Shown here: piece by piece, positions 1 through 64,000 of the stretch
Layout: each line of letters begins with the position of its first letter
How positions within the stretch are numbered: the first letter of the stretch is position 1
The notes under the pieces: generated by a model
The model's input: only the letters and a program-made list of their open reading frames with translations
Told to the model about the DNA's origin: nothing
Databases searched by the model: none
NCBI GenBank assembly: GCA_963675755.2
Contig: CAXXMD010000002.1
Location: 1,120,001-1,184,000 of the forward strand
Direction of reading: 5' to 3'
Origin: a bacterium
GTDB taxonomy: Bacteria; Zhuqueibacterota; Zhuqueibacteria; Residuimicrobiales; Krinioviventaceae
DNA: 64,000 nucleotides
Made by a program: the position numbers and the translations under genes

Positions 1-2070
1 TACCATGGGCATGGCAGCAAAATCGCGACGGTCACCCATTACAAACAACGGCACCACATGACTCAGCACATTAGAAGCCGCTTTTAATCCATCTCCCAAC
101 TGCTGTTTGTCTATGCCCAGTATTTCATGGACCTCTTCCGGGAAACCATACCAGAAAGCTGTTGTGTGAAGTTCCATTTCGGGAAGATCGATCTTGGCCC
201 AGCCGATATTTTCATGAGTATTAAACTTGATTTTTTTATACATGGTCACCAGGTTGGTTACCACAATCTCGCCATAACCCAGTGATCGGGTATCAGTATG
301 GTCTTCATCCGTAATCTCGATGACTTTGAGATCGCTCTTGAGTTGAGCATCCGTATAATGATCAACCTTGACCTGATGAACGTATGCCTTGCGTCGTTCC
401 CAATCGAGCCTGTCCACATGGAACTGTTGTCCTTCATGGATATAAATGGCTTCGTCATGCACCATCATGGGAGCGGCAAACAGATCAATCTCGCCAATCA
501 CTTTTTCCTCGGGAGTGGTTTTGTCAATTATTACCACATTTTCTTCAGCAGCACTACGCAGACTGATGGTCTCGGCAGGGTACGTTTCTGCCATCCAGTG
601 CCAGCGGTCACCTGCCTTGTGAATAACCCGTTCTTCTTCCAGGTATTCCAGAATTTCCTGTGTGCTGTCCAGTCCACCATTACCTTTCAGGTCTTCTCCA
701 AATCGTTCAGATGTAGTAAAGGGCAGTTCAAATGCCGCACATTTGATATGACTGAGCAGAATCACCAGGTTATCCGGATCAACAATGCCTGCTTCGGGTG
801 ATTTACTGAACAGGTACTCCGGATGGTTTACAATATACTGGTCCAATGGCGAAGATGAGGCTATGAGAATTGCCAACGATGATCCACTGCGCCTGCCGGA
901 TCGACCTGCCTGCTGCCAGGTACTGGCAATGGTGCCGGGATAGCCGGCCATGACGCACACTTGAAGTCTGCCGATATCGATACCCAATTCCAGCGCATTG
1001 GTACTCACTACACCGGTAATACTGCCCGCGCGTAGTCCGCGTTCAATCTCGCGTCTTTGTAGTGGAAGGTATCCACCACGGTATCCGCGGATAGAGCTGG
1101 CAGGTTTCTTTTTGTGGCGCATATGATCTTTTAAATATGTCAAAAGGATCTCTACATTCATGCGACTGCGAACGAATACAATAGTCTGCAGCATATTTTC
1201 AATAAACCGCGAAGCAATACGTTCGGTCTCCTTGATATAAGACCGGCGAATACCCAGTTCCCGGTTTACTACAGGCGGATTATAAAGGATAAAATATTTT
1301 TCTCCCTGCGGAGCGCCATTGTCATCTACCAGGTTCATAGGTTCACCGGTGAGTTTTTGTGTCAATTCCACGGGATTCGCAATGGTTGCGGAACAGCATA
1401 TAAACACAGGATTGCTGTTGTAAAACCGGCAAATGCGTTTGAGACGTCGCAGTACATTACCCAAATGACTGCCAAATACACCACGATAATGATGGATCTC
1501 GTCTATGACAATATATTGTAAATTCTCAAAAAGTTTAACCCAGGTCGTATGATGCGGTAATACGCCCGCATGCATCATATCCGGATTGGTAACAACAATA
1601 TGTCCCGAACTTTTGATCGCTTTGCGTGCAGATACCGGGGTATCTCCATCAAAGGTATAGCTTTTGATATCAAAATCAACAGATTCACCCAACAGTTCAA
1701 TAACTGAATGCAGCTCTGAAAGCTGATCCTGAGCAAGAGCTTTGGTAGGAAATAGATATAACGCCCGAGCCTCACGGGATTTAAGAACAGCATTGAGAAC
1801 AGGGATATTATAACACAGGGTCTTGCCAGAAGCAGTAGGTGTAACAATGACCGTATTTTTTCCATCCAATGCAGAACCTATTGCCTGTGCCTGGTGGGTA
1901 TACAATTGTTTGATTCCATGCTGCTGTAAAGCCGAAACAATTCGGGGATCCAATGTATCCGGAAACGGTGCGTACCGTGCCTCCCGTTCCGGCAAATGCT
2001 TCCACAAAGTTGCATTGCTGTTAAATCCGGGATCACGTTTTAGAATATCAATTACCTGGTCAATTGTCAT
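1..2070 (-). CDS. DEAD/DEAH-box helicase with DUF1998 (MrfA/YprA/SftH-like); 3' end runs off the window
   Basis: Not in the ORF track because it is open at the window edge. Hand translation from ATG 2070 gives MTIDQVIDILKRD..., LYTHQ (Q motif), TPTASGKT (motif I), YLFPTKALAQDQ, VTNPDM, IDEIH (DExH), SATIANP, ALELGIDIG, QQAGRSGRRS, and LFVMGDRRD at the edge. Confidence 0.93.
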   Translation of the reverse strand, partial: MTIDQVIDILKRDPGFNSNATLWKHLPEREARYAPFPDTLDPRIVSALQQHGIKQLYTHQAQAIGSALDGKNTVIVTPTASGKTLCYNIPVLNAVLKSREARALYLFPTKALAQDQLSELHSVIELLGESVDFDIKSYTFDGDTPVSARKAIKSSGHIVVTNPDMMHAGVLPHHTTWVKLFENLQYIVIDEIHHYRGVFGSHLGNVLRRLKRICRFYNSNPVFICCSATIANPVELTQKLTGEPMNLVDDNGAPQGEKYFILYNPPVVNRELGIRRSYIKETERIASRFIENMLQTIVFVRSRMNVEILLTYLKDHMRHKKKPASSIRGYRGGYLPLQRREIERGLRAGSITGVVSTNALELGIDIGRLQVCVMAGYPGTIASTWQQAGRSGRRSGSSLAILIASSSPLDQYIVNHPEYLFSKSPEAGIVDPDNLVILLSHIKCAAFELPFTTSERFGEDLKGNGGLDSTQEILEYLEEERVIHKAGDRWHWMAETYPAETISLRSAAEENVVIIDKTTPEEKVIGEIDLFAAPMMVHDEAIYIHEGQQFHVDRLDWERRKAYVHQVKVDHYTDAQLKSDLKVIEITDEDHTDTRSLGYGEIVVTNLVTMYKKIKFNTHENIGWAKIDLPEMELHTTAFWYGFPEEVHEILGIDKQQLGDGLKAASNVLSHVVPLFVMGDRRDFAAMPMV

Positions 2071-2081
2071 AATCTATTTTC

Positions 2082-4424
2082 CTAATTACGAATAATCTCA
2101 ACAGTTCCGGTTTCACCGTTTATTTCAATCAAATCACCATTTTTTATAAGCTGGGTTGCACTGGCAATTCCTGTTACCGTAGCAAGGCCAAATTCACGTG
2201 CAACAATGGATGCATGAGAAAGTACGCCCCCGGTTTCCAGCACCATACCCGAGATATAGGAAAAAACCGGTGACCAAGCTGGATCCGCAGAATGGGCAAC
2301 CAATATCTCATCATCGCCAATTTGTCTGGCCTGATCCAAAGTACGGGCAACAAACGCCCTGCCCCTGCTAATGCCTCGACTGACTCCAAATCCCTGCAAT
2401 CGTTCAAAATCATGCGGTTCATGTGATTTGGGTTGGGCTTGAGATCCTTCCAGCAATGATTGATACGCCTGCTTTCTTGATTGAATTTGCTCGTCAGGGA
2501 TTGTTGAATCAATAAAAGATTGAATCAATTCAGCCCGATCCATAAAAAACACATCATCTGCATGGACGAGTTTATCAGCTTTGTATAATATATTACCATA
2601 TTCAATGACAACATCCCGCATTACAGATAAAATCTTGTGCCACTCGTTGCGCTGATTTTCTCGCAGCAGCGTAAATTCTCTGGCGTATTTCAATAATAGA
2701 AAAAATATCCCTTTTAACAAAGGACGAATAAATAGGGACTGGTTATTAATTTGCTGAATACAGTTCTGTTCTGCCTGGTTGCTACGATTCAATAAATCCT
2801 TACGATTAGTAGAAAATTTCTCACCTGCGTTATTATTCTTGTTTAAAAGATCAGTCATATCTTTCCAAACCGGTTGAAAAATATCCAGACTTTCTGAACG
2901 GTGGCCATACAATTCATGAAAAGTTTTGATATCAGCATCCGTTTCAATAGCAAGCATAGCACGGTTGGCTTTGATTGTCTCATTCTCTTCAAAACCGGTC
3001 AACAAATCCGTCAAGGTCTCTTCAATCTGTTTGATTTTGCAGATTTGAAGACATTTTTTCAACAAGGCATAAAATATATCGGCAAAGGTTATACTCCATC
3101 GATGGAGTGATAAAAACCGGTCTGTTAGTTTTTCTGCTTCCTCAAAAACTGAAAACAATTTATCCTTTTGAGACAATTGGGCTTTCAATACCGGTAGTTT
3201 TTCTTTGTTCAGATTGGAAAATTGTTTCCATTTTATCAAATTCACACCAGGAATCCAGTTAAAATCACCGGTTAAAATCAAACGAAACAGATAGCGGAAT
3301 CCACGCCAGCTGTTTCTAAACCAGACATTACGATGTCCCAATAACAGTGATGCCTGTTTATCAAGCGAGATAAAATTTAAAGGAATGACAGAATATAGAC
3401 TTTGAAATACGGAGATACGTGTAAATGGAAATCCTTTAAACAACCGGGTTATATTTTCGGATGTAGCAAGCTTTCCATAGCCTAATCCTTTCAAAGGATC
3501 ACGATAAGCATTATTTTCCATCCATTTTTGTAATATGGACCAACCCAGGGGTGATAACGGTTTTGTAAAGCGCTCTGCAAAAAAATAATCAGTCCAGATT
3601 CCCCCCTCTTTATCAACGCGAATGCGTTGTCTGCTTACACTGTTGGTTACAGGACGGGATTGTAAAATCCAGACTTTATTGTTCTCAATTGCCCATTCAA
3701 TATCCTGATTGGCACCAAGTATCAATTCGATTTTGAGTCCCAGTTCAAGCAGTGATTTTAGCTGATCAGCAAATTCTGTTTGTTGTGACAAGGTTTTCCA
3801 CAGCCCGGTATTACCGGTTACAGATTTTATCGCTAATCCATTTCGGTTAATAGATATCCGTACCGGATCTATTTCACCGGACACCAGGCCTTCCCCATAT
3901 CCCTGAACAATTTCTAGTAAAAATGTATCCTGGTCACCAGTTACCGGATGTCGGGTAAATAATACACCCGCAAAATCAGGATTTATCATTTGCTGCAGCA
4001 TGACAGCCATCACTGCATGTTTATCAGAAAATCCAAATTGTTCCAAGTAGGTTGATACATGTGATGAGTCCAAAGATTTCCAGCAATCAGATATGGCATT
4101 TACCAGATTCTCCTTACCGGAAACATTTAAAAACGTTTCAAACTGACCGGCCAGAGAAAAGGATGCATGGTCTTCAAATGGAGCTGAAGAACGGACTGCG
4201 TATTTATTTTGAGGATTAAAGTTGGTTAGCGAGTCGAGTTGTTTTTGCAGTTTAAATAAAGATTTGCTTCTGTATTTTTTAAAAGCACAAGTAGTTACAA
4301 CATAAAATTCAGGAACAGGTATACCCATTTCAGCAAGTAAAGATAACCTGCCGGCTTTGGCACCGGTCAGGTTAATATTGGATGCACATACAGCATCCTT
4401 ATGTAAAATAGCGTTTATCTTCAT
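2082..4424 (-). CDS. PEP/pyruvate-binding (PPDK_N ATP-grasp) plus C-terminal PEP-utilising swivel domain; rifampicin-phosphotransferase-like dikinase architecture
   Basis: GAKA, AVRSSAPFED, LAGQFETFLNV, QDIEWAI..ILQSRPVT at the N-terminus. C-terminal GGVLSHASIVAREFG carries the phospho-His. No PEP-synthase TIM barrel after the swivel domain. Confidence 0.85.
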   Translation of the reverse strand: MKINAILHKDAVCASNINLTGAKAGRLSLLAEMGIPVPEFYVVTTCAFKKYRSKSLFKLQKQLDSLTNFNPQNKYAVRSSAPFEDHASFSLAGQFETFLNVSGKENLVNAISDCWKSLDSSHVSTYLEQFGFSDKHAVMAVMLQQMINPDFAGVLFTRHPVTGDQDTFLLEIVQGYGEGLVSGEIDPVRISINRNGLAIKSVTGNTGLWKTLSQQTEFADQLKSLLELGLKIELILGANQDIEWAIENNKVWILQSRPVTNSVSRQRIRVDKEGGIWTDYFFAERFTKPLSPLGWSILQKWMENNAYRDPLKGLGYGKLATSENITRLFKGFPFTRISVFQSLYSVIPLNFISLDKQASLLLGHRNVWFRNSWRGFRYLFRLILTGDFNWIPGVNLIKWKQFSNLNKEKLPVLKAQLSQKDKLFSVFEEAEKLTDRFLSLHRWSITFADIFYALLKKCLQICKIKQIEETLTDLLTGFEENETIKANRAMLAIETDADIKTFHELYGHRSESLDIFQPVWKDMTDLLNKNNNAGEKFSTNRKDLLNRSNQAEQNCIQQINNQSLFIRPLLKGIFFLLLKYAREFTLLRENQRNEWHKILSVMRDVVIEYGNILYKADKLVHADDVFFMDRAELIQSFIDSTIPDEQIQSRKQAYQSLLEGSQAQPKSHEPHDFERLQGFGVSRGISRGRAFVARTLDQARQIGDDEILVAHSADPAWSPVFSYISGMVLETGGVLSHASIVAREFGLATVTGIASATQLIKNGDLIEINGETGTVEIIRN

Positions 4425-4437
4425 TCATGTGTCTTGA

Positions 4438-5436
4438 TCAATTCCGGCTTTTTAATTTAACGCTGTTAATTTGATCTAGCTGCAATTTTTCTAATTCTTT
4501 GTCAAAATTGTCCAGTAATTTCAACATTTCAAGATCATCTACCATATCTTCTTTTAACGGCAAACTTTTACTATTATGATCTAAAATATTCTTTTTACTA
4601 TCCAATGTCAGCGTAAGAATGCTGCCATACTTGCCCATACTTACAGAAGAGGCTACAATTGCGTCAAATTTATCACGCGGGTTAACTAGATAATATTGCC
4701 CGCCCATAATCGCGATATCAATATCAGGTACCGTTTCCAGAATATCTTTTAATTTTTTATAATTGCCATTATACAACAATACAACCAGATCTGCTTTTTT
4801 CTTGACCTTGGGTACCAAGTCTTTAGCTACCAGAACCGGATCTTTGCAATATAACATTGGCTCTTTTAATCGTTTTGAAAAGAGCATACCTCTGTCATCA
4901 CATAAACCAATTAAACCCAAAGAAATAGATTTGAATGGCAATCCACTGTCATCCTGTGCTTTGACAGTTTGAACTTGAAAAGGCTCGGTAAACGGTTCAT
5001 CCGTATCTTGATAAAATGTATTGGACGCAAGAAAATTGATATCATTCTCTTTTGCAAGCTCTTTCAAAACCTCACCACCGTTAATAAATTCACGGTGGGC
5101 CAGATTTATATTCTTGTATCCAAAACCGGACATGGTATGGACAAGGTAATCCGTATATAACTGGCTGATTTGATTTGCACCACGACTAAAGCCGCCGGCA
5201 TCCAGAAATACATTAAAATTGTTTTCATTTAAATGATCTTTAATAAAAGTAGCCCGCCGGGCTACTCCGCCGTAGCGTGCGGTCTTTCACCCACAGGGGC
5301 GAACATAGCCCATCAGATCATTTGTATGAAATATACTCAGCGTAGCAGTTGCTGTTGAATCTACTGCCTCAGAAGTACGTCCACAACCCAGGACCAATAT
5401 GGCTATAGATACAACAAATTTCATCAGTGTTTTCAT
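4438..5436 (-). CDS. UshA-like (5'-nucleotidase N-terminal metallophosphoesterase fold) selenoprotein lipoprotein; Sec at codon 50 (TGA 5287-5289)
   Basis: Continuous frame MKTLMKFVVSIAILVLGCGRTSEAVDSTATATLSIFHTNDLMGYVRPCG*KTARYGGVARRATFIKD...VFLDAGG...HTMSGFGYKNINLAHREF joins the listed 4438..5133 ORF. Fold motifs lie on both sides of the single TGA. Lipobox VLGC; hairpin just downstream of the TGA. Confidence 0.88.
5246..5286 (-). promoter_or_regulatory. Candidate bacterial SECIS element
   Basis: mRNA 3' of the UGA: AAGACCGCACGCUACGGCGGAGUAGCCCGGCGGGCUACUUU. It contains the perfect stem AGUAGCCC-GGC-GGGCUACU (5248-5266) and an alternative GCUAC-GGCGGA-GUAGC. Both loops begin with G, 28 and 15 nt after the UGA. 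GC-rich patch in AT-rich DNA. Confidence 0.65.
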
Positions 5437-5466
5437 AATAAACCTGTATTAATTTTGCATCAATAA

Positions 5467-5495
5467 TGTTAAGCATTCATTTGATAAAAAGCAAG
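5467..5495 (-). promoter_or_regulatory. Candidate sigma70 promoter for the selenoprotein gene
   Basis: TTGCTT-17 nt-TAACAT on the minus strand, ~30 nt upstream of ATG 5436. Confidence 0.4.
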
Positions 5496-5518
5496 AATTC
5501 ATTAGCAAGAATTATATA

Positions 5519-5546
5519 CAAGCAGGGTCCCCTGTTACCCTGCTTG
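5519..5546 (-). terminator. Stem-loop after the PorV-OmpA gene (possible terminator)
   Basis: caagcagggt-N8-accctgcttg inverted repeat; U-tract is weak. Confidence 0.45.
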
Positions 5547-5558
5547 ATTAATATTCAA

Positions 5559-7379
5559 TTAATTTCGTTTTACAAATATAAAATTTTCAAGAGCTTGAAT
5601 TTCTGCATTCACCGGACCTGTTAAATCCAAAACGATTCGGGTATACGGGCCATTGGGATGGAATCCCAGTCGGGCACGAATAAAGGGTCCACGATTCAAG
5701 GGTATCTCTTTAACGTCAGAAAGCATATAGACATTGGGAACGTCTATTATCAACCGTTCAGGCGAACTAAATGTACGTGTGGTATATTCGACTTTACCAT
5801 TAAAAATAATCTGAATCACCTGATCGTTAACAGCCTTGACTGTAATCAATGCAGAGCCATTTGGCATTTCTGGTTTAGAATTATTTGTAAACAACTCAAA
5901 TTCAACACGGCGGTTACGTTCTCTTCCCTCTTCGGTAGAATTGGGCGCTACAGGCTGCATTTCACCATAACCAATAGGCATATAAAATTTCTTGTCCGTA
6001 AAATTCTTGGTCTCTTTGAGGTAATTGATCACACTGGTTATGCGCTTTTGAGACAGGCGAATATTATACCAATCTGTACCGATACTGTCAGTATGTCCGG
6101 AAACATGTACAACTGAATTGGGATAATTTGCCAGAATATCACCCACCTGATTTACAGTGGACTCGTCAGAATCACGAATATCTGATTTATCAAAATCAAA
6201 ATTGATACGCATACTTACCAAAATCTTGTTATCCGCTTTTTGCTCTACTTCAATCTTGCCGTCACTGTCAGCGGCAATTTGTTGTGCGCGAGCCAAACGT
6301 CGGGCCATTTCATCTTTCATTTTGTCCAATTCCATTCGGGACTGGCGGGCAGCTTCCAGTTCACGCTGCAGTAACTCGTCATAATTATTTTCTTTTTTCT
6401 TCTCTACACCAAAATTCAAGAGAATGGAGAAACGATGAATATCTGCTTCTAGGGCATCAACCGGAGAATAAGCATAATCAATACGCGTTTCAGAATTGGC
6501 CAGCCATTCCATAGGAATATTTAAACCAAACCCCGCAGATATGGGAGAAGCCGCAACATCATGCAATTGATATCCTGCACGCAAAAATAATAAATCCGAC
6601 AATACAATTTCACTACCCATATAATAACGTAGATTTTCTTTCAAAGTCCATGCAACATCACCGGCAAAATTAATATTCATAGATTCTGATTTACCAAGGC
6701 TATAGCCGGCACCAAAACGAAAAGTAGTGGGCAAAGGAGAAGACATGTCTCTAAATTTTGCTTTGGTAATACCAATATTCTGAATGGTACCACCAAACAT
6801 GATATCATAAAGAGTAAACTGGGTACCAACATCAATTGCAAGAGCCGAGCTCTGTTCACCGGCAAGAGTCTGGCGTAAAAATTTTACATCGGCACCTACT
6901 CCAAACACATAATCCCATAATCCCAAACGTGTACCAAAACCCAATGTTGCAAGAATATCATCACCTGTTGCGGTTCCACCGGTTTCTCTAAAATTGACAT
7001 CCATTTCAGTGATTGAACCTTCATTGAAATAGGTCAAATCCATTCCTATAACACCGTAACGCATGGGAAACGCAAAAGCAAAAGAACCTTGCTGTGTATC
7101 ATCAATCCAGTTATGAAAATTCATAGACAGCATTTCATTAGACAATTGACCCAAACCACCAATATTGTAACGCATTAGGTTCACATCATCAGCAAATGCA
7201 GTAAAGGCTTCACCCATAGCTACCTGACGCGCAGCCGGACTGATCTTGAGAAACGGAGCTCCATGGTAGCCAATTCCGGAATTAGATGCACTAAAAGCAG
7301 TTTGAGCAAGAAATGATATGAATACACAAATATAGATGTATATGTGTTTTAAATATTTTTTTTGAAATATGGTTTTCAT
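5559..7379 (-). CDS. PorV/PorQ-family outer-membrane barrel fused to an OmpA-like peptidoglycan-binding domain and a C-terminal AMIN-like domain
   Basis: FLKISPAARQVAMGEAFTA...RIDYAYSP...HRFS (PorV/PorQ-type); INFDFDKS, GHTDSIG, NIRLSQKR, GYGE..P, NRRVE (OmpA_C); PERLIIDVP...TRIVLDL (AMIN-like). Signal peptide present. Confidence 0.82.
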   Translation of the reverse strand: MKTIFQKKYLKHIYIYICVFISFLAQTAFSASNSGIGYHGAPFLKISPAARQVAMGEAFTAFADDVNLMRYNIGGLGQLSNEMLSMNFHNWIDDTQQGSFAFAFPMRYGVIGMDLTYFNEGSITEMDVNFRETGGTATGDDILATLGFGTRLGLWDYVFGVGADVKFLRQTLAGEQSSALAIDVGTQFTLYDIMFGGTIQNIGITKAKFRDMSSPLPTTFRFGAGYSLGKSESMNINFAGDVAWTLKENLRYYMGSEIVLSDLLFLRAGYQLHDVAASPISAGFGLNIPMEWLANSETRIDYAYSPVDALEADIHRFSILLNFGVEKKKENNYDELLQRELEAARQSRMELDKMKDEMARRLARAQQIAADSDGKIEVEQKADNKILVSMRINFDFDKSDIRDSDESTVNQVGDILANYPNSVVHVSGHTDSIGTDWYNIRLSQKRITSVINYLKETKNFTDKKFYMPIGYGEMQPVAPNSTEEGRERNRRVEFELFTNNSKPEMPNGSALITVKAVNDQVIQIIFNGKVEYTTRTFSSPERLIIDVPNVYMLSDVKEIPLNRGPFIRARLGFHPNGPYTRIVLDLTGPVNAEIQALENFIFVKRN

Positions 7380-7424
7380 TTGATCTCCAATACCGTTAAA
7401 TCTCTATTCGCAAAATCCATCTAA

Positions 7425-10337
7425 TTATCGAACAACCATGAACTTGCGAAATATAGCGATTTGTTCGGATTGACCGGATTCATCGGTTATCAAGTCTGCG
7501 TGTACTTTGAGCCAATACGTACCGCTGCTTACTTTGTGACCGCTGTCATTATATAAATCCCACCAGTAATCTACAACACCGTACTTTTCTTTGGGTACGG
7601 TACTTCCTGTATCAAAAGAGAGTGAATTTCCATCAATTTCTTTAACTTTTTCACCGGCAAGTGAATACACCTCTACTTTGCGTACAATCAAAGAACCCGT
7701 TGCAGAAGCAACACGCATACGAAAATTGGTAGCAGAATATTCAAAATATGGATTAGGAGCCACTTCAACAATATAAGGCTCTCCCCCTAAATCAATCACT
7801 ACATTAGGTTCACTCGGTACCAGTACAGATCGGGTTAATATCACATTATCAATATATTCAGCCTGTATACTTCCGCCAAAAGAACTTTGCAATATACCGT
7901 CATTGATATCGATTCCATTGGTATTATCGGTAATAAGAATACCTTCACGGTTTATAAAATCACCGGTATTATAAATCCCTTGGTTGTCAGGAATCTCGTA
8001 CAGGTATATATCTTCCCTATCCAGTGCTGTATTTTTTAATGTAACTTCTAATGAATCCTGGGTGATAGGATTCAGGTTTTTGTCCATTTCATCTGTAATT
8101 CTAACAAAAATAACCTGATCAAATTCAGCCTGGCTTAGAGAAACGCCCTGATTGTTTTCAATTGTCATATTGCCATTTGTTGCCAAAACGACCAGCACCG
8201 AATCCATTGAAATATCAGTCATGTCATTTACATCCTGATACATAACAGCAAGCGTATCTCTGTCCACAACTTCGAGGGTGTCATTACCCGGAGTAAATGT
8301 TGCAGAAATTTTTATTGGAATTCCCTCACTGTTTTGAAAAAAAGATTGTTTTAAATCCAGAGTAACCGTTTCAGAGTCTCCACTTATACAGGCAGTTACC
8401 GGCACATCAAAACTCTGACGAATGGATTCAAGATTATTATCGTCAAGAATAATAAGTGCTTGATCCATTGTTTGCTCATCATCAGGTTCAGTGTCTGATG
8501 CTAAATAGCCATATGTTTTTTCTCCGTCAGAATCAACAAAATGTATTGAAGAAGCTGTTGACTGAACTTCTTCGTAAACCAGTTTCCACCGTACAAGTGC
8601 GGGTGTAACCGCAGAATTTTTTGTACTGGGATACGCATTCAGGTTAATTGACGTAATTCCCAAAAGCGCGGGTATATTTTCAAGATTTACTGTATTTATA
8701 CTCTCATCCGTATTTGCAGAAAACTCGTAAAGCGTACGGTACGGGGATGTATTTTCAATAATTCTGAACAACAAATCAATTGCGCTTCGTTGGACTGCAT
8801 TATCCGGCAAATCCAGTTCACATTCAAAAGTTTTCCAATTGGGAATCAAAGAGTCTGAATCAGTAACACCAATAGAAGATGCCCAGAAATAAGGTTTTGG
8901 GGTTACATTCACATTGGTATCATAATAATGATATTTTACAGTCACTCCCTTTAATACCGGAGTATCTTTGGGGGTATCTGTTTGAAGAAAAGCACGGTAT
9001 TGATAAACACTGTGCGCTTTGTGTTTATCTAAATATAAACGCATACCCGAGCTGGTATACGTTGTAGTACTGTCACCACTGGGACCAATCCAGCTTTGTC
9101 TCTGGATATGGTTCACGTCCGTACCGGATCTGAACTGCATTTCAAGCGAAGTATTGTCACCCGAGTTGGTTTCCGCATTCCAAAAGAGTGAATCAAAATT
9201 CACATCTTTATCTAAAACAAACAGATCAGATTCACGCCAGCCGCTTTCAAAACCAATACGAGCAGGTATGATCTTGTTTGCATCATCATCACGATGAACA
9301 ACCAACAGTTTTTCAGAATCTAGAGATTGTGAGCCAATCTGATCAACATCTTTGAGGGCTTGCAATTCAAGTTTTAATTCCCAAAAATAATCTGTGTTTT
9401 GAGGATCAACTTCAACAATTCGATTGTTGCCGGCATCCGCGATCAAAACATGCCCATTTTCAATCATATCCGCATCAACAGGATTTAACAATCCATACGT
9501 TTCATCGCCAGCCAATTCTTCTGATGGATACTGCCAGACAATCTCTTTGGATGCCCGGGAAACCAGTAATACACGATTATGTCCCTGATCAGTGATCAAA
9601 ACAAGATCCTGATCACCCTGAATATATTCAACATCTACCGGTGAACTGAGAACTAAAGAACCCAACTCCCATACAATACTCTTGTCACTTTTTTCAACAA
9701 TAATTACCCGGTCATTACCACGATCAGCAATGAGAAATTCAGAACTGTCAGCAATTTTTTCAGCATCCGCAGGATTAGACAACTGGTTGGGGCCATTACC
9801 TTCAAGCCCATTGGGATCACCATAATCCCAATCTACGGATTGGGTTTCACGGCCAATCTGTAATACTCGGTGGCTGCCCCTGTCAGTAATCAAAACACGG
9901 TATTGTTCATTTTCCAGAAACTCGAATGCATCAACGGGTAGTACAAGCTCTCCACCGGTATATTCCCAGGTAATTCTTTTCGTTACAGGATTATATATAA
10001 ACACTTTGGAGCCACTGCGCAATGGATCGGTAACCAAATAAAGGTCCTGATCATCAATCGTACGCACATCAATATCTTCAACAGCGCCCAAAGGAATCGT
10101 TTCATCCGGCCAGGTCCAGTCAAATCCACCCAGGGTAAAGTTTTCTAATTGGATATCGTTACCATCCACTTCCCATATTGGGGTTAATGTAATCAATGAA
10201 TCTTTTTGGACACCTTGCTGCACGATTGTTTTAGGAAATGGAGCTGAATCCTGCCAGGTTATTTCCTTTTGTGCAAAAATGTTGCCTGTAACTGTAGTAA
10301 ATAAAAAAATAGCAATATACAGATAATATTTTTTCAT
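7425..10337 (-). CDS. Secreted beta-propeller (NHL-like repeat) protein with Ig-like domains and a T9SS/FlgD-like C-terminal domain
   Basis: Signal peptide. Repeats P(V/A)D(A/V)...LI(T/A)DxGxxRV..IVW. C-terminal VAPNPY...VEVYSLAGEKVKEI...WDLYNDSGHKVSSGTYWLKV...KFMVVR. Confidence 0.75.
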   Translation of the reverse strand: MKKYYLYIAIFLFTTVTGNIFAQKEITWQDSAPFPKTIVQQGVQKDSLITLTPIWEVDGNDIQLENFTLGGFDWTWPDETIPLGAVEDIDVRTIDDQDLYLVTDPLRSGSKVFIYNPVTKRITWEYTGGELVLPVDAFEFLENEQYRVLITDRGSHRVLQIGRETQSVDWDYGDPNGLEGNGPNQLSNPADAEKIADSSEFLIADRGNDRVIIVEKSDKSIVWELGSLVLSSPVDVEYIQGDQDLVLITDQGHNRVLLVSRASKEIVWQYPSEELAGDETYGLLNPVDADMIENGHVLIADAGNNRIVEVDPQNTDYFWELKLELQALKDVDQIGSQSLDSEKLLVVHRDDDANKIIPARIGFESGWRESDLFVLDKDVNFDSLFWNAETNSGDNTSLEMQFRSGTDVNHIQRQSWIGPSGDSTTTYTSSGMRLYLDKHKAHSVYQYRAFLQTDTPKDTPVLKGVTVKYHYYDTNVNVTPKPYFWASSIGVTDSDSLIPNWKTFECELDLPDNAVQRSAIDLLFRIIENTSPYRTLYEFSANTDESINTVNLENIPALLGITSINLNAYPSTKNSAVTPALVRWKLVYEEVQSTASSIHFVDSDGEKTYGYLASDTEPDDEQTMDQALIILDDNNLESIRQSFDVPVTACISGDSETVTLDLKQSFFQNSEGIPIKISATFTPGNDTLEVVDRDTLAVMYQDVNDMTDISMDSVLVVLATNGNMTIENNQGVSLSQAEFDQVIFVRITDEMDKNLNPITQDSLEVTLKNTALDREDIYLYEIPDNQGIYNTGDFINREGILITDNTNGIDINDGILQSSFGGSIQAEYIDNVILTRSVLVPSEPNVVIDLGGEPYIVEVAPNPYFEYSATNFRMRVASATGSLIVRKVEVYSLAGEKVKEIDGNSLSFDTGSTVPKEKYGVVDYWWDLYNDSGHKVSSGTYWLKVHADLITDESGQSEQIAIFRKFMVVR

Positions 10338-10391
10338 TATATTTTCCGTTTGGTTAGTCGGATTAAAACAAATATCCGATTATACATATTC

Positions 10392-11306
10392 CTAAATCTC
10401 ATCCCAGGAACTTATACTTGAACCAATGGCAATAGAGTAAAACTTTGTTAGTTCAGAATCAGCTCTTGAGGTCATGATAATAGGAACTTTGGCTCCCAAA
10501 ACAATACCTGCTGTTTTGGTATCCGCGAAATAACTTAACGCTTTATAGAAAACATTACCCGATTCAATATTGGGCATGATCAATACATCAGCATCACCAC
10601 CTACAGGACTGTCAATACCTTTGGTTTCGCAAGCGCTTTTACTGATTGCATTATCAAGCGCCATGGGACCATCAATTATACAGTTCTTAATCTGGCCTCG
10701 GTGGTTCATTTTAGTCAAAACTGCCGCATCAATAGTACACGGCATAGATTTATAATTCACTTTTTCTATAGCGGCAATCAAAGCTACTTTGGGTGTCTCT
10801 ATTCCAAGCATTTGAGCACAAGCTACAGAATTATCAATAATACCTACTTTGGCATCCAAATCCGGATAAATATTCATTCCGCCATCAGACATAAATATCA
10901 GTTTATGATATTTGGGTATCTGCAATACAGCACAATGCGATAAAAGCTTACCGGTTCTGACATCATGTTGTTTGTCTAGTACACCCTTTAACAAGGTAGC
11001 TGAAGAACAGCGTCCTTTCATAAGCGTGTCTGCAAGACGCTCACGCACAAGCTGTATAGCACGAACAACAGATTGATTTTCATTATCTGCCTGGACTATA
11101 TCAAACTGTGTAGCATCAACATTTATTTCCTTACCGGTACGGATGATGCTTTCTTTATCACCCACCAAAACGGCATCTACAATACCTTCATTGTGGGCAT
11201 GTGAAATAGCAGCGAGCACTTCGTGTTCATCTGCCATTGCAACAGCTATGGTTTTTTTAGGTTTCTTTTTAACTTCTATCAATAACTCATCAAACGTTGT
11301 GATCAT
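10392..11306 (-). CDS. ptb: Phosphate butyryltransferase
   Basis: LMKG, DGGMNIYP, DGPMALDNA, PNIESGN, TSRADS; overlaps buk. Confidence 0.9.
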   Translation of the reverse strand: MITTFDELLIEVKKKPKKTIAVAMADEHEVLAAISHAHNEGIVDAVLVGDKESIIRTGKEINVDATQFDIVQADNENQSVVRAIQLVRERLADTLMKGRCSSATLLKGVLDKQHDVRTGKLLSHCAVLQIPKYHKLIFMSDGGMNIYPDLDAKVGIIDNSVACAQMLGIETPKVALIAAIEKVNYKSMPCTIDAAVLTKMNHRGQIKNCIIDGPMALDNAISKSACETKGIDSPVGGDADVLIMPNIESGNVFYKALSYFADTKTAGIVLGAKVPIIMTSRADSELTKFYSIAIGSSISSWDEI

Positions 11307-12381
11307 AGCTTACCGCCTCTTGTGCATAGTTTTTAGGTTCTTCTTGTCCTGTTAATACACGTAGCGCCCCCAGAGCCAAAGCCTCCATCTCTTCCTCACC
11401 GGGAAATTTTAATACCTGTGCTATAAAATCAATCCGTTTTTCTATTTTCACAATAATCTCGTCATTAAATGCAATACCACCGGTAAGGACTATTGCATCC
11501 ACATTACCAGCAAGCACAGCAGCCATTGCAGCAATTTCTTTTGATATCTGATATGTCATTGCTTCAATAGCTAAATTAATGTCATTTGCAGACGATGTTT
11601 TTAATAATTGTTGAATATTATTTGATCCGGTATAGGCAACAAGACCACCTTTACCGGTTAACATTTTTAAAATCTGTTTTTCCTCAAGTTCACCAGAAAA
11701 ACAAAATCGAACCAAATCACCAGCAGGTATAGTACCTGCTCTTTCAGGGGAAAAAGGGCCATCTCCGTCAAGGGCATTATTAACGTCCACCACTCTACCC
11801 TGTTTATGAGCAGCTACAGAAATACCACCCCCAAGATGGGCAATTATGAGATTTAAATCCTCGTACTTTTTTTGCAATGATTCAGCTACTTTTCTTCCAA
11901 CGGCTTTATGATTTAACGCATGAAAAATACTTTTACGTTTAAATTGAGGATGCCCTGATAATCTTGCAACGCTATCAAACTCATCTACAACAACGGGATC
12001 AACAATAAAAGCAGGCTTTTTACAAATACCTGCAAATTTGGCCGCTAGCACACCACCCAGGTTGGACGCATGCTGACCTTGCACCCCTTTGGTTAAATCC
12101 TGAATCATCTCGGCATCTACCGCATAAGTTCCACTGGGAATAGGATTTAATAACCCGCCTCTTCCAACATAGGCATCCATATCATTACAATCAATACCTT
12201 TATTGGTAAATACATTTTGAATCAGTTCAAAACGATAATCAAGCTGGTCCATTACCGTACTAAACTGTGCCAGTTCGTCAACAGAATGATGTACTGACTC
12301 GGAAAATACCGGTTCGGTATTTTTATAAAGCGCTAATTTTGTAGAGGTGGAACCGGGATTGATAACAAAAATATTAGACAT
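11290..12381 (-). CDS. buk: Butyrate kinase
   Basis: INPGSTSTK, GRGGLL, HASNLG, DPVVVDE, HALNHKA, HLGGGISV, GPFSPER. Confidence 0.95.
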   Translation of the reverse strand: MSNIFVINPGSTSTKLALYKNTEPVFSESVHHSVDELAQFSTVMDQLDYRFELIQNVFTNKGIDCNDMDAYVGRGGLLNPIPSGTYAVDAEMIQDLTKGVQGQHASNLGGVLAAKFAGICKKPAFIVDPVVVDEFDSVARLSGHPQFKRKSIFHALNHKAVGRKVAESLQKKYEDLNLIIAHLGGGISVAAHKQGRVVDVNNALDGDGPFSPERAGTIPAGDLVRFCFSGELEEKQILKMLTGKGGLVAYTGSNNIQQLLKTSSANDINLAIEAMTYQISKEIAAMAAVLAGNVDAIVLTGGIAFNDEIIVKIEKRIDFIAQVLKFPGEEEMEALALGALRVLTGQEEPKNYAQEAVSYDHNV

Positions 12382-12484
12382 TCAACCTCCGGGGAATCAG
12401 TTTTCAACAGGATTAATTTTCAACAGCGCTTTTTATAGTTTAATGAAACAAAGCATAAAAAGCAAGAATTCTTGTAAAATAATG

Positions 12485-13009
12485 TCATTCAGCAGATACG
12501 TGAACAAGGGATTCTACACGATATTCACCCAACTTTTCACGACCTTTTAAAAAATCAAGTTCAACAAGAAAACAGCATCCTACAACAACGCCACCCAATC
12601 TCTCAACCAGGTTGGTAGTTGCTTTGATTGTACCTCCGGTTGCCAAAAGATCATCAATTACCAGTACTTTTTGGTCTTTTTTAATTGCATCCATATGGAT
12701 CTCGAGCGAATCTGTTCCATACTCTAATTCATAGGTTTCCTGAATTGTATTTGATGGTAGTTTACCCGGTTTTCTTACCGGAACGAATGCAATACCCCAT
12801 TTGTATGCAAGAATAGAGGCAAATATAAATCCCCGAGATTCAATTCCCACAACCACATCAATCTCTTCATTTTTGAAATGATCTTCCATTTGTTTTATAG
12901 ATTCCTGAAAAGCTTTGGGATCATCAAGTAAGGTGGTTATATCAATAAAATTAATTCCAGGTTTGGGAAAATCCTTTACCCGTCTCAAAGTTGAATCCAA
13001 ATCCATCAT
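12485..13009 (-). CDS. apt: Adenine phosphoribosyltransferase
   Basis: DFPKPGINFIDIT, GIESRGF, RKPGKLP, LEYG, IDDLLATGGT. Confidence 0.96.
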   Translation of the reverse strand: MMDLDSTLRRVKDFPKPGINFIDITTLLDDPKAFQESIKQMEDHFKNEEIDVVVGIESRGFIFASILAYKWGIAFVPVRKPGKLPSNTIQETYELEYGTDSLEIHMDAIKKDQKVLVIDDLLATGGTIKATTNLVERLGGVVVGCCFLVELDFLKGREKLGEYRVESLVHVSAE

Positions 13010-13019
13010 TAATTTTCCT

Positions 13020-13295
13020 TTATCGTTCTATACTAAAATTCTTGTATTTATTTTCACAGGACTGCCAGCTCACATTCACATATGTAACATCAGAAAACCG
13101 GGGTCCTCTCTCAAGCGCACTGATATATGCTTCAATATAAGGTCTTTGGCCTTCAGCAAAGCTTTCAACACTACCATCAACTCTATTGCGTACGTATCCG
13201 GTAATTCCCAGGGCCTGGGCTTCACGTAACGCATAGTAACGAAAGCCCACTCCCTGAACTTCACCGCTCACAATTATATGTGCTGCAGTTTTCAT
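13020..13295 (-). CDS. acyP: Acylphosphatase
   Basis: GEVQGVGFRY, GYVRNRVDGSVE. Confidence 0.93.
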   Translation of the reverse strand: MKTAAHIIVSGEVQGVGFRYYALREAQALGITGYVRNRVDGSVESFAEGQRPYIEAYISALERGPRFSDVTYVNVSWQSCENKYKNFSIER

Positions 13296-13314
13296 TTATA
13301 AAACACCTAGTAAA

Positions 13315-14610
13315 TTACGGATACAGACGGTACAACATTCTTGGAAACGGAATGGTTTCACGAACGTGCTGTCTACCGCAAAGCCATGCAACGGTTCTTT
13401 CAATACCCAAACCAAAACCGGCATGTGGCACACTACCATAACGACGAACATCCAAATACCATTTAAAATTTTCCATTGGAAGTTCATGTGCTTCAATCTT
13501 TTTCATCAACGTATCGTAATCATCTTCACGTTGACCACCACCAATGATCTCTCCATAACCTTCAGGTGCAATCATATCCACACACAATGCGCGGTCAGGA
13601 CGTTCAGGATCATTTTTCATATAGAACGCTTTAATATTTGCCGGGTAATGGGTAATCATAACCGGCTTGTCATATTTCCCGGAAATGATGGTTTCATCAG
13701 CACCGCCAAAATCATCACCATAAACGAATTCAGCTTCTGCATCTTTTAGAATTTTAGCGGCATCATCATAATCAATTCTGGGGAAAGGCTTTACAACTTT
13801 TTCCAGTGGAGCAATGTCACGCTCCAAGATCTCAAGTTCATCACGACGATTTTCTAAAACCCGTTCGACAATATAGCTTACAAGCCCTTCGGCCATATCC
13901 ATATCCTGATACAGATCACAATAGGCCATTTCGGGCTCAACCATCCAAAATTCTGTCAAATGACGACGAGTTTTAGATTTTTCAGCCCTAAACGTAGGAC
14001 CAAAACAATATGCTTTACCAAATGCAGATGCAGCAGGTTCCATGTATAACTGGCCGCTCTGGGTAAGATAAGCCTTTTCATCAAAATAATTTACTTCAAA
14101 AAGATTAGTTGTACCTTCACAGGCTGAAGGTGTAAAAATGGGTGCATCTACCAGGGTAAAGCCATTATTGTCAAAATAATCCCGACATGATTTAATAATC
14201 TCATGGCGTACTTTGATAATCGCGTGCTGCTGGGATGAACGCAGCCACAAATCACGATGCTCCATTAAAAATTCCACACCATGTTCTTTTGGAGAAATCG
14301 GGTATTCTTCGGCTTTGTGAACAATTTTTACCGAACTGACCTGGATCTCACATCCTCCCTTTGCACGCTTGTCTTCCGCTACTGTACCGGTAACATGTAA
14401 TGCGCTTTCCTGCGAAAGATGCTGACATTGTTCAAACGTCTCTTCATCCACATTACCTTTAAAGACGACTGCCTGTACCAACCCTGTTCCGTCTCGCATC
14501 ATTAAAAAAGCAAGTTTACCTTTACCGGTCTTGTTGTATAACCAACCAGAGATAGTAACTTCTTTACCAATGTACGATTGCAGTTCTGAAATAAATACTT
14601 TTTCAGCCAT
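13315..14610 (-). CDS. asnS: Asparagine--tRNA ligase
   Basis: OB fold (RDGTG), [49 protein letters not shown]. Confidence 0.96.
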
Positions 14611-14641
14611 GAACCTGATTCCTTTCTTCTACTGATTATCA

Positions 14642-15478
14642 CTACCTTGCCAGCATGACATGGCAGCTTGAATGCCTTAAAATGTGTTCTGTATTACTGC
14701 CTAACAGCATCTCACGGAGTTTGGAATGACCGTAAGCGCCAATGGCTATTAAATCTACTTTATTCTCTTTGGCGAACTTTACAATTTCTTTGTCCGGTGT
14801 TCCGGGTAAGACAATATGATCTAGTTCTATATTATAATTTTTCAAATAATCTCGAGCTTCGTTTATATAGTGCTGACCTATTTTTTCATCATCTGTCACA
14901 GATAAAAGCGTAACACGAGAGTGTAATTTTTCAGCCAGGTGACCCGAAAACTGTAAAGCCTGGTTAGCATTGGGACTTCCATCATAACCGATAAGAATAT
15001 GATTAATTGACCGGCTCTCTTTATCAGTTACAATTACCGGCTTGTGTATATTACGACTCACAATTTGAATAGTAGCGCCCAGTCTCTGTTGGTCCCAGCG
15101 GGAAAATTCACCGCACTTGCCCAATATAACCAGATCAGAAAGATGAGAACGTTCTAAAATAGCATTAGCCGGAGAAGCTACCATCTTTTCAGTTTCAAAC
15201 AATACCCGGCTTTCATTCAAAATCTGTGAGGTTTTTTCAAGCACTTTATCACATTTTTCTTCAAGCAAACGCATGGATTCTTTTTGGTAAAGACCTGTAG
15301 GAGCTATTGGCACAAAACCATCAGAACCAATTGCAGTGGCCCATTCAAAAACACGTATATCTGCAACAGACAATACGCGCAAATAGCTATTAAAAGCACG
15401 GGCCAATTCAATACCCATAGATAAAACTGGATCCGTATAAGTAGATCCGTCAACGGCAAGCATGATATTTTTAAACAT
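14642..15478 (-). CDS. Tandem universal stress protein
   Basis: Two Usp domains: IMLAVDGS and ILIGYDGS...DLIAIGAYGHS...LLGS. Confidence 0.9.
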   Translation of the reverse strand: MFKNIMLAVDGSTYTDPVLSMGIELARAFNSYLRVLSVADIRVFEWATAIGSDGFVPIAPTGLYQKESMRLLEEKCDKVLEKTSQILNESRVLFETEKMVASPANAILERSHLSDLVILGKCGEFSRWDQQRLGATIQIVSRNIHKPVIVTDKESRSINHILIGYDGSPNANQALQFSGHLAEKLHSRVTLLSVTDDEKIGQHYINEARDYLKNYNIELDHIVLPGTPDKEIVKFAKENKVDLIAIGAYGHSKLREMLLGSNTEHILRHSSCHVMLAR

Positions 15479-15492
15479 ATCGTACCTCTCGT

Positions 15493-16509
15493 TTAAAACC
15501 AGACCTCAGGTTTTACATCCCGGGTCATTAAATCCTGCAGAGCCATTCTGGGTTCCTTGTTTGCAAAAAGAACATTATATACTTCAAAGCAGATAGGCAT
15601 TTCAACATCAAGTTTCTTTGCCAGCTCGACCGTAGATCGGCAGGTTTTTACACCTTCCGCAACCATGGTCATATTACCCAATACATCATCAAGAGACAAA
15701 CCACTACCAATCTGCTCGCCTACATGACGGTTACGACTGTGACGACTCATACAGGTTACAATTAAATCACCCATACCAGACAGTCCTGAAAATGTGTGAG
15801 GATCAGCATCAAACTTGCGGCCCAACCTGATGATCTCAGCCAGACCACGTGGTTGTAATGCGGCCTTTGTATTATCTCCGAATCCTGCGCCATCACAAAT
15901 TCCTGCCGCAATAGCTATTACATTTTTTAAAGCACCACCCAGTTCAACTCCGGCAACATCGACACTGGTATAAATACGAAATGTGGGTGTATTAACAGCT
16001 TCCTGAATTTGTAGCGCAGTTTTTTCATCTGTTGAAGCGACAACCACAGCAGTTGGAATATTTCGACTTACTTCTTCCGCATGACTGGGTCCAGATAGAA
16101 CTGCAAAATTTTCAACAGGATGAGTTGGTAATTCCTCATGAAAGATTTCCGAAATCCGCATCAGAGAATCATTCTCAATTCCTTTGACGCAACTGATAAC
16201 AATTGTATTGCTGTCAATTTCATTTTTTGCAAGTTCTTTTAATACATTGCGAGTTACATGCGATGGGGTAATAAGGAAAATAAGATTGGCACTTTTTACT
16301 GCATCTGATAAACAATTGGTAACATGTATAGTATCATTTAAAATTGCAGATTTTAATACACTTTCACGCATGCGGGTGCGCTGCAAAGATTCTGCTGCTT
16401 CTTTATCAAACTCCCACAATCTTACTCGGTGGCCATTACTTGCACATACATTGGCGATTGCAAATCCCCAACTTCCCGCACCCAATATTGCTATATCTAA
16501 ATTTGGCAT
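15493..16509 (-). CDS. gpsA: NAD(P)H-dependent glycerol-3-phosphate dehydrogenase
   Basis: GAGSWG, KGIE, SGPSHAEEV, GGALKNVIAIAAG, GMGDLIVTC, SRN. Confidence 0.95.
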   Translation of the reverse strand: MPNLDIAILGAGSWGFAIANVCASNGHRVRLWEFDKEAAESLQRTRMRESVLKSAILNDTIHVTNCLSDAVKSANLIFLITPSHVTRNVLKELAKNEIDSNTIVISCVKGIENDSLMRISEIFHEELPTHPVENFAVLSGPSHAEEVSRNIPTAVVVASTDEKTALQIQEAVNTPTFRIYTSVDVAGVELGGALKNVIAIAAGICDGAGFGDNTKAALQPRGLAEIIRLGRKFDADPHTFSGLSGMGDLIVTCMSRHSRNRHVGEQIGSGLSLDDVLGNMTMVAEGVKTCRSTVELAKKLDVEMPICFEVYNVLFANKEPRMALQDLMTRDVKPEVWF

Positions 16510-16519
16510 TCATTTTCTC

Positions 16520-17524
16520 TTAATTTATTTTACCCATAACAACCGGTTCTTCATTCACTGCTTTTAACGCATCTGTTACTTTTGAAACAGCATCTTGTTC
16601 AACAACAAAAACCAGACCGATACCCAAATTAAATGTTTTTCTCATTTCTTCATCAGTAACATTTCCAAACTCTTGAATCAGTTTGAATTCGGGTAACACC
16701 GTCCAACTGTTCCAATCTACATCCATTGATAGGTTGTCACGCAGCAACCGTTTAGTATTGCCTTCAATTCCACCACCGGTTATATGGCTAATTCCATTAA
16801 TTTCCGGCATCCTTCTTACGGCTTTGATAGCATTGGCATAACTTTTATGAACTTTGAGTAATGAATCTCCCCAGTTCATGCCGCCCAGTTCATCAACAGG
16901 CGCTTTCAGATCCACTTTTTTATGCTCAAGCAACACTTTTCTCGCCATAGAGTAACCATTGGTGTGCAATCCATTTGAAGGAAGGCCCAGAAGTACATTG
17001 CCGGGAGCTATTTTGCTGCCGTCAATAATATCGGGTTTATTAATAACTCCAACGATTGAACCTACCAGGTCATACTCTCCGGCTGAATAAAAGCCCGGCA
17101 TTTCTGCAGTTTCACCGCCAACAAGGGAACAACCATTCAATTTACATCCGTCAGACATACCCTTGACAATCTGTTCAGCTTTTTCTGGTTTCAGATCCAA
17201 AGTTCCAATATAATCAAGAAAAAACAGGGGATCTGAACCGCATACCATTATGTCATTCACACAATGATTAACCAGATCCTGGCCTACCGAATCGTGCCGA
17301 TCCATGGAAAATGCGATTTTTAACTTTGTGCCTACACCATCAACACTGGATACAATAATAGGCTCGGGGTATTTTTTTATATCTAGTGAATAAAATCCTG
17401 AGAACAATCCAATACCTTTTAATACATTATCATTAAAAGTGGATTTTGCCAGGGCGGAAATCTTTTTCGTAGAGGCTTCTGCTGCCTGCAGGTCTACGCC
17501 TGAATCTTTGTAACTAATGGACAA
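16520..17524 (-). CDS. purM: Phosphoribosylformylglycinamidine cyclo-ligase
   Basis: YKDSGVD, DGVGTKL, GGETAEMPG, GLHTNGYS, HITGGG, FNLGIG. Confidence 0.96.
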   Translation of the reverse strand: MSISYKDSGVDLQAAEASTKKISALAKSTFNDNVLKGIGLFSGFYSLDIKKYPEPIIVSSVDGVGTKLKIAFSMDRHDSVGQDLVNHCVNDIMVCGSDPLFFLDYIGTLDLKPEKAEQIVKGMSDGCKLNGCSLVGGETAEMPGFYSAGEYDLVGSIVGVINKPDIIDGSKIAPGNVLLGLPSNGLHTNGYSMARKVLLEHKKVDLKAPVDELGGMNWGDSLLKVHKSYANAIKAVRRMPEINGISHITGGGIEGNTKRLLRDNLSMDVDWNSWTVLPEFKLIQEFGNVTDEEMRKTFNLGIGLVFVVEQDAVSKVTDALKAVNEEPVVMGKIN

Positions 17525-17527
17525 TGA

Positions 17528-18058
17528 CTATTCTCCCTTTTGTATATTTTCAAAGTATTTATTTCTAGCTTTAACAAAAAACTGTAAATTCTCTTTATCG
17601 TAATAATCCGGATAAGTCCATGGATTTGCCTGAAAGGTACCTCCCTGCCAAAAAAGTTGAACATCACCATAAATACCATTTCCAATATAGATACGGTGAC
17701 TAAAATTCTTTGTAGTTGCCAGCACCAGTTTGGGTACTTCAATATATCCAGGATCCAGATTTATTCTTCGGTTATTATTGTCGCTCAATTCTTCTTCAAT
17801 AGAATTTGTTTCAATTTTAGTATTAACAATATCTGAAGGATCAATATAGTTTTGAAATGTTACATAATATTTTTTCAGCTCTTTACCCATCTCTTCAGCA
17901 TAGTAATTAGTATGGCTGAAATCAAAAATATTGCTTTTATCATCTATCGGACCGTATAAAGTAATCAAACCTTCTTCAGCAATTTTTCTATCTTGCTCAT
18001 TTTTATAACATATTGCACATAACAACAATACAGGTTGTGGATTTCTAATTTGGCCCAT
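17528..18058 (-). CDS. DUF4416 family protein
   Basis: HTNYYAEEMG, RRINLDPGY, LATTKNFSHRIY, WTYPDY. Confidence 0.85.
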   Translation of the reverse strand: MGQIRNPQPVLLLCAICYKNEQDRKIAEEGLITLYGPIDDKSNIFDFSHTNYYAEEMGKELKKYYVTFQNYIDPSDIVNTKIETNSIEEELSDNNNRRINLDPGYIEVPKLVLATTKNFSHRIYIGNGIYGDVQLFWQGGTFQANPWTYPDYYDKENLQFFVKARNKYFENIQKGE

Positions 18059-18074
18059 AATATATTCTTTCCTG

Positions 18075-18701
18075 TTATTTAATATTTACTAGATTCAAAG
18101 TACTGCCGCAAAAAGGGCAAAACTTCCACTCGGAATTGTGAAATACATGTTCCGAATGACTTGAACACTGAAGTACCGGTTTATTAAAATCGACCCGGGT
18201 TGTTTTACCATTTTCCTGATCGATTTGAAGTAAAAAATTACCACGTACAGTCTGACCAACAAGAAAAACATCAGACATTTCAGGCCTTTTAAGCCGTGAA
18301 TGAATTAAATTCCCTAGATTATCCATCACTACGCAATCGACTTCAATTTCACTCCAGTATCGGTATCCATCACTTTCTATATCATTATAATTTTTGCGAT
18401 CCTGCGCTACAATATATTTCTTCCAGGTTACCCGAACACCTTTAAACGTAACCCATTGAATTGTATCGAACCGGATATTTTCACCGGTTTCAAGTGGTAA
18501 AAAATCCACTTGAGGATAATCTGATTTCAGATATGTACCCTCACCATTAAACCTGAAATCAATCATGAAACTGTCTACGTTTGTTGATTTTTCACCAATA
18601 TCCGGCATAACCATTACGCTTGCAACTTTACGACCTTCATCCATAGCGTATATCAAAACAACCGAAAACAAGACAGTCATTAAAAGTATATGCCTAAACA
18701 T
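18075..18701 (-). CDS. Hypothetical exported protein with a C-terminal zinc-ribbon-like motif
   Basis: Start moved to ATG 18701 (GGAGA RBS, hydrophobic signal MFRHILLMTVLFSVVLIYA). C-terminal C..H..H....KFCPFCG. Confidence 0.6.
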   Translation of the reverse strand: MFRHILLMTVLFSVVLIYAMDEGRKVASVMVMPDIGEKSTNVDSFMIDFRFNGEGTYLKSDYPQVDFLPLETGENIRFDTIQWVTFKGVRVTWKKYIVAQDRKNYNDIESDGYRYWSEIEVDCVVMDNLGNLIHSRLKRPEMSDVFLVGQTVRGNFLLQIDQENGKTTRVDFNKPVLQCSSHSEHVFHNSEWKFCPFCGSTLNLVNIK

Positions 18702-18784
18702 GGTTTTCTCCCAAATGTTTTTTATATAAACACCCAAGCGAGAGAATTAAATCCCATCAGGCAACAAACAACTTACAAAGCAAA

Positions 18785-18821
18785 ATAAAAAAAAACAAGC
18801 CCAAAGTCAAACTTTGGGCTT
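18785..18821 (-). terminator. Intrinsic terminator after xylA
   Basis: aagcccaaagt-caa-actttgggctt followed by a long T-run on the minus strand. Confidence 0.8.
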
Positions 18822-18828
18822 TTAACAG

Positions 18829-20160
18829 TTAAATAATAAACTGGTTTACAATCCGTTCATAGAGTTCCTGCTTGCCACTTTTCTTTTGAGGTTCACCTAT
18901 ACTTGCGGCAATGGTTGCAAGATCATCAAGCTCCAGCTCACCTCGCTCAAACTTGGCGCCCATACCCGTATCATAACTGGAATAGCGCTCTTTTTTCATT
19001 GCAAGGTAATCAGTTTCCGTAATAATTTTATCTGCAATCAACAATGCTTTGGCAATTGTATCGATAGAGTTGATATGCGAAATAAAAATATCTTCAAGAT
19101 CTGTAGAACTGCGTCTGGTTTTAGCGTCAAAGTTCATACCACCGTTTCCCAAACCTCCGGCTGGTAATAGTACCAGCATGGTTTCTACTGCATCCTGAAT
19201 GGAATGCCAGAACTCATCAGTGTCCCATCCGTTATGTGGATCACCCTGATTCACATCCAAACTGCCTAACATATTGGCGTTAGCGGCAACTTGTAACTCA
19301 TGCGCAAAAGTATGTCCTGCCAGTGTAGCATGGTTATTTTCAATATTGATTTTAAAATCTTTATCAAGCCCATACTGGCGTAAAAAACCAATCACCGTTG
19401 CAGTATCAAAATCGTATTGGTGTTTCGTAGGCTCCATAGGTTTGGGTTCAATCAAAAAAGTACCATTGAAACCTATTTTGCGTCCATACTCTTTTGCTTT
19501 TGTCAGGAACATTGCCAGATGTTCCTGTTCGCGTTTCATGTCAGTATTTAAAAGACTAAAGTAACCTTCCCTTCCACCCCAAAATACATAATTGGAACCA
19601 CCCAGCTCAACTGTAGCTTCGAGCGCGGCTTTGACCTGCGCAGCCGCATGCGTCAACACTTTAAAATCCGGATTTGTTGAAGCGCCATTCATATACCGGG
19701 GATGTGAAAACACATTTGCTGTTCCCCACAATAACTGAATACCAGACTCCTGTTGTTTCAGCTTTGCCAGTGCAGTCAGCTCCTGTAAATTCTTTTCAGA
19801 TTCAGAAACTGTACTGCCTTCAGGGGCCAGATCGCGATCATGAAAACAATAATATGGCAGTCCCAGTTTTGAAATAAATTCAAATGCTGCATCAAGCTTT
19901 TCTTTTGCAGCCTGAACGGGGTCATTATTGACCGCCCAGGGGAAATCCTGGGTACCCGGGCCAAAAGGGTCTTCACCCGTTCCACAAAAGGTATGCCAGT
20001 ATGCGACAGCAAAACGAAAATGCTCTTTCATGGTTTTGCCTGCAACCACCTTGTTTTCATCATAGTATCTGAATGCCAAGGGATTTCGGGATTCAGGACC
20101 TTCGTATTCGATTTTTCCGATTCCTTTAAAATATTCCTGATTACCGATAGTTACTTTCAT
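18829..20160 (-). CDS. xylA: Xylose isomerase (class II)
   Basis: [48 protein letters not shown]. Start at ATG 20160 after an AGGAG RBS. Confidence 0.95.
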
Positions 20161-20182
20161 AAAATCTCCTGTAAATTTTCTA

Positions 20183-21445
20183 TTATGGAAAAATACCGCG
20201 AGCTTCAACTGCTTTGGCTACCCGCTGCACAGCAATCATCATTGCAGCATTTCTCAAATCAGTTTTTTCCTGTTGCGACAATTTCCAAACAGCATCAAAA
20301 CTTTGTACCATTACCCTGCGCAAGTTCTGATTTACTTCATCTTCATCCCAGAAAAAGGATTGGATACTCTGTACCCATTCAAAATAGGATACTACAACAC
20401 CACCGCTATTGGCTAAAATATCCGGAACGACATACTTTCCTTTTTCTACAAGATATCTTTCAGCTTCGGGGGTTGTAGGACCGTTAGCGCCTTCAACAAT
20501 AGCATATGCCTTGATCTTTTCACAATTATCAATTGTGATCTGTTTTTCCAACGCAGCAGGTACAATAACATCTACATCCAGTTCAAAAATCTCTGACGGG
20601 TCAATTTTGCTTACACCGGGTGCAGAAAAGCCTTCCAGGTGATGATGGCGATTTTTCTGGCAATGTTCAATCATATCAGAAATTGGCAATCCATCAGGAC
20701 AAAAATATGCACCGGTAACATCACTAACTGCATGTACTTTACATCCTTCTTTTGCCAACAGGTCAGCACTAACTGAACCTACATTACCAAAACCCTGAAT
20801 AGCTACACTTGTTTGTTTAGGATCTTTTCCCAGTCGTTTTAAAAGCTCAAGTGTATTGAACATAACACCCCGACCGGTAGCCTCACGTCTACCCAGTGAA
20901 CCTCCCAGTTCTATAGATTTACCTGTCACAATGTCCAGGACGGTTGAACCGTGGAACATACTGACAGTATCCATAATATAACCCATTGTTTCGGCATTTG
21001 TGCCAACATCGGGAGCGGGGATATCCTGATGGGGACCAATAATAGGCATGATAGCAACGGTATATCGCCTTGTCAGTCTGCGAAGTTCATCAGGAGATAA
21101 CAGGGTAGGATCTACCTGCACACCACCTTTACCACCACCATAAGGTATATTTACCACCGCACATTTCCAGGTCATCCACATTGCCAGCGCTTTCACCTCG
21201 TCAAGATTTACACCCTGATGAAATCGGATACCGCCCTTACAGGGACCTCGCGCATGGGAATGTTGAACCCGGTAACCACAAAACACTTCAATCCGGCCGT
21301 CATCCATAACTACCGGAAGAGCGACGGTCAAAGCCCGTTCCGGAAAGCTAAGCACACCTAACGTGCTTGGGCTGAGGTTGAGTTTTGTTGCAGCAGACTC
21401 TAACTGCTCAAGAGCCATGTCGAACACACTGGAATTTGGCATCAC
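20183..21445 (-). CDS. gdhA: Glu/Leu/Phe/Val dehydrogenase (glutamate dehydrogenase-type)
   Basis: [43 protein letters not shown]. Confidence 0.9.
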
Positions 21446-22254
21446 GCCCTCCCATTTTTGTGTGGTTTTTGGATTATATAATACGCAGACATGGTTACAA
21501 AATCCCTAATGTATAGCAAACGGGATATGAAACCATTCTGCAGCCTTGGCTTCATATTGAATTTATATTTATAAATCGGTGCAACAAAATAAAATAACCG
21601 TTTGATGAGTTTGTATTGATTTCTTTTAAAAATTCGTTCAAAACGCTCTATAGAGATACCCGTTTCTTTAATTTCTAACAATGCCTCAATTTTATCATCC
21701 GTTTCACCAAAGCGTTTTAAAATAAATCTGTACATAAATTCAGGCAAAAGATGATAATAAGGCAGCTTGGCGGCAAAACGGTTTACACAGATTTGCTGAT
21801 GTCCGCCAAAAGGCATGGCAAAAGGAGGAAAACCAAAAAATACAAATCCACCAGGATTCAGAAAATCAAGTAAACGAGCCATAAAACGTTCCTGATCATG
21901 AATGTGTTCAATCACATCTTTGAGAATAACAAGATCAAACTTTGTTTCAATTTCAGTATCAAAATCCACATCATATATATTTTTAGAAAAAAACCTCACC
22001 TGCCCTGATTCGTATTCTGCTCTGGTAAATTCCTTGGCAAGTTCAACGCGGCTGGGAGAAAGCTCAACGCCCACACACTGACAGCCGTAATCCAAAAAGG
22101 ATTTTAAAACACCGGCTTCGGCACAGCCAATTTCCAAAACATGGGTTTGATTATTCAGATTTAAATAGGGAGATATAAATGGGATTATTGAATCGCGGGA
22201 GTTGTTGTATTGCATTTCAAAATAGTGCTTTTTATCGGAATGAAAATCGTACAT
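21442..22254 (-). CDS. Class I SAM-dependent methyltransferase
   Basis: VLEIGCAEAG, GVELS, FDLVILKDVIEH, LNPGG. Confidence 0.85.
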   Translation of the reverse strand: MYDFHSDKKHYFEMQYNNSRDSIIPFISPYLNLNNQTHVLEIGCAEAGVLKSFLDYGCQCVGVELSPSRVELAKEFTRAEYESGQVRFFSKNIYDVDFDTEIETKFDLVILKDVIEHIHDQERFMARLLDFLNPGGFVFFGFPPFAMPFGGHQQICVNRFAAKLPYYHLLPEFMYRFILKRFGETDDKIEALLEIKETGISIERFERIFKRNQYKLIKRLFYFVAPIYKYKFNMKPRLQNGFISRLLYIRDFVTMSAYYIIQKPHKNGRA

Positions 22255-22266
22255 AAAGTTCGGGTC

Positions 22267-22704
22267 CTAACTCATCCATGATAATGGATCATTCTTAACC
22301 TTATCCATCTTGCGGCGTTCCTTTTTGGTTGGCCGGCCTTTATATTTAGGTTTCAACTGTTTTGTTGATTTATAGTGAAGACCAATTAGCTCTTTAGCTT
22401 CATCTGATAATTCTAATTCCTCCTTGACATACATTTCTCGGGCATCTTTTGCAGACACATTTTTATGCGCAAGCCCGGAAATTGTATAGTTGATATATTG
22501 ACCACCTTTTTGCTTGATAGTCAATACATCCCCAATATGTATCATTTTTGAGGGTTTTGCAACCTCATTATTGACTTTGACTTTACGGTCATCACAGGCA
22601 CGGGTTGCCTGGGCCCGCGTTTTAAACAAGCAGGAAATATTTAGCCATTTATCAAGACGTTGCTGTTCGGCTTTATCGAAAATAATTTTATCTTCAATAC
22701 TCAT
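22267..22704 (-). CDS. hslR: Ribosome-associated heat shock protein Hsp15 (S4 domain)
   Basis: RLDKWL...KTRAQA...AKPS...GD; C-terminal GRPTKKERR. Confidence 0.9.
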   Translation of the reverse strand: MSIEDKIIFDKAEQQRLDKWLNISCLFKTRAQATRACDDRKVKVNNEVAKPSKMIHIGDVLTIKQKGGQYINYTISGLAHKNVSAKDAREMYVKEELELSDEAKELIGLHYKSTKQLKPKYKGRPTKKERRKMDKVKNDPLSWMS

Positions 22705-22706
22705 TT

Positions 22707-23675
22707 CTAAAAAATTTCAACCTTCAAGTAGCGTTGTGGATTTTTACGAACATCTTTGACCAGACTGTCAAGTTCTGTAGTAATACGGGTCATATCGTTA
22801 TACAGGTCTTCATTACTTATAGCCTTACCTACAGAACCTTCACCCTTTTCAATTTTTGTAATGATTGAATTCAGCTTAGAGACCGATGTATCAATCTTGT
22901 TATACATTTCAGGATCAGAAATTAATCTGGCCGCTGTACCTTGTCCGGTTTTCAAACTATCTGACAATTCTCTCATATTTTTAACAGACTCTGCAATATT
23001 GATGGCAAAAGTAGAGTCATTAAGCAGCATGTTTAAAGTACCTTCACTGTTTGCAACTTGCGAGCCAATCAGCTCAACCAGGTTCAATAAACGGTCAAGA
23101 CTAAAATAAATACGTGGATCATTCACAATCAAACCCAACGTACCTTTACCGGAATTAATTTTACCGCTAATCTCTTCAATCTCTTTGGTTGCACGCTTGA
23201 GACCATTAACAACATTTACACCTTCATCAATAATTTTTTCAACATCTATTGGGTCAGAACTTTTCAACAATTCATTATTTTGCAATACAGGCTGATCAAG
23301 TGATCCCATGGTCAAGCCAATAAACTTGTCTCCTAAAAGACCCAGTGTACCAATGTGTGCTTCAGAATCCTGACGAATGCGGTTTTGTACTGTTTTATCG
23401 ATTTCCAGTACAACTTCAATCTTTTGGTCTTCCAGGTCACTGGAAAAATCCACACCCACAACACTTCCCACTCTAACACCAGCAAGACGTACCGGAGCTC
23501 CGGATTGCAGACCATTCACCCGGGACATTAAAACCCGCAATTGATAACGGTCATTCAAAAGTCCTTGTTGGTTTCCCACAGACATAATTGCAAATATAAT
23601 AATTGCTATTCCAACAAGTATTGTAATACCCACTTTAATTTCATGCCGTTTTTCGGCTTGTTCTCTATTACTCAT
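22707..23675 (-). CDS. MlaD/MCE family protein
   Basis: N-terminal TM segment, GLQSGAPVRLAGVRVG, GLLGDKFI, helical GTLG repeats, KNPQRYLK. Confidence 0.88.
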   Translation of the reverse strand: MSNREQAEKRHEIKVGITILVGIAIIIFAIMSVGNQQGLLNDRYQLRVLMSRVNGLQSGAPVRLAGVRVGSVVGVDFSSDLEDQKIEVVLEIDKTVQNRIRQDSEAHIGTLGLLGDKFIGLTMGSLDQPVLQNNELLKSSDPIDVEKIIDEGVNVVNGLKRATKEIEEISGKINSGKGTLGLIVNDPRIYFSLDRLLNLVELIGSQVANSEGTLNMLLNDSTFAINIAESVKNMRELSDSLKTGQGTAARLISDPEMYNKIDTSVSKLNSIITKIEKGEGSVGKAISNEDLYNDMTRITTELDSLVKDVRKNPQRYLKVEIF

Positions 23676-24421
23676 TTTGGACCCGCTATAAATCGTTGAA
23701 CAAATTCATTTTTACTTGATTTAATTTCCGCAATAGTACCTATTTCAATAATTGCGCCATCATTAATAACCGCAACCCGATCAGCTACACTAAAGCCACT
23801 ATCCAACTCGTGGGTTACTACTATGGATGTAACACCCAGTTCTTTTTGAGTTTTTCGAATCAATGCATTAATAGTCGTAGCCGTAATCGGATCCAATCCG
23901 GTTGTAGGCTCATCATATAACATGATCTGTGGCTGGCTTGCCATAGCACGCGCAAGGGCTGCTCTTTTTTTCATTCCGCCTGATAAACTGGCAGGCATTA
24001 ATTTTTCTGTACCTTTAAGATCTACAAATTCCAGATTTCTTTTAACAATTTCTTCTATTTGTACCGGTTTCATTTTGGTGTGTTCTTTTAAAGAATAGCC
24101 AACATTATCACCAACAGTTAAGGAATCAAACAATGCCGCACCTTGAAAGAGCATGCCAATTTTTTGTCGTATAGGAAACAATGCGTTTTCCTGCAATTCA
24201 GTAATCTCATCTCCATCAACATATACCTGCCCAGAATCCGCAGGTAATAAACCGAGTAAAATTTTCAACATTACACTTTTTCCACATCCGCTGCGTCCCA
24301 AAATAACCAGCGTTTCACCACGATAAATGGAAAGATTCAATCCCTGCAGCACATGTTTATCTCCAAAGGATTTATAAACATTTTGAAAATCAATTATATA
24401 GTCTCGGTTCTCTATCATCAA
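23672..24421 (-). CDS. MlaF/Mkl-type ABC transporter ATPase
   Basis: GRSGCGKS, FQGAALFDSL, LSGGMKKR, YDEPTTGLDP. Confidence 0.92.
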   Translation of the reverse strand: MMIENRDYIIDFQNVYKSFGDKHVLQGLNLSIYRGETLVILGRSGCGKSVMLKILLGLLPADSGQVYVDGDEITELQENALFPIRQKIGMLFQGAALFDSLTVGDNVGYSLKEHTKMKPVQIEEIVKRNLEFVDLKGTEKLMPASLSGGMKKRAALARAMASQPQIMLYDEPTTGLDPITATTINALIRKTQKELGVTSIVVTHELDSGFSVADRVAVINDGAIIEIGTIAEIKSSKNEFVQRFIAGPK

Positions 24422-24424
24422 ATT

Positions 24425-25198
24425 CTACATCCACGAAATTGACAAAATCAGCTTTGTTATAAAAAAGTCCAATACAAAAATCAATATTGAAGAAACAACA
24501 ACAGATTGTGTAGTAGCTTCACCAACACCTTTGGTACCTCCCTGTGCATTAAAGCCCATATAGCAGCTCACAATTGCTATGGTTATACCAAATACAAAAG
24601 GCTTTATCATACCTGTAATCAAATCACCAAAACCCAAAGCACGTGTTACCGTTTTCCAGTAAAATGATGAACTGATTCCTAACGAACTTGTGGCTATTAC
24701 CAGACCACCTAAAATCCCAACCATATCGCCAATAACTGTTAAAACCGGTAGCATAATAGCTAAAGCTTTTAAACGGGTTGATGCTAGTTTACGGATAGGA
24801 TTGGTTCCCAGGGCCTTCATAGCATCCAGCTGTTCAGTAACTTTCATAGATCCCAATTCTGCCGCAATACCAGCTCCTACTCGCCCGGCAACAACCAAAG
24901 AAACCAAAACGGGTCCCAGTTCACGCACCAGTGAAACACTGACCAAAGTTCCTACATACATTTTTGCGCCATAAACTGCCATCTCATAACCGGATTGCAG
25001 GGTCAATACCATACCCGTAAACCCGGAAGTCATCAAGATAATCAGTAATGAACGCACTCCAATGCTGTGCATTTGATCAAATGTGTCTTTGATATAAAAT
25101 GGGCGGCTAAAAATATTGTAGGTAGCCCTGCCAAACAATTCAGCAAGTCCATGCAGGTGTACAAGAAATTCTATAAAAGTATGATATGATCGTTTCAA
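24425..25198 (-). CDS. MlaE-family ABC permease
   Basis: RELGPV, AGRVGAGIAAELGSM..TEQLDA, GGTKGVGEATT. Confidence 0.92.
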   Translation of the reverse strand: MKRSYHTFIEFLVHLHGLAELFGRATYNIFSRPFYIKDTFDQMHSIGVRSLLIILMTSGFTGMVLTLQSGYEMAVYGAKMYVGTLVSVSLVRELGPVLVSLVVAGRVGAGIAAELGSMKVTEQLDAMKALGTNPIRKLASTRLKALAIMLPVLTVIGDMVGILGGLVIATSSLGISSSFYWKTVTRALGFGDLITGMIKPFVFGITIAIVSCYMGFNAQGGTKGVGEATTQSVVVSSILIFVLDFFITKLILSISWM

Positions 25199-25303
25199 AT
25201 GATATTTACTTTAATTTTTTTATTAAAATCCATAAAAAACAATGTGATAAAAAAAAAGGTCTTTTGCAAATATTTCTTGAAAAATCTTTATTATAAAACA
25301 CTA

Positions 25304-26044
25304 CTAATCCTCTAATGTTCCATTTACAAGGGGTACATTTTTTCTGATCAATACGGTTATACCTGCCATTAGCAAATATATCAATATTAAATTATGAATA
25401 GGACTTTTCAAAAGAACGATATGCATTTTAAACAACAAGAAAATAATACCAGACATTATTAAAAACAATAAAGCAGAAATATTGGTAAAAAAAGTAAATC
25501 CAAGATTTCCATCCTGAAAAGCATCGATCATGAATCCAATACCACCGCCAATAACAACTATTAACAATAGAACCAAATAACAAAGCAAAGAAACAACTAT
25601 AGTTGCTAAAATCATCAAAGATTTTGAATATTTATGAATAAAGCTACTAACCTTCAAGGGTTCTATAACAATGGGTTCATCTGAATCAATCTCAAGTTCA
25701 CTGACTTTAATGCTCTCTATATCATTATTGGTTTTTAAGACCAGCAGGCTTTCAGAAATTAATACAGAGTTTTGAACGGTTGATTCAAAATAATCAAGAT
25801 CAGGTTCTTTTTCACAAATAATCTCTACCGAATTCCCGATAGTCAATTTGACAGGTACAGGATCCAGAAAAACAAGTTTGTGATCATCCAGCTCTATTCT
25901 GGGAAAAGGTTCAACAAAAGCCTGTCTGTAAAGAGATACATATTCCATTCCCCTGTTAAACAATGGAACAATTACCAACAGTGCAAATAAAACAGTGTTG
26001 GCTAGAACAATTAAAAAATAATATTTCTTGTTAATCACATGCAA
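25304..26044 (-). CDS. Hypothetical multi-pass membrane protein (DUF1189-like topology)
   Basis: One N-terminal TM segment, a ~110-aa soluble region, then several hydrophobic segments. Confidence 0.55.
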   Translation of the reverse strand: MHVINKKYYFLIVLANTVLFALLVIVPLFNRGMEYVSLYRQAFVEPFPRIELDDHKLVFLDPVPVKLTIGNSVEIICEKEPDLDYFESTVQNSVLISESLLVLKTNNDIESIKVSELEIDSDEPIVIEPLKVSSFIHKYSKSLMILATIVVSLLCYLVLLLIVVIGGGIGFMIDAFQDGNLGFTFFTNISALLFLIMSGIIFLLFKMHIVLLKSPIHNLILIYLLMAGITVLIRKNVPLVNGTLED

Positions 26045-26051
26045 ACCTGGT

Positions 26052-27125
26052 TCAATACTCTCTCAACTCTTCCTGACCATTTAATACTCGCAAAACTCCC
26101 TGGGCCATTGCATCCATTTCCAATTCGCCGGGAAAAACAAAGACAGGTGCAATAAACATAACACGTCCGGTAACTTCGGTAATTAATCGATTTGAATTTG
26201 CAAGTCCACCAGTCAAGACAATAGCTTTTACATCTCCATTAACCACTGTTGCCATTGCTCCAATCTCTTTGGCAATCTGATAGCACATGGCAAAAAAAAC
26301 ATTCTTTGCCAATTCATCACCATCCTGAATGCGTTGCTCAATTACCTGCATATCTTTTGTTCCAAGGTATGCTTTTAATCCGCCCTTGCTCATGACCAGT
26401 TCTTTCATATCATGATTGGCATATTTGCCTGAAAAACACATATCAATAAAGGGCATAAGTGGCAATGCGCCAGTACGTTCAGGTGAAAATGGGCCGGCGC
26501 TGGAAGCATCGTTCACATCAATCACCCTGCCATTTCGAACAGGAGCAATAGAGATGCCTCCTCCTAAATGCGCAACAATGAAATTATTTTTACTGGCATC
26601 TATATTCAGCTTTTCAGCCGCCCAGTATGTAGCGGCCCTTAAATTCAAAGAATGTGACAATGAACGTCTTTCCATTAACGGATGCCCGGAATATCTGGCT
26701 ACGGGTTCAAACTCATCAACAGATACAGGGTCAACTGTATACGCAGGACAACCATATTTTGTTGCAATTTTATCTGCCAGCGCACATCCTAAATTGGATA
26801 CATGTGCACCCCTGTGCCCTTCACGCGCATCTTTGATCATCTGTTGATTAACTTTATAAGTTCCCCGTTTGAGTGGTTTTAGAATTCCACCACGTCCAAC
26901 AACTGCATCAAGGGGATCAGCTAATCCCTGATCTGCAAGGAAATCTTCAATAGCATTTGTACGGTATTCAAACTGGCTCCAAAGAGAATTAAACCTGCCG
27001 AGTTCTCGCTCATCATGTTTAATGTTCTCTGAAGCTATTACCTCTTTACCTGCATACAATGCAACTTTGGTTGAAGTTGAGCCAGGATTTATTACAAGTA
27101 TTAAAGCTTTATCATTTTGGGTCAA
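26052..27125 (-). CDS. buk: Butyrate kinase (second paralog)
   Basis: INPGSTSTK, GRGG, HVSNLG, DPVSVDE, HLGGGIS, GPFSPER. Confidence 0.93.
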   Translation of the reverse strand: MTQNDKALILVINPGSTSTKVALYAGKEVIASENIKHDERELGRFNSLWSQFEYRTNAIEDFLADQGLADPLDAVVGRGGILKPLKRGTYKVNQQMIKDAREGHRGAHVSNLGCALADKIATKYGCPAYTVDPVSVDEFEPVARYSGHPLMERRSLSHSLNLRAATYWAAEKLNIDASKNNFIVAHLGGGISIAPVRNGRVIDVNDASSAGPFSPERTGALPLMPFIDMCFSGKYANHDMKELVMSKGGLKAYLGTKDMQVIEQRIQDGDELAKNVFFAMCYQIAKEIGAMATVVNGDVKAIVLTGGLANSNRLITEVTGRVMFIAPVFVFPGELEMDAMAQGVLRVLNGQEELREY

Positions 27126-27206
27126 TTCTTTACTCCTTTAATTGGATATTTTATGGAATTTTCCCTGGTTTTTGCACAATATATAAAAAGGTTCTGTTAC
27201 AAACAA

Positions 27207-27238
27207 GAAAAAAGGGAAAGGCTAAAGCCTTTCCCTTT
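27207..27238 (-). terminator. Intrinsic terminator after hydA
   Basis: aaagggaaaggc-taaa-gcctttcccttt with a T-run on the minus strand. Confidence 0.85.
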
Positions 27239-27242
27239 GCAA

Positions 27243-28982
27243 TTATGCTGCGTTTTCTTTATAGATGCTTTTTTTATCATAATGTGTATGAAGCAGTTCA
27301 TGTGCTTTGTGACCATTAGGTTCACCCAGCCATTCTTCATACAATTTTATAACAGCAGGATTCTCATGAGATTTACGGATCTCCATTTTGCGGTCCTGCA
27401 GATAAATAGCTTCAGCGCGTTTCTTGCGGATATCTTCGGAAGTTGGGATCGGTTGACCACCACCACCAATACATCCACCGGGGCAAGCCATAATTTCAAT
27501 AAAATGATATTCAGCTTCACCGGCTGCAATTTTGTCTAACAATTTGCGTGCATTTGCCAAACCGTTAGAAACAGCAGCTTTAACTTTTAAACCGTTTAGG
27601 TCTATTTCTGCTTCTTTAATACCTTCTAAACCGCGAACATCTTTGATCTCTACATCATCAAGTGTTTTTTCAGTAACAATTTCATAAACGGTACGTAATG
27701 CAGCTTCCATTACACCACCGGTATTACCAAAAATAACAGCAGCACCTGTAGAGATACCCAATGGATCATCGTAATCTTCTTCATGCAGGTCAGGTAAATT
27801 GATACCAACCTGTTTCATCATAACAGCCGCTTCACGGGTGGTTAATACAGCGTCCACATCCTGAAAACCACTGTCATTCATTTCCGGACGACCACATTCA
27901 TATTTTTTAGCTGTACAAGGCATGATGGATACACAATAAATATCTTTGGGATCAATGCCATTCTTTTCAGCATAATATGTTTTAGCCAAAGCGCCAAACA
28001 TCTGCTGAGGTGATTTACAAGAAGATACATGCGGCAGTAAATCAGGATAAAAATGTTCAATAAAATTAATCCAGCCGGGGCTACATGAAGTTAACAATGG
28101 CAAAGTACCACCATTTTTTACACGACCCAACAGCTCGGTACCTTCTTCCATAATGGTTAAATCTGCGGTAAAGTCTGTATCAAAAACTTTATCGAATCCC
28201 AGCATTCTCAAACCGGTTACAAACTGGTTGGTTACCAGAGAACCAGGTGCCATTCCAAACATTTCACCGATTGACGCGCGAACCGCGGGTGCAGTTTGAA
28301 CAACAACATGTTTTGTTGGATCATCCAAAGCAGCCCAAACGCGTGCTGTATGATCATTTTCATACAATGCACCAACAGGACAACGATCGATACATTGACC
28401 ACAGGAAACACAAGCAACATCGCCAATGCCTTTACCAAATGGAGTATCAACCCAAACTTCGTATCCACGGCCTTCAAGACCAATTGCGCTAACGCTCTGT
28501 ACCAGTTCACAAGTCTGGATACAACGGCGGCACAAGATACATTTGGAAGGATCACGAACGATAGCGGCACTGGAAAGATCCAGTTCACCTTTACGTTCAT
28601 GGTATTCAAAACGATTTTCACGCAAGCCCAATTGTTCTGCGGCATCCTGCAATTCACAGAAATTATTGCGAACACATTCAGTACATTTCATGGGGTGACG
28701 AGACAACAACAACTCGAGCGCCATTTTACGAGAGTCGCGAACAGTTTGTGTGCGTGTTGAAACTTTCATCCCCTCCTGACATTGCCATGAGCAAGCAGTG
28801 CGTAACAAACGATCACCTTCGACCTCTACAACACATAAACGACATGCAGATACCGGCGGTAAATCAGGATGATAGCATAAACGGGGTATTTTAATATTTA
28901 ATTTTTCTGCTGCTTCTAGAACAGTCGTACCCTTGGGTACTGTTACTGTTTTACCATCTATTGTTAATGTGATATTTTCCAC
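27243..28982 (-). CDS. [FeFe]-hydrogenase group A catalytic subunit (HydA/HndD-like), copy 1
   Basis: 2Fe-2S (LC...CRLC...AC), His-ligated cluster (H..KC..C.RN..CEL), 2x4Fe-4S, H-cluster motifs TSCSPGW, MPCTAKKYE, EIMACPGGCIGGGGQP. Confidence 0.95.
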   Translation of the reverse strand: MENITLTIDGKTVTVPKGTTVLEAAEKLNIKIPRLCYHPDLPPVSACRLCVVEVEGDRLLRTACSWQCQEGMKVSTRTQTVRDSRKMALELLLSRHPMKCTECVRNNFCELQDAAEQLGLRENRFEYHERKGELDLSSAAIVRDPSKCILCRRCIQTCELVQSVSAIGLEGRGYEVWVDTPFGKGIGDVACVSCGQCIDRCPVGALYENDHTARVWAALDDPTKHVVVQTAPAVRASIGEMFGMAPGSLVTNQFVTGLRMLGFDKVFDTDFTADLTIMEEGTELLGRVKNGGTLPLLTSCSPGWINFIEHFYPDLLPHVSSCKSPQQMFGALAKTYYAEKNGIDPKDIYCVSIMPCTAKKYECGRPEMNDSGFQDVDAVLTTREAAVMMKQVGINLPDLHEEDYDDPLGISTGAAVIFGNTGGVMEAALRTVYEIVTEKTLDDVEIKDVRGLEGIKEAEIDLNGLKVKAAVSNGLANARKLLDKIAAGEAEYHFIEIMACPGGCIGGGGQPIPTSEDIRKKRAEAIYLQDRKMEIRKSHENPAVIKLYEEWLGEPNGHKAHELLHTHYDKKSIYKENAA

Positions 28983-29034
28983 ATTTAACCTCCATTGTGC
29001 GTATTATAACGTTAAACTCAACGTACATTATTTG

Positions 29035-30624
29035 TTATGCCACAGCTTCCGGTTGTTTTACCAGTTTTTCGAATTCAGGGCGGAAATGTTTCAGTGTTCC
29101 CAAAATAGGTACAGGAGCAGCCTGACCTAATCCACAGAACGCACCCTTCATCATTACAACTGCAAGTTCTTCAATCATATCGATGTCTTTGATCTCGCCT
29201 TCACCACTGCTCAATTTTTCAAGTCGTTCCAATAAACGGCCTGTTCCTTCGCGGCAGAGTGTACATTTACCACAAGATTCATGATTAAAGAATTCTACAA
29301 AATTGGTTACCAGATCAACAATTTCCTGATCTTCATCAACAACCAGTAAAGCACCTGAACCCAAACCTGAGCCAATTTCGCGCAAGTTTTCAGCTGCCAA
29401 TGGCAGATCCAGATGTTCGGAGGTTAAAATACCACCAGTAGTTCCACCCATTTGGGCAAGTTTAAAACCTTTACCATTGGGAATGCCCTGACCGATGTCA
29501 TAAATAATTTCTCGCAGGGTAATACCCATGGGTACTTCAATAAGGCCGGGATTATTGATATTGCCAACCATGGTAAATACCTTGGTACCCGGGCTTTTTT
29601 CAGTGCCCAGTGATTTATACCACTCGGCGCCTTTTAAGATAATCTGAGGAATATTCGCAAGTGTTTCCACGTTATTTACGATGGTCGGTTTTCCCCACAG
29701 ACCTTCGGAAGGTGGAAACGGCGGTTTATCGCGTGGTTCTCCGCGTTTTCCTTCAATGGATTCTATTAATGCGGTCTCCTCACCACAGATATAAGCGCCG
29801 GCCCCTTCACGAATTTCAAGATCAAATGAAAAATCTGTACCAAACAGATTATCACCCAGCAATCCGTTTTCTTTGGCCTGATCAATAGCGCGCTGCATCC
29901 GATCGATGGACATGCGGTATTCACCACGAATATAAACATAACCTTTGGTTGCACCAACTGCAAAACCAGCAAGTGCCATTCCCTCAATAACTGCATGTGG
30001 ATCACCTTCAAGGATCAGACGGTCTTTGAATGTACCCGGTTCACCTTCGTCAGCATTACATACAATGTATTTTTGCTCAGCGGTTTCTTTGGCAGCAAAA
30101 TCCCATTTCAAACCGGTTGGAAAAAATGCACCACCACGTCCCTGCAGGCCGGATTCTTTAACGGTACTGCGAACAGCATCGGGGTTCATTTCGGTCAATG
30201 CTTTACCAAATGCTTCATATCCGTCATGAGCAATGTATTCATCAATGTTATCAGGATCAATAACACCGGCATTTTTCAATACTACGCGTACTTGTTTTCC
30301 AAAACGTGGTGCAGGTACACCTGTCGTTTCGGTTTCGGGAATATCTGTATATTGTAAACGATCAACTTTACGACCTTTGATCAGGTGTTCAGAGATGATT
30401 TCAGAAACATCTTCAACCTTGACACCGGCATAATATACCGCGTCAGGGAAAACCACCATAACAACACCTTTATTATAAATACCCAGACTACCGGTTTCAA
30501 CAACACGGACTTCATCGGCAAGCGCTGCCATTTTCAGTTCGCGCTCCAATGCGTCTTTGACAGAACGGGCGCCCTGGGCAATTGTATGTCCATCCATTGC
30601 AATAAGTATGTGAATCCTATGCAT
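29035..30624 (-). CDS. NuoF-like flavin/NAD(P)H-binding hydrogenase subunit, short form without C-terminal ferredoxin
   Basis: GRGGAFFPTG, NADEGEPGTFKDR, GAGAYICGEE, ESCGKCTLCREG..CGLGQ. Cys-free N-terminal thioredoxin-like domain. Confidence 0.92.
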   Translation of the reverse strand: MHRIHILIAMDGHTIAQGARSVKDALERELKMAALADEVRVVETGSLGIYNKGVVMVVFPDAVYYAGVKVEDVSEIISEHLIKGRKVDRLQYTDIPETETTGVPAPRFGKQVRVVLKNAGVIDPDNIDEYIAHDGYEAFGKALTEMNPDAVRSTVKESGLQGRGGAFFPTGLKWDFAAKETAEQKYIVCNADEGEPGTFKDRLILEGDPHAVIEGMALAGFAVGATKGYVYIRGEYRMSIDRMQRAIDQAKENGLLGDNLFGTDFSFDLEIREGAGAYICGEETALIESIEGKRGEPRDKPPFPPSEGLWGKPTIVNNVETLANIPQIILKGAEWYKSLGTEKSPGTKVFTMVGNINNPGLIEVPMGITLREIIYDIGQGIPNGKGFKLAQMGGTTGGILTSEHLDLPLAAENLREIGSGLGSGALLVVDEDQEIVDLVTNFVEFFNHESCGKCTLCREGTGRLLERLEKLSSGEGEIKDIDMIEELAVVMMKGAFCGLGQAAPVPILGTLKHFRPEFEKLVKQPEAVA

Positions 30625-31099
30625 TTGCCTGTCCTTTCATTTTATAGTCTTTTAATATTGCCACTGCTTTTTCCGGAGTAAGATTACCATAAACTTCATC
30701 ATTGATCATCATAACCGGTGCAACCGCACAAAGTCCCAAACAGCTTGTAAATTCCAGAGTAAAAAGCTTGTCGGTAGTGGTTTCATTCATTTCAAGACCC
30801 AGATATTCTTTAATTTTTTCTAGAACATCTTTGGAACCTTTAACATGGCAGGGAGCATTGTTGCAGCAACGTACAATATATTTACCTTTATCTTCTGTAT
30901 TAAACAGACTATAAAAAGTAGCTACACCATAAATATCTGAAAGTGGTAAATTGGTAGCTTTTGCAACTTGAGTAAGTACGGGTTCTGAGAGAGAACCATA
31001 CTCTTTTTGAACATCTTTTAAAATATAAATAAGTGGTGTTTTTGTGTCAGCATAATTATTGACAATAACATCCACCTTGGTTAAATCTTGCATTCTCAA
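30617..31099 (-). CDS. NuoE-like 2Fe-2S hydrogenase subunit (HydC/HndA-like)
   Basis: GVATFYSLF, CNNAPCH, CLGLCAVAP. Confidence 0.93.
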   Translation of the reverse strand: MRMQDLTKVDVIVNNYADTKTPLIYILKDVQKEYGSLSEPVLTQVAKATNLPLSDIYGVATFYSLFNTEDKGKYIVRCCNNAPCHVKGSKDVLEKIKEYLGLEMNETTTDKLFTLEFTSCLGLCAVAPVMMINDEVYGNLTPEKAVAILKDYKMKGQANA

Positions 31100-31136
31100 C
31101 CTCCATAGATTGAATTTCCAGCGTTGCGGGTATCGT

Positions 31137-31499
31137 CTAGTTTAAATTAAATACATATTCCGAAACTACAGTATCGTTCACAATATGTTCTGCAATAATT
31201 TTACGAGCTATTTCAGCATTTACTTTACCATATGTAACGGTAGGTTTATCTGCCTGAGCGATCTGCAGCATGGGTTCATTATCACAATAACCCAAACAAC
31301 CTGTTTGCGTAACAACAGCGTCTTTGATACCACGCTTTTCAATCTCATCTAAAATCGCTGACATTGTGTCACGTGAACCAGCGGCGATCCCGCATGTTCC
31401 CATGGAAACAATTATGCGATATTTTGCATCGCTTTCCCGTGCAGCCATCTGAGATTTTGCCTTCTCCTTGATAGCACGGAGATCTGCTAATGTTTTCAC
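31137..31499 (-). CDS. Thioredoxin-like 2Fe-2S ferredoxin subunit (HndB/HydD-like)
   Basis: MGTCGIAAG, TGCLGYCDNEP, IIAEHI. GTG start after an AGGAGG RBS. Confidence 0.9.
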   Translation of the reverse strand: MKTLADLRAIKEKAKSQMAARESDAKYRIIVSMGTCGIAAGSRDTMSAILDEIEKRGIKDAVVTQTGCLGYCDNEPMLQIAQADKPTVTYGKVNAEIARKIIAEHIVNDTVVSEYVFNLN

Positions 31500-31733
31500 T
31501 GCTTTACCTCCTGTTTGTTTTGTTTATGTTAAATACGAATTAATTCTCATTCTTTTCCCGTTGCGTGTGAATTAATCCAGTTTACTTTTCCGAACAGTGT
31601 AACATCTTGTTAAAGAATTGCTTCTATTTCTTTTCCCTAAAAATTGAATCAATTCCCTTTTATCTTACAGTGTTTATATTCATTTGTTCACTTTTTTTTA
31701 TAAAATCTCCCTTACTAATTATTATTTACTTTA

Positions 31734-32297
31734 TTAATCTAATAAAACTTTACTTTTCACTTGAATGCGTTTCAACTCTGATTTGATATGTTTTTTTGCC
31801 GGTACAACCATATCAAAAAAGTCACAATCTTGTTCAGCCATTCTTGCAAGCAGCCAATATGAATCAAAGCATAAAAGTCCCTGATCAGTACGGTGAAGAT
31901 AACAAAAGTGCACATCAACAGCACCCATTACCAAATTTACAACCGTACCGGCAATATCGCCCAAAGGTGCCAGGTTTAAACTGTTGAGCTTGAAATCAGC
32001 AGTAACAGTTGTACCTTTACCCAATTTCGATTTCAAAATCATTCGTCCGCCGGCTTCATTTGCTGCCTGATTCCAGAATGGTAATCCCATTCCTACTGAA
32101 CGTGTGGTTCTTGAGGTAACAAAGGGATCAATAACTCTTGCCTGAGTTACTTCATCCATACCTCTTCCATTGTCACGTATCGTTACCGACAATCGGTTTT
32201 GGTTATGAGATTCATCAATGAACAAAATCACGCGCGAAGCCTCTGCTTCTATGGAATTTGTAACAATATCCAAAATATTTAATGATAATTCACGCAT
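31734..32297 (-). CDS. Stand-alone HATPase (GHKL) ATP-binding protein of hydrogenase loci
   Basis: ELSLNILDIVTNS, DNGRGM, DPFVTSRTTR.VGMG, LAPLGD. Confidence 0.85.
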   Translation of the reverse strand: MRELSLNILDIVTNSIEAEASRVILFIDESHNQNRLSVTIRDNGRGMDEVTQARVIDPFVTSRTTRSVGMGLPFWNQAANEAGGRMILKSKLGKGTTVTADFKLNSLNLAPLGDIAGTVVNLVMGAVDVHFCYLHRTDQGLLCFDSYWLLARMAEQDCDFFDMVVPAKKHIKSELKRIQVKSKVLLD

Positions 32298-33059
32298 CTA
32301 GCTCATCTCCTCCGGAAGTTCAAGAGAGGTTTTACGTCCATCCTGTTTTTTGAGTGCTTTACGAATCTCTTTAAAATCCGGTTTTTCGATATAAAACCAG
32401 GTATATTTCGAACCCAACATGCTTATATCGTGGGCATCAGAAGCTGTAATGATACTTTTGGTAGTATTGAGTAAAAAACGATGATTTTTTGAAACATTCT
32501 CAAATGGTTGTGCAATTTCAAGCGCATCGAATGGTAAATTGTCGGGAATGAATCCCAATGAGCGTAACAAACTGTACGATTTTCTATCAATATGCGCAGG
32601 ATAAATGATACCATTCAAATCTACAACCGTACTGGCAACCTGATAAATATTCAGGCTCACCGGCAGAGCAAACATGCGTTTACTCTCATCAATAATATTT
32701 TCCTGAAAATCACAAACATATTGCGGACCAAACATGGATGCATCGTATTCACCAGGCATCAAATGTTCATATATATAGCTTTGGAAATGCCCAACAGCAT
32801 CGAGGTCCGGAAATAAACATATAGAGTGCGCATCTTCACGTGTATAGACTTCCATACCAGGAATGACAAAGAGCTTTTCATTTTCAGCGGCTTTAACAAC
32901 AGCCTGTGTATTTTCTGCAGAGTTGTGATCCGTAATTGCCAGGATATCCAGTTCATGTTCAAGGGCTGTTTTTACAATATCAACAGGCCCCATTGTCAAT
33001 TCAGCACAAGGCGAAAGGACCGTATGAACATGCAAATCCGCTTTGTACCATTGCAGCAT
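32298..33059 (-). CDS. PHP-domain phosphoesterase
   Basis: DLHVHTVLSPC, ITDHN, PGME..T.EDAH, AHIDR, SDAH. Confidence 0.9.
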   Translation of the reverse strand: MLQWYKADLHVHTVLSPCAELTMGPVDIVKTALEHELDILAITDHNSAENTQAVVKAAENEKLFVIPGMEVYTREDAHSICLFPDLDAVGHFQSYIYEHLMPGEYDASMFGPQYVCDFQENIIDESKRMFALPVSLNIYQVASTVVDLNGIIYPAHIDRKSYSLLRSLGFIPDNLPFDALEIAQPFENVSKNHRFLLNTTKSIITASDAHDISMLGSKYTWFYIEKPDFKEIRKALKKQDGRKTSLELPEEMS

Positions 33060-33063
33060 TCAC

Positions 33064-33405
33064 CTATCTCCCCCGTAATCCAAAATCGTATAATTGGCCT
33101 GCAACATCAAAGGCAGACAGGGTTGTGCTGAAAACAGGTATATTTTTTTCTTTGGCTTTTTCAAGGGCAGAATCGTCAGGAACCAATCCTTCAGGAAAGA
33201 TAACTCCGGCAAGAGACTTGAAAAATACAATTGCAATAACGTTTTCATGTGTTTGATTGGTGATCCACAATGACCCTTTTAATGCATTAGCCATTGCATC
33301 ACTAAGAATATCAGACAAGTAACCAAAATCTACTTCTTTGTTTAGATTCTGTTCACCACTGAGTACTTTTAAATCTAACTTTTTTACGATCTCTTGCAAT
33401 ACCAT
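33064..33405 (-). CDS. DRTGG-domain protein
   Basis: GYLSDILSD, WIT.QTH.NVIA, IPVFST. Confidence 0.85.
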   Translation of the reverse strand: MVLQEIVKKLDLKVLSGEQNLNKEVDFGYLSDILSDAMANALKGSLWITNQTHENVIAIVFFKSLAGVIFPEGLVPDDSALEKAKEKNIPVFSTTLSAFDVAGQLYDFGLRGR

Positions 33406-33447
33406 GGGATCTCCCTTCCTCCAAAAAATTCGAACCCATATTATGAA

Positions 33448-34947
33448 TTATTCCATTTTTGAAGCCGGCAGGAACACTGAAAAAGTTGTTCCTTTTTCAT
33501 ACTCGCTTTCAATTTCGATCTTGCCGGCATATGCATCTACAATTTTTTTAACAATTGTTAGACCCAATCCGGTACCGGTTATTTCTCGGGTGTGTTCATT
33601 CTTGGCCCTGAAAAAATCTTCAAACAAGCGTTCTTTATCTTCAGGACGCATCCCTATTCCGGTATCGGTAACATCAATTCGAATATAATGACCATTACGA
33701 CTGCCGTTTATGGTTATGGAACCGTTCTCACGATTGTATTGAATTGCATTGGATATTACTTGAGTAAATAAACGTTGAAGATCAATTCGGTCTGCGTCAA
33801 CAAACAATTGTTCTGTACCACTAATGCGGACTTCAAGGTTGTGCTCCTTGATATCATTTTTCATAAAGTTAAGCCGCTCAGATAAAAGCTCGGAAATATC
33901 CTGTCTGTTAATTTCGCGTCTTACCTTGCCAGCTTCCAGGCGGGTAACGTTTAGCAAATCGTTAATCAGGTTTACAAGCGATTTTGTACGATCTAATGAC
34001 CGTTTTAAATAATTCTCATACAAGTCAGGATCATCGCCCAATGTTTTATCTACAACCAGCTCAAGATAACCCTGTACCGCAGACAATGGTGATTTTAATT
34101 CATGGGCAGCCATATCTACAAATTGAGAACGCATGATATCAATTTTTTTCAGTTCAGAAATATCACGCAAGACAGACACAACACCCAACAATTCGCCTTT
34201 GTCTATAATAGGAGTTGTATTGGCCATTATCACCAGTTTTGCCGGTGGATGAATTATAATCTCTTGCTGTATTGCTTTAACCTGTTCTTTTTTGCTAAAG
34301 ATCTCTCGCAATTGTTTGTTCAACTCGTCTGGCAAAAACTGCCAAACTTTATCGCCTACTTCAATCTTGCTTTCAACGTTTAATAATTTTATAAACCCGG
34401 GATTAAAAAGTACAACCTGCCCTTCCTGGTTGATAACCATAATACCATCATCCAAAGAATTAATAATGGTGCGCATACGCGATTGCTCATGAGCAACCTG
34501 CAGCAATCTTCTTTCCTGCTCTTCACGTAATCTTCTGGCTTCTAAAATATACCAGCGACGTTCAAGAGCACGGTTTACCAGGATTTGCAGTTCATCTGGT
34601 TCAAAAGGCTTGGGTATATACTGGTAAGCTCCCAGTCGTGTGGTTTCAACAGCAGTTTCAATTGAGGCATATGCTGTTACAATCACACAAATAGCTTCGG
34701 GGTATACCAGTTTGATCTCACGTAATACCTGCGTACCCTCCACATCCGGCATACGTAAATCAATAAAGTACAGATCATACTCGTTGGCAATACCCTTTTC
34801 AATGCCTTCTGTACCGTTCGAGGCCGTATCTACATTGTGACCATACATCTCGAGGATGCGTCTAATGCCTTCACGCATCCCCAATTCATCATCAACGACC
34901 AGTATTTTACCTTGTTCAATCCTCAAGTTCTTTAAAAATCTTTTCAC
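33448..34947 (-). CDS. Receiver-PAS-histidine kinase (cytoplasmic hybrid), copy 1; exact start uncertain
   Basis: ILVVDDE...DLRMP...KPF; PAS region; AHELKSPL, NAIQY, DTGIG, GTGLGL. Confidence 0.9.
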   Translation of the reverse strand: MKRFLKNLRIEQGKILVVDDELGMREGIRRILEMYGHNVDTASNGTEGIEKGIANEYDLYFIDLRMPDVEGTQVLREIKLVYPEAICVIVTAYASIETAVETTRLGAYQYIPKPFEPDELQILVNRALERRWYILEARRLREEQERRLLQVAHEQSRMRTIINSLDDGIMVINQEGQVVLFNPGFIKLLNVESKIEVGDKVWQFLPDELNKQLREIFSKKEQVKAIQQEIIIHPPAKLVIMANTTPIIDKGELLGVVSVLRDISELKKIDIMRSQFVDMAAHELKSPLSAVQGYLELVVDKTLGDDPDLYENYLKRSLDRTKSLVNLINDLLNVTRLEAGKVRREINRQDISELLSERLNFMKNDIKEHNLEVRISGTEQLFVDADRIDLQRLFTQVISNAIQYNRENGSITINGSRNGHYIRIDVTDTGIGMRPEDKERLFEDFFRAKNEHTREITGTGLGLTIVKKIVDAYAGKIEIESEYEKGTTFSVFLPASKME

Positions 34948-35320
34948 TTAAATATTGTACCAGATCTCTGGGAGAAATGGGTTTTTCCAAATAATCATCT
35001 GCCTTGATCCAGTTTTTCTCTTCATCTGTATCGGTAGAAAAACGGATTCCGGTATCGTGACCGGCTGAAGTCATGATGATTACACGAACGTTTTCAGTAT
35101 TGGGCAGTTTTTTGATTCTGTGGCAAAGTACAAAACCGGAATCAAAATGCTCCATTGCAAGGTCAACAACAACTACAGGTGGATTAAATTCTTTGAATTT
35201 TTCCAAACCTTCTACACTGTCATAAGCAGTTTCTACAGTATAGCCTTCTTTTTCCAAAACGGGTTTATAAATATTGATCAAATCTGTATCGTCATCAACC
35301 ATTAAAATCTTTTTATCCAT
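34916..35320 (-). CDS. Stand-alone response regulator
   Basis: MVDDD, DLAM, MTS, EKP. Confidence 0.9.
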   Translation of the reverse strand: MDKKILMVDDDTDLINIYKPVLEKEGYTVETAYDSVEGLEKFKEFNPPVVVVDLAMEHFDSGFVLCHRIKKLPNTENVRVIIMTSAGHDTGIRFSTDTDEEKNWIKADDYLEKPISPRDLVQYLSEKIFKELED

Positions 35321-35334
35321 GCGTACATTTTCCT

Positions 35335-35727
35335 TTAATTCTTGATTTTCAACATTTCAATTACTTTATCATACAACTGTGTATGTGTAACGGGTTTTTC
35401 CATAAAATCATCAACCGGGTTCCAATTATCATCGGGGCCAATGGTGAGATTAAAATTGTGCTCCTGATTCACACTGGTCATCATCAGGATCAAAGTATCT
35501 TTAATATCATCATCTTTACGAATTTCACGGGCAACTTCAAAGCCCTCACCAACTTCGGTCATCATGACGTCGAGTATAACCAAATCCGGTCTTTCGGATT
35601 TGACAAGTTTCAGTCCATCTGAACCGTTATAGGCCTTGCATACACGGAAACCCTTTGATGTAAAAAAGGCACGGTTCATTTCGACCAGATCAACATCATC
35701 ATCAATTATTAATAATTTATAACTCAT
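35335..35727 (-). CDS. Stand-alone response regulator
   Basis: IIDDD, LDVMM, MTS, EKP. Confidence 0.9.
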   Translation of the reverse strand: MSYKLLIIDDDVDLVEMNRAFFTSKGFRVCKAYNGSDGLKLVKSERPDLVILDVMMTEVGEGFEVAREIRKDDDIKDTLILMMTSVNQEHNFNLTIGPDDNWNPVDDFMEKPVTHTQLYDKVIEMLKIKN

Positions 35728-35741
35728 TTTTCCTCTAGAGT

Positions 35742-37754
35742 TTATTGACCTGTTACAGCTTGAACAGTTTCAAGTGCCATTGGTAAATCAATTAAAAAAT
35801 TGGTGCCGTAACCGGGTGTACTCTGCACTTTGATGTTACCCTTGTGCATTTTTAAAATTCCATAAGCTATAGGAAGTCCTAAACCGGTTCCTTTGCCAAT
35901 TTGCTTGGTCGTAAAAAAGGGTGTAAACAGTTTTGCAACATTTTCCTGAGCTATTCCAACACCCGTATCTTTAAATTCAAGGCAAACACGACTTGCTTCA
36001 TAATCTGTAGTTGCCGATATTGTCAACACACCACCATCGGGCATAGCTTCTGCGGCGTTTATTGCAAGATTTAAAAAGACCTGGTAAATCTGATCTCCAT
36101 CAATATCAACCAGTGGCAGATTCGGATCTAAATTTACTTTAATCTCAATATTTTCAAATAAATGTTGTTTATCTATTACAGAGATCATCTTGCCAATCAA
36201 TTCGGAAAGGTTGTGTTTTTTCAGCTTTAGCTTCCCTTGTCTGGAAAAGTTTAACAATCCGGAAACAATCTTTTGACACCGTTTAGTCTCTTCCATTATA
36301 AATCGCATGTCTTTGGCCTGAGGATCAGTCTCTTCCATTTTTTGCAGAACAAGATGTGCGTAAAGTAAAATGGATCCCAAAGGATTGTTTACTTCATGAG
36401 CTACACCTGCTGCAAGTTGACCAATAGATGCCAACTTTTCATGCTGGATGAGTTGTTCCTGCGTTTCCGCGAGTTGCTCTAATGAATTTTTCAATTCCTG
36501 CTGCATGCGTTGCTGTTTTTCAATGATGAACGGCAGACACATGGCATCTTCTGCTATCCCTTGATAAACAGCAATGGCGTATTCTCTGCAACTGTCATAA
36601 CCACAGGCTCTGCAATTGAGCTCGTCAGACGGATCAAATTTTTCAATCTTTTCCAGAATGGAGCGGATCTCTTTGTCTGAAGGTATCGGCATTTTGCATG
36701 GGCGTGCTTTAAATGTTCTAAACACATCCACATCTCGACATTGCTCAAGGGTACTTTTCCATGACATATAATTGGTAGATTGCCGGTGTGAAGCTGTATA
36801 CTGAACAATTTTTTGTTTACGCGTAAAATAATTAACCGATTTGTTCATAAAGGGTCCATTTATACACCCTTCACAAAACAACACATCAACCAGACTGGCT
36901 TTGATTTCTTGATTTTTAAGACAATCAAACAGTTTGAGAATTTGTTGCTTACCTTCGGTCAAAATGACTTCCTTGTTCATAATATCTAGCGGTAAACCGG
37001 CGCTGCGTAAAAAACCACCGGAAATGGGATACAAGCTGCCCAAATACGGATGCGGTGGATCAAAATCCTTCCAGGTACAATTCTCAGGATCAACACCAAG
37101 TTTTTCCCAAAGTTCTTCAAGTTCATGAAAGGTTAAAACTTCATCTACAGCATCTTTGACTTCTGCATCTCGTATTTCCGTTTTTTTCGCAGTACAGGGG
37201 CCAATAAAAACAGTTTTTACATTGGCGCCATATATTTTTTTTACAACCCTGCCCATGGCAATCATGGGTGATACTACCGGGGCAAGGTCGTTTATTAATT
37301 CTGGTACATACATTTGAATATATGAAAAAATTGCAGGACAAGAGCTTGTAATAAAGGGCCGTTCTTTCTGGTTGTTTTTTTCATTAACCAGGTTTAAATA
37401 AGCGCGATTTATAAGATCGGCTCCAAAGGCAACTTCAACAACATGAGAAAAACCACAAGCGCGTAACGCACCAACCAGTTTGCCGGTTTCCATTTTGGGA
37501 TATGCCGCAGGAAACGATGGCGCCAGCATGGCTACTGTATCCTCATTCTTTAATAATTCCAAAGCATTGTCAATACCTTCCAAAACCGCTTTTGCCTTTT
37601 GTGTACAAACAGTAACACAATGACCGCAGCTTAGACAGCGTTCTACAATGACTTTGGCCTGCCCGTTTTCAACCTTGATAGCTTTTGCCGGGCATTCCCG
37701 AATACAGGAATAACAGCGCTTGCATTTTTCTTCTATTGTCCAAACAACTGGCAT
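35742..37754 (-). CDS. Putative sensory [FeFe]-hydrogenase-like domain fused to a histidine kinase (group C type)
   Basis: 2x4Fe-4S (CKRCYSCIRECP, CLSCGHCVTVC), H-cluster-like TSSCPA / GPCTAKKTE / LFCEGCING, FeS domain LNCRACGYDSC...C, then GVAHEVNNPL, NAAEA, DTGVG, GTGLGL. Confidence 0.9.
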   Translation of the reverse strand: MPVVWTIEEKCKRCYSCIRECPAKAIKVENGQAKVIVERCLSCGHCVTVCTQKAKAVLEGIDNALELLKNEDTVAMLAPSFPAAYPKMETGKLVGALRACGFSHVVEVAFGADLINRAYLNLVNEKNNQKERPFITSSCPAIFSYIQMYVPELINDLAPVVSPMIAMGRVVKKIYGANVKTVFIGPCTAKKTEIRDAEVKDAVDEVLTFHELEELWEKLGVDPENCTWKDFDPPHPYLGSLYPISGGFLRSAGLPLDIMNKEVILTEGKQQILKLFDCLKNQEIKASLVDVLFCEGCINGPFMNKSVNYFTRKQKIVQYTASHRQSTNYMSWKSTLEQCRDVDVFRTFKARPCKMPIPSDKEIRSILEKIEKFDPSDELNCRACGYDSCREYAIAVYQGIAEDAMCLPFIIEKQQRMQQELKNSLEQLAETQEQLIQHEKLASIGQLAAGVAHEVNNPLGSILLYAHLVLQKMEETDPQAKDMRFIMEETKRCQKIVSGLLNFSRQGKLKLKKHNLSELIGKMISVIDKQHLFENIEIKVNLDPNLPLVDIDGDQIYQVFLNLAINAAEAMPDGGVLTISATTDYEASRVCLEFKDTGVGIAQENVAKLFTPFFTTKQIGKGTGLGLPIAYGILKMHKGNIKVQSTPGYGTNFLIDLPMALETVQAVTGQ

Positions 37755-37755
37755 A

Positions 37756-39468
37756 TTATTCTACATCTCTTCTCACATAATGTGTATGCAAGAGTTCATG
37801 GGCTTTGTGACTGTTGGGTTCGCCAAGAAACTCTTTATACAATTTCTGAACAGATTCATTCTGATGTGAACAACGCATTGGCAGTTCTTTATCGATCTTG
37901 TAAATTGCCTGCATACGTTTTTCAGTTTTTTCAGGATCAGAAGGCAATGGCTGACCACCACCATTGATACAACCACCGGGGCAAGCCATAACTTCAATAA
38001 AGTGATATGGAGAAGTTCCTTCATGCATCTGATCAAGAAAATAGTTGATATTTTTCAATCCATTAATAGCAGCAACTTTGAGCTCAATATCATTGATGGT
38101 AACAACAGCTTCTTTAACACCACTGAGGCCACGAATAGGACGGAAATCGATATCGTCCATTTCTTTGCCAGTGAGTACAAAATGTGCTGTACGTAATGCT
38201 GCTTCCATAACACCACCGGCACTACCAAAAATAACCGCAGCACCAGTTGATTCACCCAATGGATCATCAAAGTGTTCTTCTGCCAGGCGGGTAAAATCAA
38301 TACCGGCGTTCTTGATCATTCTTGCAAGCTCACGTGTGGTTACTACCGCATCCACATCCGGGTATTTATCACCCAGTTCAGGACGTTGAGCTTCAAATTT
38401 CTTTGCAGTACATGGCATTACAGATACTACAAATATATCTTTGGGATCAATACCCATCTTTTGCGCATAAAAAGATTTTACAAGCGCTCCCTGCATTTCA
38501 TGAGGTGATTTACAGGTAGAGAGATTGCCCAACAGATCGGGATAAAAATGTTCAATATATTTAATCCAACCCGGACTACAAGAAGTAATCATGGGGATGG
38601 TTCCATTGTTGTTTAGACGACCCAACAATTCAGTTGCTTCTTCCATAATGGTAAGGTCAGCACTGAAATTGGTATCAAAAACAGTGTCAAAGCCCATTGC
38701 GCGAAGTGCTGAAACCATTTGGCCGGTAACAACAGTACCAACCGGCATTCCAAATTCTTCGCCCAGTGCAACACGTACAGCCGGTGCAACTTGAACAACA
38801 ACATGTTTTTCTTTATTATTGATGGCATCCCAAACAACTTTTTCCTGGCTCTTTTCTTTCAAAGCGCCTACAGGACAGTTAACAATACACTGACCACAGT
38901 AAACACAAGGAACTGTGTTCAAACTGTTATCAAATGCAGGAGTAACATATGTTTGGAATCCACGGTTTGCAAAATCAATTGCGCCTACATTTTGTACTTC
39001 ATGACAAACACGGATACAGCGACCACAGAGAATACATTTATCGGGATCACGTTCCATAGACGGGCTTGCAACATCCTGTTTGTTTGAGCGTTTTTCACCT
39101 TCATAGCGCAGGCTGCGAACACCATATTCAGCAGCAAGGGTCTGTAATTCACAATTTCCATTGCGAACACATTGCAAACAATCAGCCGGGTGGTTGGCAA
39201 TCAACAACTCGATGATGGTTTTTCTTGCGCGTCTTACCTTGGGTGAATTGGTTTGCACCTTCATTCCGTCAGCTACCGGAAACGCACAGGAAGGTACAAG
39301 ATTGCGCTGTCCTTCTACTTCAACAACACATATACGGCATGAACCGGTTGGCGAAAATCCTTTCAGGTAACACAATGTTGGTATTTTAATACCTTCACGG
39401 TCAGCTACGGTCAGGATCGTTTCACCCGGATTGGCCCAGCACTCTTTATCATTTATTATAATTCGCAT
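37756..39468 (-). CDS. [FeFe]-hydrogenase group A catalytic subunit, copy 2
   Basis: Same Fe-S set as copy 1; TSCSPGW, MPCTAKKFE, EVMACPGGCINGGGQP. Confidence 0.95.
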   Translation of the reverse strand: MRIIINDKECWANPGETILTVADREGIKIPTLCYLKGFSPTGSCRICVVEVEGQRNLVPSCAFPVADGMKVQTNSPKVRRARKTIIELLIANHPADCLQCVRNGNCELQTLAAEYGVRSLRYEGEKRSNKQDVASPSMERDPDKCILCGRCIRVCHEVQNVGAIDFANRGFQTYVTPAFDNSLNTVPCVYCGQCIVNCPVGALKEKSQEKVVWDAINNKEKHVVVQVAPAVRVALGEEFGMPVGTVVTGQMVSALRAMGFDTVFDTNFSADLTIMEEATELLGRLNNNGTIPMITSCSPGWIKYIEHFYPDLLGNLSTCKSPHEMQGALVKSFYAQKMGIDPKDIFVVSVMPCTAKKFEAQRPELGDKYPDVDAVVTTRELARMIKNAGIDFTRLAEEHFDDPLGESTGAAVIFGSAGGVMEAALRTAHFVLTGKEMDDIDFRPIRGLSGVKEAVVTINDIELKVAAINGLKNINYFLDQMHEGTSPYHFIEVMACPGGCINGGGQPLPSDPEKTEKRMQAIYKIDKELPMRCSHQNESVQKLYKEFLGEPNSHKAHELLHTHYVRRDVE

Positions 39469-39483
39469 ATCTTCCTCAGTTTG

Positions 39484-41493
39484 TTATTCCACATAAATGG
39501 CATCAAATTTACAATTGGCTCTACACTGATCACAGCGTATACATTTATCATCAATAATGTAATGTGCTTTTTTACGTTCGCCCAGAATAGCATTTTCAGG
39601 ACATTTTCTTGCACAAACCGTACAACCGGTACATTTATCTGTATCAATTTTATATGTCAACAGGTCTCTACAAACACCAGCGCGGCATTTGCGATCGTAC
39701 AAGTGTTCTTCATATTCTTCACGAAAATAACGTATTGTGCTCAAAACAGGATTCGCAGCAGTTTGTCCCAGTCCACACAATGAAGTATTAATAATCACTT
39801 CTGACAGACGTTCAAGGTAAACCATACCCTGGAAACGCATTAGTGAATCTTCGGCAGATTTTTCAGCACGATGACTGGATGACAAGCGTTCTAAAATTTC
39901 CAACAACCGTTTTGTACCTTCACGACAAGGAATACATTTACCGCATGATTCTGACTGGATAAATGTCATAAAGTACTTGGCAAGATCAACCATACAGGTT
40001 GTTTCATCCATAACCACCAGACCACCTGATCCCATCATGGCGCCAATGCTCTTGAGTGATTCATAATCAACAGGAGTATCGATAACAGAATCTGGTAATG
40101 CACCACCAGAAGGACCACCAATCTGTACAGCTTTGAACTCTTTACCATCAGGAATGCCACCACCAATATCAAAAACGATTTCACGAAGTGTAACACCCAT
40201 AGGAACTTCAACCAGACCTACATTTTTCACTTTACCGGAAAGAGCAAAGATCTTGGTACCTTTTGAATTTTCTGTACCAATCTTTGAATACCAGTCAGCG
40301 CCATTGCGCAAGAGTACCGGTACATTTGCAAAAGTTTCAACGTTATTAATAATGGTCGGTTTACCAAACAATCCTGCATCTGAAGGATAAGGTGGTTTAG
40401 GTCGCGGCATACCGCGTTTACCTTCAATAGAATTCAACAATGCGGTTTCTTCACCACAAACAAATGCGCCCGCACCTTTTTTAATCTTTAAATTAAAACT
40501 AAATCCTGTACCCAGAATATTGTCGCCCAACAGGCCATAGGCTTTAGCGTCTTTGATCGTTTTTTCAAGTCTTGCAATAGCAAGTGGGTATTCAGCACGA
40601 CAGTAAACATAACCTTCATCTGCACCAATTGCAAAAGCGGCAATAGCCATACCTTCTACCATCAAATGAGGATCACCTTCCATTACCGCACGGTCCATAA
40701 ATGCACCAGGATCGCCTTCATCCGCATTACAAACAACATATTTTTTATCACCTTTAGACTGAGCAGCCAGTTTCCATTTCAAACCGGTTGGAAAACCACC
40801 GCCGCCACGACCGCGAAGCCCGCCGTCCAAAACTTCTTTAACCACTTTTTCAGAATCCATTTGGGTCAAAGCTTTGGTCAAAGCCTGGTAACCGCCATTG
40901 GAGATATATTGGTCAATACTTTCAGGGTCAATTACACCACAATTGGCCAAAACGACTTTTTTCTGTTTTTTAAAGAATGGAATATCTTCCATTTTATTAA
41001 CACTGGACCAGTCACCTGCATGACCATTTTTCTCATATACACCCAGTGTTTTTCCTACAATCACTTGTTTATTGATTATGGTCTGTTCTACAATTTCAGG
41101 AACATCTTCAACAGTAACTTCACAATAACTGATTCTTGGATAATTGGGTAATTTAATATCAACAATTACTTCACGTGCGCAATATCCAACACAGCCGGTA
41201 GAGATCAGCTTTGCATTAATATTTTTTTCATTCAATAATGTTTTAAAAGCATCATATATTTTTTGCGCGCCATTTGCTAAACCACAGGTACCCATACCCA
41301 GCAGGATAACAGGTTCCTCGTGGTTTTCTAAAAGAATTTCATCTTTTAAACTTTTAACAGCCTGCAATTCAGCTTCCGAATGGCCATTTCCGTCGCCATT
41401 GGAACTCAGACATTCTATTAATGATTTCACCGGAAAGTCCTGATCTTTCCATAAATTGGTGAAAAGGTTTTTATATGTATTCATATCAGCCAC
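39484..41493 (-). CDS. HydB flavin subunit with electron-bifurcating signatures
   Basis: GMGTCG..TGCVGYC, ADEGDPGAFMDR, GAGAFVCGEE, GGPSGG, DETTCMVD, EH...C..GVC, C-terminal 2x4Fe-4S. Likely GTG start at 41493 (GAGG RBS). Confidence 0.92.
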   Translation of the reverse strand: MADMNTYKNLFTNLWKDQDFPVKSLIECLSSNGDGNGHSEAELQAVKSLKDEILLENHEEPVILLGMGTCGLANGAQKIYDAFKTLLNEKNINAKLISTGCVGYCAREVIVDIKLPNYPRISYCEVTVEDVPEIVEQTIINKQVIVGKTLGVYEKNGHAGDWSSVNKMEDIPFFKKQKKVVLANCGVIDPESIDQYISNGGYQALTKALTQMDSEKVVKEVLDGGLRGRGGGGFPTGLKWKLAAQSKGDKKYVVCNADEGDPGAFMDRAVMEGDPHLMVEGMAIAAFAIGADEGYVYCRAEYPLAIARLEKTIKDAKAYGLLGDNILGTGFSFNLKIKKGAGAFVCGEETALLNSIEGKRGMPRPKPPYPSDAGLFGKPTIINNVETFANVPVLLRNGADWYSKIGTENSKGTKIFALSGKVKNVGLVEVPMGVTLREIVFDIGGGIPDGKEFKAVQIGGPSGGALPDSVIDTPVDYESLKSIGAMMGSGGLVVMDETTCMVDLAKYFMTFIQSESCGKCIPCREGTKRLLEILERLSSSHRAEKSAEDSLMRFQGMVYLERLSEVIINTSLCGLGQTAANPVLSTIRYFREEYEEHLYDRKCRAGVCRDLLTYKIDTDKCTGCTVCARKCPENAILGERKKAHYIIDDKCIRCDQCRANCKFDAIYVE

Positions 41494-41506
41494 AATATCC
41501 TCTTTT

Positions 41507-41959
41507 TTATTTTTGCCGGTATTCTGCAATTAATTTTTGTATTTTTTTAACGGTCAAATGACCATAATATTCATCATTGATTGATATTACCGGGGCTATA
41601 CTGCATGCGCCAATACAAGCAACGGTTTCGATTGAAAATTGTAAATCTTTGGTTGTATCTCCAGCTGAAATTTCCAGTTCATTTTCTAATGTTTGTAAAA
41701 TATCCAAAGAACCTTTCACATGACATGCTGTACCACGACAAACGCGAATAATATATTTGCCCAAAGGCTTTAATCGAAATTGGTTATAAAATGTAGCCAC
41801 ACCATAAATACGGCTGACAGGCAGCTTGGTATGAGTTGCTACTTTATTCATTTCTTCTTCAGACAAGTATCCCTGAACTTCCTGAATATCCTGCAAAATA
41901 GGAATCAGGACTGATGGATCACCCGGAGGATACTTTTCAAAAATCTGTTGCGTCTCCAT
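41507..41959 (-). CDS. HydC/NuoE-like 2Fe-2S subunit
   Basis: GVATFYNQF, CRGTACH, CIGACSIAP. Confidence 0.93.
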   Translation of the reverse strand: METQQIFEKYPPGDPSVLIPILQDIQEVQGYLSEEEMNKVATHTKLPVSRIYGVATFYNQFRLKPLGKYIIRVCRGTACHVKGSLDILQTLENELEISAGDTTKDLQFSIETVACIGACSIAPVISINDEYYGHLTVKKIQKLIAEYRQK

Positions 41960-41985
41960 TAAAAAACCTCTCCATTAGTGTGTTT

Positions 41986-43455
41986 TTATTTAATATTTTC
42001 TTCTATTACCGGCAAAACAACAGTAAAAGTAGAACCGTTGCCCAGATCGCTGTCCATTTCAATATACCCGTTATGGTCTTCAATAATACGTTTGGCAATT
42101 GAAAGGCCCAGGCCTGTACCGGAAATACGCTGAGACACTGCATTCTTGGCACGGTAAAATTCGTCAAAGATCTTGTGTTTATCTTCTTCAGACATGCCAA
42201 TACCGGTGTCTTTAACAATAACATTGATTTTATTTTTTTCTACTGTTACTTGTACATGAACACTCTTGTGTTCGGGTGTATATTTAATTGCATTACTAAC
42301 CAGATTATCAAAAACTCTGCCCATATCTTCTTCGTTACCACGAATTGGGGGTAATTGATCAGGAACATCGCAAGCAAAGTTAATATCTTTGGCTTTGGCT
42401 TCGTTTTTATAAAATTCGCAGGTCCCACGAAGCACAGAAGAAATATCAAGCGCAGACATGACCTTTGCAGTCACCTTTTTCTCGGCACGAGTCAAATCTA
42501 AAAGATCGTTTACCATGGCCAACAGTTCATTTGCCCGATCTCGAGACTTTGTAATATAATCTTTTTCTTTTTCAGGATTCCCTGTGATAACACCTTCCAA
42601 AATCAGATTCAAATAACCTTCAATCGCTCCCAAAGGTGCTTTGAGTTCATGAGCAACAAGACTGAGAAAATCCGTCTTCATCTGGTCAATCTTTTTTTCT
42701 TCAGAGACATCAATCAAAACCGTCACGGTTCCAATCAATGCGCCATTTTCATCAATTACAGGAGTAATATTAGGCTGAAGAACCCTGCCATTACCCAGGT
42801 TTACTTCAAATTTTTCAAGAATCTCACAAGAAGTAACTTTGCTCAATGCATCTGCAATCTTTTTTTCAAGATCAGGATTGCTCAACAATCCCAATACATT
42901 TTTGCCAAATACATCTCCATCCTTTAAACGCAGCATTTTGAGAGCTGCAGGATTTATGAGCAAGATTTGCCCTTCTTTATTGGTAGCAATAACACCTTCA
43001 CTCATGCAGTTGATTATGGTGTTGGTGCGTGTTTTCTCGATAATGTGTTCTGCACGCAACTTTTCTGCTTCTAACAAAAGTCTGCGTTTTTCGAGCGCGC
43101 GTTCAATTTTGGCTCTGAATTCATCGGGAGTAAAAGGTTTGGCCAAATAATCGTAAGCGCCTTTTTTTACAGCATCTACCGCGTTTTCAATGGTAGCATA
43201 ACCGGTGATAACAATGGGTACAATCTTTTCATCGATCTTGCGAATTTCTTCAAGAAACTGCATACCATCCATGCGGGGCATCATCAGGTCAGTGACAACA
43301 AGATCATAGTTGTTGTTGCGGATTTTTTCAAGTCCTTCCATTCCATCTTCGGCAAGGTCAACCTCGTATTTGGAAAGTTCAAGAATCCGTTCACAGCCAA
43401 TACGGCTTACTTCGTCATCATCAACAACCAGAACTTTGATATTTTCAAGAGTCAT
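41986..43455 (-). CDS. Receiver-PAS-histidine kinase, copy 2
   Basis: VLVVDDD, DLMMP, KPF; PAS region; AHELKAPL, NAIKY, DTGIG, GTGLGL. Confidence 0.92.
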   Translation of the reverse strand: MTLENIKVLVVDDDEVSRIGCERILELSKYEVDLAEDGMEGLEKIRNNNYDLVVTDLMMPRMDGMQFLEEIRKIDEKIVPIVITGYATIENAVDAVKKGAYDYLAKPFTPDEFRAKIERALEKRRLLLEAEKLRAEHIIEKTRTNTIINCMSEGVIATNKEGQILLINPAALKMLRLKDGDVFGKNVLGLLSNPDLEKKIADALSKVTSCEILEKFEVNLGNGRVLQPNITPVIDENGALIGTVTVLIDVSEEKKIDQMKTDFLSLVAHELKAPLGAIEGYLNLILEGVITGNPEKEKDYITKSRDRANELLAMVNDLLDLTRAEKKVTAKVMSALDISSVLRGTCEFYKNEAKAKDINFACDVPDQLPPIRGNEEDMGRVFDNLVSNAIKYTPEHKSVHVQVTVEKNKINVIVKDTGIGMSEEDKHKIFDEFYRAKNAVSQRISGTGLGLSIAKRIIEDHNGYIEMDSDLGNGSTFTVVLPVIEENIK

Positions 43456-43850
43456 GCTTGATCCTGATTTAATAATTTCTCAACGCGTTCAATCAATTCT
43501 GAAGGCTTGAGCGGTTTAGCTGCAAAATCATCAACTTTCATCCATTCTTTGTCATTTGAAAGTTGAAAAGTAAAGCCTGTTTTTTCCTGGGCTGAGGAAA
43601 GCATTAAAATGGGCATATGCTTCATATTCTCATCTTCTCTTACAGCATATGCAACTGTAAACCCGGCGTCACGTTCTTCCATCATCAAGTCCAGGACCAG
43701 CAGGTCATACTGGTTTTCACGGAGTTTCTTCAATGCATCAGATGACGTATATGCTTCTTCAACCGTATACCCTTTCGATTCCAGAATCGTTTTGTTGATC
43801 TCGATAAAATCCGGATCATCATCTGCCAGTAAAATTTTAATATCTTTCAT
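43452..43850 (-). CDS. Stand-alone response regulator
   Basis: LADDD, LDLMM, LSS, AKP. Start ATG 43850 after AGGAG. Confidence 0.9.
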   Translation of the reverse strand: MKDIKILLADDDPDFIEINKTILESKGYTVEEAYTSSDALKKLRENQYDLLVLDLMMEERDAGFTVAYAVREDENMKHMPILMLSSAQEKTGFTFQLSNDKEWMKVDDFAAKPLKPSELIERVEKLLNQDQA

Positions 43851-43884
43851 ATTCTCTCCTGTTTTCAAGAAAACAGACTATTAT

Positions 43885-44256
43885 TTAAATACGGTTAACA
43901 TCCAGCGCTGACTGAATGGCCGTTGTTAAATCATTTATACCAAAAGAGTTCAAATGGTAATAGAAAACCTGTTCTTTACGGATTGCTGTTTCCAGATCTC
44001 TGGAATTGGAACGAGATTGAACAATAATTCGTGATGCCGGGGAACTTCCTTTTAAAATGCGGAGTGTTTGGTTAATTTGAATGTCTTCCAATCCCGCATC
44101 AATTATTATCACATCAAAATGGTGTTCCTGGGCCTGTTGTATACCTGCAAACGGATCATTAACGATCTTGTAATTTACTTTTTTTGATTCCAGAAAAAGT
44201 TCAAGATCATGATTGGTTTCGCTTACAGAAGTTGAAATTAACAGACAATTCATCAC
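43885..44256 (-). CDS. Atypical (pseudo-)receiver domain protein
   Basis: Receiver-like pattern FDVIIIDAG...RIIVQS...VFYYHL. Lacks the acidic pocket and the conserved Lys. Confidence 0.7.
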   Translation of the reverse strand: MMNCLLISTSVSETNHDLELFLESKKVNYKIVNDPFAGIQQAQEHHFDVIIIDAGLEDIQINQTLRILKGSSPASRIIVQSRSNSRDLETAIRKEQVFYYHLNSFGINDLTTAIQSALDVNRI

Positions 44257-44290
44257 AATACCAAAATTTAGAATTATTCGTCAGTTATAT

Positions 44291-44306
44291 ATCAATATGT
44301 GTGCCA
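44291..44306 (-). promoter_or_regulatory. Candidate sigma54 -24/-12 promoter
   Basis: TGGCAC-ACATA-TTGAT on the minus strand (consensus TGGCAC-N5-TTGCW, one mismatch), ~35 nt before the first gene of the cluster. Confidence 0.6.
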
Positions 44307-44422
44307 CAGATTCAAGCTAAAAAACACACGACAGAATCAACCGTAAACCATTCAAAAACAAATAATTAGAAAAACAGGCATTGAGAGGTATTGATGGTGT
44401 TATATCATTTATGAGAGAGTCA

Positions 44423-44443
44423 AGTGTGGAGTTTCTCCACACT
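44423..44443. promoter_or_regulatory. Perfect palindrome, candidate enhancer (UAS) for the sigma54 activator
   Basis: AGTGTGGAG-TTT-CTCCACACT, ~120 bp upstream of the -24 element, with no U-tract. Confidence 0.5.
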
Positions 44444-45761
44444 ACAAATCGTACTTGCGGATCTTGTCGTAAAGGGTTTTTCGATCAATTTGGAGGGCTT
44501 TGGCGCTCTTGCTAATATTACCCTGAAATTTTTCAAGGATGTTATGAATGTGTCGTTTTTCCATGTCAGCAAGAGACAATGTATCTGTTTCTGACAGGGT
44601 TGTAGAGTGAATATGAGCAGGCAAACTGGATTCATGAATGACCAGTGATTCTTCAATCACAATTGCACGCTCTATAACATTTTCCAGTTCTCGTATATTG
44701 CCTGGCCAATGGTACCCCATCAACGCATTAAATGCATTATCAGAAACGGATTGAATATCATTCCCCCGTCGTTTATGATTATGCTTTTGAATAAAATGCT
44801 CTATCAATAATGGAATATCATCTTTACGTTCACGCAAAGGTGGTAAATGAATTGGTATAACACTAATTCTGTAATAAAGGTCTTCACGAAACGTACCCTG
44901 ATCAACAGAATCTTTAAGATCACGATTAGTAGCAGCAATGATACGCACATCCACTTTTATGGATTGGGTATCTCCCACCCTGCGGATCTCTTTTTCCTGT
45001 ATTGCTCGTAATATTTTAGCCTGAACATTTAAAGAAATATTGCCAATTTCATCAAAAAAGAAAGTTCCCTTGTTTGCAAGCTCAAAAGCGCCATGTTTTG
45101 TGGTATGCGCACCTGTAAAGGATCCTTTGGCATGACCAAACAACTCACTCTCAAAAAGTGATTCCACAAGTGACCCGCAGTCCATTGCAAAAAAGGGCTT
45201 GTTTGTGCGTAAACTGGCAGCATGTATTGCACGGGCTATCATCTCTTTGCCAGTACCGCTTTCACCCAAAACCAAAACAGTGCTTTCAGTGGGTGCAATT
45301 TTATCGATCATTTCAAATATGTGGCGCATTTGCTTTGACTGACCAATAATTCGCATGGGTTTTCCATCAAAATCAAATTCATAAAATCCATTCTGGTCAG
45401 ATTTACGATTTTCCATGATTTGATGAACCAGTTCCATGGCCTGATCAGGCTGAAAAGGTTTGGACAAATAATCAAATGCACCAATACGGCCCGCTTCTAC
45501 AGCAGTCTCCAGAGAAGCATGCCCGGTAATAATAATGACTTCAAGTACAGGATTATCTTTTTTCAATTCCTTTAGCAGCTCAATTCCGTTCATGCCTGGA
45601 AGTTGATAATCCACAAACGCAACATCATAATTCTTTTTATGAATCTGCTCCAAGGCGTTTATAGCATTTTCACAAACATCAACATTCAGGCCTTTGTCTT
45701 TAAAATAAAGAGCAAAAGCATCACGAAACGAGAGATTGTCATCAATTAGCAAAATATTCAA
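44442..45761 (-). CDS. Sigma54-dependent response regulator (NtrC/AtoC family)
   Basis: Receiver domain; GESGTGKE, ESELFGH.KGSFTGA, FFDEIG, REDLYYR, WPGNIRELEN; Fis-type HTH. Confidence 0.95.
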   Translation of the reverse strand: MNILLIDDNLSFRDAFALYFKDKGLNVDVCENAINALEQIHKKNYDVAFVDYQLPGMNGIELLKELKKDNPVLEVIIITGHASLETAVEAGRIGAFDYLSKPFQPDQAMELVHQIMENRKSDQNGFYEFDFDGKPMRIIGQSKQMRHIFEMIDKIAPTESTVLVLGESGTGKEMIARAIHAASLRTNKPFFAMDCGSLVESLFESELFGHAKGSFTGAHTTKHGAFELANKGTFFFDEIGNISLNVQAKILRAIQEKEIRRVGDTQSIKVDVRIIAATNRDLKDSVDQGTFREDLYYRISVIPIHLPPLRERKDDIPLLIEHFIQKHNHKRRGNDIQSVSDNAFNALMGYHWPGNIRELENVIERAIVIEESLVIHESSLPAHIHSTTLSETDTLSLADMEKRHIHNILEKFQGNISKSAKALQIDRKTLYDKIRKYDL

Positions 45762-45878
45762 AATTCAATTCTTTCTTTTAAGAATGGAATATAAACAGAA
45801 AAAATGAATAATGAAATAATTGATTTTTGTAAGAAACTGTAAAAACTTTTAAAATACCGATTATGAAATGATTTTAAC

Positions 45879-45907
45879 TTGACATTAGGGTTTGTTTTAA
45901 TTATAAT
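45879..45907 (+). promoter_or_regulatory. Consensus sigma70 promoter
   Basis: Exact TTGACA-17 nt-TATAAT upstream of the response regulator at 45962. Confidence 0.75.
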
Positions 45908-45961
45908 TACTATTAGTTTTTTTAAACATTCGGCCATCGAGGAAAAGGAGTTAAAAGCATT

Positions 45962-46330
45962 ATGGCAAGCATTTTAGTCATAGATGATGAAGAAGAGGTT
46001 CGTGATATAATCAAACAAATCCTTGAACATGCGGGATATACAGTTTATACTGCGGGTGACGGAAATCAGGGTATTAAAACCTATCGTGAAAACCCGACAG
46101 ATATAGTCATAACTGATATCATCATGCCAGACAAAGAAGGTATTGAAACCATAATTGAATTAAAAACCGAATTCCCCGAAGTAAAAATTATTGCAATTTC
46201 GGGTGGCGGACGTGTAGGGCCGATGGATTATCTTAAAATGTCTCAAAAATTGGGTGCGGTTAAAAGTTTCACCAAACCCTTTCAACGCCAGGAATTACTG
46301 GACGCAGTGAGTGAATTATTAGATAACTAG
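45962..46330 (+). CDS. Stand-alone response regulator
   Basis: VIDDE, TDIIMP, ISGG, KPF. Confidence 0.92.
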   Translation: MASILVIDDEEEVRDIIKQILEHAGYTVYTAGDGNQGIKTYRENPTDIVITDIIMPDKEGIETIIELKTEFPEVKIIAISGGGRVGPMDYLKMSQKLGAVKSFTKPFQRQELLDAVSELLDN

Positions 46331-46375
46331 GCTTAATTTATCCACGTTTTTATTCATAACAAAAAGGAGTTAACT

Positions 46376-47773
46376 ATGTTGAAAAACACAATTTTAATTG
46401 GATTGTGTATTTCCGTATGTGTATTCATGTTTTCTTGTACAACTCAAGAGGATACAGCTATGAAATTTACAGGCGCCAAGGGTGAAGTTACAATTATGAC
46501 TTTGGATCCGGGTCACTTTCATGCCGCATTGGTTCAGAAAACCATGATCGACCAGATCTCACCGGACGTTTATATATATGCACCAGATGGTCCGGATGTT
46601 GAAGACCATATCAAACGTATGGAAGGTTTTAACAATCGTGCAGAGAATCCCACAAGCTGGAAATTGCATGTATATAAAGGTGATGATTTTCTGGAAAAAA
46701 TGATTGCCGAAAAACCCGGTAATGTAATGATGACCGCCGGTAACAACAAGAAAAAAACCGAGTATATCAAAGCAACTGTTGACGCAGGTATCAATGTACT
46801 GGCAGATAAACCCATGTGTATTGATAAAAAAGGTTTCGAGTTGTTAAAAGAAGCTTTTGCTTCTGCTGAAGCAAATAATGTTCTGCTTTATGATGTAATG
46901 ACTGAACGTCATGAAATTACAACCATATTGCAGCGCGAACTTTCTCTGATCCCTGAAGTATTTGGTGAATTGGAAAAAGGTACCCCTGACAATCCTTCTG
47001 TAACAAAAGAAAGTGTTCACCACTTTTTCAAATATGTTTCCGGCAATCCCATCAAACGTCCGGTTTGGTATTTTGATACAACCCAACAAGGCGAAGGTAT
47101 TGTGGATGTAAACACTCACCTGGTAGATTTGATTCAATGGGAATGTTTCCCGGAACAAATCATCAACTATGAAACTGATATTGAAATGCTGCAGGCAAAC
47201 CGCTGGCCAACCATGATCAGCAAAGCCCAGTTTGAAAAAGTTACCCGTGAACCTGAATTTCCTGATTTTCTGAAAAAGAATATCAATAAAAAAGGCGAAC
47301 TGGAAGTTTATGGTAACGGTGACATGATTTACAAAATCAATGGCATTCACGCCAAAGTATCTGTTATCTGGAACTATCAGGCACCTGAAGGCGCTGGCGA
47401 CACTCACTACTCTATTATGCGCGGAACTAAAGCCAATGTTATTATTAAACAAGGTGTGGATGAAAAATACAAACCAGAATTGTATGTTGAACACCCACAA
47501 GGCAAAAGCACCAAAGAACTTGATGATGCTATGATGACTGCCATTCATAATCTTCAGGATAAATATCCTGGTATTGATCTTGAAAAACAGAAAAAACGCT
47601 GGCACGTTATCATTCCGGACAAGTACCGTGTAGGTCACGAAGCACATTTTGGTCAGGTTACCCAGAAATATCTACAGTACCTGGTTGACGGTAAACTCCC
47701 CGATTGGGAAGTTCCAAACATGATCTCCAAGTACTATACCACTACTACTGCTTTGGAGATGGCGTCTAAATAA
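46376..47773 (+). CDS. Gfo/Idh/MocA-like oxidoreductase lipoprotein (putative oxidoreductase C-terminal domain)
   Basis: Lipobox FSC; LDPGHFHAALVQK, ADKPM, MTERHE, SVHHFFK, DV.THLVDL, GHEAHF. Confidence 0.8.
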   Translation: MLKNTILIGLCISVCVFMFSCTTQEDTAMKFTGAKGEVTIMTLDPGHFHAALVQKTMIDQISPDVYIYAPDGPDVEDHIKRMEGFNNRAENPTSWKLHVYKGDDFLEKMIAEKPGNVMMTAGNNKKKTEYIKATVDAGINVLADKPMCIDKKGFELLKEAFASAEANNVLLYDVMTERHEITTILQRELSLIPEVFGELEKGTPDNPSVTKESVHHFFKYVSGNPIKRPVWYFDTTQQGEGIVDVNTHLVDLIQWECFPEQIINYETDIEMLQANRWPTMISKAQFEKVTREPEFPDFLKKNINKKGELEVYGNGDMIYKINGIHAKVSVIWNYQAPEGAGDTHYSIMRGTKANVIIKQGVDEKYKPELYVEHPQGKSTKELDDAMMTAIHNLQDKYPGIDLEKQKKRWHVIIPDKYRVGHEAHFGQVTQKYLQYLVDGKLPDWEVPNMISKYYTTTTALEMASK

Positions 47774-47801
47774 GAACAAACAAGCATTTGTTTTTATATA
47801 C

Positions 47802-47834
47802 AGCCCCTCACATTTATTTGTGCGGGGCTTTTTT
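47802..47834 (+). terminator. Intrinsic terminator
   Basis: agcccctcaca...tgtgcggggct followed by tttttt. Confidence 0.8.
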
Positions 47835-47840
47835 AATACC

Positions 47841-48040
47841 CTAATTAACCTTGATTACCCCTGATTAAAAAGATTAACATGATTTTCTTAATATAGCCAT
47901 GTCCTGAGTGCCTGCAACCTGTGGATGTATCTACGATCCATTATTGCCTAAATTTTTATCCCAAGTATGCATAGGATAACAGGATTTGAATGGCGAGGTT
48001 AAATTAATTCTGATAATTATTTAATCCTTTAATCGATGTA
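47841..48040. repeat. Intergenic cluster of short GATT-periodic and REP-like repeats
   Basis: ccttgatt/cctgattaaaaagattaacatgatt; gtcctgagtg...gtatc; aggataacaggatt...aatcct. Confidence 0.55.
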
Positions 48041-48155
48041 CTTTACAGAAAAAAATAATTAGGAATACTCGTATTTAAATATATTTTAGTATACACAAAT
48101 AAACTAAATTGCTGTATCAATTTCAAATATCCTATTTCGGTAAAGGAGGCAGTAA

Positions 48156-49805
48156 ATGAAGCGGTTGTTTTTATTGTTGTTTATCATGCTGGGAATTAAC
48201 ATGGTAGTAGCCTCTGACAGCATAGAGTTGGCAAAACAAAACGGCAAACAAGCTCAGGAAGCATTAATCCGTAGCAATCGGGTACTTGAAGCATATATGA
48301 AACGTCTCGATCCGGTTACCGGGCTGCTGCCTCGCAAAGGTACAAACAATACCTGGTATATAAAAGATTCAGCAGCCGATCTATACCCTTTTCTGGTCAT
48401 GGCCGCCTATTATACTGACCGTGATATTTTTAACCAACAAATGTTTGAAATCCTTCGTAATGAGATCAAGCATTCCACACGCGTGGGTATGCTTTCCGAT
48501 AATGTGCTGGCTGGCGGTGGTTTTGAACATGCCGAAATTGACATGGACCGTATTATTTTTGGTTCATGCGAATATGTCAAAGACGGGCTCATCCCCCTTA
48601 CTGAACTGCTAGGACATCATGCCTGGTTCATACGAATGACAGGCATTGTAGATGATATGATTGCCAATGCAGCATATGATACACCTTATGGCAAACTGCC
48701 ATCCATGAGTGATGAAGTAAATGGAGAATTTTTGCAAGCCCTCTCCCGCCTTGCATATCTTACCCATGATCCACGCTATATCAATCAGGCCATTGCAATT
48801 GGGGATTTTTATTTTAATGTGGTCATCCCCGGGTCTCACGGATTACCTACTCATATGTGGGATTTGAAAAATAATAAACCGGAAACAAACTTTTTTAATT
48901 TTGCCGATCATGGAAACGAGATCGTTGGCGGCTTGTCAGAACTTGTATTATTTTTAAAAGAAACCGGGCACCCTAAATTCAATGAATATAAACAACCCAT
49001 GATCAATCTGATTGACCAACTGCTTGAAAGCGGCTTGAATACTGATGGCGTGTGGTATTCCAAAATCAATCCCGAAACCAATGAGATCATTGACAAACGC
49101 CACGCACACTGTTGGGGGTATCTGTTTAATGCGGTTTATACAACATATCTGATTTCAGGAGAGAAACGTTTTCTGGATGCTACCGAACATGCATTGCAGG
49201 CTGTAACGGACAAACCTACCTACCTTGACGATCCTGATGGAAGCGGACGTAATTACGGCTCTAACGCCTATTCCGATGCAATTGAAAGCGCTATCGTTTT
49301 TCTGAATCGTATGCCGGACGAACATAAATTCACAGTATTGGATGAATGTGTGGACCGGTTTCTGAAACGCCAGCGAAAAGATGGTATTATTGAAGACTGG
49401 TATGGAGATGGAAACTATGTCCGTACCTCACTCATGTATGTATTTATGAAATCACAGGGCACATGGATTGAACCATGGGATAAAAACGTTAGCCTGGGAG
49501 CAGTAGAGCAAAATAAAAATTTACTGATAACTCTGGAAAGTAAAGGTCCCTGGCAGGGCATTCTCCGTTTTGACAAGCCGAGACACAAACTGCATTTCAA
49601 TCTGTCAGTCAATTATACACGCCTGAATGAATTTCCCGAATGGTTTACTGTGGAACAGGACAAGCTTTATTCACTTGACATCAACGGTAAAAAAGAGTTA
49701 TATACCGGAGGAGAGCTCGTACGCGGTATTCCTGTAGAGTTAAGAACGGATGAAAGCCTGGTGATTCAGGTCTCTGCCTTGCCTGGCCCGCCGTATGGAC
49801 CTTGA
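48156..49805 (+). CDS. Exported hypothetical protein, probable (alpha/alpha) barrel glycosidase-like
   Basis: Signal peptide. Helical pattern with acidic/aromatic motifs (DSAADLYPF, EVNGEFL, DHGNEIVGGL, YSDAIES, DGNYVRT). Confidence 0.6.
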   Translation: MKRLFLLLFIMLGINMVVASDSIELAKQNGKQAQEALIRSNRVLEAYMKRLDPVTGLLPRKGTNNTWYIKDSAADLYPFLVMAAYYTDRDIFNQQMFEILRNEIKHSTRVGMLSDNVLAGGGFEHAEIDMDRIIFGSCEYVKDGLIPLTELLGHHAWFIRMTGIVDDMIANAAYDTPYGKLPSMSDEVNGEFLQALSRLAYLTHDPRYINQAIAIGDFYFNVVIPGSHGLPTHMWDLKNNKPETNFFNFADHGNEIVGGLSELVLFLKETGHPKFNEYKQPMINLIDQLLESGLNTDGVWYSKINPETNEIIDKRHAHCWGYLFNAVYTTYLISGEKRFLDATEHALQAVTDKPTYLDDPDGSGRNYGSNAYSDAIESAIVFLNRMPDEHKFTVLDECVDRFLKRQRKDGIIEDWYGDGNYVRTSLMYVFMKSQGTWIEPWDKNVSLGAVEQNKNLLITLESKGPWQGILRFDKPRHKLHFNLSVNYTRLNEFPEWFTVEQDKLYSLDINGKKELYTGGELVRGIPVELRTDESLVIQVSALPGPPYGP

Positions 49806-50232
49806 TTGACCTTGATTAAAGACCTTGATTTAAGGATTATCCTGATTGACCTTGATTGGAACGATTCCGGGCCCTGAGTGTCCGCCGCAGGCGGATATAT
49901 CGAAGGGCCGGTAATCGTCTTTTTACGTTACCAAACAGGAGTTTGGTAACGAGTATGTTTCGATTTGCAGTTTTATCAGAATGAAAGAATGTTATTATTG
50001 ATCGTCCGGCACTTGAGTGCTGGGCGGGATATTAAATCGGGACATTTGTCCCATCATACATGATGCAGGACTCAAGTCCTGCTTTTATATTCCACCGGGC
50101 ACAAATGTACCCGGCGATCAAAGGGCTGGTAATTGTCTGCATTAAGATTCTTAGGATTAAAGGATTTTAAAATTAAAAATAATATATATAATCCTATTAA
50201 TCCTTAAATCCGATTCATCCTAATTCAGACAA
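49798..50232. repeat. Mosaic of REP-like palindromes between convergent genes
   Basis: gaccttgatt x4; hairpins at 49861-49918, 49926-49951, 50039-50052, 50065-50082 and 50095-50114; aggatt...aatcct inverted arrays at 50150-50232. Confidence 0.75.
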
Positions 50233-50233
50233 T

Positions 50234-52195
50234 CTACTCCCCGTTCAACGTTGCCAGTAATTCTTCAATCTCCAACTGCGTAGTCTCCCATTGATCCATG
50301 TTCTGCTGAAGACTGTTTTTCGCATCCGCATATTCTTTTTGCAGCTGCGCTGCTTTGGGACCATCTTTATAGGTCTCGGGATCAGCAAGCAACGTCTCAA
50401 TTTCTCCAATGCGTTGTTCAAGGGCTTCTATCTGACCTTCTGCTTCATCAACTATTTTTTGCAGTTGATTTCGTTTTTTACTAATAGCCTGCCGTGCTTC
50501 CGCTTCCCTGCGTTTATCTTCTTTGGATTTCTTGACAGCACTGGTTTTAGATGTTGAATCAACAGAGCTTGCAGATTTGGAATCAATGGTTTTGGCTTCA
50601 TCCTGCTGGCGTTTGTGCAGATAATCAGAATAATTGCCCTCATATACCCGAAGATGTTTTTCCTTGATCTCGATAACACGAGTCACGAGTTTATCCAGGA
50701 AATACCGGTCATGTGAGATGAGAATAACCGTACCGTCATAATATTTCAACGCATGTTCGAGCGCTTCTTTCGATGCCATATCCAGATGGTTGGTAGGTTC
50801 ATCCATGATCAAAAAGTTTACTGGCGACATTAATATCTTGGCAAGAGATACACGAGCCTTTTCTCCACCGGATAAAACGCCAACCTTTTTAAACACATCG
50901 TCACCGGTAAACTGAAAAACACCAAGAACATCTCTAACTTGCGGTAACAGACTGTCAGCAACAGAAGAACAAACCTCATCATAGACCGTTGCATTTAAAT
51001 CCAATGTATCTACCTGGTGCTGGGCATAATAACCAATATCTGTTTTCTGCCCCACCGTTATTTTGCCCTTCTGCTGTTCAAGCTGCCCGACTACCAGACG
51101 CGTAAGAGTTGTTTTTCCGGCACCATTAACACCTACCAATGCCAATTTTTCACCACGGTACAGGTCCATATCTACATTTTCAAGTACCCAATCCTTGTCG
51201 TATTTGAATGACATATTTTTAACATGCAGTACTTCTTTATAACTTTGTTGATGCACAGATAGTTTAAAATTTAACCGTCTTGGCGGTGGAGGCAGTTCAA
51301 CATCCTCCAACTTTTCGACCTGCTTTACCCTGCTCTGTACTTGTTTGGCTTTACTGGCTTTATAGCGGAATCGATTTATAAACTCTTCCTGTTGTTGACG
51401 TTTCGCTTTAACTTCTTCCTGACGTTTCATCAACAGTTCAAGATTTTCTTCTTTTTTGCGCTCATAATCGTGATAATTACCGGGATAGTGCGTCAACCTG
51501 CCCCTATCAAGCTCATATATTTCATTACACAAGCGTTCTATAAAATAGCGGTCATGAGATACAATGACCATACTGCCGCTGAAACTTAGCAGGTATTGTT
51601 CAAGCCATTCGAGTGAAGGTAGATCCAGATGGTTGGTAGGTTCATCGAGAAGCAGCAGATCCGGTTTCTGGACAAGCAAACGCGCCAGATAAACACGCAT
51701 TCGCCATCCACCACTGAAATCAGAAATAGGACGGTGAAAATCAGAAACAGCAAAACCCAAACCGGACAAAATCGCTTTAATACTGCTTTCCAGTTTGTAT
51801 CCATCAAGTACTTCATAACGGCTTTCCAGGGTACCCAACTTGTTCAGCAAGGCATCGTGGTCGCCTTCTCCATTCTCAAGTTGATGACGGATTTTGTAAA
51901 TCTGTTCTTCCAGATCCAGTAATTCTCCCTGGCCTTCTAACGCAACTTCTAAAATACTGCCACGCTCAATACTGATCTCTTCCTGAGGTAAAAATCCAAT
52001 AACATAATCTTTGGGTTTTATGATCTCAATAGAATCAGGTTGCAGGTCACCATTAACAACACGCAACAAGGTGGTTTTGCCTGCACCATTGGGGCCAATT
52101 AACGCGGAACGTCTACCGGGAGTAATGGTCCAGTTTACATTGTTAAATAAATATCTTTCACCAATAGAATAATTTAATCGGGATATTTGCAGCAT
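50234..52195 (-). CDS. ABC-F family ATPase (Uup/YheS-like, with C-terminal coiled coil)
   Basis: Two ABC domains (GPNGAGKT, FSGGWRMR, DEPTNHLD; GVNGAGKT, LSGGEK); no TM segments. Confidence 0.93.
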   Translation of the reverse strand: MLQISRLNYSIGERYLFNNVNWTITPGRRSALIGPNGAGKTTLLRVVNGDLQPDSIEIIKPKDYVIGFLPQEEISIERGSILEVALEGQGELLDLEEQIYKIRHQLENGEGDHDALLNKLGTLESRYEVLDGYKLESSIKAILSGLGFAVSDFHRPISDFSGGWRMRVYLARLLVQKPDLLLLDEPTNHLDLPSLEWLEQYLLSFSGSMVIVSHDRYFIERLCNEIYELDRGRLTHYPGNYHDYERKKEENLELLMKRQEEVKAKRQQQEEFINRFRYKASKAKQVQSRVKQVEKLEDVELPPPPRRLNFKLSVHQQSYKEVLHVKNMSFKYDKDWVLENVDMDLYRGEKLALVGVNGAGKTTLTRLVVGQLEQQKGKITVGQKTDIGYYAQHQVDTLDLNATVYDEVCSSVADSLLPQVRDVLGVFQFTGDDVFKKVGVLSGGEKARVSLAKILMSPVNFLIMDEPTNHLDMASKEALEHALKYYDGTVILISHDRYFLDKLVTRVIEIKEKHLRVYEGNYSDYLHKRQQDEAKTIDSKSASSVDSTSKTSAVKKSKEDKRREAEARQAISKKRNQLQKIVDEAEGQIEALEQRIGEIETLLADPETYKDGPKAAQLQKEYADAKNSLQQNMDQWETTQLEIEELLATLNGE

Positions 52196-52267
52196 AGTCC
52201 ATTCAATGTTTGTTCATTCAAAGACATGAATTTACTAAAGAATAGACAAAAATCCCAATGGAAAAAT

Positions 52268-52406
52268 AACCATGATTAATACCATGATTAATACCATGAT
52301 TAAAAAGATTTATATGATTAAAAGATCATAAAGTATTGCACAAGCGGTATTATTATGCTTTTTTAATTCTTTGCGTACCCTGCGATATCTTGGCGTCCTT
52401 TGCGAT
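52268..52406. repeat. Short tandem and periodic repeats
   Basis: accatgattaa at 52269, 52281 and 52293 (12-bp period), then aaaagatt; (c/t)ttgcg-like ~9-nt periodic array at 52369-52406. Confidence 0.65.
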
Positions 52407-52431
52407 TTGTATTTCTTTTTTAAAGCATTAA

Positions 52432-53847
52432 TCAATACTCACTAAAATACAATCCCACTTCCGAGATCAATGGACATGCGCGTGCATCATCAATCGTTAA
52501 TTTTACATATCGGGTTGTGATCGTATCTATCCGGTCCAGTTTTTTGTTACCGATGGTTGTCCCCTTACTCACTTTTACCCATTTATTGCCGGATTTTACT
52601 TCCACAGTATATGCCTTTACCCGCTGACCCATCATAATGGGTTCGCGAATTTCGACAACATTAAAGGTCTTTTCTTTTCCCAAATCCAGTTCAAGAGATG
52701 CCGAAAGGGTATTATTGTCTGTGGTCCAATAGGTATTATTATCTTTATCCAGTACATTAGCAGCTTTGAACTGTTCCGCTTTCCCCCTCACCTCACTGGC
52801 AGTTACCGATGCACCATCAATTAGGTTTTCATCAAAGATGGAATCCAGTGCTTTTCTAAATTCGTATAACCGTTTTACATCCGCTTCTTCAAACAAGCCT
52901 TTGTCATTTGGTGGTATATTCAACAACAGTACGCAGTTCCTGCCAACAGATTTGAAATAGATATCCAATAAATGTTCAAGCGATTTGGGCTGTTGTTCTT
53001 TATGCCAGAACCACCCCTTTCGGATGGAGACATCGCACTCTCCAGCAACCCAATCGGGACCGTCAATGTCCCCACTGTTTAAATATTTGGTATCGGCTTT
53101 ACCGATTTTAACACGGGATTTGTCGATCATGGACCAGCATGTTTCACCGGCAAAACCATGTTCATTGCCAATCCAACGAACATCGGGCCCGGAATCGGAA
53201 AACATGCAAACTCCCGGCTGCATTTGTCGAACCAGGGACCAGAACATATTAAAATCATAAACCTGTACTTTACCATTGGGTCCTTCTCCGCAGGCGCCGT
53301 CAAACCACATCTCGGTCAAGGTACCGTAATTAATCATGAGCTCCCGCAGTTGCCCGGTATAATATTGATTATATGCTTCTCCCTGTCCATAAGTCGCCTC
53401 GTGTCGGTCCCAGGGTGAAAGATAAATTCCCATGCTGATTCCAAATTTTTCACAGGCATTTGAAAGCTCTCTAACTATATCGCCCTTGCCGTCTTTCCAG
53501 GGACTGCTCTTCACGCTGTGATCGGTATAAGCACTGGGCCAGAGGCAGAATCCATCGTGATGTTTGGCTGTAAGGATGACAGTTTTAAATCCGCATTCCT
53601 GAGCAGTTTTAGCCCATTGTTCAGCATCCAGATCGACAGGATTAAAGATTGCAGGTTCTTCGGAGCCATCTCCCCACTCTTTATCTGTAAATGTATTTAC
53701 AGTAAAATGCACAAACATGATCAGTTCCTGCTGCTGCCATGAAAGCTGTCTGGCAGTAGGAATGGGTAGTATGGGTGTGGGTGGTGTGGTTTGCGCGAAC
53801 AAGTTAAAGGAAATAAAAAACAGGGTAAATAATTTTAAAATTTTCAT
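52432..53847 (-). CDS. Alpha-L-fucosidase GH29 with C-terminal F5/8 (CBM32-like) domain
   Basis: MFVHF..NTF, TAKHHDGFCLW, YLSPWD, WFDGA, RWIGNE.G, ECDVSIR, SVGRN. Start ATG 53847 after GGAG. Confidence 0.92.
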   Translation of the reverse strand: MKILKLFTLFFISFNLFAQTTPPTPILPIPTARQLSWQQQELIMFVHFTVNTFTDKEWGDGSEEPAIFNPVDLDAEQWAKTAQECGFKTVILTAKHHDGFCLWPSAYTDHSVKSSPWKDGKGDIVRELSNACEKFGISMGIYLSPWDRHEATYGQGEAYNQYYTGQLRELMINYGTLTEMWFDGACGEGPNGKVQVYDFNMFWSLVRQMQPGVCMFSDSGPDVRWIGNEHGFAGETCWSMIDKSRVKIGKADTKYLNSGDIDGPDWVAGECDVSIRKGWFWHKEQQPKSLEHLLDIYFKSVGRNCVLLLNIPPNDKGLFEEADVKRLYEFRKALDSIFDENLIDGASVTASEVRGKAEQFKAANVLDKDNNTYWTTDNNTLSASLELDLGKEKTFNVVEIREPIMMGQRVKAYTVEVKSGNKWVKVSKGTTIGNKKLDRIDTITTRYVKLTIDDARACPLISEVGLYFSEY

Positions 53848-53867
53848 AATAACTCCGGGAATGGGTC

Positions 53868-54140
53868 TAACCACAAAGCCTCAAAGGACAAAAAGATTTT
53901 TAATATACAAATAATACAGATAAAAGAAAATTAATTGGTGTCTTGATCCAATATTTTAAAAATATTATGGAATTGAACATATCATACTAATACTAATCCT
54001 TGAGGATCCGTGAAAATCTGTGGCTTGAATTGTTTGTCCACGAATCAACACTGATCCACACAGAATCTCTTTGCGTACTTAATCTTTGTTGTTCCCAATA
54101 AAAGGATTAAACAACGAAGGATACGAAACTCACGAAGGAA
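53868..54140. repeat. Intergenic mosaic of short periodic repeats
   Basis: aaccacaaag..., atccgtgaaaatctgtggc, ccacgaatc..ccacacaga, ctttgcg..ctttgttgtt, acgaagg..acgaaa..acgaagg. Confidence 0.5.
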
Positions 54141-54144
54141 AACA

Positions 54145-55026
54145 TTAATAAGAATCCGGTTTGTAACTATTATCAAGATAATAAAACTTGTTTTCATCAA
54201 AAGAATATGAAATTACGGGCTTTTTACCATAAAACAATTCAGCTTTATTATTAAAAGTTTTAAATTTCAACAATTGGTTATCAATACCGAACATATTGGC
54301 TTGAGCTTTTTCAATTTCACATTGATTAAAAATTTCAAAATCTTTATAAATATAAATGTGGTTTTCACTTTGGATTACAAACCGATCTTTGATTTTTACA
54401 GGTAATATTTCCCCTACCTTGATTTCAAGCGGTACATTATTAATACTATAAAAAAAGTTATCATTACAGAATAAAAGCGAGAGTTCATCAAGTGTAAACA
54501 ATTTCACTTTTGCTTGTTGAAGAAAGAGTGTATCCGGTGTGAATTGATCTTTGATAATTAAATTTTGATAATACGACAACACTTTTTTCTTTATTTTCCA
54601 TTGATCATCTTTATTGTCAATCAATTTTAAATCTAAAACAATTGGTTCCCAATCAGGGCTGGTATAATATTCCAGAATTCTGGTTAATGTGTTTAGATCG
54701 GTGTGACCATGTAGTTTAATATAATATCCATTTTCATTCTGGCTAATCTCCAAGGGCCGATCTGTTGCAAAGACTTTACTCAAAATTTCAACATTTACTT
54801 TTTTATTTTCCAACTTTTTATAATTAACCAATTTAACAATATATTGATTAAAGATATCTGACACGCCTTTGTAATAATGATAATAATATCCATCCCATTG
54901 ATCATAATTATAAACAAGAACAAAATTTAAATTAGTATAATCTAAATTTTTAAATGTTTTTACTGTAGCATAAGTATTTGGACCAGCTGCTAACAAAATT
55001 AAAAGTAAAATGAATCGCTTATACAC
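54145..55026 (-). CDS. AT-rich hypothetical exported protein
   Basis: Long ORF. Likely GTG start at 55026 after GGGGAG, giving signal MYKRFILLLILLAAGPNTYA. No recognisable domain. Confidence 0.6.
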   Translation of the reverse strand: MYKRFILLLILLAAGPNTYATVKTFKNLDYTNLNFVLVYNYDQWDGYYYHYYKGVSDIFNQYIVKLVNYKKLENKKVNVEILSKVFATDRPLEISQNENGYYIKLHGHTDLNTLTRILEYYTSPDWEPIVLDLKLIDNKDDQWKIKKKVLSYYQNLIIKDQFTPDTLFLQQAKVKLFTLDELSLLFCNDNFFYSINNVPLEIKVGEILPVKIKDRFVIQSENHIYIYKDFEIFNQCEIEKAQANMFGIDNQLLKFKTFNNKAELFYGKKPVISYSFDENKFYYLDNSYKPDSY

Positions 55027-55061
55027 GCAATACTCCCCATTATTTTTAATTTGGTTCAAAG

Positions 55062-55091
55062 AAAAAAGCCCGTCCCAAAATTAGAACGGGC
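55062..55091 (-). terminator. Intrinsic terminator after the NIPSNAP gene
   Basis: gcccgt...acgggc stem followed by TTTTTT on the minus strand. Confidence 0.7.
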
Positions 55092-55104
55092 AAAAGAATA
55101 ATCA

Positions 55105-55896
55105 TTATATCTGCGAGCACCCCAGCGGACGCAAGATGATATCGGTAATGTTGGATACGGTATCTTTGTACTTTTCAACCTCACGCAGTTTTAGCCATTC
55201 GGGATGGATACGAAACTTGTCCCAACTGGCAAAACGCTCATCCATGTCATTAAACGCCAGCATATAAGTTAAATTCGGCATCATGGGGCCCACGATGGTT
55301 TGCCCAAACAAAACAGGATTCAAGTCGGAATCCTTGAAAATATCAATCTCACTTCCATTGTTAAACATGTCAACTTTGAGATTGCCGGCTTTAACACTGT
55401 GGCTTTCATAAATACGTATTTCATAAATGCGGCTCTTGTTTTTCAACATTGCAGTGGGCACATCAACTTTGGGCATGTGCGCAAAACATTGCAGTAAAGA
55501 GGATTCTCTGCGAACATACGCTATATTATCCAGCGTTGTGTTGAGGAAATCAGCACCAACTTTTAAATATTCCGCATCATCCAGTAGCTTTTGAGGAACC
55601 GTCAAGACAGATTCAATATTGGGATGCGGGATCATAATATACAAAGTCGGATCAGTAGGGCCAAAAAAGACATTGAAAGCACCCACATTTTTAATGCCGG
55701 CACGGTTCAATGCGGGTATAGCCGCATCACGATAAAATTCTTCAACGCGGTTCTTGCCAGAACCAACATTCAAGCGGTATTTGATCAATTCAACAATTTC
55801 CTGATTTCCTGTAGCGGCATTTGCATCACTGTGCATGCCTGCCATGGTGGCGGCACCGGCTGCAACAGAAGCTGATAAAAATTCTCTACGTTTCAT
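55105..55896 (-). CDS. Tat-exported tandem NIPSNAP-family protein
   Basis: MKRREFL twin-arginine signal; IYEIRIYES, PNLTYML, F..HPEW, ILRP..CSQI. Confidence 0.85.
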   Translation of the reverse strand: MKRREFLSASVAAGAATMAGMHSDANAATGNQEIVELIKYRLNVGSGKNRVEEFYRDAAIPALNRAGIKNVGAFNVFFGPTDPTLYIMIPHPNIESVLTVPQKLLDDAEYLKVGADFLNTTLDNIAYVRRESSLLQCFAHMPKVDVPTAMLKNKSRIYEIRIYESHSVKAGNLKVDMFNNGSEIDIFKDSDLNPVLFGQTIVGPMMPNLTYMLAFNDMDERFASWDKFRIHPEWLKLREVEKYKDTVSNITDIILRPLGCSQI

Positions 55897-55908
55897 ATTT
55901 CCCTTCCT

Positions 55909-56919
55909 TTATATTTTCCTTACACGTATTGTATACGCGTGTTTTGGATTTTCAACCAATAACTGATTAATTTCCAAATCGGTAAATCCACTATTTTTTA
56001 ACGCCGGGATCAGCTTTAGAGACAAAGAAGCATAATCCCGAAAATCACCTCCATCCTGTTCTCCCACATGGTACCACCCAGCATCATGCGATAACAAGAC
56101 ATGGTTCAACACATTACTCGCTTTCATTATGGAAAGCATTTTAACAATCGATTCAATTTGTTTCGGATCGTCACGCATTTTATCTATGGAAATCCATCCG
56201 CCCTGTTTTGCAAACCGGATACGTTCATCATCCGTACCCCGGTTAGCATGTGTCCATATAAACGCCTCTGGTGCAACACCTTCTTCTTCAAGTATTTCTA
56301 ACTGATGAAAAGCCGGTGAACCGGGACCGGTATGTGAATTGATTGTTAATCCGGTAGCAAGGTGAGTTTTTGCTGCAGCGCGGGCAAGCTTGGCGTGCAG
56401 TTCAGATAAAACAGAATCTCTGGCAACTGCAATTTTTATAAAACCCGGTTTAATCCCCGTATCTTCAATACCATTCTTCCATTCGGCAATCCATCTTTCA
56501 GCCAATTGGTCAGCTGTTTCGGTAAAGGCGTATTGGGGAATAAATTGATCTTTCATAGCTCCATATAATCCGGTGTTGGTAAGAATATGTATCCCGGATT
56601 TTTCAGACAGCATTTTACACAGTAAGGGATCTCGTCCCAGATATTGCGGTGTACATTCAACAAGGGTTTGAATTCCAAGTTCTTTAATTTGTTGCAGATA
56701 TGGTAAAACTTTGGCAGTAACCTCATCCTTGTCCCAGCGATGGTATCCGGTACTGTCTGCTCCTATAAAATCCACCAAAACATGTTCATGACTCAACGTC
56801 TGGCCCATATCATTCGATGAAATGGAACCTTTCACAGTCATTACAATGCTGGTTTCTTTTTGATTTGAACAGGAAACCAGAACCAGCAAAAGAATCAGAT
56901 AAAATATCTTTTTAATCAT
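55909..56919 (-). CDS. Phosphotriesterase-family metallohydrolase/lactonase lipoprotein
   Basis: Lipobox LVSC; HEH, GRD, FIKIA, SHT, THA, SHDAG. Confidence 0.88.
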   Translation of the reverse strand: MIKKIFYLILLLVLVSCSNQKETSIVMTVKGSISSNDMGQTLSHEHVLVDFIGADSTGYHRWDKDEVTAKVLPYLQQIKELGIQTLVECTPQYLGRDPLLCKMLSEKSGIHILTNTGLYGAMKDQFIPQYAFTETADQLAERWIAEWKNGIEDTGIKPGFIKIAVARDSVLSELHAKLARAAAKTHLATGLTINSHTGPGSPAFHQLEILEEEGVAPEAFIWTHANRGTDDERIRFAKQGGWISIDKMRDDPKQIESIVKMLSIMKASNVLNHVLLSHDAGWYHVGEQDGGDFRDYASLSLKLIPALKNSGFTDLEINQLLVENPKHAYTIRVRKI

Positions 56920-56929
56920 ATTCTACGCC

Positions 56930-57943
56930 CTACAAGCTTTTTATAGTATTCCAGATGTTTTCATTCATGGGAATTCCTTTTTCCAGGTTATCATTGCGTA
57001 TTTGTAAAACACGTTCTCCCGGATAAGTTATTTCAGTGGAGCTGTTTGATGGTTCGGATTTTTTCACATCTTGAATTATACTGTCTACAACATCCATTAC
57101 ATGATTTACAGAATGGAGTTTATTAATATCAATCGCAATGAAAACCTGAGACACATTGTATTCGCGAATAGGATCTCCGCCAAGATCACCAATCTGCCTT
57201 GTAGATAATCCGCCCGAGATGAGTGTTGCAATAATGTCCAACAACATTGAGAGCCCTGCCCCTTTCCAGTATCCTACGGACAAGGGGCGTTGCGCTGCAA
57301 GAATATCTGCCGGATCCGTAGTCAATTCCCCCGCATCGTTGAATCCACCGGGTATAGATAATTGCTGTCCAGCCTGTTTAACAACCTCCATCTTGCCATA
57401 TGAAAACTGAGACATGGCCATATCAAGCACAACCGGTGTTTCTTTTCCAGGTACTGCCAAAACCAAGGGATTGTTTCCCAGGCGGCAATCAGCTGCTCCC
57501 CATGCAGGCATATTGGGCATCGTGTTCGTCCAGCCGATATAAATAAATCCATCAGCAGCCACACGGCGACCATAGGAACCCGCCCGCATCCAGTGGTTGG
57601 TATGAGCCAAACCAACACAACCAATACCAAACTCTGTGGCAAGCAATTTTGCACGGTCTGCCATTGCCAATGCATTCAAAATACCCGGGCCCAGCTTTCC
57701 GTCCCATTGTTCCAATGCCCCCATTGCATTTACTTTTTCAGGTTCTGCATCTACAATCACCAATTTGCGCTTGATCTGATCAATAAACCGGGGGAACCGG
57801 TTAGCACCATGAGAGTACACGCCTTCAAGGCTGGATTCTGCAAATACAAAAGCCAAAGTTTCAGCTTTTTCAGTGGTAAATCCATACTTTTCCAACACCC
57901 TTATAAACTCGGCTTGCATCTCATTAAATTGGATTCTTTTCAT
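56930..57943 (-). CDS. yiaK: 3-dehydro-L-gulonate 2-dehydrogenase (2,3-diketo-L-gulonate reductase, Ldh_2 family)
   Basis: GVYSHGANRFPRF, TNHWMR.G.YG, MPAWG, GNNPL, DMAMSQFSYG, GYWKGAGLS. Confidence 0.9.
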   Translation of the reverse strand: MKRIQFNEMQAEFIRVLEKYGFTTEKAETLAFVFAESSLEGVYSHGANRFPRFIDQIKRKLVIVDAEPEKVNAMGALEQWDGKLGPGILNALAMADRAKLLATEFGIGCVGLAHTNHWMRAGSYGRRVAADGFIYIGWTNTMPNMPAWGAADCRLGNNPLVLAVPGKETPVVLDMAMSQFSYGKMEVVKQAGQQLSIPGGFNDAGELTTDPADILAAQRPLSVGYWKGAGLSMLLDIIATLISGGLSTRQIGDLGGDPIREYNVSQVFIAIDINKLHSVNHVMDVVDSIIQDVKKSEPSNSSTEITYPGERVLQIRNDNLEKGIPMNENIWNTIKSL

Positions 57944-57980
57944 ATTTCACCTGCACTCTGGTTAATGATCAATCCTGGAA

Positions 57981-58565
57981 TCAAAGTTTTGCAGCTTTAC
58001 GATTTTCGATAAATCTTAAAACAAGTTGATAAACTGCAATAACAAAATATGCACAACAAACACCAACAAAGGCTCCTACCAAAACATCAATAGGATAGTG
58101 AACACCTACATAAATCCTTGAAATCCCTACAAGCACCGCAAAAGTCCAATACACATACCAAGCTTTTGGAAAAAAATAGGTAAAAAAGGCAGCTGTTGCA
58201 AAAGAATTGGCTGCATGAGCTGAGGGGAAAGAGAATGATGTTTTCATTCCAATCAACATGTTTACATTTTCAAGAGCAACACAGGGCCTGGCTCTTCCAA
58301 TCAAAGGTTTCAGGAAACCTGCAGATATCTGATCGCTTAAAGTTATCACAAAAATAATTAATAAAGCAGCAATTCTTCCCCTTTTGCCCCCTTTCCATAA
58401 TAACCAGACATAAAAAACCAGAAATACAGGGTACCAATGTTTCTGGTTCGTAATAAAAGGCATAAACCAATCAAAAAATGGATTACTAAGCGAATGATTA
58501 AAAAAATAAAAAACAACAGTATCTATATGCTGAAGCCATTCCATTGTAAAAATCCTCTGTATCAA
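57981..58565 (-). CDS. PAP2-family membrane phosphatase
   Basis: K...GRARP, SFPSAHA, SRIYVGVHYP.D. Confidence 0.9.
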   Translation of the reverse strand: MIQRIFTMEWLQHIDTVVFYFFNHSLSNPFFDWFMPFITNQKHWYPVFLVFYVWLLWKGGKRGRIAALLIIFVITLSDQISAGFLKPLIGRARPCVALENVNMLIGMKTSFSFPSAHAANSFATAAFFTYFFPKAWYVYWTFAVLVGISRIYVGVHYPIDVLVGAFVGVCCAYFVIAVYQLVLRFIENRKAAKL

Positions 58566-58740
58566 ATTTGAACTTTTTGAATATATGAATATGGAATAAT
58601 TTTTGCAAATTTTAATTCGGAAAAATAAACCAAATTAGCATAAAGCAATATTTAACAATATCTTAACATAACAAACAAAACCTTAAACAATGCAGATATA
58701 GAGTCCAAATTAACCCCTTAATGCCCAAAGGACACACCGT

Positions 58741-61698
58741 ATGGAAACCAGCTTATTTCAAGAATTCGTAGATCATTACAATATTTCTTATATTTTCACA
58801 GATACCAACCATAAAATTTTAAAAATGGAGGGCATGCTTTTCCCCAAACTGGTAAGCAATCTGCATTATATAGATATCAAAGATCAACAGTTATGGGACA
58901 TACTCCCCTTTCTTGAACCCTATCGTACACGAATGACCGGTGTGTATAGCGGGCATACTCCAAAATATTCATTCAATTTTAAAAGTGAAAACCCAAAGCT
59001 GGAAGAAATCCAAATCAACGTAATATCAAAAACTGATAAAGATCCCGCCGGTTTTTTATATATTTTTAATGAATTGAATGAAAACGGTAAAAGCAAAGTT
59101 GGCAATACATTTCAAATTTTACCTTCAAGAGACATACAACAATCTATATATAAACAGCAATACGAATTATCTGATCTCATTCCCCTTTCTGATTTGCAAC
59201 ACTTTCAGGATATGTTTGCTGATGCCACACGTGTAGCTTCATTAATTCTCGACGTTAATGGACACGCAATCACCAAGCCCAGTAATTATAATCCGGTTTG
59301 TAAACGTATTCAAAAACATATCAAAGGGATACAGGATTGTCAATTTTCAGATAACAAGCTTGCTGTAAAAGCCAAACAAGAGGAACAGATTGTATACCAG
59401 AGATGTGACAATTGTGATTTTCTAAACGCTGCTATACCAATTTGGGTAGCTGGCAGACATATCGCCAATTGGATGGTTGGGCAAATAAAAACAGGCCCTA
59501 CAGATAATAACAGGATCATAGAATACGCTCAAAAACTCCACATTGATGAAAACGAGTTACTTGAAAATTACGAACAATTGAAACCCATGTCAGAACAAGA
59601 GTTTAAAAGCAGGGTTGAATTATTGAACATTTTTGTACAAAAACTCTCAATATACATGTACAACAATATGATCATGGCATCTGAAATTGTAAATCTCAAC
59701 CAGATTCGTCATGACCTGGACCATGAAAGAAATTTATTACAGACATTGATGGATAACATTCCAGACTTTATCTATTTTAAAGACAATGAAAGCAAATTTA
59801 CCAGAGTTAATATTGCTCATGCCCACAATTTAAATGTTTACAGCCCTTCAAAAGCAATAGGCTTTACTGATTTTGATTTTATTGATGAAGAAACAGCCAG
59901 AGAAACAGCAGAAGACGAAAACAATCTTCTCAATACCGGCAGGCCCTTGATCGGTAAAATTGAAATGATAAAAAAGCTGGATGGCAAAATACGGTGGATA
60001 TCTACAACCAAAGTCCCCGTCAAAGATGGCAACGGTCAAATTACCGGCCTGGTTGGAATATCACGCGATATTACAAAAATTAAAAGAGCCGAAGAGCGAT
60101 TATTAAAAAAGAATGAGCAATTGGATAAAGCTCTTCAAGCAGCACAACAGGCAACACAGGCTAAATCAGAATTCCTTGCCAATATGAGTCATGAAATCAG
60201 AACACCGATGAATGGTGTAATTGGAATGACGAGTTTGCTGCAAAATACTGATCTTGACCCTGAACAAAAAGAATATGTAGATACCATTAAAACCAGTGGT
60301 GATGGTTTGATGGTAATCATAAATGATATTCTGGACTTTTCCAAGATAGAATCAGGCAAAATGGAACTGGAACAACATCCTTTTGACATTCGTGAATGTG
60401 TTGAAGAAACATTGAATATTCATTCACCAAATGCAAACAAAAAGGGATTGGAACTCACCTGCCTCTTTGATCCCAGTACTCCTACAAAAATCATTGGAGA
60501 TGTAACGCGTATCAGACAGGTCCTTAATAATCTCCTGGGAAATGCAATAAAGTTCACCAAAGAAGGTGAAGTTGTGGTATATGTGAGATCCCGTGAGAAA
60601 AAAGACGACTTTTATGAACTTGAATTTGCTATTCAAGATACCGGTATTGGTATTGCAGAAGAAAGAATGGGACTTTTGTTTCAGGCATTCAGCCAGGTAG
60701 ATGCCTCTATTACACGGAAATACGGAGGTACAGGTCTTGGACTAGCCATAAGTAAAAAGCTGTCAAATCTTATGGGTGGAGATATCTGGGTTAAAAGTAA
60801 AGCAGGAAAAGGTTCAACTTTTTACTTTACTATACAAACCAAAATCTCTAAAGCTATTATTAGTGATGACGCATTAACCAAAACGCTTGATAACAAGAGT
60901 ATTCTAATTGTTGATGATAATGACACAAATCGTCGTATTCTCGAATTACAGACACGTGCCTGGAATATGAAAACAGACAATACCGGGTATCCCCTAAAAG
61001 CATTAGAATGGCTCAAACAAGGCAAATCATATGATGTTATCCTGTTAGATATGATGATGCCGGAAATGGATGGATTAACACTAGCTGAAGAAATCCGCAA
61101 GCTGGATGCCCATAAAGGTACGCATCTTATCATGCTTACATCCGTAACCCGTACAGATGAGCATAACCAGCGGTTTAAAGATTTAAATTTTAGTAATGTA
61201 CTTTCAAAACCAGTAAGACAGGCAGTATTGATGAACACACTGGTTGAAGCATTTAGCGGAAAACAAGCCGAACAAAAAGAAAATGTTATCTTCAAGATGG
61301 ATGAACAGATGGCTGAACAATACCCGTTGAATATTCTTGTTGCTGAAGATAACAAAATTAATCAACGCCTGGCGCTCAAAGTATTAAAAAAACTGGGATA
61401 TGATGCAACCATTGCTGAAAATGGTAAAGAAGCAATTGATATGATGGAAAAACAATCTTTTGATATCATATTTATGGATATTCAAATGCCCATCATGGAT
61501 GGTTTTGAAACCACGCAATACATAATAAATAAATGGCACGATGATCGGCCTCGTATTATTGCTATGACAGCAAATGCCATGGAAGGTGACAAAGAAGCAT
61601 GTTTAAATGCGGGGATGGACGCATATATCAGTAAACCCATCAATATCAAAAGTTTGGTAAATGAATTAAAAAACAACTATCCAGACATTAATGAATGA
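58741..61698 (+). CDS. Cytoplasmic hybrid histidine kinase: PocR-like sensor, PAS, HisKA, HATPase, two receivers
   Basis: [12 protein letters not shown]..., [18 protein letters not shown] (PocR-like); PAS/PAC; [15 protein letters not shown]; two receiver domains. Confidence 0.92.
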
Positions 61699-61714
61699 AA
61701 TGGTGATACGATAA

Positions 61715-64000
61715 ATGATCCAATTTAAAAAAATACTCGTTGTCTGTTTTTTCTTTTTCAATATTTCTTTTATCTTTGCTCAGAACATTGAATTTCTAAG
61801 GTCAAGAAACGAGCAGCTGGAACATCGTGATTTGAATAGATACAGGTGGGACCATTTGACTAAAAGTGATGGATTGGGTCAGGGTAATGTTGACTATATT
61901 TTGAAAAAATCAGATGGAAACATATGGATGGTTACCGGCAGCCAGGGCGCAGAAGGCACAGGCATAACCATTTGGGATGGATATAAATTTCGAAAGCTAA
62001 CTACAGATAATGGGCTCTCTACGAATCAAATCACATCAATTATAGAAGATCTGAATGGAAATGTCTGGATAGGTACAAAAACAAAAGGATTGGCAGTATA
62101 TCTCAACGATAATATTTGGAAATATTATACCACAAAAGATGGATTAAAAAACAATTTTATTACTTCTTTATACGCTGACAGACAGGGTCGAATTTGGGCA
62201 GGCACATTAAATGGCGTGTCGTTTTTTCAAAATAACGAATTCTTTTCACTTCAGCATACCCCAATGGTAGATTCTTTAGCAATTCAAGCTATTTATCAGG
62301 CACCTGACAAGAGCATGTGGTTTGCTCAGGAACCCGGAAATGTATATCGCTATAAGGATGGCAAATGGAAAAACTGGACTTTATCACCTAATTCACTTTG
62401 GACTAATATTAATCATTACAACTTTATTGAATTCACCCAAAATGAATTGTGGCTGCCTTCCAATAATGGTATATATATATTTAACAGGGATCAATACAAG
62501 CATATTGATACCCGTCATGGTCTACCCGGAAATCAAATTACAGATTTAAAAAAATTCAGCGACGGAAAACTATATATCTGCACAGAATTTAATGGAATAG
62601 GTATATATGATGGAAATATATGGAGACATTATAACGATTATGACGGACTTGGTAATGATGTAACATTTTCAATTGTTGAAAATGAAGATAATATTCTAAT
62701 TGGTACCATGACGGGGCTCACTATATGGCATCCATCAAATTGGCAATACATTACAAGACAAAACGGTCTGTTAACCAATAGTGTACGTAATGTATTAATT
62801 CAGGAGGATAACAGTATATGGTTTTCAACTCCTATGGGTATTGCTGTTAACGAAAATGGTAATTGGCGATATTTTCATCAAAAAGATGGCTTGCCTGGGA
62901 AATTCTGCAATAAACTATACAGCGATGACCAAAACAATGTCTGGGTAACCTGTACTGACTGGCAATCAAAAGAAAGCGGTATGGCACTTTATAATAAAAG
63001 AACATCAAAATTTGATTATAAAGGAAACTTTCAAACTTTTATTTTTAAAAGTACAGATGGTTCATTGTGGGCAGGAAACACAAACAACTGGAAGACCAAA
63101 AGAGATCTATTGGTAAGAATTAAAGATGATGCAAAAACAACATTCAATGAACAAAATGGTTTTCCCCTCCTCTCCTGTTATGGAGGATTTGAAGCAAATG
63201 ATGGTTCTATATGGATTTATTCAAAACATAATGGAATTGCTGTTTATAAAAATGAAAACTGGAAACACATAACAATCAAAGATGGCTTGTGCAGTAATAA
63301 AATCAGTTCAATGTATCAAACTGCAAATGGGGATATTTGGGTTGGAAGCATGGACAAGGGTGTTTCAATTTACAAAGGAAATAAGTGGATTACATTTGAT
63401 AAAAAGAGCGGATTTAATGGAGCATTCATTAATAATATTCTGGAAACAAAAGAAGGTCATATCTGGTTTGGCTCAGAAGGTGATGGCATTATCATTTATG
63501 ATGGTGAAAACTTTGAACAAATGACCAAATTTGAGGGTTTGCCAAGTAATCTGATTTGGGACCTTGACCTGGCAAAAGATGGTTCAATCTGGGTCAGTAC
63601 TAAAGACAAAGGTGTTGCAATTTATAAACACTCGGAAAATAAAATACCTCATACCATTGTATATGATAATAAAAAATGGTTAATAAATAATAATAATAAT
63701 AAAAACAACTATTATACAATTTTAGAAGATAGTACTCAATATTTAAATAATGTTACCATTGCCGGTTTAAACTGTCATCCCACAAAAAAGTTTAAAGACA
63801 TTGTAATCAAAGGAAATAAAATTGATCTGTATGTTGATGGACTTGTCAAATGGCATAAAACAAACTCTGGGATGTTTAATTATTCATGGAAAATTGATGA
63901 TCAACCATGGAGTAATTATGTAAAAGGCCCCATAATTCATATAACAGATTTGACCAGCGGACCTCATACATTGTCAGTAAGGGCAAAATCCCCCTTATTT
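61715..64000 (+). CDS. Two-component-regulator beta-propeller protein with Y_Y_Y domain; runs off the window
   Basis: Hand translation from ATG 61715 (MIQFKKILVVCFFFFNISFIFAQ...). Repeated DGL..N.I..I.ED..G.IW units; terminal YSWKID...DLTSGPHTLSVRAK. Confidence 0.85.
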   Translation, partial: MIQFKKILVVCFFFFNISFIFAQNIEFLRSRNEQLEHRDLNRYRWDHLTKSDGLGQGNVDYILKKSDGNIWMVTGSQGAEGTGITIWDGYKFRKLTTDNGLSTNQITSIIEDLNGNVWIGTKTKGLAVYLNDNIWKYYTTKDGLKNNFITSLYADRQGRIWAGTLNGVSFFQNNEFFSLQHTPMVDSLAIQAIYQAPDKSMWFAQEPGNVYRYKDGKWKNWTLSPNSLWTNINHYNFIEFTQNELWLPSNNGIYIFNRDQYKHIDTRHGLPGNQITDLKKFSDGKLYICTEFNGIGIYDGNIWRHYNDYDGLGNDVTFSIVENEDNILIGTMTGLTIWHPSNWQYITRQNGLLTNSVRNVLIQEDNSIWFSTPMGIAVNENGNWRYFHQKDGLPGKFCNKLYSDDQNNVWVTCTDWQSKESGMALYNKRTSKFDYKGNFQTFIFKSTDGSLWAGNTNNWKTKRDLLVRIKDDAKTTFNEQNGFPLLSCYGGFEANDGSIWIYSKHNGIAVYKNENWKHITIKDGLCSNKISSMYQTANGDIWVGSMDKGVSIYKGNKWITFDKKSGFNGAFINNILETKEGHIWFGSEGDGIIIYDGENFEQMTKFEGLPSNLIWDLDLAKDGSIWVSTKDKGVAIYKHSENKIPHTIVYDNKKWLINNNNNKNNYYTILEDSTQYLNNVTIAGLNCHPTKKFKDIVIKGNKIDLYVDGLVKWHKTNSGMFNYSWKIDDQPWSNYVKGPIIHITDLTSGPHTLSVRAKSPLF

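Follow-up and report, generated by a model that had tools for sequence, protein, structure and literature searches.

An open reading frame that appears to be split in two by an in-frame TGA is one intact gene, and it encodes an exported selenocysteine (Sec) protein of a catalogued family without assigned function. The gene lies in a 64-kb stretch of bacterial DNA (64,000 nucleotides, hereafter the window). The best overall explanation, to which we give a probability of about 0.85, is that UGA codon 50 is read as Sec under the direction of a downstream hairpin, and that the product is a short exported UshA-like protein that is no phosphoesterase.

Between 5436 and 4441 on the reverse strand, the 332 codons contain exactly one internal stop, the TGA at 5289..5287, which is the single frame that an earlier note on this DNA had proposed. 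All the motifs quoted in that note were found in the sequence (VLGC with Cys18, FHTND, PCG-U-K, GGVARRA and DAGG), with the TGA lying between HTND and GGVARRA/DAG and two residues past a Cys. The ORF lister cuts the gene into a 49-aa ORF (5287..5436) and a 231-aa ORF (4438..5133). Six of six close public relatives are likewise N-truncated, at 231-273 aa, and the sole named record among them is called "hypothetical protein"; in 21 of the 24 library matches at E <= 1e-30, the Sec column lies before the start of the record. Across the class, records of the gene describe a truncated hypothetical protein, because gene callers halt at the Sec codon and because the curated family cut-off excludes the short form. 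The practical value of the present assignment is therefore an annotation fix for a whole class of uncultivated bacteria. The features of the locus are listed in Table 1.

Table 1. Features of the selenoprotein locus and its neighbours (window coordinates)
Feature	Position	Strand	Basis or remark
UshA-like selenoprotein CDS (predicted)	4441..5436	-	332 codons, Sec at codon 50
In-frame TGA, predicted U50, motif P47-C48-G49-U50-K51	5287..5289	-	Conserved column, Cys homologues, Sec machinery
SECIS-like hairpin, 8-9 bp stem, GGC triloop	5247..5267	-	Fold and covariation
Terminal stop TGA	4438..4440	-	Closes the selenoprotein gene
Predicted signal peptide, lipobox L-V-L-G-C	5383..5436	-	Sequence, PROSITE-style pattern
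Promoter-like site GTAACA-16-TATAAT	5511..5538	-	Consensus match only, 10/12 positions
Upstream neighbour, 606 aa, outer-membrane: PorV/PorQ-family barrel, OmpA-like peptidoglycan-binding and AMIN domains	5559..7379	-	NF033709, PF00691, PF11741
Downstream neighbour, 780 aa, PPDK_N and PEP-utilizer mobile domains	2082..4424	-	Starts 13 nt past the stop

The earlier note had suggested that the TGA column be read in the homologues. Alignment of 30 orthologues (35-93% identity) showed that the TGA column is identical in all 30, which goes far past what chance would give. The mean column identity of this alignment is 46%, and conservation extends to either side of the TGA, with invariant N39, D40, G43, Y44, C48 and G49 before it and G56, G57, A59, R60, R61 and A62 after it. 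Of 61 genomes in this class, 56 gave a match with an in-frame TGA, the most distant at 24% identity, and the position of the column was verified in the 30 loci that were retrieved. Among distant full-length representatives, 90 of 104 carry C-x-C at the Cys/Sec columns. PCGC forms occur in records from Armatimonadota, Bdellovibrionota, Zixibacteria and Calditrichota (loci L076-L095), and a short Cys version with C-A-C (P0004) has the same degenerate motifs as the window protein.

The hairpin that the earlier note saw after the TGA was also recovered, as 9 bp at 5267..5247 (+22 to +42 nt from the U of the UGA), inside the codons for G57-T63 (G-[LV]-A-R-R-A-T), and covariation was seen in it. The 71-nt stretch folded here gives -24.7 kcal/mol (z -2.85), a value that 2 of 200 shuffles equalled. 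Across the 30 orthologues, 84.6% of the hairpin cells are paired in register, compared with 30-43% when the register is slid. The pair 30-36, which joins two synonymous third positions, is UA in 19 orthologues, CG in 11 and unpaired in none. Two-sided changes were counted in 25 cells, against 13.7 +/- 2.6 in shuffles and reached by 0 of 500 of them, a control that overstates the significance since the orthologues are mutually related. Conservation of the protein motif fixes much of the stem: the Arg60 codon is CGG in all 30 orthologues, and only the pairs 24-42, 27-39 and 30-36 join third codon positions. Pair 27-39 is unpaired in 12 of the 30 orthologues, and pair 25-41 in 19 of the 30 in the tested register. 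The triloop is GGC here and GGA in most orthologues, and this 3-nt loop is unlike the SECIS loop of E. coli fdhF. An Rfam search of 5150..5350 at permissive thresholds returned no SECIS family and three chance-level matches (E 1-6.2).

The Sec machinery that the earlier note had predicted elsewhere in the organism was all found. The same genome encodes SelA (580.2 bits), SelB (371.2 bits), SelD (376.7 bits) and tRNA-Sec (68.1 bits; called by ARAGORN as tRNA-SeC, anticodon tca), and all four exceed their curated cut-offs. The tRNA-Sec gene lies outside the window, in which the tRNA scan found no tRNA. The selD gene itself carries one TGA (C-A-G-U), with an 8-bp hairpin and a GGA triloop 33 nt past it. 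Taken together, the conserved TGA, the Cys homologues, the Sec machinery and the hairpin covariation support the earlier proposal of an exported selenoprotein and identify codon 50 as a real Sec codon.

The N-terminal 49 codons contain the lipoprotein signal that had been read there as VLGC: L-V-L-G-C18 fits the PROSITE-style lipobox pattern, as do the N-termini of 16 of the 30 orthologues, the window copy included. The remaining 14 orthologues have hydrophobic, signal-like N-termini that do not have the lipobox Cys. After the predicted cleavage, Cys18 would be the lipidated residue 1 of the mature protein, and the selenoprotein is probably lipid-anchored. For the promoter proposed upstream, a GTAACA-16-TATAAT match is present in the 122 nt that separate the gene from its upstream neighbour, where it overlaps an inverted repeat; such sites number 10 in the region against 5.8 +/- 2.6 in shuffles. 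Since this is no significant enrichment, the promoter is only plausible.

The AF2 model of the 332-residue protein has a mean pLDDT of 90.3, and the least confident stretch of the folded domain is the C-G-U loop (residues 41-50, mean pLDDT 68). Foldseek matched the model to 5'-nucleotidases (E 1e-17 to 7e-20, TMq 0.66-0.71), and a profile search matched 37 PDB sequences; the modelled fold is that of the 5'-nucleotidase N-terminal domain. In a Pfam search of the read-through protein, no family passed and no Metallophos match was found, the best being UPF0228 at E 0.12. The ligand motifs of the two-metal site, which we take to be DxH, GD, GNH(E/D), H and GH, were located from the alignment. Of the six metal ligands, only D40 is retained, and the other five have given way to different residues in almost every one of the 30 orthologues. 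The His of DxH and the Asn of GNHE are each found in 0 of 30 orthologues, Gly takes the place of the bridging Asp in all 30 and of the GH His in 29, the His of GNHE is Arg or Lys in 29 of 30, and the motif IV His is kept in 3 of 30. Thus the protein is not a nucleotidase and cannot work as a metallophosphoesterase. The HTND sequence, described in the earlier note as the first metallophosphoesterase motif, is not a working one, as its His and four other ligand positions are replaced.

These results bear on three other explanations of the locus. If the TGA were a true stop, the locus would be a pseudogene, two small genes or an assembly error. This would agree with the way gene callers split it and with the truncated hypotheticals among the public relatives, but it is refuted by a single TGA column in every aligned orthologue with in-frame protein conservation on both sides, and is scarcely credible. 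A relative of the same genus with 93% identity retains the TGA, and contigs of runs X1 and X2 (both of one sample, possibly the window's own source) showed 0 differences across the site, which answers the concern raised earlier about an assembly error. The chance that a code change or near-cognate readthrough places Trp, or some other standard amino acid, at the TGA instead of Sec is next to negligible. Four library representatives (P0019, P0024, P0041 and P0076) do have P-C-G-W at the column, but these forms may be TGA codons that a gene caller translated under another code. The selenoprotein gene itself ends in TGA, and therefore TGA also functions as a stop in this organism; among the 32 window ORFs of at least 250 aa, the stops are TAA in 18, TAG in 8 and TGA in 6. 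The genome has a complete Sec system, and the distant homologues mostly have Cys, not Trp, at the column. An ordinary periplasmic 5'-nucleotidase or UDP-sugar hydrolase of the UshA type, with an incidental Sec, would share the fold and the weak sequence matches to UshA, CpdB, CD73 and YfkN. This explanation is very improbable, being largely refuted by the replaced metal ligands, by the missing C-terminal substrate-binding domain and Pfam Metallophos match in a protein that ends at 332 aa, and by a separate full-length 513-aa paralogue in the genome, which has no internal stops.

An explanation with a better claim, but still a doubtful one, is that Cys48 and Sec50 are metal or cofactor ligands in a remodelled phosphoesterase site and do not cycle as a free redox pair. 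The protein would then either need a metal for catalysis or serve to bind metals or chalcogens. The motif follows directly after motif I, the usual place of two ligands of metal 1, and other Cys-x-Cys subfamilies keep some ligand-type residues (for example DSGD, GDQEF, LSH and GGH in P0042, P0048, P0053 and P0059) and do not have the motif-I Asp/His, which their two Cys could replace. The invariant D40, D79, N111, N139, R60 and R61 could complete such a pocket. Against it, the clade has non-ligand residues at all ligand positions but D40, and metal-handling genes are absent nearby. The fusions seen in relatives involve electron-transfer and thiol-redox domains and are compatible with either a metal site or a redox site.

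We propose instead that the most likely role of the protein, at about even odds, is a periplasmic Cys/Sec redox site. The SelA/SelB/SelD/tRNA-Sec system would decode UGA codon 50 as Sec, directed by the hairpin 22 nt downstream within the G-[LV]-A-R-R-A-T codons. Cys48 and Sec50, on the loop that immediately follows strand one, would form a redox-active thiol/selenol pair that cycles via a selenenyl-sulfide in the periplasm. A separate partner would supply the electrons; in relatives this partner is either fused (a haem domain or DsbA/thioredoxin) or encoded next door (a thioredoxin-like protein). Sec generally sits at redox-active sites, and it is from this rule and from the fusions in distant relatives that we infer the redox chemistry. 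Of 10 relatives scanned, 6 have a fused cytochrome c554 domain, and one of these (P0028) also bears a DsbA/thioredoxin part. Among 20 Cys-form loci, 8 have a thioredoxin-like gene as the next gene downstream; the annotation of these loci covers recurring neighbours only, from one to three example loci per group, and selenium-assimilation genes are not among them. On the other hand, the conserved neighbours in the lineage encode envelope proteins and an enzyme that uses PEP and include no redox proteins, which argues against a redox role.

The upstream neighbour matches NF033709 with 141.3 bits (cut-off 90), and in 23 of the 30 orthologous loci a PorV/OmpA/AMIN gene directly precedes the selenoprotein gene in the same orientation; in 4 of the 30 the upstream gene is one for a TAT-exported xylose-isomerase-like TIM barrel, which gives no functional lead. 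In 16 of the 30 the PPDK_N/PEP-utilizer gene is the next one after the selenoprotein gene, in the same orientation. In Bdellovibrionota the UshA-like gene comes directly after genes for Pal-like and CpoB-like proteins (3 loci), and in Zixibacteria and Calditrichota it adjoins a gene for an MltD-like transglycosylase (3 loci). A more specific and unlikely version of the redox proposal is that the disarmed-nucleotidase CxU/CxC domain is an envelope redox enzyme. It might be a selenol reductase that acts in the periplasm on an oxyanion, a peroxide or a sulfur or selenium species and reuses the former phosphate pocket, with its invariant D40, R60, R61, N111 and N139. Given the PorV/OmpA/AMIN, Pal-like/CpoB-like and MltD-like neighbours, its work may be tied to the proteins that link the outer membrane to peptidoglycan. 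A TGA in every class copy with a recovered motif region suggests, on this reading, that the chemistry needs selenium. The loss of the metal site, the TGA matches throughout most of the class genomes, and the haem or thioredoxin fusion or adjacency in relatives make the redox hypothesis testable, and the window protein is a small and soluble form that has no haem.

As the earlier note had correctly stated, the UshA-like CxU proteins (COG0737) have been predicted by computation to be selenoproteins, and no function is assigned to them (PMC2398784, PMC9312934, PMC13188914). The family "COG0737, UshA-like, CxU" was described in the GOS survey of 2008 (PMC2398784) and is covered in two reviews (PMC9312934, PMC13188914). 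The accessible literature on UshA-like selenoproteins and KSB1 selenocysteine gives no tested function and no name for the short form, though supplementary tables may list short forms, and our search found no literature joining selenoprotein, nucleotidase and multiheme. The UshA-like CxU/CxC superfamily is very large, with 2448 library representatives at E <= 0.001; it entered the catalogues in 2008, and a tested function has yet to be given to it.

Among known families, the best model match is NF041198 (UshA_like_PCGU), which is the CxU family of the 2008 survey (E 8.6e-37, profile positions 3-296). The window protein shares with it the P-C-G-U site, the disarmed 5'-nucleotidase-type N-domain, export, and the alternation of Sec and Cys. 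It differs in scoring 126.9 bits (118.2 in the genome search) against a cut-off of 275, and in being a 332-aa lipoprotein (lipidation predicted) that does not have profile positions ~300-519 (of 519), the cytochrome c554-like multi-haem tail; its 332-aa sequence contains no CxxCH motif, whereas members above the cut-off carry PF13435 (P0056, 296.6 bits; P0028, 376 bits). NF049981 (UshA_like_Sel_2, 262 positions), UshA-like selenoprotein family 2, listed with a CxxU motif (PMC13188914), is also short. The alignment with it takes in the first 50 residues, which surround the motif, but the match covers profile positions 1-53 only, at 29.1 bits against a cut-off of 140, and the motif is C-x-U here and C-x-x-U there.

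The 5'-nucleotidases (E. coli UshA, 1ush/2ush; human CD73, 4h2f; B. subtilis YfkN, 3gve) have the same fold over the whole mature protein and the structural motifs NDxxxxL, GGxAR, DAG, SAN and GKY in common with it. Compared with these enzymes, of which the solved proteins are ~500-550 aa and the first ~310 residues align, the window protein has lost the two-metal site, gained the Cys-Gly-Sec motif, and ends at residue 332 without a C-terminal substrate-binding domain. The thiosulfohydrolase SoxB (TIGR04486) of the sulfur cycle belongs to the same superfamily and is likewise periplasmic. SoxB is a two-manganese enzyme, and its match here is weak (E 2.2e-10), far under the 550-bit cut-off, with the metal ligands absent; Cys-x-Cys relatives in which some of the ligands survive match SoxB better (P0048, 148.5 bits; P0028, 166.9 bits). 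By these sequence comparisons, the protein is a short stand-alone member of the Cys-x-Cys/Cys-x-Sec UshA-like superfamily rather than a new kind of system.

The frame of the UshA-like gene is interrupted only once, by a TGA at codon 50, and a mechanical ORF list gave the gene as two ORFs of 49 aa and 231 aa. Reading through the sequence confirmed the single in-frame TGA and the motifs quoted in the earlier note: the 332-codon frame contains a lipobox (L-V-L-G-C18), F-H-T-N-D, P-C-G-U-K, G-G-V-A-R-R-A and D-A-G-G.

Features of the UshA-like selenoprotein gene, its surroundings and the related loci (coordinates are window positions unless a genome locus is named)
Feature	Location	Strand	Details
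UshA-like gene, 332-codon frame	5436..4441	-	sequence
Internal TGA, codon 50	5289..5287	-	sole interruption of the frame
Terminal TGA stop	4440..4438	-	sequence
Hairpin, 9 bp, GGC loop	5267..5247	-	fold; starts 22 nt past the UGA
SelD, itself a selenoprotein (C-A-G-U-A-S-K)	L001, G000:C3:1425405-1426334	-	same genome
tRNA-Sec	L013, G000:C2:368514-368607	-	68.1 bits and ARAGORN
606-aa PorV/PorQ-family barrel + OmpA-like + AMIN protein	5559..7379, directly upstream	-	23/30 loci, same strand, this lineage
780-aa PPDK_N/PEP-utilizer protein	2082..4424, directly downstream	-	13 nt after the stop here; 16/30 loci, this lineage
TAT-exported xylose-isomerase-like protein	upstream instead		4/30 loci, this lineage
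Pal-like and YbgF/CpoB-like genes	directly before the Cys form		3 Bdellovibrionota loci; both slightly under cut-offs
MltD-like transglycosylase	beside the Cys form	divergent	3 Zixibacteria/Calditrichota loci
DUF4175-like, DUF4159 and thioredoxin-like genes	neighbours of the Cys form		8-9 Armatimonadota loci
970-aa protein	7425..10337, upstream of the PorV/OmpA/AMIN gene	-
Phosphate butyryltransferase and butyrate kinase	10392..12381, adjoining	-	384 bits; 507 bits

With stop codons translated through, the read-through protein was compared with 61 genomes belonging to the same class. A match was found in 59 genomes, and 56 of the 61 had one containing an in-frame TGA; identities ranged from 93% to 24%. 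The sole match in G004, G037 and G041 was a paralogue of ~510-530 aa without stops, and the search returned no match in G027 and G055. When the best 30 loci, including the one from the window's own genome, were fetched and aligned, the TGA occupied the identical column in all 30, within the motif [P/E]-C-G-U-[K/R]. Mean column identity was 46%, and N39, D40, G43, Y44, C48 and G49 before the TGA and G56, G57, A59, R60, R61, A62, D79, A80, G81, G82 and more after it were invariant. Since the TGA is fixed in one column and the surrounding frame is under protein-level selection, neither an assembly error nor a lesion in a pseudogene can account for it. Contigs from two runs of one sample showed zero differences across the TGA site, but that sample may be the assembly source, so their match is not independent support.

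In a profile-free search of 1.84 billion library representatives, 2448 relatives reached E <= 0.001. Among the 24 matches at E <= 1e-30, 21 start past the Sec column, the pattern that gene callers halting at TGA would produce. Of the 104 representatives covering the region, 90 have Cys-x-Cys at both columns and four (P0019, P0024, P0041 and P0076) have Cys-x-Trp, as P-C-G-W, which may reflect either a TGA that the source pipeline translated with a different genetic code or a true TGG; the other 10 are mostly ordinary nucleotidases with canonical motifs. P-C-G-C forms were also present in DNA records of Armatimonadota, Bdellovibrionota, Zixibacteria and Calditrichota. The homologue column proposed as a check in the earlier note thus holds Sec (TGA) in the 30 aligned orthologues and Cys in most distant relatives.

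The 71-nt stretch with the hairpin folds at -24.7 kcal/mol (z -2.85). Because the hairpin lies within the codons for G-[LV]-A-R-R-A-T, the protein fixes much of the stem. The third positions of Ala59 and Arg61, which are free to vary, form U-A in 19 and C-G in 11 of the 30 orthologues and are never unpaired, and the Arg60 codon is CGG in 30/30 despite six synonymous codons. Overall, 84.6% of hairpin cells were paired, compared with 30-43% when the partner was slid, and both sides had changed in 25 cells versus 13.7 +/- 2.6 in shuffles, a control that is generous since the orthologues are related. Pairs 25-41 and 27-39 are weak in the tested register, being unpaired in 19/30 and 12/30, and an alternative fold of many orthologues' hairpin has a bulged A. 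No Rfam family matched the hairpin region. In the SelD gene of the same genome, an 8-bp stem capped by a GGA triloop lies 33 nt past the UGA, which provides a small consistency check (n = 2). This triloop resembles that in orthologues of the UshA-like gene, and the common GGA may be a lineage-specific SelB recognition loop.

In the window's genome (6.48 Mb, 3 contigs), curated model cut-offs were exceeded by SelA (580.2 bits), SelB (371.2 bits), SelD (376.7 bits, with one in-frame TGA) and tRNA-Sec, which ARAGORN called as tRNA-SeC with anticodon tca. The Sec machinery that the earlier note had expected elsewhere is therefore encoded in the genome; with this and the fixed TGA column, each outcome that it had named as fatal turned out the other way, and its selenoprotein interpretation is correct. 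A published genomic survey of KSB1 describes selA, selB and selD but 'absence of selC' (PMC9012183). In contrast to that survey, tRNA-Sec is present here, and the reported absence is probably an annotation gap. TGA is also a normal stop in this genome: window ORFs of at least 250 aa end in TAA (18), TAG (8) or TGA (6), and the UshA-like gene itself ends in TGA.

Pfam found nothing on the protein. The best NCBIfam model was NF041198 ('UshA_like_PCGU, UshA-like (seleno)protein'; E 8.6e-37), which gave 126.9 bits where the cut-off is 275 and aligned only to profile positions 3-296 of 519; NF049981 ('family 2') scored 29.1 against 140. The part missing here is occupied by a cytochrome c554-like multi-haem domain in relatives above the NF041198 cut-off (P0056, 296.6 bits; P0028, 376 bits) and in others just under it, whereas the present protein stops at 332 aa and its sequence contains no CxxCH. 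An AlphaFold2 model built from the 30-sequence alignment (mean pLDDT 90.3, pTM 0.86) was confident overall and least so in the signal-peptide linker and, inside the domain, in the C-G-U loop. Foldseek matched it to 5'-nucleotidases at their N-terminal domain (UshA, YfkN, CD73 and the snake-venom enzyme; E as low as 7e-20, TMq 0.66-0.71).

Metal-ligand positions were read off a profile alignment to solved 5'-nucleotidases and scored in the 30 orthologues, using the motif definitions of the metallophosphoesterase literature (DxH, GD, GNHE, motif IV and GH). The Asp of DxH is retained in 30/30 and its His in 0/30; Gly replaces the bridging Asp of GD in 30/30; the Asn of GNHE occurs in 0/30, and the His of that motif has given way to Arg or Lys in 29/30; the motif IV His is kept in 3/30; and Gly replaces the GH His in 29/30. 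With these replacements the two-metal centre cannot assemble, and the protein also lacks the C-domain that binds nucleotides; judged by its sequence, it is not a nucleotidase.

Selenocysteine occurs almost only at catalytic redox positions, and the Cys two residues ahead of it here never varies. A very large superfamily is defined by the Cys-x-Cys/Sec pair; in it, 6 of 10 scanned relatives carry a fused multi-haem cytochrome c554 domain (P0028 also has a DsbA/thioredoxin part), P0048 is fused instead to a DUF1573/OS_HP2 '(seleno)protein' domain, and a thioredoxin-like gene directly follows the Cys-form gene in 8 of 20 loci. Since the invariant Cys, these fusions and the adjoining genes fit the rule for Sec, we favour, at a probability of about 50%, that Cys48 and Sec50 would form a periplasmic selenol/thiol couple cycling through a selenenyl-sulfide on a phosphoesterase scaffold that has been disabled; the electron partner of the short form would be encoded elsewhere. 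The main rival, which we consider rather unlikely, makes Cys and Sec the ligands of a metal or cofactor at a remodelled site; it gains from some other Cys-x-Cys subfamilies that keep ligand-type residues in motifs II-V but lack the motif-I pair.

The neighbours recurrently include proteins connecting the outer membrane and peptidoglycan, which we treat as a lead and not as a result. The upstream fusion protein matches NF033709 (141.3 bits) together with OmpA-like peptidoglycan-binding and AMIN domains, a combination that looks unusual. The downstream protein has PPDK_N ATP-binding and PEP-utilizer mobile domains and scores far under every PEP synthase and rifampin phosphotransferase cut-off. 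In the Bdellovibrionota loci L086, L090 and L092 (about 1250-3004), the haem-tailed Cys form closes a Tol-Pal-type cluster, its start overlapping or abutting the CpoB-like gene. The Armatimonadota loci L081, L083, L085, L088, L089, L091 and L095 share a conserved four-gene block of a ~700-780-aa DUF4175-like protein, DUF4159, UshA-like CGC with cytochrome c554, and a thioredoxin-like protein. Further upstream in the window, the 970-aa protein had no family match except one weak NHL repeat, and the butyryltransferase/kinase pair indicates a capacity for butyrate fermentation or utilisation.

The family is of a kind already known. 'COG0737, UshA-like, CxU' was listed among marine selenoproteins in 2008, as one of the few major families in which no Cys-based redox motif was recognised (PMC2398784), and reviews of 2022 and 2026 give it with NF041198, and NF049981 as family 2 (PMC9312934, PMC13188914); the passages on it in these three papers give no tested function. 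Close public proteins are N-truncated in 6/6 cases, the sole named one being a 'hypothetical protein', so that our result is an annotation correction for the short form. Unlike the catalogued family, this form is a predicted stand-alone lipoprotein below the NF041198 cut-off, all observed copies in the class having Sec, and offers a haem-free, cleaner subfamily for testing the redox hypothesis.

Follow-up and report, generated by a model that had tools for sequence, protein, structure and literature searches.

The locus lies in the window (the whole 64,000-nucleotide stretch of DNA analyzed here), which belongs to a 6.48-Mb genome that is 98% complete in three contigs. Eighteen tightly packed genes (g01–g18) occupy positions 27243–45761 on the minus strand, separated by no more than 52 nt, save for gaps of 185 nt between g01 and g02 and 234 nt between g14 and g15. 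Pfam searches recovered the domains listed in the original prediction, in the same order and on the minus strand. The eight receiver domains that it had counted are seven canonical ones and a degenerate one (g02); its three histidine kinases without transmembrane segments correspond to three HisKA kinases, for which the highest mean Kyte-Doolittle value of any 19-residue window is 1.54, consistent with no membrane segment; and its single DNA-binding output agrees with the one HTH domain of the cluster, on g01. The same gene order is found in five of seven related loci, the remaining two being short contigs, and g05–g11 recur in all 14 further loci, drawn from three families. This recurrence indicates that the layout did not arise by chance. 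Synteny searches showed that the layout is kept across three families of the KSB1-like order, where 28 of 41 genomes hold a full-length match to g08 at 60% identity or more, and that a sensor-module trio within it is also present in Bacteroidota.

Two sets of hydrogenase genes are encoded. The first comprises HydC1 (g05, 41507–41959), a NuoE-like [2Fe-2S] subunit (PF01257, 182 bits); HydB1 (g06, 39484–41529), a bifurcating-type flavoprotein subunit with thioredoxin-like Cys motifs at the N-terminus and a pair of [4Fe-4S] (Fer4) motifs at the C-terminus; and HydA1 (g07, 37756–39468), an M3-type catalytic [FeFe]-hydrogenase subunit (Pfam; NF040763, 908.8 bits against a cut-off of 765). The best PDB matches of HydA1 are the bifurcating HydA proteins of T. 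kivui and A. woodii (E ~1e-202). PDB homologues of HydB1 align from residue 74–76 onward at best, and the called TTG start of g06 may be too early. The second set consists of g15 (31137–31499), a small, HydD/BfuD-like protein with a thioredoxin-like [2Fe-2S] fold assignment and Cys motifs in its sequence (PF01257, 28.4 bits); g16 (30617–31099), a second NuoE-like subunit by Pfam, 47% identical to g05; g17 (29035–30624), a short NuoF-like subunit of 529 aa, assigned to the non-bifurcating type by Pfam and motifs; and HydA2 (g18, 27243–28982), an M3-type catalytic subunit by Pfam (NF040763, 898.2 bits), 54% identical to HydA1.

Bifurcating and non-bifurcating types were told apart by the criteria excerpted from Losey et al. 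2020 (PMC7311640), which derive from few characterized enzymes. Judged by these excerpted criteria, the motifs of HydB1 (GAFMD, GAFVCGEE, GGPSG) are of the bifurcating type at every position, as they are in all 21 related loci, whereas those of g17 (GTFKD, GAYICGEE, GGTTG) are of the non-bifurcating type at every position. The bifurcating signatures predicted for the first set thus hold at each published position covered, and the short NuoF is opposite throughout. All 18 related copies share the state of g17, although one has no match to the third motif. Moreover, g17 lacks the C-terminal Fer4 domain, its N-terminal domain is devoid of its cysteines, and it differs at every diagnostic position from two structurally solved bifurcating B subunits. 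Counting against the assignment, the solved structures closest to g17 are those of bifurcating B subunits (644 and 629 bits), versus 448 bits for NuoF of complex I.

Directly after hydCBA lies g08 (35742–37754), a putative H2 sensor kinase. Its sequence shows g08 to combine an H-cluster domain of the sensor type with a complete NtrB/AtoS-like kinase in one protein: two [4Fe-4S] (Fer4) motifs precede the H-cluster domain, which is followed by a four-Cys FeS motif (PF04060), a coiled coil, HisKA and HATPase. Proteins of this class, HydDB group C, are known from genome surveys only. All four cluster cysteines are retained. In the numbering of the T. maritima HydS paper (PMC10055695), C299 is replaced by Ser, M353 by Gly and M497 by Leu, and E279/E282 are not conserved; the portion of that paper considered here gives such traits as typical of sensory enzymes. 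These sensor features are kept in 21 of 21 g08 orthologues, all of which carry the motifs (T/A)S(S/A)CP, IGPC.AKK.E and LFCEGC. The best kinase families for g08 are AtoS (228 bits) and ZraS (190 bits), ZraS is also the best PDB match of the kinase half, and JGI names its relatives "NtrC family sensor kinase".

The family assignment of g08 is mirrored by that of g01 (44442–45761), an NtrC-family sigma54 enhancer-binding response regulator with REC, Sigma54_activat (AAA+) and HTH_8 domains in Pfam, a Walker A motif (GESGTGKE) and a GSFTGA loop. Its best NCBIfam matches are AtoC (420 bits) and ZraR (412 bits), both below their cut-offs, so that kinase and activator pair by family as AtoS/ZraS with AtoC/ZraR. 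The remaining signaling genes fall largely into two receiver classes. NtrC-like receivers are found on g01 and at the N-termini of two REC-PAS-HisKA-HATPase hybrid kinases, g04 (41986–43455) and g11 (33448–34947), and are 34–45% identical to each other. The closest paralogue of g11 is g04 (45% identity in REC, 38% in the kinase); the best NCBIfam matches of g04 are PnpS, WalK and PhoR. The second class consists of the stand-alone S-type receivers g03 (43452–43868), g09 (35335–35727) and g10 (34916–35320), with a PhoB/OmpR-like REC domain; they are 27–37% identical and have a common insertion after beta3. Both g10 and g11 belong to the conserved core, which for g10 reaches Bacteroidota. The predicted g03–g04 pair is present in the window, but the two occur together only in part of the window's own family (f1). 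The first gene of the sigma54 unit, g02 (43885–44256), is a weak REC match (29.7 bits; gathering score 30.2). Since the DD pocket and the conserved Lys are both missing, its description as a pseudo-receiver is fair; it follows g01 in all five related loci that hold g01 and is present in 12 of 14 further loci. Between g11 and the second enzyme set, Pfam identified a DRTGG-domain protein (g12, 33064–33405), a PHP-family phosphoesterase (g13, 32298–33059) and a GHKL ATPase without HisKA (g14, 31734–32297).

The combination of an H-cluster kinase, an S-type receiver and an NtrC-like REC fused to a kinase directly after hydCBA extends to Bacteroidota. Both further signaling genes are present in 26 of 26 such loci, with hydA shown upstream in 24 of the 26. 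In Bacteroidota the same sensor module occurs without an adjacent sigma54 activator, so that g01 is a lineage-specific output; this counts against the reading favored below.

The genes from g02 onward appear to be transcribed from a sigma54-type promoter, TGGCAC-N5-TTGA (44292–44306, minus strand), located by pattern match and alignment 36 nt before the g02 start, and rpoN is encoded in the genome. A -24/-12 equivalent precedes g02 in 7/7 aligned and 11/11 further loci, and thus in all 18 loci examined, against about 0.02 chance matches per locus (a hand estimate from pattern length). Farther upstream lies the palindrome TGTGGAG-N3-CTCCACA (44425–44441), a candidate upstream activator site for g01, centered ~128 nt before the -24 element. 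It occurs only once in the 6.48-Mb genome (for the relaxed form TGTGG-N7-CCACA there are five occurrences, 3.2 being expected), and in the seven-locus alignment no variation is seen at the central positions of its two arms (GTG.GAG, TCCACA). Among 11 more distant loci, five have TGTGG..CCACA forms 118–134 nt before the -24 element and two more have imperfect versions, identified by eye. At the other end, an intrinsic terminator follows hydA2 (27211–27238, minus strand; a 12-bp stem with six G-C pairs, then a T run), and no strong terminator was found between the g02 promoter and this hairpin. We also considered that the palindrome is a terminator hairpin of g01, or that Rex or another global redox repressor uses it as an operator, and that the sigma54-like match is fortuitous. 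The palindrome does start one base past the g01 stop codon and could form an 8-bp hairpin, Rex is encoded in the genome beside another hydrogenase cluster, and the -12 element is TTGA and not the textbook TTGC, a point that counts against our assignment. In this genome, however, TGGCAY-N5-TTGA is enriched at promoter positions (14/53, versus 2/39 for TTGG). No T run follows the hairpin, and relatives show no compensatory changes in the arms: TGTGG/CCACA on the outside is fixed while inner positions drift, a pattern more in line with binding by a protein than with an RNA hairpin. Elsewhere in the genome there are perfect Rex-type sites (TTGTGAA..TTCACAA), which differ from the palindrome in half-site and spacing. 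Given also the uniqueness of the palindrome, the 118–134 nt spacing wherever both elements matched, and the presence of the promoter in every locus, we regard this explanation as highly improbable.

Taken together, we think it reasonably probable that this KSB1-like bacterium carries the cluster as a conserved ~17-kb operon, in which two paralogous NADH-linked [FeFe]-hydrogenases are placed under a two-component circuit that is most likely H2-responsive. We propose that H2 would set the redox state of the g08 H-cluster and that the signal would reach the kinase by way of the C-terminal four-Cys cluster and the coiled coil. Phosphate from g08 would then pass to the three NtrC-like receivers, that of g01 and the N-terminal ones of g04 and g11. 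Phosphorylated g01 would bind the palindrome and fire the sigma54 promoter, so that sensor, relay proteins and both hydrogenases would be made together. The PhoR-like hybrid kinases could in turn pass the signal to the stand-alone receivers g03, g09 and g10; lacking an output domain, these might act on proteins, possibly the hydrogenases or the DRTGG-PHP-GHKL trio. These partner assignments are suggested by family resemblance and gene neighborhood.

The H2/redox-sensing phosphorelay of the original prediction accords with the sensor-type residues of g08 and with g01 as the sole DNA-binding protein, but genes for HydE, HydF and HydG were found neither in this genome nor in a closed, one-contig sister genome, and among the 41 genomes of the order only five have a HydG match above the cut-off. 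Both H2 sensing and catalysis depend on the [2Fe] subcluster, the assembly of which is therefore unexplained; this weighs against the reading that we favor. Without the maturases, g08 and its paralogues might hold only [4Fe-4S] clusters and, instead of sensing H2, inform the same relay of the cellular redox state or iron-sulfur status (the ferredoxin or NADH pool), in keeping with the three accessory clusters of g08 besides the H-domain. We nonetheless judge this to be quite unlikely, as the residues that hold and tune the [2Fe] unit are kept in these maturase-less genomes: the bridging Cys, the Lys of PC.AKK, and L1–L3 of both catalytic HydA proteins. Across the HydA reading frames, L2 and L3 are present in 31/31 and L1 in 29/31, and the g08 motifs are found in 21/21. 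There is also precedent, in the part of PMC11216029 considered here, for active [FeFe]-hydrogenases in maturase-less archaea and some eukaryotes. A different question is whether the circuit makes the cell alternate between the bifurcating enzyme at high H2 and the NADH-only enzyme at very low H2, by expression or by protein-level action of the stand-alone receivers and the trio. The two flavoprotein subunits carry opposite signatures that are kept across the order; five output-less or hybrid receivers and the uncharacterized ATPase/phosphoesterase trio are placed by Pfam annotation between the enzyme sets; and, in every locus reaching that far, the non-bifurcating set is immediately preceded by the trio. 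According to the excerpted part of a Hydrogenedentota survey, a genome with the non-bifurcating sub-type nearly always has a bifurcating one as well. The predicted switch between two thermodynamic modes nevertheless finds no support at the level of transcription, because both sets are co-directional between a single conserved sigma54-type promoter and a single terminator. No terminator-like site lies in the 234-nt g14–g15 gap of the window; the alignment shows no conservation there except at the ribosome-binding site and the g15 start, and the five other genera aligned have a clearly shorter gap. Co-expression is therefore likelier than a transcriptional switch; although the gap may contain an unconserved internal promoter, the sequence lends no support to differential transcription, and any switching would have to act on the proteins. 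Overall, we consider such switching unlikely.

The divergent response regulator that had been included in the cluster, g19 (45962–46330, plus strand; Pfam REC, 86.9 bits), exists, but its membership is doubtful. A sigma70-like promoter with a 12/12 match lies on its side (45879–45907, plus strand), and g19 is probably part of a neighboring operon with a 465-aa Oxidoreduct_C gene (46376–47773). The two same-strand genes stay together in close genera (loci L020–L023), and neither is found beside the cluster in L026. The statement that no characterized circuit has this layout is accurate for "characterized", but parts of it have been described: genome surveys report group C hydrogenases that bear a kinase and lie beside A3 hydrogenases and, in the portions considered, bifurcating and non-bifurcating HydABC coexisting in one genome. 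The conserved sigma54-type promoter and the genome-unique palindrome are new in the present analysis.

The cluster runs on the minus strand from position 45761 to 27243 as 18 co-directional genes (g01-g18 in order of transcription), with intergenic gaps of at most 52 nt except for 185 nt 3' of g01 and 234 nt between g14 and g15. Pfam analysis assigned to g01 a receiver (REC), a sigma54-interaction AAA+ domain and HTH_8, and its GSFTGA loop (GAFTGA-type) and Walker A motif can be read directly in the sequence. Downstream of this activator are g02, a weak receiver whose 29.7 bits fall just short of the gathering score (30.2), the receiver g03 and the REC-PAS-HisKA-HATPase hybrid kinase g04, followed by a first hydrogenase set consisting of the NuoE-like g05 (HydC1), g06 (HydB1; 39484-41529), which is NuoF-like with a C-terminal Fer4 pair, and g07 (HydA1; 37756-39468). 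The adjoining g08 (35742-37754) combines Fer4, an H-cluster domain, a PF04060 Fe-S motif, HisKA and HATPase. Two more receivers (g09 and g10), a second REC-PAS-HisKA-HATPase hybrid (g11), and a trio of DRTGG (g12), PHP (g13) and HATPase without HisKA (g14) separate g08 from the second hydrogenase set, which comprises a small thioredoxin-like [2Fe-2S] protein (g15), the NuoE-like g16, the 529-aa NuoF-like g17, which lacks Fer4, and g18 (HydA2; 27243-28982). A strong intrinsic terminator (27238-27211, minus strand) lies downstream of hydA2, and a further receiver gene, g19 (45962-46330, plus strand), diverges from g01. No transmembrane-like stretch was found in the three kinases, in which no 19-residue window exceeds 1.54 on the Kyte-Doolittle scale. 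Pfam domains, gene spacing, receiver residues and kinase hydropathy together confirmed the gene list and order of the original prediction in every item. The TTG start called for g06 overlaps g05 by 23 nt and leaves ~74 N-terminal residues that align with no solved homologue; the true start may lie downstream of it.

The H-cluster domain of g08 differs from that of a catalytic enzyme at defined positions. Alignment with the catalytic HydA of the window showed that all four H-cluster Cys ligands are kept in g08, as they are in all 21 orthologues, with one ligand in (T/A)S(S/A)CP, one in PC.AKK and two in LFCEGC. The study of Thermotoga maritima HydS identified C299, M353 and M497 (CpI numbering) as positions that are conserved in catalytic enzymes and replaced in sensory ones, with Ser in ~10% and Gly in ~51% of sensory sequences at the altered positions (PMC10055695). 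In g08, the proton-relay Cys (C299) is replaced by Ser (TSSCP), the first Met (M353) by Gly (IGPC) and the second Met (M497) by Leu (VLFCEGC), and equivalents of E279 and E282, two proton-path Glu residues of catalytic enzymes, are missing. These states are common to all 21 orthologues examined; strict motif patterns missed seven of them, and all 21 conform when the segments themselves are read. The H-domain is followed by a CxxCx4C..C motif (PF04060, residues 379-408; the pattern is found in 20 of the 21 orthologues), a predicted coiled coil and a complete HisKA-HATPase transmitter with recognizable H box (HEVNNPL), N box and G boxes. The Cys ligands, the residue replacements and the C-terminal Fe-S motif with its signalling domain collectively point to g08 being a putative sensory group C [FeFe]-hydrogenase.

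According to the structural features described for T. maritima HydS, that protein likewise has N-terminal [4Fe-4S] clusters, an H-domain and a C-terminal four-Cys cluster, and likewise has the proton-relay Cys and both Met residues near the H-cluster replaced (PMC10055695), although the three positions read Ala/Gly/Ser in HydS and Ser/Gly/Leu in g08. From the same description, the C-terminal domain of HydS is a PAS domain and its signal goes through separate partners, whereas g08 ends in a full HisKA-HATPase transmitter, and in g08 the last two cluster Cys are separated by one residue fewer. This C-E-G-C spacing in L3, which brings the two ligands one residue closer than the catalytic C-P-G-G-C does, was seen in all 21 g08 orthologues and in a paralogue at C2:409081 of the same genome, but not in the PAS-type sensor of that genome.

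The fusion of an H-cluster domain to a histidine kinase is itself an already known, putative kind of H2 sensor. PF02906, PF04060 and HisKA were present in all of the 120 best-listed relatives of g08 in the protein collection and HATPase in 118, the other two being shorter, partial entries; the source names given among these 120 include KSB1, Calditrichia, Bacteroidota, Ignavibacteria and Chloroflexi. More broadly, 5225 of the 8000 scored candidates pass an E-value of 1e-30, partial matches included. HydDB lists C1 as 'histidine kinase-linked (putative)' (PMC5037454), and the sensory role of group C [FeFe]-hydrogenases as a whole is described as putative (PMC8924675). In a survey of Hydrogenedentota, 21 of the 53 C1 proteins with a HATPase domain lie beside genes of group A3 (HydABC), and the kinase-bearing 'BfuT' of sub-type V BfuABC also adjoins A3 enzymes; this survey files kinase-bearing relatives as C3 and HATPase-bearing ones as C1 (PMC11406978). 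A C1 gene (ING2E5A_0849) lies near Hnd in the cultured Petrimonas mucosa (PMC7768429), and further kinase-bearing group C proteins lie beside A3 in Cloacimonadota metagenome-assembled genomes (PMC8542988). As far as these accounts describe them, such systems share with g08 an H-cluster domain that is fused to, or associated with, a histidine kinase, a bifurcating-type hydrogenase next to it and a putative H2-sensor function. What sets g08 apart from the group C systems in these descriptions is its place within a sigma54 operon that has its own NtrC-type activator and candidate operator; the cluster further contains a pseudo-receiver, three receivers that stand alone, two hybrid kinases and another hydrogenase, of the non-bifurcating type. 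A literature search for the extended layout (sensor, sigma54 unit, receivers and second hydrogenase) found no description of it.

The two catalytic hydrogenases are related to each other, with 54% identity between HydA1 and HydA2 and 48% between the B subunits g06 and g17, and both HydA proteins pass the NCBIfam model 'NADH-dependent [FeFe] hydrogenase, group A6'. Signatures that distinguish the B subunits have been given by Losey et al. 2020 (PMC7311640) on the basis of few assayed enzymes: in T. maritima numbering, bifurcating B subunits carry Ala/Glu-232, Met-234, Phe-367, GGPSG at 427-431 and extra Fe-S domains, whereas non-bifurcating ones carry Thr/Ser-232, Lys/Ser/Ala-234 and Tyr-367, lack GGPSG and have fewer Fe-S domains. 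g06 is in the bifurcating state throughout (GAFMD, GAFVCGEE and GGPSG), as are its counterparts in 21 of 21 related loci, and its extra Fe-S domains are seen as the Fer4 pair at residues 626-678 and as N-terminal Cys motifs of the [2Fe-2S] type. The bifurcating signatures that had been ascribed to hydCBA at first reading hence hold for every published B-subunit character. By contrast, g17 is in the non-bifurcating state (GTFKD, GAYICGEE and GGTTG), which holds in 18 of 18 related copies; it differs from the bifurcating B subunits of A. mobile and A. woodii at every diagnostic position of a direct alignment, and it has neither the C-terminal ferredoxin domain nor the N-terminal cysteines. A point against simple filing is that the nearest solved relatives of g17 are bifurcating B subunits and not complex I. 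On these B-subunit signatures, g05-g07 is predicted to be of the bifurcating type and g15-g18 of the non-bifurcating, NADH-dependent type. g17 resembles the non-bifurcating NADH-dependent enzymes, as characterized in the cited sources, in its Thr/Lys and Tyr residues and in lacking GGPSG and extra Fe-S domains (PMC7311640, PMC11406978); unlike the known non-bifurcating sets, the present one keeps a separate small [2Fe-2S] protein (g15) and is co-located with a bifurcating set. The HydB motif patterns matched just 2 of 26 Bacteroidota-type loci, and are uninformative on the type of those copies. The L1 motif of both HydA1 and HydA2 reads TSCSPGW in place of the textbook TSCCPxW; the same variant occurs in 29 of 31 related HydA reading frames and in A. 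woodii HydA1 (PDB), and an L1 variant of this type has been noted for Melainabacteria (PMC3787301).

Two conserved elements lie between g01 and g02. The palindrome TGTGGAG-AAA-CTCCACA (44425-44441) directly follows the stop codon of g01, and a sigma54-type element, TGGCAC-N5-TTGA (44292-44306), lies 36 nt before g02; both are conserved in a seven-locus alignment, in which their flanks are otherwise 57% identical on average. The palindrome occurs once in the genome, and the relaxed form TGTGG-N7-CCACA five times against 3.2 expected. Among 11 more distant loci, a TGG(C/T)A-N6-TTG element precedes g02 in all 11 and TGTGG..CCACA forms were matched in five, with imperfect versions visible by eye in two more; their distance upstream of the -24 element is 118-134 nt, within the ~80-150 bp taken as the criterion for an upstream activator site. 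The palindrome is a candidate operator or upstream activator site of g01, at the distance expected. Two other roles, as a terminator hairpin or as a Rex operator, were considered for it and judged unlikely. The genome encodes RpoN (206 bits). To compare -12 variants genome-wide, the share of TGGCAY-N5-TTGN matches that are intergenic and precede a gene was determined; it was 24/41 for TTGC, 14/53 for TTGA, 16/55 for TTGT and 2/39 for TTGG. The excess of TTGA over TTGG indicates that the TTGA variant behaves like a promoter element in this genome.

The gap between g14 and g15 was examined for an internal promoter or terminator. No terminator-like site was found in this gap in the window, and weak sigma70-like matches there were no more frequent than by chance. 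In the alignment of relatives, conservation is confined to the ribosome-binding site and the beginning of g15, and the five other genera included have a clearly shorter gap. An unconserved promoter may nonetheless be present inside the gap. Given the conserved palindrome and sigma54 element and the featureless g14-g15 gap, however, the most likely arrangement is one long transcript from g02 to hydA2 that is driven by g01. The original prediction had further proposed that an H2/redox-sensing phosphorelay switches between two thermodynamic modes of hydrogenase; with no terminator-like or conserved element in the gap, such a switch finds no support at the level of transcription. The sequencing runs listed for this DNA comprise six entries from two studies, and none of them is recorded as RNA.

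The signalling proteins fall into distinct groups. In seven receivers the acidic pocket is intact, as are the phospho-accepting Asp, the Ser/Thr and the Lys; g02 has neither the pocket nor the Lys. By receiver similarity, g01, g04 and g11 form an NtrC-like set (34-45% identical), the stand-alone g03, g09 and g10 form a second set with a shared insertion (27-37% identical), and the degenerate g02 stands by itself. In NCBIfam comparisons the transmitter of g08 is closest to AtoS and ZraS, with ZraS also its top PDB match, and g01 is closest to AtoC and ZraR. The transmitters of g04 and g11 are closest to PnpS, PhoR and WalK, and the receivers of g03, g09 and g10 to those of PhoB, OmpR and YycF. 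The hybrid kinase of Bacteroidota-type loci pairs an NtrC-like receiver with a HELKSP H box, and its neighbour is a receiver of the insertion-bearing type. By its resemblance to AtoS/ZraS-like kinases, and that of g01 to AtoC/ZraR-like regulators, g08 is a candidate for the cognate kinase of g01. On the simplest reading of these resemblances, the sensor kinase g08 would feed the NtrC-like receivers in a first tier, and the hybrid kinases g04 and g11 would feed the output-less receivers in a second.

HoxA of Cupriavidus necator is an NtrC-type sigma54 activator. Together with HoxBC and the kinase HoxJ it represents HydDB [NiFe] group 2b, which is outlined as a slow sensor hydrogenase that acts through a histidine kinase on a regulator of hydrogenase genes, the same outline as here (PMC5037454). 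The two systems use unrelated metal sites and protein families ([NiFe] there, [FeFe] here), the sensor and kinase are separate proteins in group 2b but fused in g08, and the extra receivers and hybrid kinases of the present cluster have no counterpart there.

The second hydrogenase of Ruminococcus albus is reportedly a monomeric ferredoxin-dependent enzyme and not a NADH-only NuoEF-HydA, and signalling in this organism is reportedly no histidine kinase relay. This bacterium has the bifurcating HydABC, the ferredoxin-dependent HydA2 and HydS, and its published outline, in which an H2-sensing hydrogenase governs the choice between two thermodynamically different hydrogenases, resembles the arrangement considered here (PMC8924675). 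In the present cluster, both enzymes are apparently co-transcribed.

The layout proved to be conserved well beyond a single genome. The genome that contains the window (G000) comprises 6.48 Mb in three contigs and is 98% complete; its closest relative is a one-contig chromosome of 6.5 Mb whose proteins are 98% identical. Of the 41 genomes of the order, 28, among them G000, have a full-length match to g08 of at least 60% identity, and three others have fragments. The order g01-g18 is the same in five of seven KSB1-type loci, the remaining two being short contigs. A further 14 loci from three families of the order (f1, the family of G000, f2 and f4) all contain g05-g11; g15-g18 are present in 12, the other two stopping at a contig end, and g01 in 11, the other three being f1 loci with no g01 match within the stretch fetched. 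The pair g03-g04 occurs together in only six genomes, all of f1. In the f2 and f4 loci (L059-L065), a 341-413-aa kinase resembling g04 and g11 lies upstream of the g01 orthologue and replaces the g03-g04 pair that stands between g02 and hydC. The membership of g19 in the circuit is doubtful, because in related loci L020-L023 it stays with an oxidoreductase gene on its own strand, and neither gene lies beside the cluster in L026. The synteny check extended to 26 Bacteroidota-type loci, which have a smaller core of hydC, hydB, hydA, the H-cluster kinase, a stand-alone receiver and a receiver-kinase hybrid; the two signalling genes lie 3' of the sensor in all 26 and hydA lies 5' of it in 24. One of these loci, scanned in full, also encodes Rex and a radical-SAM/BATS protein, together with a second sensor that lacks PAS and comes with a SpoIIE phosphatase. 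These comparisons bear out the conserved synteny across KSB1-type loci, with the smaller hyd-sensor-receiver-hybrid core in the Bacteroidota-type loci.

G000 contains seven H-cluster reading frames, three of them inside the window. A second kinase-fused sensor (C2:409081-411129; L056:9081-11129), 48% identical to g08, lies directly upstream of a membrane hydrogenase set of the group 4 [NiFe] type, whose genes extend to ~C2:418810 and include NuoH-, NuoB-, NuoC- and NuoD-like genes and an antiporter-like gene. One cluster at C2:2275444-2280959 (L057:5444-10959) encodes a group-B-like hydrogenase, next to which Rex is found, as well as a PAS-type sensor accompanied by a SpoIIE phosphatase, and at C3:2875250-2877403 (L058:9250-11403) an H-cluster domain is fused to a chemoreceptor (MCP) signalling domain. 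With kinase-fused, PAS-type and MCP-fused sensors, all three HydDB group C sensor designs are therefore found in one genome.

The apparent absence of the usual H-cluster maturases from the same genome is the most surprising finding. The HydE/HydG models TIGR03955 and TIGR03956 had no match in G000, and the best score there for the HydF model TIGR03918 was 100.6 bits against a cut-off of 325.55. Neither the BATS domain nor the HydF_dimer domain was found in G000, its closed sister genome or two other good genomes of the family, and HydE, HydF and HydG were not found in G000, G001, G010 and G014. Searches by tblastn with a Bacteroidales HydG-like protein and with HydG and HydF of relatives returned only short radical-SAM or GTPase stretches. 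Across the order, HydG exceeds the cut-off in 5 of 41 genomes, and any HydG match occurs in 3 of 29 high-quality genomes. Maturases may be plasmid-borne and have been overlooked by binning. The relative G004 carries a hydE-hydF-hydG block on a contig (C28) that is otherwise syntenic with G000, a pattern that argues for gain or loss of the block and not for binning. H-cluster motifs are intact in the genomes without maturases. The same puzzle of maturase-less hydrogenases has been described in archaea and some eukaryotes, for which an alternative pathway is proposed (Cell 2024; PMC11216029); literature searches for maturase-less [FeFe]-hydrogenases in bacteria, one of them unfocused, yielded this archaeal and eukaryotic case only, and we make no claim that the bacterial case is unpublished. 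If true, the absence of HydE/F/G from a closed genome with seven H-cluster proteins would extend the puzzle to bacteria.

Taken as a whole, the layout is real and conserved and its parts are of known kinds; what is new is the extended layout, together with the sigma54 promoter and the candidate operator that belong to it. A far-reaching interpretation, which we regard as unlikely in its entirety, would be that this order makes H-clusters by an unknown route that dispenses with HydE/F/G, and that the operon is a two-tier phosphorelay gauged by H2, one branch of which leads to the sigma54 promoter while the other sets, at the protein level, the sharing of electrons between the bifurcating and the NADH-only hydrogenase. 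Such a route would serve the two catalytic HydA proteins of the operon, a third hydrogenase elsewhere and four sensor-type proteins, and the protein-level branch would run through the output-less receivers and the DRTGG-PHP-GHKL trio (g12-g14). A literature search for this trio with hydrogenases returned nothing mentioning 'DRTGG'.

The cluster is an unusually complete and compact test case for whether group C [FeFe]-hydrogenases sense H2 and how the signal exits. Its kinase-fused sensor, single candidate activator, single genome-unique candidate operator and defined sigma54 promoter lend themselves to reconstruction as a reporter system in a laboratory organism. Its one control region for two hydrogenases, of which one is of the bifurcating and the other of the non-bifurcating type, also makes it a place to study the re-oxidation of NADH and ferredoxin in relation to ambient H2 in anaerobes.

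Two further genes in the window were recorded in addition. A butyrate kinase gene (26052-27125, minus strand; 484.9 bits against a cut-off of 222) lies downstream of the terminator of the hydrogenase operon and is kept at the same place in L020-L023. On the plus strand, positions 58741-61698 encode a large, cytoplasmic hybrid kinase in which a PocR sensory domain is combined with PAS, HisKA, HATPase and a pair of receiver domains.
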